Source: Dendrobates tinctorius
Lineage: Eukaryota
Length of the DNA: 64,000 nt
Direction: 5' to 3'
Assembly (NCBI RefSeq): GCF_039654945.1
Contig: NW_027361928.1
Location: 992,001-1,056,000 of the forward strand
This document shows positions 1 to 64,000 of this stretch, piece after piece. The first letter of the stretch is position 1. Each line of letters starts with the position of its first letter. The notes under the pieces were generated by a model. The model was not told where the DNA came from. It made no database searches and was given only the letters and a program-made list of their open reading frames with translations. The position numbers were made by a program, and so were the translations under genes.

Positions 1-790
1 GAGTGGAGAAGGAGATCTTGGGACGATCGAAGGTTGCGTGCGGGTAGGTACCTAGAGGCCATGTCACAGATGTAAGGAGGACTCAGGTTGTGGACGGCTT
101 TGTATGTCATGGTTAGGGTTTTGAATTGGAGCCTCTGGACGATAGGAAGCCAATGAGGGGCCTGGCATAGGGGGGAGGCTGGGGAATAGCGGGGAGACAG
201 GTAGATTAGTCGGGCAGCAGAGTGTAGGATGGACTGGAGCGGAGCCAGAGTGCTAGAGGGGAGGCCAGAGAGTAGGAGGTTGCAGTAGTCGAGGCGGGAG
301 ATGATAAGGGCGTGCACTAGTGTTTTTGTGGTTGAGGAATGAGCGGATCCGGGAAATATTTTTGAGTTTGCGGCGGCAGGAGGAGGCGAGGGCTTGGATA
401 TGTGGTTTGAAAGAGAGCGCAGAGTCGAGGATCACCCCGAGGCACCGAGTGTGCGGGACTGGGGAAAGAGAGCAGCGGTTGACATTGACCGATCGGTCTG
501 GTGGAGGGGTGGAGTGAGATGGGGAAAGATGATGAATTCTGCTTTGTCCATGTTCAGTTTGAGAAAGCAAGCAGAGAAGAAGGCTGAGACAGCGGACAGA
601 CATTGTGGGATGTCGGTCAGTACGGAGGCGAGGTCGGGTCCAGATAGGTAGATCTAGAGGCGATACTGCAAACCGTGGGATTCTAGGAGCTGTCCCAGGC
701 GGAAGGTGTAGATGGAGAAGAGCAGGGGTCCGAGGACAGAGCCTTGGGGAACACCGGCAGGGGGCGCGGTGAGGAGGCGGTGTGTGAAGC
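1..790 (-). mobile_element. L2-clade LINE 3' fragment in APEH intron 9 (left)
   Basis: Degenerate RT C-terminal peptides ([46 protein letters not shown]). Confidence 0.85.
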
Positions 791-852
791 CCTGCACAGG
801 ACTCCTCGCACACTGGGGGGTGGGGGGGTTACAGTTTGAGGTCGGTTCTCAC

Positions 853-3800
853 CACAGTTTCCTCCGGTCAGGTCCACAAAGAACAAGGCGGACCTAGAGG
901 CAGAGATCTGGGGTCAGTAATGTTATTATGGAGGTGGTTAGCATTGTGATTACGGGGGCAGCCTCGCAGCATCTTAGGCCGTTACCTCCGGTTAGCGCAG
1001 TACTTTAAGCCGAGGCGGTAGGGACTGTGCCACCAGCCCACAAACAGCACGCCCGTGTCATCCGGTGACCAGAAGGCCTGGCAGGAGGGGAGAGCAGCGT
1101 CACGTGCAGGCATCAGGCGGTATTACGATGGTGGCGGCTAATGCTCACCTGACCCGGGGAGACGGCAGCGGGGATTCCCTCCAGCACAGAGATGTTGCCG
1201 CTCTCGATGTCCAGCACACACAGCGCCGGGACGCTCTTACCCACCAGACACTCGCCCCAGTCCTCATGGAGAACGAACTGATCTCCCTGCAGAAGGAAGA
1301 ACGCAGAGTAATGGCCGACACCGACGCGCGAGAGCGGGGAGCAGAGGACGCGCGAGAGCGGGGAGCAGAGGACGCGCGAGAGCGGGGAGCAGAGGACGCG
1401 CGAGAGCGGGGAGCAGAGGACGCGCGAGAGCGGGGAGCAGAGGACGAGCGAGAGCGGGGAGCAGAGGACGAGCGAGAGCGGGGAGCAGAGGACGAGCGAG
1501 AGCGGGGAGCAGAGGACGAGCGAGAGCGGGGAGCAGAGGACGAGCGAGAGCGGGGAGCAGAGGACGAGCGAGAGCGGGGAGCAGAGGACACCGACGAGCG
1601 AGAGCGGGGAGCAGAGGACACCGACGTGCGAGAGCGGGGAGCAGAGGACACCGACGTGCGAGAGCGGGGAGCAGAGGACACCGACGTGCGAGAGCGGGGA
1701 GCAGAGGACACCGACGTGCGAGAGCGGGGAGCAGAGGACACCGACGTGCGAGAGCGGGGAGCAGAGGACACCGACGTGCGAGAGCGGGGAGCAGAGGACA
1801 CCGACGTGCGAGCGCGGGGAGCAGAGGACGCCGATGTGTGAGGTGCAGTGCAGAGCGGGGAAGGGGGTGCGGTGCAGAACGTGGGGGAGGGGGTGAGGTG
1901 CAGAACGCGGGGGAGGGGGTGAGGTGCAGAGCGCGGGGGAGGGGGTGCGGTGCAGAGCGCGGGGGAGGGGGTGCGGTGCAGAGCGCGGGGAAGGGGGTGC
2001 GGTGCAGAGCGCGGGGTGCCCTCACCTTCACAGTTTTCTCGGCGCCGTCCTCTTCTTCTTCTGCTGCGAGATTTTTGGCATCGAAGAACGACTTGGTTTT
2101 CGGTCTCTTCTTCTCGGCGATGTACAGAAGATGTGTCTCTGAGTGCGACCAGGACAGAGACCCGAACTGCTCTGCAGGGAAAAGACAGGCGAAGTAAGGG
2201 CCAGGACCCCACCACGAGGCACCACCCACCACCACCACACCAGATCCCACCACGAGGCACCACCCACCACCACACCGGATCCCGCCGCAAGGCACCACCC
2301 ACCACCACCTCACCGCGAGGCACCACCCACCACCACACCGGATCCCACCGCAAGGCACCACCCATCACACTCACCGTCCTCGTACACCTTCCCGTGTTTC
2401 TCCAGCGCTGTCAGGTTGATGCTTTTCACCTTCCGGTTTCTGTCCCACACCTGAAATGAGTAGAGGAGGCGCAGTGACCTCAGAGGCTCCTACCAGACAC
2501 CCCCGGCTCTGCTCCTCACCTCCAGGAACTGCGCGTCCTCCCCGCCCCGGGTCTTGGTCTCTCGCAGGACGGCCTTCAGCGCTCCCGAGGGCGACTCCCT
2601 GCTGAGCAGTCTGGGGGGACACGGAGGGACACAGGTGACCACCACGCAGCCCGATCCCCGGGACAGTCCGACTGTTCAGCATCTGCAGGCTGCACGGTAT
2701 GGACAGCACTCCGCCATCATCCCCGGACCTCCGCTCAGCTTCCTCCATGCCTCCAATGCATGCAACTCTGGGCTCCCTCCCGCCCTGCACCGCCTCCCTG
2801 GCGGTCTCTGCCTCCCCTCACCCTTCACCCCCACCCATGTGGTCTCTGCCTCCCCTAACCCTTCACCCCCACCCATGTGGCCTCTGCCTCCCCTCGCCCT
2901 GCACCCCCACCCAAGTGGTCTTGGCCTCTGCCTCCCCGGCGGTCTCTGCCTCCCCTCGCCCTGCACCCCCACCCAAGTGGTCTCGGCCTCTGCCTCCCCG
3001 GCGGTCTCTGCCTCCCCTCGCCCTGCACCCCCACCCAAGTGGTCTCGCCCTCTGCCTCCCCGGCGGTCTCTGCCTCCCCTCCCCGGCGGTCTACGTCACT
3101 TACTCTCCTCGGATCTCGCTGCTGTTCCCGCACGCTCCGGCGTACACCACTGTGTTATTATCATGGAAGACGATGTACTGGCGGCAGAACTTCACCTGCT
3201 CGTTACGATCCAGATCTCTCTGTGCCCATTCTACAGGGGAAGAACCAGGGCTCTCATGAGGGGGCCACACTGCGCGGACAGCACTCACAGAGGACGCCCC
3301 CAACTCTGCACCCACCGGTGTTGGCCAATATACTGTTCCCCACTTATATAATAACACAATCATGTACCGCAGCTGTACAGACGTCATCACTGTCCCCATC
3401 GGGGCTCACAATCTACAATCCCATCAGCCTTCGGAGTGTGGGAGGAACCAAAGGAAACATGGGGACAACACACAGACCCCCTAAAGATGATGTGCTGGGA
3501 GGGGTTCGAATCCTGGACCCCAGTGTGCCGGTACTGACCACTGAGCCACCGTGCAATTCGTGTGTGGTGTACAGGAAAATCACACGGCCCGGACAGAACA
3601 GAAAAGATCCAACAGATCTATAGGGGGTGCAGCGGCCAGCGACAGAGAGAGCAGAAAAGCCGGAAATCCATCCGCCCGGATCTGTGAGATCACTGCAGGA
3701 GAGGGGTCGCACCCGGGTACTCCATACAGAATGTGGGTGCAAATATCCGCACCGCGGACAGAACGCAGCTGTGTAACGTAAGGATGATCTGTTTATATTC

Positions 3801-5870
3801 TATCCTGTCTCACGTACCCGCTGCTCAGCCCGTGACTCGGGGTGTCGCCTGCAAGGGTTAATCTGTCTCCTCTCAGTCCAGCATTCACCCTCTGTCCTAT
3901 GCTGCAGTGGGAGCATAAATCACACCCCGACACAGACCACGCACCCCGCTCATACACGCTGCCACCACTCCCCGAACACACGGGCGATGAGTCCCGGAGA
4001 TATTACTGCTGTCTGCCAATCACCAGGAGCGCACACTCTAAGGATATGGAGTCTTTACAGCAACAAGGCTCAGACTTATTACAGTTTTATAATAGAAAAG
4101 GTGCAGTGCTTACAATAAAAGATAAGAATATGGAAATAAAAAGTGACATACAAATATGCAAAACAGTTATAAAATAAAAGTGAGAAACTTACAGAAATAT
4201 CTAAACTTTGCAGTCTGGTATTCTGCTCCGAGGGATGAATATGGAATGGATCACACCAGCTCGGCTGTCCCTCAGTCTGTGGACAGCTCTCTATGTGTAA
4301 AGGCCTAATTTATAGATTTACTCTGGGGATCAGATTTCCAGACCAGCCGCTCAGGTTAATATTCTATATGGTAAGCACTGCACCTCTTCTATTAAAGCTT
4401 AAAACTTTAAGGCTGTGTGCACACGCTGCGGATTTGGCGGCTGCGGGTCTGCAGCAGTTTTTGCTGCGGTGTACAGTACCACGATTCCCTATGGGAATAA
4501 AAAAACGCTGTGCAGACGGTGCAGATTTTTCCACGCGGTTTTTCTGTGGTTTTGAAACCGCAGTAAGAATGGCATGTGAATTCTTTCTGCGGAATCCGCA
4601 GCGGTTTGCCATGTCCTCCATTGTGGAGATGAAAAACCGCAGAGCAATCCGCAGTGTGTGCGCGTAGCCGGATAAGTCTGAGCCTTGTTGCTGTACAGAC
4701 TCCATATCCTTAGAGTGTGCGCTCCTGGTGATTGGCAGACAGCAGTAATATCTCCGGGACTCGTCGCCCGTGTGTTCGGGGAGTGGTGGCAGCGTGTATG
4801 AGCGGGGTGCGTGGTCTGTGTCGGGGTGTGATTTATGCTCCCACTGCAGCATAGGACAGAGGGTGAATGCTGGACTGAGAGGAGACAGATTAACCCTTGC
4901 AGGCGACACCCCAAGTCACGGGCTGAGCAGCGGGTACGTGACAGGCAGGTGAGCTGGACTTTCTTTTCCACAATAGCCAGCAGGAGTGTAGGTGGGGTCA
5001 GGGCCACTATTGCGCCCCCCGGAGGCAGACTAACCTGTGTACACGTTGCTGTACTTTCCACCATACTGTGTGGTGACCTCAGGTCCGATGGACGCACTGG
5101 ACAGAGACGGGAACTGGCAGAGATGACGGTAGAACGCCGCCACGTCCTGCACCACCTGGGAAAACAGAAGGCGAAGTGATAGAGGAGCAAACAATCAGGA
5201 GGAGGAGTGCAGGCAGCCAATCAGGAGGAGGAGAGCGGGTAGCCAGCCAGCCAATCAGGAGGAGGAGAGCGGGCAGCCAGCCAATCAGGAGGAGGAGAGC
5301 AGGCAGCCAGCCAATCAGGAGGAGAGCGCCCAGCAAGCCAACCAGCCAATCAGGAGGAGGAGAGCGGGCAGCCAGCCAATCAGGAGGAGGAGAGCAGCCT
5401 GCCAGCCAATCAGAAAGAGGAGAGCAGCCAGCCAGAAGGTGAGCAGCCAGCCAATCAGGAGGAGGAGTGCAGCCAGCCAATCAGGAGGAGGAGTGCAGCC
5501 AGCCAATCAGGAGGAGGAGTGCAGCCAGCCAATCAGAAGGAGAAAAACAGGCAGCCAGCCAGCCAATCAGGAGAAGAAAAACAGGCAGCCAATCAGGAGG
5601 AGGAGTGCAGCCAGCCAATCAGGAGGAGAAAAACAGGCAGCCAGCCAGCCAATCAGGAGGAGGAGTGCAGCCAGCCAATCAGAAGGAGAAAAACAGGCAG
5701 CCAGCCAGCCAATCAGGAGGAGGAGTGCAGCCAGCCAATCAGGAGGAGCCATGTCGCTGGGACTTGCAGTCCACTGATGAAGAGGTGGGAGGCGTAGTCC
5801 TCGGTGTGGCCTCAGGCAGCAGCTCGGCTCCGCACTCACTCTGTGGCCCTCTCACCTGAGCCGCCGCCAT
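853..5870 (-). CDS. APEH: Acylaminoacyl-peptide hydrolase (APEH), left copy, exons 1-9; continues beyond the window start
   Basis: Hand-spliced GT-AG exons: 5856-5870 (MAAAQ), 5035-5155, 3104-3230 ([24 protein letters not shown]), 2520-2610 (LLSRESPSG), 2375-2450, 2026-2171 ([20 protein letters not shown]), 1149-1286 ([27 protein letters not shown]), 986-1077 ([16 protein letters not shown]), 853-893. Phases are consistent and the peptides match vertebrate APEH as I recall it. Confidence 0.95.
1315..2015. repeat. APEH intron 6 minisatellites (21/27-bp GCGAGAGCGGGGAGCAGAGGAC and ~25-bp GGTGCAGAGCGCGGGGGAGGGG); shorter duplicate at 54660-55120
   Basis: Direct tandem units visible. Confidence 0.9.
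3345..3554 (-). mobile_element. Degenerate tRNA-derived SINE (V-SINE-like); duplicate at ~56384-56593
   Basis: Ends ...ttcgaatcctggaccccag...accactgagccaccgtgc, resembling the reverse complement of a tRNA-like head (A/B boxes) of frog SINEs. Recognised from memory. Confidence 0.5.
3806..4943. mobile_element. Foldback/long inverted repeat element with ~300-bp arms; duplicate at ~56845-57984
   Basis: 3810-4078 is the reverse complement of 4673-4942. Inverted similarity continues at 4083-4116 vs 4368-4410. Termini are TGT...ACA. Confidence 0.8.
4411..4669. mobile_element. MITE (PIF/Harbinger-like) nested in the right foldback arm
   Basis: TIRs ggctgtgtgcacacgctgcggatt / aatccgcagtgtgtgcgcgtagcc, preceded by TAA. 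Confidence 0.65.
5185..5750. repeat. APEH intron 1 CCAAT-containing minisatellite (AGCCAATCAGGAGGAGGAG..); duplicate at 58225-58505
   Basis: About 18 GCCAATCAG units in the left copy and about 9 in the right. Confidence 0.9.
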
Positions 5871-6297
5871 CAGTACACACGCCCTCCTGGGAGAAGCAGC
5901 ACTGCAGCTGTCACCCCCGCCCCGACTCCGTGGCTTTTCCTGATTTCTCTGATTGGTTCTCCCACCTCTGGGGGCGGAGCCACACATGACAGTTTCATCA
6001 GTTGGCGGAATACGCGCAGGACGGAAGTCACGTGATTCGCTCGCCTCTAGCGCCATGACGTCACCGAGGCGCTGGGTCACGTGACACCTGGCGGCCATGT
6101 TTTCTGAGGGCAGAGCTCTAGCGCATCCGCCGCCATATTTGATGAGGGAATGTAATGCCGCAAAGGAGAAGTGAGTGCAGAGTGTGCACGGGGCGCTGTG
6201 TGCGGGTCTGGGGCCCTAGGAGAAGGAGGCCGCTGGGCAGTATAAAGAGCGGCTGTCCCGTCCTGAGACCCTTCTGCCTCATCTCTCAGCAGCCGCC
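5871..6297. promoter_or_regulatory. CpG-rich bidirectional promoter APEH/NICN1 (left)
   Basis: 427 bp lie between the divergent ATGs. Motifs: GC boxes (5915-5922, 5972-5977), ATTGG 5952-5956, ETS+E-box CGGAAGTCACGTGA 6022-6035, CRE TGACGTCA 6056-6063, GTCACGTGAC 6076-6085, YY1-like GCCATNTT at ~6094 and ~6132, TATAAA 6241-6246. Confidence 0.85.
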
Positions 6298-14721
<8,424 letters not shown>

Positions 14722-15093
14722 CACTGCGGGGGTCCGCACACCGTCTCCGGCTTCAGCTGGGGGTCACGCCTGTCTGCTGAAGCTACAGAATGCGGGCCGT
14801 GCTCGGGGTCACCTGACTTCACTGTGTGCCGGCAGAAGCGCCCCCCCAGACCTGGCCCCCTCCTCCCCCGCGGCCCCCCCAGACCTGGCCCCCTCCTCCC
14901 TCAGGGCCCCCCAGACCCGGCCCCCTCCTCCCCCGCGGTCCCCCCAGACCCGGCCCCCTCCTCCCCCGCGGCCCCCTCAGACCCGGCCCCCTCCTCCCCC
15001 GCGGCCCCCTCAGACCCGTCCCCCTCCTCCCCCGCGGCCCCCTCCTCCGCGGCCCCCCCAGACCCGGCCCCCTCCTCACATGAATTCACCAGA

Positions 15094-15099
15094 AATAAA
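15094..15099 (+). terminator. Probable NICN1 polyadenylation signal
   Basis: First AATAAA after the stop at 14721, followed by GT-rich sequence. Confidence 0.6.
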
Positions 15100-15219
15100 T
15101 CTTCTGATTTCGGCTGCGTCTTGTGTGACATTATTAGGAGGTGAAGACTCGGGGCCGCGGCGCCCCCCGGAGGAGCAGAGGAGTGCTGCAGGACCTAACT
15201 GGGGGCAGCAGCAGAGGTT

Positions 15220-18200
15220 ATATGGGGGAGCAGTGCTGATTATAGGGGGCGCGGTGCTGATTATAGGGGAGCCACTTGCTTTGATTTTACGGGGTGTGGC
15301 AATGATTATAGGGGGAGCCACCTGTGCTGATTATAGGGGGAGCAGTGCTGATTATAGGGGGCACGGTGCTAATTATAGGGGGAGCCTCCTGCTCTGATTA
15401 TAGGGGGAGCAGTGCTGATTATAGGGGGCACGGTGCTGATTATAGGGGGAGCCTCCTGCTCTGATTATAGAGGGAGCGGTGCTGATTATAGGAGGAGTCG
15501 CTTGCTCTAATTATAGGGGGAGCCGCCGGTGCTGATTATAGGGGGCACGGTGCTAATTATAGGGAGAGCCGCCTGCTCTGATTATAGGGGGAGCAGTGCT
15601 GATTATAGGGGGAGCAGTGCTGATTATAGGGGGAGCCGCCCACTCTGATTATAGGGGGAGCTGCGCTGATTATAGGGGGAGCCGCGCACTCTGATTATAG
15701 GGGGAGCTGCGCTGATTATAGGGGGAGCCGCCCACTCTGATTATAGGGGGAGCGGTGCTGATTATAGGGGGAGCAGTGCTGATTATAGGGAGAGCCGCCT
15801 GCTCTGATTATAGGGGGAGCAGTGCTGATTATAGGGGGAGCAGTGCTGATTATAGGGGGAGCCGCCCACTCTGATTATAGGGGGAGCTGCGCTGATTATA
15901 GGGGGAGCCGCGCACTCTGATTATAGGGGGAGCGGTGCTGATTATAGGGGGAGCCGCGCACTCTGATTATAGGGGGAGCTGCGCTGATTATAGGGGGAGC
16001 CGCCCACTCTGATTATAGGGGGAGCGGTGCTGATTATAGGGGGAGCCGCGCACTCTGATTATAGGGGGAGCTGCGCTGATTATAGGGGGAGCCGCCCACT
16101 CTGATTATAGGGGGAGCTGCGCTGATTATAGGGGGAGCCGCCCACTCTGATTATAGGGGGAGCTGCGCTGATTATAGGGGGAGCCGCGCACTCTGATTAT
16201 AGGGGGAGCGGTGCTGATTATAGGGGGAGCCGCGCACTCTGATTATAGGGGGAGCTGCGCTGATTATAGGGGGAGCCGCCCACTCTGATTATAGGGGGAG
16301 CGGTGCTGATTATAGGGGGAGCCGCGCACTCTGATTATAGGGGGAGCTGCGCTGATTATAGGGGGAGCCGCCCACTCTGATTATAGGGGGAGCTGCGCTG
16401 ATTATAGGGGGAGCCGCCCACTCTGATTATAGGGGGAGCTGCGCTGATTATAGGGGGAGCCGCGCACTCTGATTATAGGGGGAGCGGTGCTGATTATAGG
16501 GGGAGCCGCGCACTCTGATTATAGGGGGAGCTGCGCTGATTATAGGGGGAGCCGCCCACTCTGATTATAGGGGGAGCGGTGCTGATTATAGGGGGAGCCG
16601 CGCACTCTGATTATAGGGGGAGCTGCGCTGATTATAGGGGGAGCCGCCCACTCTGATTATAGGGGGAGCTGCGCTGATTATAGAGGGAGCCGCCCACTCT
16701 GATTATAGGGGGAGCGGTGCTGATTATAGGGGGAGCCGCGCACTCTGATTATAGGGGGAGCGGTGCTGATTATAGGGAGAGCCGCGCACTCTGATTATAG
16801 GGGGAGCTGCGCTGATTATAGGGGGAGCCGCCCACTCTGATTATAGGGGGAGCGGTGCTGATTATAGGGAGAGCCGCCCACTCTGATTATAGGGGGAGCG
16901 TTGCTGATTATAGGGGGAGCCGCCCGCTCTGACTAGGGGGAGCGGTGCTGATTATAGGGGGAGCTGCCTGCACTGATTATAGGGGTGTGGTGCTGATTAT
17001 AGGGGGAGCAGTACTGATTATAGGGGTGTGGTGCTGATTATAGGGGGAGCCGCCCTCTGATTATACAGAGCGTGGGGCTGATTATAGGGGGTGTGGGGCT
17101 GATTATAGGGGGAGCGGTGCTGATTATAGGGGGAGCCACCGGTGCCGACTATAGGGGGAGCTGCGCTGATTATAGGGGTAGCCTCCTGCTCTGATTTTAC
17201 GGGGTGTGGCACTGATTATAGGGGGAGCCACCTGTGCTGATTATAGGGGGGGACAGCGCGCTCTGATTATAGGGGGAGCCGCTTGCTCTGATTATAGGGG
17301 GAGCCGCCTGCTCTGATTATAGGTGGAGGAGTGCTGATTATAGGTGGCACGGTTCTAATTATAGGGAGAGCCTCCTGCGCTGATTTTAGGGGGAGCGGTG
17401 CTGATTATAGGGGGAGTCACTTGCTCTAATTATAGGGGGAGCAGCCGGTGCTGATTATAGGGGGAGCTGCGCTGATTATAGGGGGAAGCCGCCCGCTCTG
17501 ATTATAAGGGGAGCGGTGTTGATTATAGGGGGAGCCGCCTGCGCTGATTATAGGGGGGTGGTGCTGATTATAGGGGAAGCTGCACTGATTATAGGGGGAC
17601 CACGCGCTCTGATTATAGGGGGCGTGGTGCTGATTATAGGGGGAGCCGCCTGCGCTGATTATAGGGGGTGTGGGGCTGATTATAGGGGGTGTGGTACTGA
17701 TTATAGGGGGAGCCGCCCTCTGATTATAGGAGCGGTGCTGATTATAGGGGGAGCTGCGCTGATTATAGGGGGCGTGGTGCTGATTATAGGGGGAGCCGCC
17801 TGCGCTGATTATAGGGGGTGTGGGGCTGATTATAGGGGGAGCCGCCCTCTCTGATTATAGGGGGAGCTGCGCTGATTATAGGGGGATCGGTGCTGATTAT
17901 AGGGGGAGCCGCCCGCTCTGATTTTACGGGGTGTGGCACTGATTATAGGGGGGCCGCTTGCTCTGATTAGGGGGAGCCACCTGTGCTGATTATAGGGGGG
18001 ACTGCGCTCTCTGATTATAGGGGGAGCCGCCTACGCTGATTATAGGGGGTGTGGTGCTGATTATAGGGGGATCCGTCTGCGCTGATTATAGGGGGATCCG
18101 TCTGCTCTGATTATAGGGGGATCCGCGCTGATTATAGGGGGATCCGTCTGCTCTGATTATAGAGGGATCCGCGCTGATTATAGGGGGATCCGTCTGCTCT

Positions 18201-21200
18201 GATTATAGGGGTGCGGTGCTGATTATAGGGGGAGCTGCGCTGATTATAGGGGGATCTGTCTGCGCTGATTATAGGGGGATCCGTCTGCGCTGATTATAGG
18301 GGGATCCGTCTGCGCTGATTATAGGGGGATCCATCTGCTCTGATTATAGGGGGTGTGGTGCCGATTATAGGGGATCCATCTGCTCTTATTATAGGGGGAT
18401 CTGCGCTGATTATGGGATCCGTCTGCTCTGATTATAGGGGGATCCGTCTGCGCTGATTATAGGGGGATCCGTCTGCTCTGATTATAGGGGGTGTGGTGCT
18501 GATTATAGGGGGATCCGTCTGCGCTGATTATAGGGGGATCCGTCTGCTCTGATTATAGGGGGATCCGCGCTGATTATAGGGGGATCCGTCTGCTCTGATT
18601 ATAGGGGGATCCGCGCTGATTATAGGGGGATCCGTCTGCTCTGATTATAGGGGGTGTGGTGCCGATTATAGGGGATCCATCTGCTCTGATTATAGGGGTG
18701 CGGTGCTGATTATAGGGGGAGCTGCGCTGATTATAGGGGGATCTGTCTGCTCTGATTATAGGGGGATCCGTCTGCTCTGATTATAGGGGGATCCGTCTGC
18801 GCTGATTATAGGGGGATCTGTCTGCGCTGATTATAGGGGGATCCATCTGCTCTGATTATAGGGGGTGTGGTGCCGATTATAGGGGATCCATCTGCTCTGA
18901 TTATAGGGGGAGCTGCGCTGATTATAGGGGGATCCGTCTACTCTGATTATAGGGGGATCCGTCTGCTCTGATTATAGTGGGATCCGTCTGCTCTGATTAT
19001 AGTGGGATCCGTCTGCTCTGATTATAGGGGGATCCGTCTGCTCTGATTATAGGGGGATCCGTCTGCGCTGATTATAGGGGGATCCGTCTGCGTTGATTAT
19101 AGGTGGAGCTGCGCTGATTATAGGGGGATCCGTCTGCGCTGATTATAGGGGGATCCGTCTGCGCTGATTATAGGGGGATCCGTCTGCGCTGATTATAGGG
19201 GGATCCATCTGCTCTGATTATAGGGGTGCGGTGCTGATTATAGGGGGAGCTGCGCTGATTATAGGGGGATCCGTCTGCTCTGATTATAGGGGGATCCGCG
19301 CTGATTATAGGTGGAGCTGCGCTGATTATAGGGGGATCCGTCTGCTCTGATTATAGGGGTGCGGTGCTGATTATAGGGGGAGCTGCGCTGATTATAGGGG
19401 GATCTGTCTGCTCTGATTATAGGGGGCGTGGTGCTGACTATAGGGGGATCCGTCTGCTGATTATAGGGGGTGCGGTGCTGATTATAGGGGGAGCTGCTCT
19501 GATTAGAGGGGGCGCGGTGCTGATTATAGGGGGATCCGTCTGCGCTGATTATAGGGGGATCCGTCTGCGCTGATTATAGGGGGATCCGTCTGCGCTGATT
19601 ATAGGATCCGTCTGCTCTGATTATAGGGGGATCCGTCTGCACCGATTATAGGGGGATCCGTCTGCGCTGATTGTAGGGGGAGCTGCGTTGATTATAGGGA
19701 GATCCGTCTGCTCTGATTATAGGGGGAGCGGTGCTGATTATAGGGGGATCCGTCTGCTCTGATTATAGGGGGATCCGTCTGCTCTGATTATAGGGGGATC
19801 CGTCTGCTCTGATTATAGGGGGATCCGTCTGCGCTGATTATAGGGGGATCCGTCTGCGCTGATTATAGGGGGATCCGTCTGCTCTGATTATAGGGGGATC
19901 CGTCTGCGCTGATTATAGGGGGATACGTCTGCTCTGATTATAGGGGGATCTGCTCTGATTATAGGGGGATCAGTCTGCTCTGATTATAGGGGGATCCGTC
20001 TGCTCTGATTATAGGGGGATCCGTCTGCTCTGATTATAGGGGGATCCGTCTGCTCTGATTATAGGGGGATCCGTCTGCGCTGATTATAGGGGGATCCGTC
20101 TGCGCTGATTATAGGGGGATCCGTCTGCGCTGATTATAGGGGGATCCGTCTGCGCTGATTATAGGGGGATACGTCTGCGCTGATTATAGGGGGATCTGCT
20201 CTGATTATATAGGGGGATCCGTCTGCGCTGATTATAGGGTGATCCGTTTGCTCTGATTATAGGGGGATCCGTCTGCTCTGATTATAGGGGGATCCGTTTG
20301 CTCTGATTATAGGGGGATCCGTCTGCGCTGATTATAGGGGGATCCGTCTGCGCTGATTATAGGGGGATCCGTCTGCGCTGATTATAGGGGGATCCGTCTG
20401 CGCTGATTATAGGGGGATCCGTCTGCGCTGATTATAGGGGGATCCGTCTGCTCTGATTATAGGGGGATCCGTCTGCTCTGATTATAGGGGGATCCGTCTG
20501 CTCTGATTATAGGGGGATCCGTCTGCTCTGATTATAGGGGGATCCGTCTGCGCTGATTATAGGGGGATCCGTCTGCGCTGATTATAGGGGGATCCGTCTG
20601 CTCTGATTATAGGGGGATCCGTCTGCTCTGATTATAGGGGGATCCGTCTGCGCTGATTATAGGGGGATCCGTCTGCGCTGATTATAGGGGGATCCGTCTG
20701 CTCTGATTATAGGGGGATCCGTCTGCGCTGATTATAGGGGGATCCGTCTGCGCTGATTATAGGGGGATCCGTCTGCGTTGATTATAGGTGGAGCTGCGCT
20801 GATTATAGGGGGATCCGTCTGCGCTGATTATAGGGGGATCCGTCTGCGCTGATTATAGGGGGATCCGTCTGCGCTGATTATAGGGGGATCCGTCTGCGCT
20901 GATTATAGGGGGATCCGTCTGCGCTGATTATAGGGGGATCCGTCTGCGCTGATTATAGGGGGATCCGTCTGCGTTGATTATAGGGGGAGCTGTCTGCTCT
21001 GATTATAGGGGGATCCGTCTGCGCTGATTATAGGGGGATCCATCTGCTCTGATTATAGGGGTGCGGTGCTGATTATAGGGGGAGCTGCGCTGATTATAGG
21101 GGGATCCGTCTGCTCTGATTATAGGGGGAGCTGCGCTGATTATAGGGGGATCCGTCTGCTCTGATTATAGGGGTGCGGTGCTGATTATAGGGGGAGCTGC

Positions 21201-24200
21201 GCTGATTATAGGGGGATCCGTCTGCTCTGATTATAGGGGGATCCGCGCTGATTATAGGTGGAGCTGCGCTGATTATAGGGGGATCCGTCTGCTCTGATTA
21301 TAGGGGTGCGGTGCTGATTATAGGAGGAGCTGCGCTGATTATAGGGGGATCTGTCTGCTCTGATTATAGGGGGCGTGGTGCTGACTATAGGGGGATCCGT
21401 CTGCTGATTATAGGGGGTGCGGTGCTGATTATAGGGGGAGCTGCTCTGATTAGAGGGGGTGCGGTGCTGATTATAGGGGGATCCGTCTGCTGATTATAGG
21501 GGGATCCGCGTTGATTATAGGGGGATCCGTCTGCGCTGATTATAGGGGGAATCTGTCTGCGTTGATTATAGGATCCGTCTGCTCTGATTATAGGGGGATC
21601 CGTCTGCGCCGATTATAGGGGGATCCGTCTGCGCTGATTTTAGGGGGAGCTGCGTTGATTATAGGGGGATCCGTCTGCTCTGATTATAGGGGGAGCGGTG
21701 CTGATTATAGGGGGATCCGTCTGCGCTGATTATAGGTGGAGCTGCGCTGATTATAGGGGGATCCGTCTGCTCTGATTATAGGGGGATCCGTCTGCGCTGA
21801 TTATAGGTGGAGCTGCGCTGATTATAGGGGGATCCGTCTGCTCTGATTATAGGGGGAGCGGTGCTGATTATAGGTGGAGCTGCGCTGATTATAGGGGGAT
21901 CCGTCTGCGCTGATTATAGGGGGATCCGTCTGCTCTGATTATAGGGGGATCAGTCTGCTCTGATTATAGGGGGATCAGTCTGCTCTGATTATAGGGGGAT
22001 CTGTCTGCGCTGATTATAGGGGGATCCGTCTGCGCTGATTATAGGGGGATCCGTCTGCGCTGATTATAGGGGGATACGTCTGCGCTGATTATAGGGGGAT
22101 CTGCTCTGATTATAGGGGGATCCGTCTGCGCTGATTATAGGGGGATCCGTCTGCTCTGATTATAGGGGGATCCGTCTGCGCTGATTATAGGGGGATCTGT
22201 CTGCTCTGATTATAGGGGGATCCGTTTGCTCTGATTATAGGGGGATCCGTCTGCTCTGATTATAGGGGGATCCGTCTGCTCTGATTATAGGGGGATCCGT
22301 CTGCGTTGATTATAGGTGGAGCTGCGCTGATTATAGGGGGATCCGTCTGCGCTGATTATAGGGGATCCGTCTGCGCTGATTATAGGGGGATCCGTCTGCG
22401 CTGATTATAGGGGGATCCGTCTGCGCTGATTATAGGGGGATCCAGCTGCTCTGATTATAGGGGTGCGGTGCTGATTATAGGGGGAGCTGTCTGCTCTGAT
22501 TATAGGGGGATCCGTCTGCACTGATTATAGGGGGATCCATCTGCTCTGATTATAGGGGTGCGGTGCTGATTATAGGGGGAGCTGCGCTGATTATAGGGGG
22601 ATCCGTCTGCTCTGATTATAGGGGGAGCTGCGCTGATTATAGGGGGATCCGTCTGCTCTGATTATAGGGTGCGGTGCTGATTATAGGGGGAGATGCGCTG
22701 ATTATAGGGGGATCCGTCTGCTCTGATTATAGGGGGATCCGCGCTGATTATAGGTGGAGCTGCGCTGATTATAGGGGGATCCGTCTGCTCTGATTATAGG
22801 GGTGCGGTGCTGATTATAGGGGGATCTGTCTGCTCTGATTATAGGGGGCGTGGTGCTGACTATAGGGGGATCCGTCTGCTGATTATAGGGGGATCCGCGT
22901 TGATTATAGGGGGATCCGTCTGCGCTGATTATAGGGGGATCCGTCTGCGCTGATTATAGGGGGATCCGTCTGCGCCGATTATAGGGGGATCCGTCTGCGC
23001 TGATTTTAGGGGGAGCTGCGTTGATTATAGGGGGATCCGTCTGCTCTGATTATAGGGGGAGCGGTGCTGATTATAGGTGGAGCTGCGCTGATTATAGGGG
23101 GATCCGTCTGCTCTGATTATAGGGGGATCCGTCTGCGCTGATTATAGGTGGAGCTGCGCTGATTATAGGGGGATCCGTCTGCTCTGATTATAGGGGGAGC
23201 GGTGCTGATTATAGGGGGATCCGTCTGCTCTGATTATAGGTGGAGCTGCGCTGATTATAGGGGGATCCGTCTGCGCTGATTATAGGGGGATCCGTCTGCG
23301 CTGATTATAGGTGGAGCTGCGCTGATTATAGGGGGATCCGTCTGCTCTGATTATAGGGGGAGCGGTGCTGATTATAGGTGGAGCTGCGCTGATTATAGGG
23401 GGATCCGTCTGCGCTGATTATAGGGGGATCCGTCTGCTCTGATTATAGGGGGATCAGTCTGCTCTGATTATAGGGGGATCAGTCTGCTCTGATTATAGGG
23501 GGATCAGTCTGCTCTGATTATAGGGGGATCCGTCTGCTCTGATTATAGGGGGATCCGTCTGCGCTGATTATAGGGGGATCTGCTCTGATTATAGGGGGAT
23601 CCGTCTGCGCTGATTATAGGGGGATCCGTTTGCGCTGATTATAGGGGGATCCGTCTGCGCTGATTATAGGGGGATCCGTCTGCGCTGATTATAGGGGGAT
23701 CCGTCTGCTCTGATTATAGGGGGATCCGTCTGCGCTGATTATAGGGGGATCCGTCTGCGCTTATAGGGGGATCCGTCTGCGCTGATTATAGAGGGATCCG
23801 TCTGCGCTGATTATAGGGGGAGCCGTCTGCGCTGATTATAGGGGGATCCGTCTGCGCTGATTTTAGGGGGAGCTGCGTTGATTATAGGGGGATCCGTCTG
23901 CTCTGATTATAGGGGGAGCGGTGCTGATTATAGGTGGAGCTGCGCTGATTATAGGGGGATCCGTCTGCTCTGATTATAGGGGGATCCGTCTGCGCTGATT
24001 ATAGGGGGATCCGTCTGCGCTGATTATAGAGGGATCCGTCTGCGCTGATTATAGGGGGATCCGTCTGCGCTGATTATAGGGGGATCCGTCTGCGCTGATT
24101 TTAGGGGGAGCTGCGTTGATTATAGGGGGATCCGTCTGCTCTGATTATAGGGGGAGCGGTGCTGATTATAGGTGGAGCTGCGCTGATTATAGGGGGATCC

Positions 24201-25405
24201 GTCTGCTCTGATTATAGGGGGATCCGTCTGCGCTGATTATAGGTGGAGCTGCGCTGATTATAGGGGGATCCGTCTGCTCTGATTATAGGGGGAGCGGTGC
24301 TGATTATAGGGGGATCCGTCTGCTCTGATTATAGGGGGATCCGTCTGCGCTGATTATAGGTGGAGCTGCGCTGATTATAGGGGGATCCGTCTGCTCTGAT
24401 TATAGGGGGAGCTGCGCTGATTATAGGGGGATCCGTCTGCGCTGATTATAGGGGGATCCGTCTGCGCTGATTATAGGGGGATCCGTCTGCGCTGATTATA
24501 GGTGGAGCTGCGCTGATTATAGGGGGATCCGTCTGCTCTGATTATAGGGGGAGCGGTGCTGATTATAGGTGGAGCTGCGCTGATTATAGGGGGATCCGTC
24601 TGCGCTGATTATAGGGGGATCCGTCTGCTCTGATTATAGGGGGATCAGTCTGCTCTGATTATAGGGGGATCAGTCTGCTCTGATTATAGGGGGATCAGTC
24701 TGCTCTGATTATAGGGGGATCCGTCTGCTCTGATTATAGGGGGATCCGTCTGCGCTGATTATAGGGGGATCTGCTCTGATTATAGGGGGATCCGTCTGCG
24801 CTGATTATAGGGGGATCCGTTTGCGCTGATTATAGGGGGATCCGTCTGCGCTGATTATAGGGGGATCCGTCTGCGTTGATTATAGGGGGATCCGTCTGCT
24901 CTGATTATAGGGGGATCCGTCTGCGCTGATTATAGGGGGATCCGTCTGCGCTGATTATAGAGGGATCCGTCTGCGTTGATTATAGGGGGAGCCGTCTGCG
25001 CTGATTATAGAGGGATCCGTCTGCGCTGATTATAGGGGGATCCGTCTGCGTTGATTATAGGGGGATCCGTCTGCGCTGATTATAGGGGGATCCGTCTGCG
25101 TTTATAGGGGGATCCGTCTGCGCTGATTATAGGGGGATCCGTCTGCGTTGATTATAGGGGGATCCGTCTGCGCTGATTATAGGGGGATCCGTCTGCGCTG
25201 ATTATAGGGGGATCCGTCTGCGTTGATTATAGGGGGATCCGTCTGCGTTGATTATAGGGGGATCCGTCTGCTCTGATTATAGGGGGATCCGTCTGCTCTG
25301 ATTATAGGGGGATCCGTCTGCTCTGATTATAGGGGGATCCGTCTGCGTTGATTATAGGGGGATCCGTCTGCGCTGATTATAGGGGGATCCGTCTGCTCTG
25401 ATTAT
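15220..25405. repeat. ~10-kb satellite: constant CTGATTATAGGGGG core plus a variable 7-11-nt linker (20-24-bp units)
   Basis: Hundreds of tandem units. The linker type shifts from GAGCCGC.. to ATCCGTCTG.. at ~18050. Confidence 0.95.
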
Positions 25406-27595
25406 CGCTGGGGGGGAGGGGGGAGGGGCGCAGTCGCAGAGGGGGGAGGGGCGCAGTCGCAGAGGGGGGAGGGGCGCAGTCGCGGAGGGGGGAGGGGCGC
25501 AGTCGCTGAGGGGGAGGGGCGCAGTCGCGGAGGGGGGAGGGGCACAGTCGCGGAGGGGCGCAGTCGGGGGAGGGGCGCAGTCGCGGAGGGGGGAGGGGCG
25601 CAGTCGCTGAGGGGGAGGGGCGCAGTCGCTGAGGGGGAGGGGGGAGGGGCGCAGTCACGGAGGGGGGAGGGGCGCAGTCACTGGGAGGGGCGCAGTCGCT
25701 GAGGGGGAGGGGCACAGTCGCTGAGGGGGAGGGGCACAGTCGCTGAGGGGGAGGGGGGAGGGGCGCAGTCACAGGGGGAGGAGCGCAGTCGCTGAGGGGG
25801 AGGAGCGCAGTCGCTGAGGGGGAGGGGCGCAGTCGCTGAGGGGGAGGAGCGCAGTCACTGAGGGGGAGGGGGAGGAGCGCAGTCGCTGAGGGGGAGGAGC
25901 GCAGTCGCTGAGGGGGAGGGGCACAGTCACTGAGGGGGAGGAGCGCAGTCACTGAGGGGGAGGGGCGCAGTCGCTGAGGGGGAGGGGGGAGGGGCGCAGT
26001 CACTGAGGGGGGAGGATCGCAGTCGCTGAGGGGGAGGAGCGCAGTCACTGAGGGGGAGGGGGGAGGATCGCAGTCGCTGAGGGGGAGGGGCGCAGTCGCT
26101 GAGGGGGAGGGGCACAGTCGCTGAGGGGGAGGGGCACAGTCACTGAGGGGGAGGGGCACAGTCACTGAGGGGGAGGGGGAGGAGCGCAGTCGCTGAGGGG
26201 GAGGGGCGCAGTCGCTGAGGGGCGCAGTCGCTGAGGGGGGAGGGGCGGTCGCTGAGGGGGAGGGGCGCAGTCGCTGAAAGGGAGGGGCGCAGTCGCTGAG
26301 GGGGGAAGGGCGCAGTCGCTGAGGGGGAGGGGCGCAGTCACTGAGGGGGGAGGGGCGCAGTCACTGAGGGGGGAGGAGCGCAGTCACTGAGGGGGATGGG
26401 GAGGAGCGCAGTCGCTGAGGGGGGAGGGGCGCAGTCGCTGAGGGGGGAGGGGCGCAGTCGCTGAGGGGGAGGGGGGAGGGGCGCAGTCACTGAGGGGGAG
26501 GGGCGCAGTCACTGAGGGGGAGGGGCGCAGTCACTGAGGGGGGAGGGTTGAGGTCGCCGTGGGGGGGAGGGTTGAGGTCGCCGTGGGGGAAGGTTGAGGT
26601 CGCCGTGGGGGGAGGGTTGAGGTCGCCGTGGGGGAGGGGCGCAGTCACTGAGGGGGGAGGGTTGAGGTCGCCGTGGGGGGGAGGGTTGAGGTCGCCGTGG
26701 GGGGGAGGGGTGCTGTCACCGTGGGGGGGAGGGTTGAGGTCGCCGTGGGGGGGAGGGTTGAGGTCGCCGTGGGGGAGGGTTGAGGTCGCTGTGGGGGAGG
26801 GGTGCTGTCACTGGGGGGAGGGTTGAGGTCGCTGTGGGGGGAGGGTTGAGGTCGCTGTGGGGGGAGGGGTGCTGTCACTGTGGGGGGAGGGTTGAGGTCG
26901 CTGTGGGGGAGGGGTGCTGTCGCCGTGGGGGGAGGGTTGAGGTCGCTGTGGGGGAGGGGTGCTGTCACTGTGGGGGGAGGGTTGAGGTCGCTGTGGGGGG
27001 AGGGGTGCAGTTACTGTGGGGGGAGGGTTGAGGTCGCTGTGGGGGGAGGGGTGCAGTCACTGTGGGGGGAGGGGTGCTGTCACTGTGGGGGGAGGGGTGC
27101 TGTCACTGTGGGGGGAGGGTTGAGGTCGCTGTGGGGAGAGCGTTGAGGTCGCTGTGGGGGGAGGGTTGAGGTCGCCGTGGGGGGAGGGTTGAGGTCGCTG
27201 TGGGGGGAGGGGTGCTGTCACTGTGGGGGGAGGGTTGAGGTCACTGTGGGGGAAGGGTTGAGGTCGCCGTGGGGGGAGGGTTGAGGTCGCTGTGGGGGAG
27301 GGGTGCTGTTACTGTGGGAGGAGGGTTGAGGTCGCCGTGGGGGGAGGGTTGAGGTCGCCGTGGGGGGAGGGTTGAGGTCGCTGTGGGGGAGGGGTGCTGT
27401 CACTGTGGGGGGAGGGTTGAGGTCGCTGTGGGGGAGGGGTGCAGTCACTGTGGGGGGAGGGGTGCTGTCACTGTGGGGGGAGGGGTGCTGTCACTGTGGG
27501 GGGAGGGTTGAGGTCGCCGTGGGGGGAGGGGTGCAGGTCACCGTGGGGGGAGGGTTGAGGTCTCTGTGTCGGAGGGGCACAGTCACTGTGGGGGG
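25406..27595. repeat. Two G-rich minisatellites (CAGTCGCTGAGGGGGAGGGGCG; GGGTTGAGGTCGCYGTGGGGGGA) upstream of AMT exon 2
   Basis: Tandem 22-24-bp units with a switch at ~26545. Confidence 0.92.
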
Positions 27596-27653
27596 GTGTG
27601 GTCGCTCGCTTTCCTCCGTGCTGCGCTGTATCTCCTCCATCTCCTGTCCGCAG

Positions 27654-27970
27654 GGGCCCCGCCGCACCGCGCTCTACGACTTGCACCGCGCCCATGGCGG
27701 GAGTATGGTGGAGTTCTCGGGCTGGAGCCTCCCGCTGCAGTACGCGGACGGTCACGTGGCCTCGCACCTGCACACCCGCCGCCGCTGCTCGCTGTTTGAC
27801 GTCTCTCACATGCTCCAGGTAAACGCGGCACTGATAACGGGCAGCGGGCACCGGTAACCTCCGACTCACCGCACGTCTCTGCCTCACAGACCCGGATCCA
27901 CGGGAAGGATCGGATCGCCTTCATAGAAAGTCTGGTAGTCGGCGACATCGCAGAACTGAAGCCAAACCAG
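27654..27970 (+). pseudogene. AMT: Aminomethyltransferase (glycine cleavage T protein) fragment, exons 2-3 only
   Basis: Exon 27654-27818 ([46 protein letters not shown]) and exon 27890-27970 ([27 protein letters not shown]) match AMT exons 2-3. No exon 1 was found upstream (satellite only) and no exon 4 onward downstream (TEs, then APEH). Gene identity is secure; pseudogene status is inferred. Confidence 0.8.
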
Positions 27971-28279
27971 GCAAGTGATGTCATCACCAGGGGGCGGGGC
28001 TGACAACCCCTCCCCCTCTGCGCTGGTGGGTGGTCAGGATGCTGCGTTACCATCTGGCATCTTCTCTCCCTGTGCTGATCTTTGGTGTAATCCTTTGGTT
28101 GCATTGTCCTCCGTGCTCGCTGCCGTATGTCCATGTCACCTGGTGGATGGTGTTATAGAGATGCAGCCAGGCCCAGTGTATGATCGTCTCTCCACCCCTG
28201 GTGTGCTGGCCCCAGCGGCCTCATTATCCCAAACCACCTCCCACAATCCCTCTCTCCTGACCCTGTAGTGTGAGCTATA

Positions 28280-30971
28280 CATTTAGAAACATTCTAAGGG
28301 GAGCACGCAGTGTGGGGTGCACGCATCCCAGAAGCTAAGCATCAAGAAAACTGCCGTTATCCATGGCAGTTAGTCAGGGCAGGAGTCAGGTAACCCACAC
28401 TTTGCTCTCCCCTTTATCCATGTGCTTTATTTTTATCCTGTGTTCCCTTGCCATCCACATTCACCGCCCCATCCCACATCACGACTCATACACATCAGCC
28501 CCTCTATACTTCCCTCTCCCATGTACAGCTCCCATGCACTCCTCACCTTCCTGAGAAACCTCAGCCCATCTTGCCCAAACACATCGCAGAAAAAAACTAC
28601 TTACAATTCCAACAACTATCTGCTCTTTATCTTCCTACTCCTACTGATTTCAGGGGACATCTCCCCCAACCCTGGTCCACCATCCCCCAGCCTCAACCCC
28701 TACCTCATATCGAAACCATAATAATCTTATTAACATTACTTGCACTCCCTCATCTCCATCTTTTAACTGTGCCCTCTGGAATCCACGGTCTGCTTGTAAC
28801 AAGCTTCCTTTCCTGCACAACTAGAATCATAGAATGGTAGAGTTGGAAGGGACCTCCTGGGCCATCTGGTCCAACCCCCTGCTCAAAGCAGGATTCGCTA
28901 AATCATCCCAGTCAGATGTCTGTCCAGCCTCTGTTTGAAGACTTCCATTGAAGGAGAACTCCCCACCTCTCGTGGCAGCCTGTTCCACTCATTGATCACT
29001 CTCACTGTCACCCATCGAATATCTAATCTGTGTCTCCTCCCATTCAGTTTCATCCCATTGCTTCTAGTCTTTCCTTGTGCAAATGAGAATAAAGTTGATC
29101 CTTCTACAATGTGACAGCCCTTGAGATATTTGTAGACAGCTATTAAGTCTCCTCTCAGTCTTCTCTTTTGCAAACTAAACATTCCCAAATCCTGCAACCT
29201 TTCCTCATAAGACAGGGTTTGCAGACCGGTCACCATTCTGGTCGCTCTTTTCTGAACTTGCTCCAGTTTGTTGATGAACAACTACTTTCTGAACAACTCT
29301 CTTAATCTGTTGGCCCTCACTGAAACCTGGATTCAGGATTCTGACACTGTCTCTCCTGCTGCCATTTCCTACGGTGGCTACAATTCTCTCACTCCCCGAG
29401 ACCCCAAAACAGACCTGGTGGTGGAGTCGGCATACTCTTGTCCCCACACTGCACTTTCCAGGTCATCCCCCCCAGTTCTCATTCCCTTCTTTTGAGGTCC
29501 ACACCATCAGGCTCTTCCGTCCCCTCTCCCTCAGGGTAGCGGTCATATACCGGCCCCCAGGCTCACCCACCCACTTCCTTGACCACTTTTCAGCCTGGCC
29601 GCCGCACTTCATGTCCTCAGAACTTCCAACCCTCATCCTGGGAGACTTCAACATCCCCATTTAACAGCCCCACTTCCACATCTGCATCCCAGCTTCTATC
29701 ACTAACCTCTTCTCTCGGCTTCTCACAGCTCTCAGCCTCTGAGACACATAAGGACGGTAACACCCTGGACCTGGTCCTTGTCCGACTCTGCTCAATCTCC
29801 CACCTAGATAACTCACCGCTTCCACTCTCTGACCACAACATTCTCTCCTTCACAAATCCTCGCCCACCCCAGCTCCCTCCTACCTACCACAGTCAGAAAT
29901 CTACAAGCCATTAACCCTCAGACACTTTCAGATTCCCTACACTCATCACTGTCCCCGATCTCCTCTTTTTCCTGTCCTGATCTGGCTGTTCATCACTACA
30001 ATGACACTGTTACAACCACCCTTGACCAGGTAGCGCCCCTCTACCTCAGAACCTCCAAGCACAGAGTGAAACAGCCCTGGCTCACATCGCAAACTCAACT
30101 TCTCCAGCGATGCTCCAGGAGTGCTGAACGCATATGGAGAAAAACCCGCACACCAGAAGACTTCATCCACTTCAAATTTATGTTAAGCACCTATAACTCT
30201 GCCCTTCACCTCCCAAACAGACCTACTTCACCACCCTGATCTCCTCACTAGCCAACAACCGCAATAAACATTTTGACACCTTTCACTCCTTCCTCAGGCC
30301 AAAAGCACAAGCCCCTATCACAGACATTTGCGCGGATGACCTGGCCTCCCACTTTACAGAAAAAATAGATAATATCCGTCAAGAAATCCGCTACCAACCA
30401 CCAGGTGCTGTGACTCCCATCCCTCCCTGCATCTCCCCTGGCTCACTCTCCACATTTCATCCCATCACAGAAGAAGAAGTCTCCAGACTCCTCTCTTCTT
30501 TTCATCCAACCACATGCACTACCGACCCCATTCCCTCACATCTCCTCCAGTCTCTCTCTCCAGTCGTCACAACTCACCTAACTACAATCTTTAATCTCTC
30601 CCTCTCCTCTGGGATTTTCCCCTCCTCCTTCAAACACGCCATCGTTACTCCATTACTAAAGAAACCCGCTCTCGACCCATCCTGCACAAACAACTACAGA
30701 CCAGTCTCCAATCTCCCCTTCATCTCTAAACTCTTGGAGCGCCTGATATACTCTCGCCTTACCCGTTACCTCTCCACTCACTCCCTCCTAGACCCTTCAC
30801 AGTCCGGCTTCCGCCCCCTACATTCGACAGAAACTGCACTCATCAAAGTGACCAATGACCTTCTGACAGCAAAACGTAATGGTGACCACTCTCTGCTCAT
30901 TCTTCTCATTTCTGCAGCTTTCGATACTGTTGTCCACCATCTCCTACTCTCTAGGCTCCAGTCACTAGGCA
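28280..30971 (+). mobile_element. Degenerate L2-clade LINE, 5' portion (2A-like peptide, APE endonuclease, start of RT), 3'-truncated
   Basis: LLLISGDISPNPGP; LLALTETW; VIYRPPG; ILGDFNI; GNTLDLV..LSDH; [47 protein letters not shown]. Multiple frameshifts; the 5' boundary is approximate. Confidence 0.88.
28824..29277 (-). mobile_element. 5'-truncated CR1 LINE nested in the L2 endonuclease
   Basis: LEQVQKRATRMV..SYEERLQDLGMFSLQKRRLRGDLI..WNRLP; ATTCTATG-type tail; 7-bp TSD ACAACTA (28817-28823 / 29278-29284). Confidence 0.9.
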
Positions 30972-31605
30972 TCAACCCCTTTGTGCCATATGACGTACTA
31001 TCCCGTCCATGTGCCCTGGGACTTAATCCCCAAGGACGGGATAGTACGTCATCATAGATCAGCAGCGCTCATGGGGGGAGCGCCGCTGATCGCGGCCGGG
31101 TGTCAAGCAGATTATCACAGCTGACAACCGGCACAATGTGTCAGGGGCGGTCACGGACCACTCCCGGCACATTAACCCCTGGCAGACTGTGATCAAACAT
31201 GATCGCAGTGTACCAGGAGCATAGGGAAGAATCGCACAGAGAGGGGGCTTCCCGGAGACCCTCGGAGCAATGCGATGTGCTCGAGCTGCACCGAGGGTCT
31301 CCTCCCTGCAGGCCCCGGATCCAATATGGCTGCTGGGTCCTGCAGGGAGACGGCTTTCTCAGCGCCTGTCAGATCGCCGATCTGTGCAAAGTGTCCGAAC
31401 AGCGATCTGAGACTTTATAGTGCGTTGAAAAAGTCAAGTGGCGCTGCTTCCCTTCCAAGCTCTGCCATGCGCCCAAACAGTGGTTTACCCCCACATATGA
31501 GGGATCAGCCTACTCAGGACAAATTGTAAAACAACGTTTGCGGTCCAATTTCTCCTGTTACCCTTGGGAAAAAAAAATTGGACCTGAAATAATTTTTTTG
31601 TGAAA
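30972..31605. mobile_element. Non-autonomous piggyBac-like DNA element, one end only
   Basis: Begins TCAA-CCCCTT (variant of TTAA-CCCCTT) with a subterminal palindrome (tgacgtactatcccgtcc...ggacgggatagtacgtca). 31423-31570 is reverse-complement related to the internal repeats of the 45973-48246 element. Confidence 0.6.
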
Positions 31606-34520
31606 AAAAAAACGAATTACTTACCGGTAATTCTCTTTTATAGAGTCCACGACAGCATCCGCTGATAGAGGGGATCCGCCCCTGGGAACAGGAAACCTAC
31701 AGAGAAGAGGGCGGTCCGCCGGTCCCCCTCGCTCCCTCAGTTGCTGGATTGCAGAGAACCGCCATGCATGTTTTAGTCAATAGTTGAGCAAGCGACTCAG
31801 ACCTACACCTCTTATAAGTTTGCTACACATATTACATAACTTATAACTCTGCTCTCCACCACCAGAGAGAACCCCGTGTCAATTAAAGGCCCCGTCACAC
31901 ACAACGATGTCCCAGCGATCCCACCAACGATCCGACATGGATGGGATTGCTGGGACATCGCTAGGCTGATCGCTGGTGAGCTGTCACATAGACAGCCCCT
32001 CCGGCGATCAGGACCAGCGACGCTGGTTTCTAATGTAAATGTCGGGTATCCAGGAGCCGCGCGGCTCTTAGATACCCGCTGTTTACATTGGAAACCAGCG
32101 TCGCCGATCGCTGGTCTCTCACTGCCACACGCAGCGATGCATGCTGGCCAGCGAGAGACCAGCGATCAAAAAAACGGCCCAGGACGATGGAGCGCGATCA
32201 GCGATACCCGGCAGGGGGCGGTCGCTGATCCCCGTCACACACAGCGATCTTGCTGGCGAGATCGCTGTGGCGTCACAAAATCAGTGTGTGACGAGGCCTT
32301 AAGGGAAGGAAGTGAGCGGGTGCTGTCGTGGACTCTATAAAAGAGATTACCGGTAAGTAATCCGTTTTTTCCTCTTCGCCACGACAGCACCCACTGAGAG
32401 ACTTTCAGAGACAATCACCTGGGAGGGCGCACCGTGTTTAGTACGGATCTACCAAAGGCCAGATCCTCGGAAGAGGATAAATCTAGCCTATACTGACTAT
32501 AAAAGGTGGATGGAGGAGACCAGGTTGCAGCCTTACATATCAGCTCAATTGGGACACTCGCCCTCTCGGCCCAGGAGGATGATATGGCTCGTGTAGAATG
32601 TGGCCTTACACCCTGTGGCGGGTCTTCCCTGATCCCCCGGGACAGCGGGCCCCTCGTAACTCTAGACCCCTTCTTGTTACCCTGGAAGGAGACAGAGAGC
32701 CCTGCTCTGCCTCCAGGGACTGGTGCTATCTAGGTAGCTAGGACTGCTCTCTCCACGTGTAACGTGTGATATCTGTCCTCCTCTGGAGCTGCTGGGCTCT
32801 CACAGAAGGAGGGTAGGCAGATCTCTTGGGACCTATGGAACTTAGTAGCCCGTCTGGGAAGATAAGATGGGTCCGTTTTTAACACTAGTCTATCCTGGGT
32901 TACTGACAGGAAGGGGGGATCTACTGATCGGGCTTGGAGATCCCTTACTGTCCATGCTGAGACTAGAGCGACCAGTAGAGCCGGTTTCAGTGAATGGCAT
33001 TTTATTGATGCTGCGGGGCCTGAGTGAAGGCATCTAAAACCAGGCTAAGGTCCCATGTTGGTAGCTGAGGAATGTAGACTGGGTTTGCTCGCTGACAAGC
33101 CGATATAAACCGGGCCTCCCACTTATTACCTGCCACATGGTAATTATATAAGGCCCCTAGAGCTGATACATGGACCTCCAGAGTGTTAACTGAGAGGTTT
33201 AACTCTCGGCCTTTCTGCAGGAACTCTAAAATGGCTGCAGTAGGTACTTCGCTGGCGAGTGTTGCTGGATGAAAAGCCAAGAATTTTTTCCACACTAGTG
33301 TAAATTCTCGCTGTGGATTCCTTCCTACTCTCTAGAAGGGTGTCAATCAGATTATTTGAGAACCCCCTCAGCTTTAATAACCCCCTTTCAAATTCCATGA
33401 CTTTAGGCGCAGGGCTTTGACTTGAGGGTGGTAACAGGGTCCTTGTGAGAGAAGGTCCCGACGTAGTGGGAGAATCCATGGGTTGGTTATCGACATGGCC
33501 CTCAGCCATGAGAACCACGGCCTCTTGGGCCAAAACGGGGCTATTAAGATGACCTTTGCACCACCTTCCCTTATTTTCCTGACTACTGTTGGCAACAGTA
33601 CCATTGGAGGAAAGGCGTAGGCCTGCCGGAATGTCCAGAGTGCTTGGAGGGCGTCAAGCAAGTCTGCATTGTCCGCTCTGTATAGAGAAGCGAACCTTTC
33701 TACATGCCTGTTGGCTCTTGTTGCGAATAGATCTATTTCTGGTCTGCTCCATTTGGCCGCTATCATCTCGAAGATGTCCCGGCTGAGCTGAGCACCCACT
33801 CCCCTTGATGCAAACTCTGGTGGCTGAGGAAGTCCGCTCTGGAATTGTCCACTCTGATGTGGAGCGCAGACAAGGAGTGGAGATGCGATTCAGCCATCTC
33901 CAAAATTCTTCCCGCGATATACATGAGTGGCCCTGATCGCGAGCCTCCTTGCCGGCTTGTGTAAGCCACTGAGGTGTTGTCTGATTGGATTCTCGTGTGG
34001 GTTCCTCGTAGCAGTGGGAGAAATTTAGATATAGCCTAATATATCGCTGTTAGTTCTCTCATATTAGATGAATTCCCCATTTCGGACTCGGACCTTTGGC
34101 CTTGCACCATATTTTCCTCTAGGTGGGCCCCCCACCTTGAGGTACTAGCGTCTGTAGTGACTATTTTAGAGGGGATAACCCACCATGGAACCCCGCCGGT
34201 AAGGTTGCTTGCGTCCAACCACCACTCTAAGGAATCGATCACTTCTGATGATAGTGATATTCTGCCTTCCATCTGCCCCTGCAGCCTATCTGCTTCTTGT
34301 AAAACGGCCCACTGCAATTTTCTGGAATGGAATTGGGCCCACTGCACTGCGGGGATGCATGATATTAGGGACCCTAGCAAGGACATGCCTTCTCGCAAGG
34401 ACATCGTGGGCTCATCCACTGCTGTCCGTACCTTATTAATTATGGCTCGTGATTTTGTTTCTGTCCGGAAGCATTTTTGACTTACAGAGTCTATTTGAAG
34501 GCCCAGGAACGTCTGACGGG
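31606..34520 (-). mobile_element. DIRS-type tyrosine-recombinase retrotransposon, 3' half, degenerate
   Basis: RNase H (IVTTDASTSRWGAHL), methyltransferase-like domain (IDLFAT..AYAFPP..ILIAPFWPKRPWF), YR (HSTRA at 32586-32600, ICKAATWS). Terminal/internal complementary repeat at 31610-31657 vs 32321-32370. Confidence 0.9.
31887..32299. mobile_element. MITE (PIF/Harbinger-like) inserted in the DIRS terminal region
   Basis: TIRs AGGCCCCGTCACACAC / GTGTGTGACGAGGCCT with TAA on both sides; internally palindromic. Confidence 0.8.
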
Positions 34521-34521
34521 T

Positions 34522-34822
34522 TAGGCCTCTTTCACACTTCAGTTTTTTACAATCAGTCACAATCCGCCAGGTTTTGAAAAAAACGGATCCTCAATTTTCT
34601 TTTGAGGATCCGTTCTTTTCCCCATTGACTTTCATTAATGGCGGATTGTGACAGATTGCCGTCCGTTGCATCCGTTTTTTTTGAGGATCCGCCAAAAGTT
34701 GCTGTCCGTCACCATCCTCAAAGATTTCAAAACGGAGCTTGCAAGGTTTTTTTCTCTGGCGGATCCTCCAGACACTGATTTAACCCGAAATTCTTTCTGG
34801 GTGCCGGACAAAAAAAAAAATC
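34522..34822. mobile_element. Truncated MITE (left end only) interrupting the DIRS element
   Basis: Starts tAGGCCTCTTTCACAC and has a GGATCC-rich body typical of frog MITEs. No matching right TIR. Confidence 0.55.
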
Positions 34823-34826
34823 TCTC

Positions 34827-35750
34827 TCATCGCTGGGATGGATCGGACGCGGCTGTCACGCCCCCCGTCGCTGGGATGGATCGGACGCGGCTGTCACCCC
34901 CCCGTCGCTGGGATGGATCGGACGCGGCTGTAACCCCCCGTCGCTCGGATGGATCGGACGCGGCTGTAACCCCCCCCTGTCGCTCGGATGGATCGGACGC
35001 GGCTGTAACCCCCCCTGTCGCTCGGACGGATCGGACGCGGCTGTAACCCCCCGTCGCTCGGACGGATCGGACGCGGCTGTAACCCCCCCTGTCGCTCGGA
35101 CGGATCGGACGCGGCTGTAACCCCCCCTGTCGCTCGGACGGATCGGACGCGGCTGTAACCCCCCCTGTCGCTCGGACGGATCGGACGCGGCTGTCACGTC
35201 CCGTCGCTGGGACGGATCGGACGCGGCTGTCACGTCCCGTCGCTGGGATGGATCGGACGCGGCTGTCACGCCCCGTCGCTGGGATGGATCGGACGCGGCT
35301 GTCACGGATCGGACGCGGCTGTCACGCCCCGTCGCTGGGATGGATCGGACGCGGCTGTCACGCCCCGTCGCTGGGATGGATCGGACGCGGCTGTCACGCC
35401 CCGTCGCTGGGATGGATCGGACGCGGCTGTCACGCCCCGTCGCTGGGATGGATCGGACGCGGCTGTCACGCCCCGTCGCTGGGATGGATCGGACGCGGCT
35501 GTCACCCCCCGTCGCTGGGATGGATCGGACGCGGCTGTCACCCCCCGTCGCTGGGATGGATCGGACGCGGCTGTCACCCCCCGTCGCTGGGATGGATCGG
35601 ACGCGGCTGTCACGCCCCGTCGCTGGGATGGATCGGACGCGGCTGTCACGCCCCGTCGCTGGGATGGATCGGACGCGGCTGTCACGCCCCGTCGCTGGGA
35701 TGGATCGGACGCGGCTGTCACGCCCCGTCGCTGGGATGGATCGGACGCGG
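34827..35750. repeat. 36-bp minisatellite immediately 3' of APEH
   Basis: GTCGCTGGGATGGATCGGACGCGGCTGTCACGCCCC units. Confidence 0.93.
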
Positions 35751-35767
35751 CGCTGCACTGTAAAGAT

Positions 35768-35773
35768 TTTATT
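35768..35773 (-). terminator. Probable APEH polyadenylation signal
   Basis: TTTATT on + (AATAAA on -), ~300 nt after the APEH stop. Confidence 0.6.
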
Positions 35774-36072
35774 GTAGAAAAGCTAGGAAAAAATTAACAC
35801 AAAGTGAGATAAAACCACAGCAAAGTGCTTGAAGGTGACGACGTGTGGTGGAGGACGAGTGATCAGATTTGGCCTTTGCCCCATGTGGTAACGCTCTGAC
35901 AAAGCACAATCACGTGTTTCCACTGCAGGGTACAAACCTGCTGGGAGTTGTAGTTCTGCAGCAGTCGCTGGTTGCAGGGCTTGTATAGGGGGCTTGCTCT
36001 GGCAGTGCATTAATTAACATGTTAACTGTGAATGTGCTGGACGATCCCCTCCCCCCTACAGACACTGGGGGT

Positions 36073-39000
36073 TCATCCTTCCAGATGCTTCACGATCCAC
36101 AGCGCGATATTCATGAAGCTGTCAGATTCCGCGTCCACCTTGTCCAACGAGTGGTTGTTTCCGGGATACCAGAGTAACCTACAGGAGAAGAGTGGTCAGA
36201 GCAGCACAGAGTATTTACAGCAGTGTATGGAGGGTGGGGGGCAATACCTACCGCGCCTCCACCCCGTGAGCTCTCAGGGCTTTATAATACTCCAGGCCCT
36301 GAGTATTCGGGACCCTGTGGTCCTCAGCTCCCAGCATCAACAGCACGGGGGTCTTCACCTGAGGGCAGGACAGTGGTCAGTGACCAAACACAAAAGACCC
36401 AAGACCTGAGCTCTCCGGGACCCCCAATGTGGAGGAGGAAAGCTCCGGCCTTTCATGACAGCAACGTCCTAATGCTGCAGCTATAGTCAGAGGAAGCCCA
36501 CCGCCCGTTCAGAAGAGCCCCCCATCTGGTCATAAGAGCCCCCTGCCTGTACCGAAGAGCCCCCCCATCACATGAGACCCCCTGCCTGTACATAAGAGCC
36601 CCCCCGTCACACGAGACCCCCCCATCTGTACATAAGAGCCCGTCCCGTCACACGACACCCCCTGCCTGTACATAAGAGCCCGTCCCGTCACACGAGACCC
36701 CCCGCCTGTACATAAGAACACGTCCCGTCACACGAGACCCCCTGCATGTACATAAGAGCCCGTCCCGTCACACGAGACCCCCCCATCTGTACATAAGAGC
36801 CCGTCCCGTTACACGACACCCCCTGCCTGTACATAAGAGCCCGTCCCGTCACACGAGACCCCCTGCCTGTACATAAGAGCCCGTCCCGTCACGAGACCCC
36901 CTGCCTGTACATAAGAACCCGTCCCGTCACATGAGACCCCCTGCATGTACATAAGAGCCCGTCCCGTCACGAGACCCCCTGCATGTACCTAAGAGCCTGT
37001 CCCGTCACACAAGACCCCCCGCCTGTACATAAGAGCCCCCCGTCACACGAGACCCCCCGCCTGTACATAAGAGCCCGCCCTGTCACACGAGACCCCCCAT
37101 CTGTACATAAGAGCCCGCCCTGTCACACGAGACCCCCTGCATGTACATAAGAGCCAGTCCAGTCACACGAGACCCCCCCCATCTGTACATAAGAGCCTGT
37201 CCCGTCACATGAGACCCCCCGCCTGTACATAAGAGCCCGTCCCGTCACATGAGACCACCTGCCTGTACATAAGAGCCCGTCCCGTCACATGAGACCACCT
37301 GCCTGTACATAAGAGCCCGTCCCGTCACATGAGACCACCTGCCTGTACATAAGAGCCCGTCCCGTCACATGAGACCCCCCGCCTGTACATAAGAGCCCGT
37401 CCCGTCACATGAGACCACCTGCCTGTACATAAGAGCCTGTCACATGACACCCCCCGCCTGTACATAAGAGCCCGTCACATGAGACCCCCAGCCTGTACAT
37501 AAGAGCCCGTCCCGTCACATGACACCCCCCGCCTGTACATAAGAGCCCGTCCCGTTACGATACCCCCCCATCTGTACATAAGAGCCCGTCCCGTCACATG
37601 AGACCCCCCCATCTGTACATAAGAGCCTTTCCGGGCAGATGAGGCCCCCACCTATGTAGACTAGAGGAACATGGCTTCAACACCAGACCGGGTCCTCAGG
37701 ACCGTAGCCCCCAACATTCCAACCCACTAACGACCCGAGATCTGAGACAGAAGAGCAGAAATCTCTGACACTGCACAGCGGTTTGGGAAGAGCAGCTCCG
37801 GGGCACACACTTCTGCTCAGATACTAAACTCATCATGTACCTTAGAGACGTAAATTATGGGGGATTTATTCAACATGTCTCCCCAGTGCTGGGCCTGTGG
37901 GAGCGCCTCGTAGGAGAAGGCCAGGCCGGACTCCACGTAACACCTGGAAGGCAAACGCCGGGCTTCATTCACAAGCAGAACTATGTGAGGTTCTGGACAA
38001 GCGGAGCAGCGCTCACCAGTCTGGTATGTCCGTAGATCCGATCATTGCAGGGATGTTGGTCACTGGGTTCCGGACCACGCAGGCTTTGTAGAAGTCCGGG
38101 TACTGTCCAATCAGATGGCAGGAAAGGAAACCTCCATGTGAACCGCCGCACAGCGCCACCTTGTGGGGATGAATGGGCTCGGACTGTAGGACCTGCAGCA
38201 CCGCCGTCTGGGGGAGATGCGCTGTGATCAGGAAGGCTTAATATAGAGCACCCTCCTATCCCACCAGGAAGACCCCCTACCTGCACGTCCTTCACATCCT
38301 GATCTCCCACCTTCCCCAGGATCGACATGACACTATCCTGTCCAAAGCCTAAAGACCCCCTGTAATTCACTGCAACGCACAGACAGAAGGGAAAGGTCAG
38401 CGGGGGGCTGCGGGACACGTAGGAGGCAGAACAGACCCACACCGGCCCCCTCTCACCTAGCAGCACAGCGAAGCCCATCTTACACAGCATGGCCGGGATC
38501 AGAATCCACTCACTGACGAAAGTGAGCTGTGGACCCCCTGTAGGGAGAAGACAGCATGAGACAGAGACCCCCAGATACAGAGGCTGCTCCCCTGAGGGGA
38601 GAGGACCCAGGTAATGAGGGTAGACCCCCTGTAGGGAGAAGACAGCGTGAAACAGAGACCCCCAGATACAGAGGCTGCTCCCGAGGGGAGAGGACCCAGG
38701 TAATGAGGGTGGACCCCTGTAGGGAGAAGACAGCGTGAGACAGAGACCCCCAGATACAGAGGCTGCTCCCCCGAGGGGAGAGGACCCAGGTAATGAGGGT
38801 GGACCCCTGTAGGGAGAAGACAACGTGAGACAGAGACCCCCAGATACAGAGGCTGCTCCCCCGAGGGGAGAGGACCCAGGTAATGAGGGTGGACCCCTGT
38901 AGGGAGAAGACAACGTGAGACAGAGACCCCCAGATACAGAGGCTGCTCCCCCGAGGGGAGAGGACCCAGGTAATGAGGGTGGACCCCTGTAGGGAGAAGA

Positions 39001-42000
39001 CAACGTGAGACAGAGACCCCCAGATACAGAGGCTGCTCCCGCGAGGGGAGATGACCCAGTTAATGAGGGTGGACCCCTGTAGGGAGAAGACAGCATGAGA
39101 CAGACCCCCAGATACAGAGGCTGCTCCCCCGAGGGGAGAGGACCCAGTTAATGAGGGTGGACCCCTGTAGGGAGAAGACAGCATGAGACAGACCCCCAGA
39201 TACAGAGGCTGCTCCCCCGAGGGGAGAGGACCCAGGTAATGAGGGTGGACCCCTGTAGGGAGAAGACAGCGTGAGACAGAGACCTCCAGATACAGAGGCT
39301 GCTCCCCCGAGGGGAGAGGACCCAGGTAATGAGGGTGGACCCCTGTAGGGAGAAGACAGCGTGAGACAGAGACCCCCAGATACAGAGGCTGCTCCCCCGA
39401 GGGGAGAGGACCCAGGTAATGAGGGTGGACCCCTGTAGGGAGGAGACAGCGTGAAACAGAGACCCCCAGATACAGAGGCTGCTCCCCCCGAGGGGAGAGG
39501 ACCCAGGTAATGAGGGTGGACCCCTGAAGGGAGAAGACAGCATGAGACAGACCCCCAGATACAGAGGCTGCTCCCCCGAGGGGAGAGGACCCAGGTAATG
39601 AGGGTGGACCCCTGTAGGGAGAAGACAGCGTGAGACAGAGACCCCCAGATACAGAGGCTGCTCCCCCGAGGGGAGAGGACCCAGGTAATGAGGGTGGACC
39701 CCTGTAGGGAGGAGACAGCGTGAAACAGAGACCCCCAGATACAGAGGCTGCTCCCCCCGAGGGGAGAGGACCCAGGTAATGAGGGTGGACCCCTGAAGGG
39801 AGAAGACAGCATGAGACAGACCCCCAGATACAGAGGCTGCTCCCCCGAGGGGAGAGGACCCAGGTAATGAGGGTGGACCCCTGTAGGGAGAAGACAGCGT
39901 GAGACAGAGACCCCCAGATACAGAGGCTGCTCCCCCGAGGGGAGAGGACCCAGGTAATGAGGGTGGACCCCTGTAGGGAGGAGACAGCGTGAAACAGAGA
40001 CCCCCAGATACAGAGGCTGCTCCCCCCGAGGGGAGAGGACCCAGGTAATGAGGGTGGACCCCTGAAGGGAGAAAAAAAAAAGTATGAAACAGGGACCAGG
40101 AACCCCAAATAGTACAAACCCCCTAGAGTGAAAGGATCACCCTGGACTGGGACCAAAACGTGTAGACCACCAAGAACTCACCATGAGGGTAGACCACCAG
40201 AGGATGGCGATGGTCCAGGGGGCCGGTCTGTGGCTTCAGAAGGATGGATTCAAAGTCCAGTCCGGCTACAAGACAGGAGGAGAAGACCCCGGTGAGCCCT
40301 CGCAGACACTTGGGGGGGCCGCCACAATTCTGGAGGAAAACCCCTTCAGATGTTTCTACATTTTTGCACAACACAAAGTCGCAAAGAAATGTCTCCTAAT
40401 GGAGGGGGCAGATCCCGGCCCCAGTGTCTGCAGAGAACACCCAGTGCCACCGCTCTACAGCTGAAGGTTTGTTACAATGTGTCCAATCTCACTTTCCTCA
40501 ATGAGCTGATCACACTGGGTGTCTGCTCTCCTGATACACTGTGACAAGACCCCAGCTGTGAGCAGGACCACCCCATTGCCCAGCTACATACGATACTGGG
40601 GGTTTTCCTCCTCCGGCGGGGGCTGATGGCTCTTGTAGCTCCAGCCTATGTCAGCGATACTGTTCTCCTCCTCTAAAGAAACCCACGCGATGTCCGCCTC
40701 GCTACCGGGCGGCGGCAGGAACCCCACTTTCTGCAGAGAGGAGAAATATCATAAGTAAGCAAAAGCAGGGCGAGGAGCAAAGAGCAGGGCGAGGAGCAGA
40801 GCAAGAAGCAGGAGCAAAGAGCAGGGCGAGGAGCAAAGTTAAGAGTAGGGCGAGGAGCAGAAGCAGAGCAAGAAGCAGGAGTAAAGAGCGGGGCGAGGAG
40901 CAGAGTGAAGAGCGGGGCGAGGAGCAGAGTGAAGAGCGGGGCGAGGAGCAGAGTGAAGAGCGGGGCGAGGAGCAGAGTGAAGAGCGGGGCGAGGAGCAGA
41001 GTGAAGAGCGGGGCGAGGAGCAGAGTGAAGAGCGGGGCGAGGAGCAGAGTGAAGAGCGGGGCGAGGAGCAGAGTGAAGAGCGGGGCGAGGAGCAGAGTGA
41101 AGAGCGGGGCGAGGAGCAGAGTGAAGAGCGGGGCGAGGAGCAGAGTGAAGAGCGGGGCGAGGAGCAGAGTGAAGAGCGGGGCGAGGAGCAGAGTGAAGAG
41201 CGGGGCGAGGAGCAGAGTGAAGAGCGGGGCGAGGAGCAGAGTGAAGAGCGGGGCGAGGAGCAGAGTGAAGAGCGGGGCGAGGAGCAGAGTGAAGAGCGGG
41301 GCGAGGAGCAGAGTGAAGAGCGGGGCGAGGAGCAGAGTGAAGAGCGGGGCGAGGAGCAGAGTGAAGAGCGGGGCGAGGAGCAGAGTGAAGAGCGGGGCGA
41401 GGAGCAGAGTGAAGAGCGGGGCGAGGAGCAGAGTGAAGAGCGGGGCGAGGAGCAGAGTGAAGAGCGGGGCGAGGAGCAGAGTGAAGAGCGGGGCGAGGAG
41501 CAGAGTGAAGAGCGGGGCGAGGAGCAGAGTGAAGAGCGGGGCGAGGAGCAGAGTGAAGAGCGGGGCGAGGAGCAGAGTGAAGAGCGGGGCGAGGAGCAGA
41601 GTGAAGAGCGGGGCGAGGAGCAGAGTGAAGAGCGGGGCGAGGAGCAGAGTGAAGAGCGGGGCGAGGAGCAGAGTGAAGAGCGGGGCGAGGAGCAGAGTGA
41701 AGAGCGGGGCGAGGAGCAGAGTGAAGAGCGGGGCGAGGAGCAGAGTGAAGAGCGGGGCGAGGAGCAGAGTGAAGAGCGGGGCGAGGAGCAGAGTGAAGAG
41801 CGGGGCGAGGAGCAGAGTGAAGAGCGGGGCGAGGAGCAGAGTGAAGAGCGGGGCGAGGAGCAGAGTGAAGAGCGGGGCGAGGAGCAGAGTGAAGAGCGGG
41901 GCGAGGAGCAGAGTGAAGAGCGGGGCGAGGAGCAGAGTGAAGAGCGGGGCGAGGAGCAGAGTGAAGAGCGGGGCGAGGAGCAGAGTGAAGAGCGGGGCGA

Positions 42001-45000
42001 GGAGCAGAGTGAAGAGCGGGGCGAGGAGCAGAGTGAAGAGCGGGGCGAGGAGCAGAGTGAAGAGCGGGGCGGGGAGCAGAGTGAAGAGCGGGGCGGGGAG
42101 CAGAGTGAAGAGCGGGGCGGGGAGCAGAGTGAAGAGCGGGGCGGGGAGCAGAGTGAAGAGCGGGGCGGGGAGCAGAGTGAAGAGCGGGGCGGGGAGCAGA
42201 GTGAAGAGCGGGGCGGGGAGCAGAGTGAAGAGCGGGGCGGGGAGCAGAGTGAAGAGCAGAGTGAAGAGTAAAGAGCAGGAGAGGAGCTGAAGCAGAGCAA
42301 GAAGCAGGAGTAAAGAGCAGGGCGAGGAGCAGAAGCAGGAGTAAAGAGCAGGGCGAGGAGAAGAGTGAAGAGCAGGGTGAGGAGCAGAGTAAAGGGCAGG
42401 GCGAGGAGCAGAGTGAAGAGTAAAGAGCAGGGCGAGGAGCAGAGTTAAGCGCAGGGCGAGGAGCAGAGTTAAGCGCAGGGCGAGGAGCAGAGTTAAGCGC
42501 AGGGCGAGGAGCAGAGTGAAGCGCAGGGCGAGGAGCAGAGTGAAGCGCAGGGCGAGGAGCAGAGTGAAGCGCAGGGCGAGGAGCAGAGTGAAGCGCAGGG
42601 CGAGGAGCAGAGTGAAGCGCAGGGCGAGGAGCAGAGTGAAGCGCAGGGCGAGGAGCAGAGTGAAGCGCAGGGCGAGGAGCAGAGTGAAGCGCAGGGCGAG
42701 GAGCAGAGTGAAGCGCAGGGCGAGGAGCAGAGTGAAGCGCAGGGCGAGGAGCAGAGTGAAGCGCAGGGCGAGGAGCAGAGTGAAGCGCAGGGCGAGGAGC
42801 AGAGTGAAGCGCAGGGCGAGGAGCAGAGTGAAGCGCAGGGCGAGGAGCAGAGTGAAGCGCAGGGCGAGGAGCAGAGTGAAGCGCAGGGCGAGGAGCAGAG
42901 TGAAGCGCAGGGCGAGGAGCAGAGTGAAGCGCAGGGCGAGGAGCAGAGTGAAGCGCAGGGCGAGGAGCAGAGTGAAGCGCAGGGCGAGGAGCAGAGTGAA
43001 GAGCAGGGCGAGGAGCAGAGTGAAGAGCAGGGCAAGGAGCAGAGTGAAGAGCAGGGCGGGGCGTGGCCTGGCGCATGATGTGAGAGGACGTGCAGTGGAG
43101 CTCTCCTGCCACAATCTCCCTTACTAAGGATACCTGAGGCGCCGCCGAACGCTGAAATTGCTCCAAGGAGTGTGCAGAGATCCGGGGAGTAGCAGTGAGT
43201 GGAGGACGGTCTGGTGGAGAGGAGTCCCGCACGAGGATGACGCGCAGGAGAAAGAAGGAGCTGGCGGCGTCGGGAAGCGCTCAGGCCCAAGATGGCGCCG
43301 AGGCTGCAGAGGAGGCGGCAAGGGCGAGCGCGGCATATCAAAGACGGATGGAGGTGATCGCTCGGCTGTAACGGTTTGCGGATGGGGGGGGGGGACCGAG
43401 ATTTCAGGTATAATGAGTCAAACGTTTGGTATTGTAACATATCATGGGGGGTAGAATTAAAATTCTAAGCTGGAACGTTAGGGGTCTCGCTAACGTCTCA
43501 AAACGGGCCGCAATTTTACAATATCTGCTGAAGCTGAGGCCCTCAGTGATTTGCGTCCAAGAAACACATCTGGTAGAAGACAAAGTAGCTATGATACAAA
43601 AAAGGTGGGTGAGGAAGGCTTATCACTCGACGTACTCAGCCTATGCCTGGGGAGTGCTGATCCACACTTCTACTCCATATGAAGAAGTGGAGGCTACAAT
43701 AGACAAGGATGGGCAGTACGTGTTCATTGTATGTAGGGTATTGAATAGACTATTATGTATTGTGTCTTTGTATATCCCTCCACCATTTTCTGGAAAAAAG
43801 ATACAGGAAATTCTGGACTTATCCGGGAAATGGACTGGGGCCCCGTTGCTTGTAATAGGGGATAAGGGTAAACATGCGGGGAGCAGAGAGGGAGGGAACG
43901 TGACACCTTCTGGAAACTACATGAGGGAAATTGGTTGGATAGACTTGTGGAGAGTTCGGAATATGGAGAACTACACTTACTCGTGCTACTCGGCGACGTA
44001 CGGATCCCGGTCTCGCATTGATGTGGCTTTGGGAAATGAGGGGATGGATAACTTGGTACAGGAAGTGGAATATTTGCCCAGAGTCCTATCGGATCATTGT
44101 CCACTGGTGATATCTCTACAATTGGGAGAACGGGGGAGGTTGGCAGGTTTGGGATGGAGAATTCACCCCTTTTGGTTACGGTTGCTGGATATGGGAAAGA
44201 TAGGAGAGGAGCTGGGGGAATTCTTTAGGATAAAGGAAGGTAGTGCAGAGGGTCATGTAGTCTGGGATACTATGAAGGTGTTCTTGAGAGGGATTTTATT
44301 CACAGAAGTGTCTCGATATAAGACTAGGTCTCAAAGTCTAGACAAAGCAGTGATGGAGGAATTAAGGGCGGCGGAGGAGGCATTGGGTGCGCAGTGTACT
44401 GAAGCCACGCAGACCCGCATGAGAGCGGCCCAGTCGGAGGTTAATAAACTTCACATCCGTAAGGCGGAGATGGCGGGCATTTCAGAACGAGGCCTTCTAT
44501 GCGGAGGGTGAAAAAGTGGGGCACCTGCCCTCAGTGATAGCTTCAGCACAACGGGATCCTCACATGTGTATGCAATTAAATCTAAGGAAGGTAATGTGGT
44601 TACACAGGGGGATCAGATTGTGGAAGTATTTAAACAATTTTATAGTGAGCTCTACTCCTCAAAGATACATAAAGGTAAGGAGGAGATGGACAGGTATCTG
44701 AGGGCGACTAAGCTTCCTAGACTAGGGGATGAAGACAGAGAATGGATGGATAGGCCGCTGGCAGCGGAGGAGTTGAGGGTGGCACTGGCGGACATGGCGG
44801 GTAGTAAGGCCCTGGGGGGGGATGGCATTCCGGCAGAGGTGTATAACATTTTTAATGAAGAAGTAATAACCAAATTGGAGAAGGTATTTAATGAGTCGTT
44901 GGAGAGGGGAATGTTACCTACATCTATGAGAGAGGCCATTGTGGTGGTCATTCCTAAAGCTGAGAAGGACCCATTGAATCCGGAGTCCTACAGACCAATC

Positions 45001-48000
45001 TCACTCCTTACGGCGGATGTAAAGATTCTGGCGAAGGCCTTGGCCAACAGACTGACCCACGTGATTGATAAAGTAATCCACCCAGATCAATCGGGATTTA
45101 TGCCCAATAAATCTACAGCAATCAATTTAAGGAGGCTATATTTAAATATGCAAATTCCAGCCGAAAATGCTGGAAAGAGAGTAGTCGTGTCTTTGGATGC
45201 CCATAAGGCCTTCGATTGTGTGGAATGGAAGTACTTGTGGTCGGTTTTGATGGGCCTTGGGTTCGGGCCCAGGTTTATATCGTGGGTGGGGTTGCTATAC
45301 TCCTCTCCAACGGCAAAAATTAGAGTGAATAATGAATTATCTGATAGTTTCTCATTACATAGGGGTACGAGGCAGGGATGCCCATTGTCTCCGTTGCTGT
45401 TTGCCCTCGCCGTGGAGCCTCTGGCCACTAAAATAAGGGATGCACAAGAGATAAAAGGATTTGTCTATGGAGTGAAGGAGGAGAGGGTGTCTTTGTATGC
45501 CGACGATATTTTGTTATTTTTGGAGGACTCAGGAGAGAATCTGGATAACGCGGTGGCATTAATTGAGGAATTTGGGGAATTTTCCGGACTCAAAATCAAT
45601 TGGGACAAATCGTGCATAATGCCCATTGATGAGGTAGATGGGGATATGGGGGAGGTGGGAAGGTCTGCAAAATTCAAGGTGGTTTCGGGATTTAAATATT
45701 TGGGGATACAAATCGCCCTTCCTCTGACGAGGTTTGAAGAACTTAATCTAAGCCCTTTTGCTACAAAAAATTCGTTCCAAAATATCAGCGTGGAATAAAT
45801 TGCATCTTTCGGTAATTGGAAGGGTGAACCTTCTAAAAATGATTGTGATGCCTCAGCTGTTATATCTACTGCATAGTTCTCCAATTTGGATCTCGCAGAG
45901 AAGGTTCCACAAAATTAAATCGCTGTTTGGCGAACTAATATGGGGGGGGGGGGGGGGGAGCCCAAGGTTTAACCCTTTCGCGCCTGAGCCTGTTTTTGCC
46001 TTCGTGACCAGGCCAATTTTTTCAATTCTGACCAGTGTCACTTTATGAGGCCATAACTCTAGAACGCTTCAACGGATCCTGCTGATTCTGACATTGTTTT
46101 CTCATGACATATTGTACTTCAGGATAGTGGTAAAATTTCTTAGATATGAACTGCGCTTATATGTTAAAAAAAATCGAAATTTGGCAAAAATTTTGAAAAT
46201 TTTGCAATTTTCAAACTTTTAATTTTTATGCCCTTAAATCAGAGAGTGATATCGCACAAAATAGTTAATAAATAACATTTCCCACATGTCTACTTTACAT
46301 CTGCACAATTTTGGAAACATAATTTTTTTTTTTTTGGAAGTTATAAGGGTTAAAAGTTGACCAGCGATTTCTCATTTTTACAACAAAATTTACAACACCA
46401 TTTTTTTTAGGGACCACCTCACATTTAAAGTGAGTTTGGGGGGTCAATATGACAGAAAATACCCAAAAGTGACACCATTCTAAAAACTGCACCTCTCAAT
46501 GTACTCAAAACCACATTCAAGAAGTTTATTAACCCTTCAGGTGCTTCACATGAATGAATGGAATGTGGAAGGAAAAAATAAACATTTAACTTTTTTTCCA
46601 CAAACATTTTACTTCAGAACCATTTTTTTTATTTTCACAAGTGTAAAAACAGAAAATGAACCACAAAATTTTTTGTGCAATTTCTCCCAAATACGCCGAT
46701 ACCCCGTATGTGGGGCTAAACCACTGTTTGAGCACACGGCAGAGCTCAGAAAGGAAGCAGCGCCGTTTGACTTTTTCAATGCAGAATTGGCTGGAATTGA
46801 GATAGGACGCCATGTCGCATTTGGAGAGCCCCTGATGTACCAAAACAGTGGAGACCCCCACAAGTGACCCCATTTTGGAAACTAGACCCCTTAAAGAACT
46901 TATCTAGATGTGTCGTGAGCACTTTGAACCCCCAAGGGCTTCACAGAAGTTTATAACGTAGAGCCATGAAAATAAAAAATCATTTTTGTTCCACAAACAT
47001 GATCTTTTAGCCCCCAATTTTTTATTTTCACAAGGGTAACAGGAGAAATTGGACCCCAAAAGTTGTTGTCCAATTTGTCCTGAGTACACTGGTACCCCAT
47101 ATGTGGAAGAAAACTACTGTTTGGGCTCACGTCAGGGATCGGAAGGGAAGTAGTGACGTTTTGGAATGCAGACTTTGATGGAATGGTCTGCGGGTGTCAT
47201 GTCGCGTTTGCAGAACCCCTGATGTGCCTAAATAGTGGAAATCCTCCACAAGTGACCCCTTTTTGGAAACTAGACCTCCCAAGGAACTTATCTAGATGTG
47301 AGGTGAGCACTTTGAACCCCCAAGTGTTTCACTAAAGTTTATAATGTAGAGCCGTGAAAATAAAAAAATCAATTTTTTTCCACAAAAATGATCTTTTAGC
47401 TCCCAATTTTTATTTTCACAAGGGTAACAGGAGAAATTGGACCCTAAGAGTTGTTGTCCAATTTGTCCTGAGTACGCTGGTACCCCACATGTGGGGGGGG
47501 ACCACTGTTTGGGCACACGGTGGGGCTCGGAAGGGAAGTAGTGACGTTCTGGAATGCAGACTTTGATGGAATGGTCTGTGGGTGTCATATTGCATTTACA
47601 GAGCCCCTGATGTACCTAAACAGTGGAAACCCCCAATTCGAATTCCAACCCTAACCCCAACACACCCCCAACCCTAGCCCCAACCCTAGCCCCAACCCTA
47701 GCCCCAACCCTAGACATAGCCTTAGCCTGCCTACTTTTTTTTTTTCTTTACTTTTTTTTTTATTTTTGTGTTTTTTATTTTTTGTATTTTTGACTCATAG
47801 TAACGCCACTTCTCCTCTCACTTCTCTGATCTCACACTGACAGATGATCAGAGGAGAAGCAGCGTTACTGTGTGACAAGATCGCTGCCTGACACAGCTGT
47901 GCCAGGCAGCGATCTAGTCACACTGTAACGCTGCTTCACCTCTGCTCATCTGTCAGCGTGAGATCAGAGGAGAAGTCGTGTTATAATGAGGGAGATCGCC

Positions 48001-51000
48001 GGGAAACAAGCAGCTTTCCCAGCGAGCTCTCTCATTGGCTGCTGTGACGCGACGTTATCAGGACCTGAACCAATCAGGTCTCGATGACGTCGGGGGTCCC
48101 AGCATGCATTGTGCACCGGGATCCCCGCGTTATAAGGTATGAGGGGGTCCCGGGGGGCACAAAACCGCCGACAGTAGATAAACGTCGGCGCTGCACAAAG
48201 CCCAGCAAGCGCCAACCTTTATCTACTGTGGGCGGTCGGGAAGAGGTTAAACAAGAAACTTTGCAGAGGCCAAAGGAGGTTTGGCGCTTCCCAACCCCTG
48301 GGTATATTTTTTATCAGCACAATGCCAGCATATTGGAGGATTGGGGGAGGAGACGGGACAGGGACAATCGCCCAGTACTTTGGGATATTTGTTTGGTAAA
48401 TGGCCTCTGGGAGAGAGTTTGGAAGGGGGGCAGTTTTTAAAATTAGGCTCTCGGTTTCCTACTGTTCTCCTAATTCATAAGGTTTGGGAAAAAGTTAAAC
48501 AGATTAGGGGTGTCATAGGCCTTACCAAATACTCTCCTGTATGGGATAATATAAATGTACAAGAATTCGAGCGAATGGAAGGATTTGGGCCCTGGAGAGA
48601 GGCAGGAATCAGAAGGATGGGTCAGCTCATGGGTCAGGGGAGACTTAAGCCATTTGTGGAGCTGCAGACAGAATTCCAGTTACCGCATTCAGATTTGTAT
48701 CATTCTAGAAGAATTCAGCATGCGTATCGGGCGCAATGTCGGAGGAAACTTATTGAGATCCAGTTTGATATCACGCTGGCCTCCATTTTGGGGAACAGCG
48801 GGACAAGGGGGGCAATCTCAGAAGTGTATAGAGATTTATTATTCACCTTTCTAGTCAAACATCCCATCAAGTCTAGAGTGAAATGGGAAGCTGAACTGGG
48901 AGAGATAAAGGACGATAGATGGGAATCTATTCTAGAATATGGGCCTAACATCTCTATGAGCGAACCTGGGAGGATGTCTCAGCTGTACGTGATTCATGGA
49001 GCTTACAGAACTCCCGATAGACTGTTCAGGATGGGTCTGAGGTCCGATTCCGAGTGTCCACAGGAACGGGCAGACATGCTGCACATGCTGCGGCATTGCC
49101 CTAGATTGTCTCGGATTGAATTGATATATAGGTGTGTAATCCCCAGAGACCCTTTGGTCTGTATATTAGGGTATGTAGAGGAATTAGTAGCGGTATCTAT
49201 GGTCACACTGGCGATTGCTAGACTGTTGTTCATAGCAAGGAAGCTGATCGCTCGGTTCTGGACCAGAGAGGAGCCTCCGACTAGACGAGACTTTCTTGCG
49301 CAGGCGGAGCATATAATTTCATTGGAAAAAAGTATTTATACCAAGAGAAATAAACTCGATGTATTTCATTAGATATGGCAGCCATGGGTAGAATGGAGTT
49401 AGATTTGTGGGGAGGATGTATTATGATATAGATGATGTTCATAATAAACAGTTATATATGGAGGTGGGAAAGAGTATCGGAATAGAACTGAGGAAGACAC
49501 TGAAGGGGTCTCGGGGGGGGGGGGGGTTGTTCATAAAAATATATGATTATATGTGAACAATTGGTTGATGTCATATATGTTATAATTGTTATCATTAATA
49601 AAAACGTATCTGATTTAAAAAAAAAAAAGAGCAGGGCGAGGAGCAGAGTGAAGAGCGGGGCGAGGAGCAGAATGAAGAGCGGGGCGAGGAGCAGAGTGAA
49701 GAGCGGGGCGAGGAGCAGAGTGAAGAGCGGGGCGAGGAGCAGAGTGAAGAGCGGGGCGAGGAGCAGAGTGAAGAGCGGGGCGAGGAGCAGAGTGAAGAGC
49801 GGGGCGAGGAGCAGAGTGAAGAGCGGGGCGAGGAGCAGAGTAAAGAGCAGGAGCAGTGCGAGGAGCAGGGCAAGGAGACGAGGACTCACCACTGTCGGGG
49901 GGCAATTAGGAGATGAAAATTTGACAACGAGGAGGTCGCGATCCATGGCCATTAACTTCCAGCTGCCGGGAGACGAATCTGCAGAACAAGCAGCACACCA
50001 GTGGGCAAAACTGGAAACAGCGCGGAGGCACACAACGCAGAGGAACAAGGCGAGGAGGCACACAAAGCGGAGGAACAAGGCGAGGAGGCACACAACGCGG
50101 AGGAACAAGGCGCGGAGGCACACAACGCGGGGGAACAAGGCGCAGAGGCACACAAAGCGGAGGAACAAGGCGAGGAGGCACACAAAGCGGAGGAACAAGG
50201 CGCAGAGGCACACAAAGCGGAGGAACAAGGCGCAGAGGCACACAAAGCGGAGGAAGAAGGCGCAGAGGCACACAAAGCGGAGGAAGAAGGCGCAGAGGCA
50301 CACAAAGCGGAGGAAGAAGGCGCGGAGGCACACAACGCGGAGGAACAAGGAGCGGAGGCACACAACGCGGGGGAACAAGGAGCGGAGGCACACAAAGCGG
50401 AGGAACAAGGCGCGGAGACACACAACGCGGAAGAACAAGGCGAGGAGGCACACAACGCGGAGGAACAAGGCGAGGAGGCACACAACGCGGAGGAACAAGG
50501 CGCGGAGGAACAAGGCGCGGAGGCACACAACGCGGAGGAACAAGGCGCGGAGGCACACAACGCGGAGGAACAAGGCGCGGAGGCACACAACGCGGAGGAA
50601 CAAGGCGAGGAGGCACACAAAGCGGAGGAACAAGGCGCAGAGGCACACAAAGCGGAGGAACAAGGCACGGAGGCACACAACGCGGAGGAACAAGGCGCGG
50701 AAGCAAAAGGTGCGGAGACAACGCGGAGGAACAAGGCGCGGAGACACATGGTGCGGCGTCTCACCCTGGGGCTGTAGAGCGGTCACCGTCCCAGTCATTA
50801 TGTCCACTACAAACAGGACCTGAGCGAGAGAAGGATCATGAGCAGGTAGATGTGGAGACCCTCGGCTCCGCTGCTGCACTGTCCATGCAGTGGAGTATGG
50901 CGCCCCTCGCAGTGCTTTACCTGACGACTGCGCAGCAGTGTGTCGATGATGACCCTCTGACTGTCCGCGGACCAGCAGGATGGCGCCAGCAGTGACATGT

Positions 51001-54000
51001 AAATGCCCCCAAACTGCCCTGTGGAAAAAGGAGGCTGTGAGAGCACTGACAGGTGGCGGGGGTTATCGGGGTGCAGGGGGTCGCTCACCATCTGCAGGTC
51101 TGGGAACAACGTCCACCACAGAGGAGGTGACCTTCGTGTACCAGTCATACTGAAATAAATGGGAGACTCCATTACAATCTACGGCAGAGTGGACCGCCGC
51201 AGAGCTGCATACGGTGGGGGGCAACCCAGGAAGCATCAAGGGGGGCAGCTAGCCAAAGACCGAGCGAGGGACTGTGAGGAAAGGACACTGCAAGGGGAGC
51301 GTCGTGCTGTGAGGGGTGGGGGGGGAGCGTCGTGCTGTGCGGGGTGGGGGGGGAGCGTCGTGCTGTGCGGGGTGGGGGGGGAGCGTCGTGCTGTGCGGGG
51401 TGGGGGGGGAGCGTCGTGCTGTGCGGGGTGGGGGGGGAGCGTCGTGCTGTGCGGGGTGGGGGGGGAGCGTCGTGCTGTGCGGGGTGGGGGAGCGTCGTGC
51501 TGTGCGGGGTGGGGGGAGCGTCGTGCTGTGCGGGGTGGGGGGAGCGTCGTGCTGTGCGGGGTGCAGTTCACAATCCGCGGCAGGTGAGAGCGCGGGATAC
51601 AGGCCGCCCCGTAGTGAGGGGCAGCAGCGGCTCCAGACTTCAATCAATAATATAAATCAAAAATAATGAGCAGAATTAAGTCTTCAGAGCAGTCACCCTG
51701 ATACTCTGCTATCTCCTAACTCCTCCTGGGAACAAAGACCATTACTGTACGAGGAACCGGCGACCCCACAACCAGCAAAACAAACACCAGAAATCAGGAA
51801 CATGGAGGCGACACCAACCATCAGCATCTGGCAGCACTGCAGGTGAGGGCCGAGAGCTTCGCACTGCAGGTACACAATGCGACACTTGTCAGGACTGAGC
51901 CGAGGAGAGAAGACAGCAGAACAGTCACACGAAAGAGTCTCTGGAAAACAGGAGCAGAAAGAGGAGCCTTAAAGAGAAGTCAGATACAGTACCCCAGAGC
52001 TGCACTCACTATTCTGCTGGTGCAGTCACTGTGTACATACATTACATTACTGATCCTGAGTTACCTCCTGTATTATACCCCAGAGCTGCACTCACTATTC
52101 TGCTGGTGCAGTCACTGTGTACATACATTACTGATCCTGAGTTACATCCTGTATTATACCCCAGAGCTGCACTCACTATTCTGCTGGTGCAGTCACTGTG
52201 TACATACATTACATTACTGATCCTGAGTTACATCCTGTATTATACCCCAGAGCTGCACTCACTATTCTGCTGGTGCAGTCACTGTGTACATACATTACAT
52301 TACTGATCCTGAGTTACATCCTGTATTATACTCCAGAGCTGCACTCACTATTCTGCTGGTGCAGTCACTGTGTACATACATTACTGATCCTGAGTTACAT
52401 CCTGTATTATACTCCAGAGCTGCACTCACTATTCTGCTGGTGCAGTCACTGTGTACATACATTACATTACTGATCCTGAGTTACATCCTGTATTATACTC
52501 CAGAGCTGCACTCACTATTCTGCTGGTGCAGTCACTGTGTACATACATTACATTACTGATCCTGAGTTACATCCTGTATTATACTCCAGAGCTGCACTCA
52601 CTATTCTGCTGGTGCAGTCACTGTGTACATACATTACTGATCCTGAGTTACATCCTGTATTATACTCCAGAGCTGCACTCACTATTCTGCTGGTGCAGTC
52701 ACTGTGTACATACATTACTGATCCTGAGTTACATCCTGTATTATACTCCAGAGCTGCACTCACTATTCTGCTGGTACAGTCACTGTGTACATACATTACT
52801 GATCCTGAGTTACATCCTGTATTATACCCCAGAGCTGCACTCATTATTCTGCTGGTGCAGTCACTGTGTACATACATTACATTACTGATCCTGAGTTACA
52901 TCCTGTATTATACCCCAGAGCTGCACTCACTATTCTGCTGGTGCAGTCACTGTGTACCTACATTACATATCCTGAGTTACATTTATATAGCGCCATTTAT
53001 TCCATGGCGCTTTACATGTGAAAAGGGGAAACACAGACAAGTACAATAAACGTGTGTAAGACAAGGGACACACAAGTACAGGAGGAGAGGGGACCCTGCC
53101 CGCGAGGGCTCACAGTCTACAGGGAGGGTGAGGACACAGTAGGAGATAGTAGAGCAGGTCGTGCTGTGGTTCAGTAGACCGAGGATCACTGCAGGCTGTA
53201 GGCTTGTCGGATCAGGTCGGTCTTCAGGTTCTTCTTGAAGGTTTCCATGGTAGGTGAGAGTCTGATGTGTTGCGGCAGGGAGTTCCAGAGTATGGGGGAA
53301 GCACGGGAGAAGTCTTGTATGTGGTTGTGGGAAGAAGAGATAAGGGGGGAATAGAGGAGGAGATCTTGGGACGATCGAAGGTTGCGTGCGGGTAGGTACC
53401 TAGAGACCATGTCACAGATGTAAGGAGGACTCAGGTTGTGGACGGCTTTGTATGTCATGGTTAGGGTTTTGAATTGGAGCCTCTGGGTGATAGGAAGCCA
53501 GTGAGGGACCTGGCATAGGGGGGAGGCTGGGGAATAGCGGGGAGACAGGTAGATTAGTCGGGCAGCAGAGTGTAGGATGGACTGGAGCGGAGCCAGAGTG
53601 CTAGAGGGGAGGCCAGAGAGTAGGAGGTTGCAGTAGTCGAGGCGGGAGATAAGGGCGTGCACTAGTGTTTTTGTGGTTGAGGAATGAGCGGATCCGGGAA
53701 ATATTTTTGAGTTTGCGGCAGCAGGAGGAGGCGAGGGCTTGGATATGTGGTTTGAAAGAGAGCGCAGAGTCGAGGATCACCCCGAGGCACCGAGTGTGCG
53801 GGACTGGGGAAAGAGAGCAGCGGTTGACATTGACGGATCGGTCTGGTGGAGGGGTGGAGTGAGATGGGGAAAGATGATGAATTCTGCTTTGTCCATGTTC
53901 AGTTTGAGAAAGCAAGCAGAGAAGAAGGCTGAGACAGCGGACAGACATTGTGGGATGTCGGTCAGTACGGAGGCGAGGTCGGGTCCAGATAGGTAGATCT

Positions 54001-57000
54001 AGAGGCGATACTGCAAACCGTGGGATTCTAGGAGCTGTCCCAGGCGGAAGGTGTAGATGGAGAAGAGCAGGGGTCCGAGGACAGAGCCTTGGGGAACACC
54101 GGCAGGGGGCGCGGTGAGGAGGCGGTGTGTGAAGCCCTGCACAGGACTCCTCGCACACTGGGGGGTGGGGGGGTTACAGTTTGAGGTCGGTTCTCACCAC
54201 AGTTTCCTCCGGTCAGGTCCACAAAGAACAAGGCGGACCTAGAGGCAGAGATCTGGGGTCAGTAATGTTATTATGGAGGTGGTTAGAATTGTGATTACGG
54301 GGGCAGCCTCGCAGCATCTTAGGCCGTTACCTCCGGTTAGCGCAGTACTTTAAGCCGAGGCGGTAGGGACTGTGCCACCAGCCCACAAACAGCACGCCCG
54401 TGTCATCCGGTGACCAGAAGGCCTGGCAGGAGGGGAGAGCAGCGTCACGTGCAGGCATCAGGCGGTATTACGATGGTGGCGGCTAATGCTCACCTGACCC
54501 GGGGAGACGGCAGCGGGGATTCCCTCCAGCACAGAGATGTTGCCGCTCTCGATGTCCAGCACACACAGCGCCGGGACGCTCTTACCCACCAGACAATCGC
54601 CCCAGTCCTCATGGAGAACGAACTGATCTCCCTGCAGAAGGAAGAACGCAGAGTAATGGCCGACACCGACGTGCGAGAGCGGGGAGCAGAGGACGCCGAC
54701 GCGCGAGAGCGGGGAGCAGAGGACGCCGACGCGCGAGAGCGGGGAGCAGAGGACGCCGACGCGCGAGAGCGGGGAGCAGAGGACGCAGACGCGCGAGAGC
54801 GGGGAGCAGAGGACGCAGACGCGCGAGAGCGGGGAGCAGAGGACGCAGACGCGCGAGAGCGGGGAGCAGAGGACGCAGACGCGCGAGAGCGGGGAGCAGA
54901 GGACGCAGACGTGCGAGAGCGGGGAGCAGAGGACGCAGACGTGCGAGAGCGGGGAGCAGAGGACGCAGACGTGCGAGAGCAGAGCGGGGGAGGGGGTGCG
55001 GTGCAGAACGTGGGGGAGGGGGTGCGGTGCAGAACGTGGGGGAGGGGGTGCGGTGCAGAACGCGGGGGAGGGGGTGCGGTGCAGAACGCGGGGGAGGGGG
55101 TGCGGTGCAGAGCGCGGGGTGCCCTCACCTTCACCGTTTTCTCGGCGCCGTCCTCTTCTTCTTCTGCTGCGTGATTTTTGGCATCGAAGAACGACTTGGT
55201 TTTCGGTCTCTTCTTCTCGGCGATGTACAGAAGATGTGTCTCTGAGTGCGACCAGGACAGAGACCCGAACTGCTCTGCAGGGAAAAGACAGGCGAAGTAA
55301 GGGCCAGGACCCCACCACGAGGCACCACCCACCACCACCACACCAGATCCCACCACGAGGCACCACCCACCACCACACCGGATCCCACCGCAAGGCACCA
55401 CCCATCACACTCACCGTCCTCGTACACCTTCCCGTGTTGCTCCAGCGCTGTCAGGTTGATGCTTTTCACCTTCCGGTTTCTGTCCCACACCTGAAATGAG
55501 TAGAGGAGGCGCAGTGACCTCAGAGGCTCCTACCAGACACCCCCGGCTCTGCTCCTCACCTCCAGGAACTGCGCGTCCTCCCCGCCCCGGGTCTTGGTCT
55601 CTCGCAGGACGGCCTTCAGCGCTCCCGAGGGCGACTCCCTGCTGAGCAGTCTGGGGGGACACGGAGGGACACAGGTGACCACCACGCAGGCCGATCCCCA
55701 GGACAGTCCGACTGTTCAGCATCTGCAGGCTGCACGGTATGGACAGCACTCCGCCATCATCCCCGGACCTCCGCTCAGCTTCCTCCATGCCTCCAATGCA
55801 TGCAACTCTGGGCTCCCTCCCGCCCTGCACCCCCTCCCTGGCGGTCTCTGCCTCCCCTCACCCTTCACCCCCACCCATGTGGTCTCTGCCTCCCCTAACC
55901 CTTCACCCCCACCCATGTGGCCTCTGCCTCCCCTCGCCCTGCACCCCCACCCAAGTGGTCTCGGCCTCTGCCTCCCCGGCGGTCTCTGCCTCCCCTCGCC
56001 CTGCACCCCCACCCAAGTGGTCTCGGCCTCTGCCTCCCCGGCGGTCTCTGCCTCCCCTCGCCCTGCACCCCCACCCAAGTGGTCTCGGCCTCTGCCTCCC
56101 CGGCGGTCTCTGCCTCCCCTCCCCGGCGGTCTCCGTCACTTACTCTCCTCGGATCTCGCTGCTGTTCCCGCACGCTCCGGCGTACACCACTGTGTTATTA
56201 TCATGGAAGACGATGTACTGGCGGCAGAACTTCACCTGCTCGTTACGATCCAGATCTCTCTGTGCCCATTCTACGGGGAAGAACCAGGGCTCTCATGAGG
56301 GGGCCACACTGCGCGGACAGCACTCACAGAGGACGCCCCCAACTCTGCACCCACCGGTGTTGGCCAATATACTGTTCCCCACTTATATAATAACACAATC
56401 ATGTACCGCAGCTGTACAGACGTCATCACTGTCCCCATCGGGGCTCACAATCTACAATCCCATCAGCCTTCGGAGTGTGGGAGGAACCAAAGGAAACATG
56501 GGGACAACACACAGACCCCCTAAAGATGATGTGCTGGGAGGGGTTCGAATCCTGGACCCCAGTGTGCCGGTACTGACCACTGAGCCACCGTGCAATTCGT
56601 GTGTGGTGTACAGGAAAATCACACGGCCCGGACAGAACAGAAAAGATCCAACAGATCTATAGGGGGTGCAGCGGCCAGCGACAGAGAGAGCAGAAAAGCC
56701 GGAAATCCATCCGCCCGGATCTGTGAGATCACTGCAGGAGAGGGGTCGCACCCGGGAACTCCATACAGAATGTGGGTGCAAATATCCGCACCGCGGACAG
56801 AACGCAGCTGTGTAACGTAAGGATGATCTGTTTATATTCTATCCTGTCTCACGTACCCGCTTCTCAGCCCGTGACTCGGGGTGTCGCCTGCAAGGGTTAA
56901 TCTGTCTCCTCTCAGTCCAGCATTCACCCTCTGTCCTATGCTGCAGTGGGAGCATAAATCACACCCCGACACAGACCACGCACCCCGCTCATACACGCTG

Positions 57001-58626
57001 CCACCACTCACCGAACACACGGGCGATGAGTCCCGGAGATATTACTGCTGTCTGCCAATCACCAGGAGCGCACACTCTAAGGATATGGAGTCTTTACAGC
57101 AACAAGGCTCAGACTTATTACAGTTTTATAATAGAAAAGGTGCAGCGCTTACAATAAAAGATATAAGAATATGGAAATAAAAAGTGACATACAAATATGC
57201 AAAACAGTTATAAAATAAAAGGGAGAAACTTACAGAAATATCTAAACTTTGCAGTCTGGTATTCTGCTCCGAGGGATGAATATGGAATGGATCACACCAG
57301 CTCGGCTGTCCCTCAGTCTGTGGACAGCTCTCTATGTGTAAAGGCCTAATTTATAGATTTAACCTGGGGATCAGATTTCCAGACCAGCCGCTCAGGTTAA
57401 TATTCTATATGGTAAGCACTGCACCTCTTCTATTAAAGCTTAAAACTTTAAGGCTGTGTGCACACGCTGCGGATTTGGCGGCTGCGGGTCTGCAGCAGTT
57501 TTTGCTGCGGTGTACAGTACCACGATTCCCTATGGGAATAAAAAACCGCTGTGCAGACGGTGCAGATTTTTCCACGCGGTTTTTCTGTGGTTTTGAAACC
57601 GCAGTAAGAATGGCATGTGAATTCTTTCTGCGGAATCCGCAGCGGTTTGCCATGTCCTCCATTGTGGAGATGAAAAACCGCAGAGCAATCCGCAGTGTGT
57701 GCGCGTAGCCGGATAAGTCTGAGCCTTGTTGCTGTACAGACTCCATATCCTTAGAGTGTGCGCTCCTGGTGATTGGCAGACAGCAGTAACATCTCCGGGA
57801 CTCGTCGCCCGTGTGTTCGGGGAGTGGTGGCAGCGTGTATGAGCGGGGTGCGTGGTCTGTGTCGGGGTGTGATTTATGCTCCCACTGCAGCATAGGACAG
57901 AGGGTGAATGCTGGACTGAGAGGAGACAGATTAACCCTTGCAGGCGACACCCCAAGTCACGGGCTGAGCAGCGGGTACGTGACAGGCAGGTGAGCTGGAC
58001 TTTCTTTTCCACAATAGCCAGCAGGAGTGTAGGTGGGGTCAGGGCCACTATTGCGCCCCCCGGAGGCAGACTAACCTGTGTACACGTTGCTGTACTTTCC
58101 ACCATACTGTGTGGTGACCTCAGGTCCGATGGACGCACTGGACAGAGACGGGAACTGGCAGAGATGACGGTAGAACGCCGCCACGTCCTGCACCACCTGG
58201 GAAAACAGAAGGCGAAGTGATAGAGGAGCAAACAATCAGGAGGAGGAGTGCAGGCAGCCAATCAGGAGGAGGAGAGCGGGTAGCCAGCCAGCCAATCAGG
58301 AGGAGGAGAGCGGGCAGCCAGCCAATCAGGAGGAGGAGAGCGGGCAGCCAGCCAATCAGGAGGAGGAGAGCGGGCAGCCAGCCAATTAGGAGAAAAACAG
58401 GCAGCCAGCCAATCAGGAGGAGGAGAGCAGCCTGCCAGCCAATCAGAAGGAGGAGAGCAGCCAGCCAATCAGGAGGAGGAGTGCAGCCAGCCAATCAGGA
58501 GGAGCCATGTCGCTGGGACTTGCAGTCCACTGATGAAGAGGTGGGAGGCGTAGTCCTCGGTGTGGCCTCAGGCAGCAGCTCGGCTCCGCACTCACTCTGT
58601 GGCCCTCTCACCTGAGCCGCCGCCAT
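36073..58626 (-). CDS. APEH: Acylaminoacyl-peptide hydrolase (APEH, S9C serine peptidase), right copy, complete, 22 exons, 723 aa
   Basis: Exons: 58612-58626, 58076-58196, 56144-56270, 55560-55650, 55415-55490, 55129-55274, 54494-54631, 54331-54422, 54198-54238, 51819-51940, 51089-51149, 50921-51018, 50765-50819, 49890-49978, 40592-40730, 40182-40265, 38457-38537, 38281-38369, 38017-38207, 37841-37943, 36252-36358, 36073-36178. These sum to 2172 nt in an open frame. Motifs: HGGP, VNYRGS, GGSHGG (Ser codon 38139-38141), LGAEDHRV (Asp), GNNHSL (His), stop TGA. Confidence 0.96.
36510..37630. repeat. ~40-bp minisatellite, APEH intron 20
   Basis: CCTGTACATAAGAGCCCGTCCCGTCACAYGAGACCCC units. Confidence 0.92.
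38531..40072. repeat. 88-91-bp minisatellite, APEH intron 16, containing the exon 17 splice acceptor
   Basis: ~17 units of GGACCCCTGTAGGGAGAAGACAGC..GGTAATGAGGGT. Confidence 0.93.
40765..43058. repeat. 24-bp minisatellite, APEH intron 14 (resumes at 49627-49865 after the L1)
   Basis: Near-perfect GAGGAGCAGAGTGAAGAGCGGGGC units in homogeneous variant blocks. Confidence 0.95.
43059..49628 (+). mobile_element. L1-clade LINE in APEH intron 14 (antisense to the gene); ORF1 largely deleted, ORF2 disrupted
   Basis: EN ([16 protein letters not shown]) from 43444; RT ([26 protein letters not shown] at 45496-45507); C-terminal part to 49372; AATAAA 49597 and poly(A) 49617-49628; TSD AAGAGCAGGGCG at 43047-43058 / 49627-49638. 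Confidence 0.93.
45973..48246. mobile_element. Non-autonomous piggyBac-like element inserted in L1 ORF2
   Basis: TTAA TSD (45969-45972 / 48247-48250); imperfect CCCTTT.../...AAGAGG ends; internal ~0.4-kb tandem subrepeats. Removing it rejoins ORF2 as [14 protein letters not shown]. Confidence 0.85.
50020..50745. repeat. 30-bp minisatellite, APEH intron 13
   Basis: GCGGAGGAACAAGGCGCRGAGGCACACAAM units. Confidence 0.92.
51295..51562. repeat. ~28-bp G-rich minisatellite, APEH intron 10
   Basis: GAGCGTCGTGCTGTGCGGGGTGGGGGG units. Confidence 0.88.
51990..52982. repeat. 81/86-bp minisatellite, APEH intron 9
   Basis: ~12 units of CCAGAGCTGCACTCACTATTCTGCTGGTGCAGTCACTGTGTACATACATTAC..GTATTATAC. 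Confidence 0.93.
52981..54135 (-). mobile_element. 5'-truncated L2-clade LINE in APEH intron 9 (right)
   Basis: [32 protein letters not shown] peptides, plus an L2-type 3' end (tgtaaagcgccatggaataaatggcgctatataaat on -). Confidence 0.88.
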
Positions 58627-59053
58627 CAGTACACACGCCCTCCTGGGAGAAGCAGCACTGCAGCTGTCACCCCCGCCCCGACTCCGTGGCTTTTCCTGAT
58701 TTCTCTGATTGGTTCTCCCACCTCTGGGGGCGGAGCCACACATGACAGTTTCATCAGTTGGCGGAATACGCGCAGGACGGAAGTCACGTGATTCGCTCGC
58801 CTCTAGCGCCATGACGTCACCGAGGCGCTGGGTCACGTGACATCTGGCGGCCATGTTTTCTGAGGGCAGAGCTCTAGCGCATCCGCCGCCATATTTGATG
58901 AGGGAATGTAATGCCGCAAAGGAGAAGTGAGTGCAGAGTGTGCACGGGGCGCTGTGTGCGGGTCTGGGGGCCTAGGAGAAGGAGGCCGCTGGGCAGTATA
59001 AAGAGCGGCTGTCCCGTCCTGAGACCCTTCTGCCTCATCTCTCAGCAGCCGCC
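58627..59053. promoter_or_regulatory. CpG-rich bidirectional promoter APEH/NICN1 (right)
   Basis: Near-identical duplicate of 5871-6297 with all listed motifs retained. Confidence 0.85.
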
Positions 59054-62000
59054 ATGGCCCAGCAGGCCGCTCCGTGCAGCATCCGGACCCCGGTGCAGCT
59101 CCAGGTGGGAGACGGGAGCTCAGATCCGGGCGTCCGCGTCATCGACGTCACCTTCCCTGCAGCAACGCCGCAGAATGTGAGTGTCACCGCGCAGTCCTGT
59201 GTCACCGCGCAGTCCTGTGTCACCGCCCCGGATCGTGTGACCGCGCAGTCCTGTGTCACCGCCTCAGATCGTGTGACCGCGCAGTCCTGTGTCACCGCCT
59301 CAGATCGTGTGACCGCGCAGTCCTGTGTCACCGCCCCGGATCGTGTGACCGCGCAGTCCTGTGTCAGCGCCCCGGGTCGTGTGACCGCGCAGTCCTGTGT
59401 CAGCCCCGGGTCGTGTCAGCGCACAGTCCTGTGTCACTGCCTCAGATCGTGTGACCGCGCAGTCCTGTGTCACTGCCTCAGATCGTGTGACCGCGCAGTC
59501 CTGTGTCACTGCCTCAGATCGTGTGACCGCGCAGTCCTGTGTCAGCGCCCCGGATCGTGTGACCGCGCAGTCCTGTGTCACCGCCTCAGATCGTGTGACC
59601 GCGCAGTCCTGTGTCACTGCCTCAGATCGTGTGACCGCGCAGTCCTGTGTCAGCGCCCCGGATCGTGTGACCGCGCAGTCCTGTGTCAGCGCCCCGGGTC
59701 GTGTGACCGCGCAGTCCTGTGTCAGCCCCGGGTCGTGTCAGCGCACAGTCCTGTGTCACTGCCTCAGATCGTGTGACCGCGCAGTCCTGTGTCACTGCCT
59801 CAGATCGTGTGACCGCGCAGTCCTGTGTCAGCGCCCCGGATCGTGTGACCGCGCAGTCCTGTGTCACCGCCTCAGATCGTGTGACCGCGCAGTCCTGTGT
59901 CACTGCCTCAGATCGTGTGACCGCGCAGTCCTGTGTCAGCGCCCCGGATCGTGTGACCGCGCAGTCCTGTGTCACCGCCTCAGATCGTGTGACCGCGCAG
60001 TCCTGTGTCACCACCTCAGATCGTGTGACCGCACAGTCCTGTGTCACCGCGCAGTCCTGTGTCACTGCCTCAGATCGTGTGACCGCGCAGTCCTGTGTCA
60101 GCGCCCCGGATCGTGTGACCGCGCAGTCCTGTGTCACCGCCTCAGATCGTGTGACCGCGCAGTCCTGTGTCACTGCCTCAGATCGTGTGACCGCGCAGTC
60201 CTGTGTCAGCGCCCCGGATCGTGTGACCGCGCAGTCCTGTGTCACCGCCTCAGATCGTGTGACCGCGCAGTCCTGTGTCACCACCTCAGATCGTGTGACC
60301 GCGCAGTCCTGTGTCACCACCTCAGATCGTGTGACCGCGCAGTCCTGTGTCAGCGCCCCGGGTCGTGTGACCGCGCAGTCCTGTGTCAGCCCCGGGTCGT
60401 GTCAGCGCGCAGTCCTGTGTCAGCGCCCCGGGTCGTGTGACCGCGCAGTCCTGTGTCAGCGCCCCGGGTCGTGTGACCGCGCAGTCCTGTGTCAGCGCCC
60501 CGGGTCATGTGACCGCGCAGTCTTGTGTCACCGCCTCAGATCGTGTGACCGCGCAGTCCTGTGTCACCGCCCCGGATCGTGTGACCGCGCAGTCCTGTGT
60601 CACCGCCCCGGATCGTGTGACCGCGCAGTCCTGTGTCACCGCCCCTGATCGTGTGACCGCGCAGTCCTGTGTCACCGCCTCGGATCGTGTGACCGCGCAG
60701 TCCTGTGTCACCGCCTCAGATCGTGTGACCGCGCAGTCCTGTGTCACCACCTCAGATCGTGTGACCGCGCAGTCCTGTGTCAGCGCCCCGGGTCGTGTGA
60801 CCGCGCAGTCCTGTGTCAGCCCCGGGTCGTGTCAGCGCGCAGTCCTGTGTCACCGCCTCAGATCGTGTGACTGCGTAGTCCTGTGTCAGCGCCCCGGGTC
60901 GTGTGACCGCGCAGTCCTGTGTCACCGCCCCGGATCGTGTGACCGCGCAGTCTTGTGTCACCGCCCCGGATCGTGTGACCGCGCAGTCTTGTGTCACCGC
61001 CCCGGATCGTGTGACCGCGCAGTCTTGTGTCACCTCCCCGGATCGTGTGACCGCCCAGTCCTGTGTCACCGCCCCGGATCATGTGACCGCGCAGTCCTGT
61101 GTCACCTCCCCGGGTTGTGTCACCGCCTAGTCCCGTGTCACCGCGCAGTCCTGTGTCACCGCCTCAGATCGTGTGACCGGCAGTCCTGTGTCACCGCCCC
61201 GGGTCGTGTGACCGCGCAGTCCTGTGTCACCGCGCAGTCCTGTGTCACCGCCTCGGATCGTGTGACCGCGCAGTCCTGTGTCACCGTGCTCCTCCGGTCC
61301 AATCTCCACATGGCTCTGCACTCCCCGTGCTATCCTCCCTCTGCCCTAGTCCCATCTCCCCATCCTTTCCTCTCTCTCGTCGCACTGCCCATCCCCGATC
61401 CTTTCTCTGCATTGCTTTGCGCTCCCCGTCCTTTCCTCCCTCTTCTTGTCACCTTGTGCTCCCCGTTCTTTGCTCCATCTCCCCAGGTCCAGTCTCCCCG
61501 CCCTTTCCTCCCTCTCCGTGTCGCTCTGTGCTCCCCATCTTTTCCTCCCTCTCACCTGGTCCCTTCTTCCCGTCCTTTTCTCTCTCTTCCCCGGTCCCTT
61601 CTTCCCGTCCTTTCCTCCCTCTCCTCCATTCCCCTCTCTGCATCGCTCTGCCTGCCCCGTCCTTTCCTCCCTCTCCTCCATTCCCCTCTCTGCATCGCTC
61701 TGCCTGCCCCGTCCTTTCCTCCCTCTCCCCCTGTACATTCTTCCTCTCCTTTTCTCCCTCTCCCCTGGTCCCGTCTCCCCGTCCTTTCCTCCCTCTCTCC
61801 GTCGCTCTGCGCTCCCAGAGCTTTCCTCCCTCTCTGCGTCACTCTGCCCACCCCGTCCTTTACTCCCTCTCCCCCGATCCCGTCTTTTCCTCCCTCTCCC
61901 CCAGTCCCGTCTTCCCATCCTTTCCTCCCTCTCCCTCGGTCCCGTCATTTCCTTCCTCTCCTCCGGTCCCCTCTCCCCATCCTTTCCCCCTCTCTGCATC

Positions 62001-63516
62001 GCTCTTCCCGCCCCGTCCTTTCCTCCCTCTCCCCCGATACATTCTTCCTCTCCTTTTCTCCCTCTCCCCTGGTCCCGTCTCCCCATCCTTTCCTCCCTCT
62101 CTGCGTCGCTCTGCGCTCCTAGAGCCTTCCTCCCTCTCCCACGGTCCCGTCTTCCCGTCCTTTCCTCCCTCTCCTCTGGTCCTGTCTTCCCATCCTTTCC
62201 CCCTCTCTGCGTCACTCTGCCCGCCCCGTCCTTTCCTCCCTCTCCCCCGGTCCCGTCTTTTCCTCCCTCTCCCCCGGTCCCGTCTTCCCATCCTTTCCAC
62301 CCTCTCCCTTGGTCCCCTCTCCCCCGGTCCCCTCTCCCCATCCTTTCCCCCTCTCTGCGTCACTCTGCCAGCCCTGTCCTTTCCTCCCTCTCCCCCGGTC
62401 CCGTCTTCCCATCCTTTCCACCCTCTCCCTTGGTCCCGTCTCCCTGTCCTTTCCTCCCTCTCCCCCAGTCCCCTCTCCCCATCCTTTCCCCCTCTCTGCG
62501 TCACTCTGCCCGCCCTTTCCTCCCATTCCCCTGGTCCCTTCTTTTCCTCCCTCTCCCCCGGTCCCGTCTTCCCATCCTTTCCACCCTCTCCCTTGGTCCC
62601 GTCTCCCTGTCCTTTCCTCCCTCTCCCCCAGTCCCCTCTCCCCATCCTTTCCCCCTCTCTGCGTCACTCTGCCCGTCCTTTCCTCCCTCTCCCTTGGTCC
62701 CGTCTCCCTGTCCTTTCCCCCTCTCTGCGTGACTCTGCCCTCCCCCTCCTTTCCTCCCTCTCCCCCGGTCCCGTCTTCCCATCCTTTCCTCCCTCTCCCT
62801 CGGTCCCGTCTCCCTGTCCTTTCCTCCCTCTCCACCATGTCTGCTCCGCACTCTCTGATTCTCTGCCCTCTCAGATCCAGGAGATTTCCTTCAGGAATTT
62901 CTACACCGCTTTCCTCACTGTAAAATTCCAGCAGTTGCGACCGACAGCGACCAAGAAGAGCAAGACATGGCGGACGTGCGTGAGGAACCTGCCCCTGATG
63001 CCGAACCCCCACATGGAGGAGGGGTCCCAGGACTACGTGTCTGTGTGCAGGCAGCAGGTGATGTGGCCCCCGCTGGCTGTGGCCCCTGGCGGGAGTTGTT
63101 GTGCTGACGCGCTCTGTCCCCGCAGATGGCGTGTGCCGCCGATAACGTGACGTCCCTGCGCCTCGTCCTGCGGCAGCCGTCGCCTGTCTGGCTGTCATTT
63201 ACCCTGGAGGAATTGCAGATCAATCCCCCTGGCAGGCAGGTAAGGGGTCCGCAGCACGTACCGAGGCGCTGCAGCAGCCGCTCTCACACTGGGCCCCCCA
63301 CAGCATTACAGCGGAGTAATGGCGCCACGCGGTGCTGAGTGGCCCCGCCGGCCGGAAGCTTATTCCTCATTCTGGATCCTTGGGGGAGGGGACATGGAGA
63401 GGTGGTGGGCGTGTCCTAATGCTTATTAACCTCTTCCTTCCCAGAGTCCACAGAAGCCGTGTTCCTGGTGGTTGTCTCGTCTGCCGCCCGGAGAGGAGCT
63501 GCAGAAGCTGCACAAG
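59054..63516 (+). CDS. NICN1: Nicolin-1 (NICN1), right copy, exons 1-4; continues beyond the window end
   Basis: Exons 59054-59176, 62875-63057, 63126-63239, 63445-63516. Near-identical to the left copy (two substitutions seen). Confidence 0.94.
59177..61287. repeat. NICN1 intron 1 18/30-bp minisatellite (right copy, ~2.1 kb)
   Basis: Same unit as 6421-11296 but less than half the length. Confidence 0.95.
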
Positions 63517-64000
63517 GTGATGGTGGAGGATGGAGCAGAGATGGTCGTGGTGCCGCTGACGCATCGCGGCGTCCGTATTCTGCGGGGGAGCGCGCGTCGG
63601 GACATCAGGGGGACATCGGGGGGGAGCGCGTCGGGACATGGGGGGTGCGGAGCGCATTGGGGGGAGAGCGTCAGGACATCGGGGGGGGGAGAGCGTCAGG
63701 ACATGGGTGGGGGGGAGAGCGTCAGGACATGGGGGGAGCGCGTCAGGACATCGGGGGGGAGCGCGTCGGGACATGGGGGGTGCGGAGCGCATTGGGGGGA
63801 GAGCGTCAGGACATCGGGGGGGGGAGAGCGTCAGGACATGGGTGGGGGGGAGAGCGTCAGGACATGGGGGGGGGGGAGGGAGAGCGTCAGGACATCGGGG
63901 GGGAGAGCGTCAGGACATGGGGGGGTGGGGGAGTCAGGACATGGTTGCATGCTGGGACCTGTCCGGCAGTAGTTGTACATTATTGGGGGGCAGGGAGATG

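Follow-up and report, generated by a model that had tools for sequence, protein, structure and literature searches.

In three other dendrobatoid frogs, APEH stands in a single-copy neighbourhood of one order and orientation, in which APEH and NICN1 lie head to head, MST1 and APEH tail to tail, and AMT downstream of NICN1. As known here by gene tables alone, a single MST1-APEH-NICN1 set is present in both Anomaloglossus baeobatrachus, where AMT comes next, and Ranitomeya imitator, and R. variabilis has one APEH adjoining NICN1 (its MST1 side is without record). These orthologous loci had been proposed as a check in an earlier note on the DNA studied here, and all three relatives proved to have one APEH beside NICN1, whereas the locus in Dendrobates tinctorius is part-doubled. 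APEH is doubled elsewhere in anurans as well, as Spea bombifrons has two 'acylamino-acid-releasing enzyme-like' proteins encoded on one chromosome. These are 74% and 69% identical to the same query and fall into separate 90% clusters, and thus the Spea pair looks older. False heterotype duplications in long-read assemblies are likewise near-identical neighbours with a divergence within the range of heterozygosity, and they are usually found where a contig ends, at gaps, or in the form of separate haplotigs. The D. tinctorius join is unlike these in lying inside a gapless hifiasm contig and in having one gene that is 30 kb different.

For D. tinctorius, RefSeq lists an APEH pair (XP_073414984.1/985.1 and the '-like' XP_073414992.1) together with nicolin-1 XP_073414988.1, all from the same DNA as that analyzed here: copy 1 carries the residues of APEH X1 and nicolin-1 X1, and copy 2 gives the exact sequence of the '-like' protein. 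Only the two genes are listed, and the duplication, the truncated AMT, and the junction are undescribed. Our window, meaning the whole stretch of 64,000 nt, comprises positions 992,001-1,056,000 (forward strand) of contig NW_027361928.1 in assembly GCF_039654945.1, and the RefSeq proteins used with it were APEH X1 (P0288), nicolin-1 X1 (P0001), and APEH-like XP_073414992.1 (P0173). It contains no N and takes in one whole period, hence also the junction. The contig measures 1.88 Mb, compared to an assembly N50 of 32 Mb. Only hifiasm contigs make up the assembly, which was built from HiFi reads >10 kb and treated by aggressive haplotig purging and by Inspector correction, the latter applied for the removal of expansions, with 1.9% duplicated BUSCOs (PMC11152451).

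Extent and identity of the two copies

Self-BLAST of the window returned a single collinear same-strand match (Table 1), which touches both window edges, as position 1 pairs with 53349 and 14399 with 64000. The earlier note had described a ~53-kb duplication, but this figure measures how far apart the copies lie (53.3 kb at the left edge, 49.6 kb at the right edge) rather than the length of a common unit, as the coding range is 53,307 bp in APEH-1 and 22,782 bp in APEH-2. Its description of the copies as near-identical in unique DNA does hold: global alignment of seven unique segments gave 6,015 matches and 43 substitutions over 6,058 aligned bases (99.29%), along with 7 small indels. The divergence is patchy, the first 160 bases containing 8 differences and the 777 bases around NICN1 exons 2-4 a single one. 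Outside of the unique segments, both copies consist of minisatellite arrays of the same families and unequal lengths.

Shared transposable element insertions, intact splice sites, and intact promoters had also been claimed for both copies, and the first two of these were found. A LINE-like fragment and a hairpin element occur in each copy, and over the 10-14 kb that can be compared, no transposon insertion is confined to one of the copies. The 12 bases on either side of each shared exon are the same in both copies except at APEH exon 3. Here, a single intronic base is substituted and 1 nt of the pyrimidine tract is deleted, with the GT and AG remaining in place. APEH (-) and NICN1 (+) are arranged head to head with an ATG-to-ATG gap of 200 bp, which differs between the copies at one base (6214, C/G), and one RNA contig runs unbroken through 5853-6420, across this promoter interval. 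Five replacement and two silent differences were found between the copies. A third unit within the window was rejected, as tblastn gave exactly two placements for each APEH or NICN1 exon, or a single one if its counterpart falls beyond the window.

Table 1. Positions of the features in the 64-kb window (paired ranges are copy 1 / copy 2)
Feature	Position	Strand	Basis or remark
Left copy of duplicated segment	1-14399		Runs on left of window; collinear match to 53349-64000, 99.29% in unique DNA
Right copy of duplicated segment	53349-64000		Runs on right of window; collinear match to 1-14399
LINE-like fragment in APEH intron 9	3-850 / 53189-54198		Common to both copies
Hairpin element, 270-bp inverted arms	3810-4941 / 56849-57982		Common to both copies
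Array pair	1323-2016 / 54668-55119
Array pair	5192-5748 / 58238-58504
Array pair	6425-11296 / 59181-61286
Array pair	11425-13204 / 61422-62833
APEH-1 coding exons 1-9	853-6098	-	Translation = RefSeq APEH X1 residues 1-358; Pfam APEH_N
APEH-1 exons 1-5	5853-6098, 5035-5152, 3104-3230, 2517-2610, 2375-2447	-
APEH-1 exons 6-9	2026-2171, 1149-1286, 986-1077, 853-893	-
Shared bidirectional promoter/5'UTR region, 200 bp	6099-6297 / 58855-59053
NICN1-1, complete, six coding exons	6298-14721	+	tblastn of nicolin-1 X1 exact over all six
NICN1-1 exons	6298-6420, 13246-13428, 13497-13610, 13813-13887, 14429-14539, 14683-14721	+
G-rich satellite, 12 kb, NICN1-1 to AMT exon 2	15303-27554		Units 25/46 bp, then 23 bp; TRF
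AMT remnant	27653-27966	+	Exon 2 27653-27817, exon 3 27886-27966; translation
Transposon-fragment stack	27971-34830		LINE-like ORFs and DIRS-like element (-); ORFs; boundaries from initial sequence reading, partly checked
36/38-bp minisatellite directly below APEH-2 3' end	34830-35751		TRF
APEH-2, complete, 22 coding exons	36073-58854	-	Exact RefSeq match; catalytic Ser exon 38017-38207
NICN1-2 exons 1-4	59054-63516	+	59054-59176, 62875-63057, 63126-63239, 63442-63516; tblastn

Gene content of the copies

With both domains, a GxSxG serine, and a full-length frame, the predicted product of one member of the gene pair is APEH, the acylaminoacyl-peptidase of family S9C. Pfam matched Peptidase_S9 on the GGSHGG exon and APEH_N on the N-terminal part, while searches with single exons were mostly blank, yielding only APEH_N, Peptidase_S9, and a weak GCV_T; the protein is 81-85% identical to frog APEH. 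Exons 10-22 of APEH-1 lie left of the window, and spliced RNA contigs contain the GT-AG joints of five introns from its exons 1 to 6. The 22-exon path of APEH-2 has canonical splice sites, a translation identical to the RefSeq 'APEH-like' protein (799 aa), and a span in the window equal to the RefSeq coding range. The RefSeq ranges of the two genes differ by 30.5 kb, with R. imitator APEH (55.6 kb) being close to APEH-1 in this respect. Two APEH genes, each with a 799-aa product, have been modelled independently by RefSeq on this same contig. One product matches copy 1 and the other is encoded exactly by copy 2, which bears out the earlier proposal of two APEH genes.

The APEH copies differ at five residues (K212Q, L254H, E280D, S365C, and D529G, copy 1 to copy 2), and in all five cases, as in P15Q of NICN1, it is copy 2 that has the derived residue. 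Four of these six derived sites are invariant among all of the frogs compared, and one or two of the frogs vary at S365 and D529. That every APEH change is derived in copy 2 suggests, without proving, that the new APEH copy is under relaxed constraint. It seems rather improbable that APEH-2 is already a newborn paralogue on its own path, having lost ~30 kb of intron and gained all five changes at sites conserved among frogs, with its adjoining NICN1 modelled by RefSeq only as an AMT run-through.

The other member of the pair is, from its predicted product, NICN1: copy 1 matches D. tinctorius nicolin-1 X1 at full length and copy 2 matches it over exons 1-4, with exons 5-6 lying past the window end. 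Nicolin-1 orthologues of 14 frogs and a herring match NICN1 exon 2, and an ESM Atlas search with one NICN1 exon gave no usable match. The NICN1-1 span of 8,424 bp, with a 6.6 kb minisatellite in intron 1, agrees with the RefSeq record. NICN1-2 differs from it by two residues (P15Q and I85N) and has identical splice flanks. The suggestion of two NICN1 genes needs correction: NICN1-1 is complete, but NICN1-2 is visible only up to exon 4, and in place of a nicolin-1 product of its own, RefSeq gives it a 569-aa model that continues into AMT. A word search for this model via NICN1-2 exon 2 found nothing, and therefore the model is probably without exon 2.

AMT remnant, putative junction, and proposed origin

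The 12-kb satellite following NICN1-1 has a GC skew of +0.33 to +0.48. Beyond it, AMT exons 2 and 3 match the human AMT structure 1WSR (E=1.3e-6, residues 57-87) and, weakly, Pfam GCV_T (profile positions 48-79 of 255), and a motif scan of the whole window for AMT exons after exon 3 found none. The left AMT is a remnant without complete GCV_T and GCV_T_C domains and not a gene, in keeping with the earlier note, which had also looked to the flanks for an intact AMT. RefSeq has a product with both GCV_T and GCV_T_C right of APEH-2, which places an intact AMT beyond the window.

At 34830, the DIRS-like element (-), which has a weak Pfam Phage_int_SAM_4 match, is missing its upstream part. MST1 lies 0.75-1.7 kb past the APEH stop in the left unit and in relatives, whereas beyond APEH-2 a cut transposon lies there. 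Taken together, the stop of AMT after exon 3 and the cut of the DIRS-like element against an array where MST1 is expected would constitute a putative breakpoint signature. The left edge of the 36/38-bp minisatellite is likely the duplication junction, the parental sequences of which, on either side, lie outside the window.

We consider it likely that this locus in D. tinctorius underwent a real tandem duplication, recent and specific to the lineage. From an ancestral order of MST1 > < APEH / NICN1 > AMT >, the segment bounded by the DNA just past the APEH stop codon and by AMT intron 3 would have been doubled head to tail. The left unit would comprise MST1, the 53-kb APEH-1, NICN1-1, the 12-kb satellite, and AMT exons 2-3, ending in the transposon at 34830, and the right unit would start with the 36-bp minisatellite, followed by the complete 22.8-kb APEH-2, NICN1-2, and the intact AMT beyond the window. 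Its origin may have involved one break at or in the minisatellite and another in the transposon, and we infer that the join is present in the animal's own DNA. Contigs made by hifiasm are built from read overlaps, such that a join within a contig requires overlapping reads across it; as this contig is gapless, the join counts in favor of a real duplication. The APEH coding ranges are also not collinear throughout, and two alleles of one locus would account for this less easily.

This is probably an ordinary gene duplication, both APEH genes of which are already in RefSeq. It would carry little weight beyond D. tinctorius, while offering one clean, well-delimited case of a very young tandem gene duplication, in which AMT is cut short at the junction, a housekeeping peptidase has gained a second copy, and the breakpoints fall at a minisatellite and a transposon. 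A higher APEH dosage, as suggested in the earlier note, may follow from the doubling. For users of the genome, APEH and NICN1 reads would map to two places, and SNP calls at the locus would blend paralogue and allelic differences. Should frogs differ in the duplication, it could be used for studying the first steps after duplication, and if the reading of APEH-2 as a paralogue on its own path is true, both APEH copies are expressed, and copy number varies, the frogs would form a natural series of gene dosage for a peptidase by which N-acetylated and oxidised proteins are cleared.

Variation in other frogs and alternative explanations

A divergence of 0.7% and unequal arrays would also fit two haplotypes of a heterozygous frog, which counts against a real duplication. 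RNA-type Logan contigs from three other frogs were aligned to the window; such contigs pop bubbles and drop minority variants, and a single letter at a site is therefore no proof of homozygosity or of a single copy. Variant letters in unique DNA were found only at 2069, 3718, 6087, and 6214, all of them copy-2 letters in mixed combinations, with site 2069 reading T only, A and T, or A only, depending upon the run. The copy-2-private coding letters 2399 G and 6341 A were absent from the RNA contigs of all three frogs. One source-DNA run, chosen for copy-1 words, had copy-1 letters only at a word depth of ~2.8, contig depth not being a measure of copy number. Several of the supposedly diagnostic differences behave as segregating alleles rather than fixed paralogue differences, insofar as contigs that drop minority variants can indicate. 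Dating the duplication from the 0.7% was rejected, as part of the divergence is shared polymorphism. The single APEH in the relatives accords with the earlier term 'young', but several copy differences also vary among other frogs, such that the divergence provides no clean age.

The alternative that survives best, which we nevertheless find doubtful, is that the duplication is real, very recent, and still polymorphic, having arisen by unequal crossing-over of two haplotypes, with most of the 0.7% being captured older allelic variation. All four variant sites in the other frogs being copy-1/copy-2 differences with the copy-2 letter is consistent with this, as are the different letters that the frogs show and the absence of the two private letters from all three, although Logan contigs lose minority variants. 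The 30.5-kb difference in APEH span demands extra events, and the asymmetry of derived replacements is unexpected under captured alleles.

An assembly artefact, in which two haplotypes of a single APEH-NICN1-AMT locus were strung into one contig, is unlikely. Both the divergence and the array-length differences are within allelic range, several copy differences vary as ordinary SNPs do among other individuals, the contig is both small and rich in repeats, and the ratio of replacement to silent differences indicates no purifying selection between the copies. However, neither a gap nor a contig end is found at the junction, the APEH coding ranges are far apart in length, and all of the derived APEH replacements (5:0) are on the same copy. 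Inspector was run against expansions, and a false join of AMT intron 3 to the APEH 3' flank needs chimeric or misoverlapped reads across the 6.9-kb stack, a length that the reads exceed (PMC11152451).

Lastly, a real but older duplication kept alike by gene conversion or unequal exchange, such that 0.7% understates its age, might account for the APEH span difference and two-fold array differences beside so few substitutions, the mixed combinations of copy-2 letters, and the uneven divergence, but it is very improbable given that no copy-specific transposon insertion occurs in the 10-14 kb of common view and that R. imitator, R. variabilis, and Anomaloglossus each have one APEH beside NICN1.

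The two units and their genes

A BLAST comparison of the window with itself returned a single collinear match on the same strand, between a left copy (copy 1) and a right copy (copy 2), which touches both window edges, so that the ends of the duplication as seen here are those of the window rather than biological limits. Across seven unique segments the copies are 99.29% identical (6,015 matches, 43 substitutions, and 7 small indels), which bears out the earlier note's description of near-identical copies. The arrays between these segments are homologous in both copies, with lengths up to two-fold apart; a LINE-like fragment is common to both, as is a hairpin element. The window is 58% G+C and contains no N, with G+C-rich minisatellite arrays making up much of the sequence. 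The ~53 kb claimed for the duplicated unit holds as the spacing between homologous points (53.3 kb), but not as a unit length common to both: the left unit must span ~83 kb, starting some 48 kb before the window and ending at 34.83 kb, against ~50 kb for the right unit. Eight of the 43 substitutions lie within the first 160 bases (1-160 vs 53349-53508), where divergence is ~5% vs ~0.6% elsewhere; these bases belong to a LINE-like fragment within APEH intron 9. Similarity between the copies may fall, or their structure diverge, immediately beyond the left window edge, in the region in which APEH-1 exceeds APEH-2 by 30 kb.

Coordinates of the principal features in the window (suffixes 1 and 2, genes of the left and right units)
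Feature	Position	Strand	Remark
Copy 1	1-14399
Copy 2	53349-64000
APEH-1, exons 1-9	853-6098	minus	first 358 residues
APEH-2	36073-58854	minus	22 exons
APEH_N exon	985-1122 / 54330-54467	minus	Pfam match
GGSHGG exon	38016-38237		Pfam Peptidase_S9 match
30-bp array, APEH intron 1	5192-5748 / 58238-58504		contains CCAAT; 18.2 units in copy 1 vs 9.2 in copy 2 (TRF)
NICN1-1	6298-14721	plus	six exons
G-rich satellite	15303-27554		12 kb
AMT exon 2	27653-27817
AMT exon 3	27886-27966		human AMT structure 1WSR match, E=1.3e-6
Probable junction	34830		cut transposon against 36/38-bp array

A library search with the GGSHGG exon and a subsequent word search led to APEH proteins of frogs, including two 799-aa D. 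tinctorius RefSeq products from the same 1.88-Mb contig of GCA_039654945.1, APEH X1 (XP_073414984.1) and 'APEH-like' (XP_073414992.1), which differ at five residues. Joined-exon translations were used for comparison with proteins already returned by the searches: that of APEH-2, whose exons all have canonical splice sites, is exactly 'APEH-like', and that of the APEH-1 exons in the window agrees exactly with the start of X1. The exons for the catalytic Ser, Asp, and His are intact. Neighborhoods outside the window and in relatives are known from gene tables alone, which give APEH-1 a coding range of 53,307 bp with an MST1-like gene 1.1 kb past its stop, and APEH-2 a coding range of 22,782 bp with a divergent 569-aa product 200 bp from its ATG.

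The APEH and NICN1 ATGs are divergent and 200 bp apart. A word search limited to exon 2, which lies in an open frame of 220 codons, matched nicolin-1 from 14 frogs and one herring, and all six exons of NICN1-1 match D. tinctorius nicolin-1 exactly. As to the two NICN1 genes that had been proposed, exons 1-4 of NICN1-2 (plus strand) are present with two residues changed, and exons 5-6 lie past the window end, but RefSeq has no nicolin-1 product of its own for this gene. The RefSeq gene at its position is the one encoding the 569-aa product, which carries complete AMT domains (GCV_T and GCV_T_C) and is apparently a run-through model of NICN1-2 and AMT. A word search using NICN1-2 exon 2 failed to retrieve this model, which probably lacks that exon. 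In one RNA-type run from another frog (X5), a single contig joins APEH exon 1 to NICN1 exon 1 through the 200-bp interval without interruption (5853-6420), and is then spliced to NICN1 exon 2. The 5' ends of the divergent APEH and NICN1 transcripts probably overlap, as far as unstranded contigs can tell.

The AMT remnant and the probable junction

The left unit had been said to retain only a remnant of AMT, and indeed exons 2 and 3 alone were seen in the window. A scan with motifs of the later part of AMT found none anywhere in the window, an indication short of proof. From the GCV_T and GCV_T_C domains of the 569-aa product beside APEH-2, it follows that an intact AMT comes after the right unit. 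After exon 3 of the remnant the sequence reads GCAAGT instead of GTAAGT (27963-27972), so that the donor is either of the GC type or mutated. The gap from NICN1-1 to AMT exon 2 is filled by the strongly G-rich satellite, with 25/46-bp and then 23-bp GAGGGGGGAGGGG-type units and a GC skew of up to +0.48; this satellite, with AMT exon 1 not located, may be part of AMT intron 1.

Right of AMT exon 3 is a stack of transposon fragments, the last of which is a minus-strand DIRS-like element, so called from a weak Pfam tyrosine-recombinase SAM-like match. At the junction this element is without its upstream half, and the 36/38-bp array that starts there ends 325 bp below the APEH-2 stop. MST1 lies within 0.75-1.7 kb after APEH in the left unit and in relatives, which is not so after APEH-2. 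Among the relatives, Anomaloglossus baeobatrachus has a single compact set (MST1 > < APEH, NICN1 > AMT >), Ranitomeya imitator a single NICN1-APEH-MST1 set with an APEH coding range of 55.6 kb, and R. variabilis a single APEH adjoining NICN1. The absence of MST1 and the cut element are together the pattern expected of a duplication with one end in AMT intron 3 and the other in the APEH-MST1 interval, the parental sequence for the join lying outside the window.

Differences between the copies and the origin of the probable duplication

The copies differ at 7 of 1,568 coding bases compared (5 replacement and 2 silent) and at 36 of 4,490 non-coding bases, counts that give no sign of purifying selection between them. 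In all, seven replacements separate the two units: five lie in the window, at 1251, 2069, 2399, 6341, and 13376, and the other two, S365C and D529G, are in APEH exons 10 and 15, whose copy-1 counterparts are off the window. Comparison with 12 outgroup APEH sequences shows copy 2 to carry the derived residue at all five APEH replacements (K212Q, L254H, E280D, S365C, and D529G); K212 and E280 are invariant in all frogs compared, while S365 and D529 are conserved in most. The NICN1 differences are split: copy 2 has the derived state at P15Q, copy 1 at I85. The asymmetry fits a new, redundant copy better than a pair of alleles, though the numbers are small.

Logan contigs were compared over 2017-6424, using the best DNA run and three RNA-type runs (X5, X8, and X12) that come from other samples and studies. 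The RNA contigs had the five GT-AG introns predicted from APEH exon 1 to exon 6 spliced out. In unique DNA only 2069, 3718, 6087, and 6214 were variable, and each time the alternative letter was that of copy 2. The combinations varied by frog: 2069 was read as T alone in X5, as both A and T in X8, and as A alone in X12, while 6214 was read as G alone in X12. Neither 2399 (Q212) nor 6341 (NICN1 Q15) showed its copy-2 letter in the runs compared. From these patterns, both sequence types occur widely and some differences belong to the reference animal alone; several sites taken as diagnostic of a copy behave like segregating variants. It should be noted that the variant letters give no copy count because Logan contigs drop minority variants. 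The DNA run, with a word depth of about 2.8, showed copy-1 letters only, and since it had been selected for copy-1 words it is uninformative on copy 2.

The tandem-duplication structure stands as the earlier note described it, apart from the unit length and the annotation of NICN1-2, and we consider the duplication likely to be both real and recent, with the higher APEH dosage proposed in that note as a possible effect. We take it as real because the contig, assembled from overlapping reads, has no gap at the join, the junction carries a breakpoint signature, the two APEH genes differ in length by 30 kb, and the derived changes are one-sided. Its age is not readable from the 0.7% divergence, since part of this is shared polymorphism. 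Such polymorphism fits either a very young duplication, perhaps still polymorphic, in which two alleles were captured, or exchange between the two units. The assembly was made from HiFi reads >10 kb with hifiasm 0.16.1, with aggressive haplotig purging (-l 2) and then Inspector correction, and has 830 contigs, no scaffolding, and 1.9% duplicated BUSCOs (PMC11152451). A haplotype artefact, with an assembly error behind the two copies, is the less likely reading. The event is of low interest because it is of an ordinary kind and RefSeq already holds two gene models.

The substitutions between the copies are mostly transversions (19 transitions vs 24 transversions; 6 vs 18 at isolated sites), an unusual spectrum in a region that is G+C-rich and minisatellite-dense. 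This excess is not sequencing error, since of the four differences that other frogs confirm, three are of this type.
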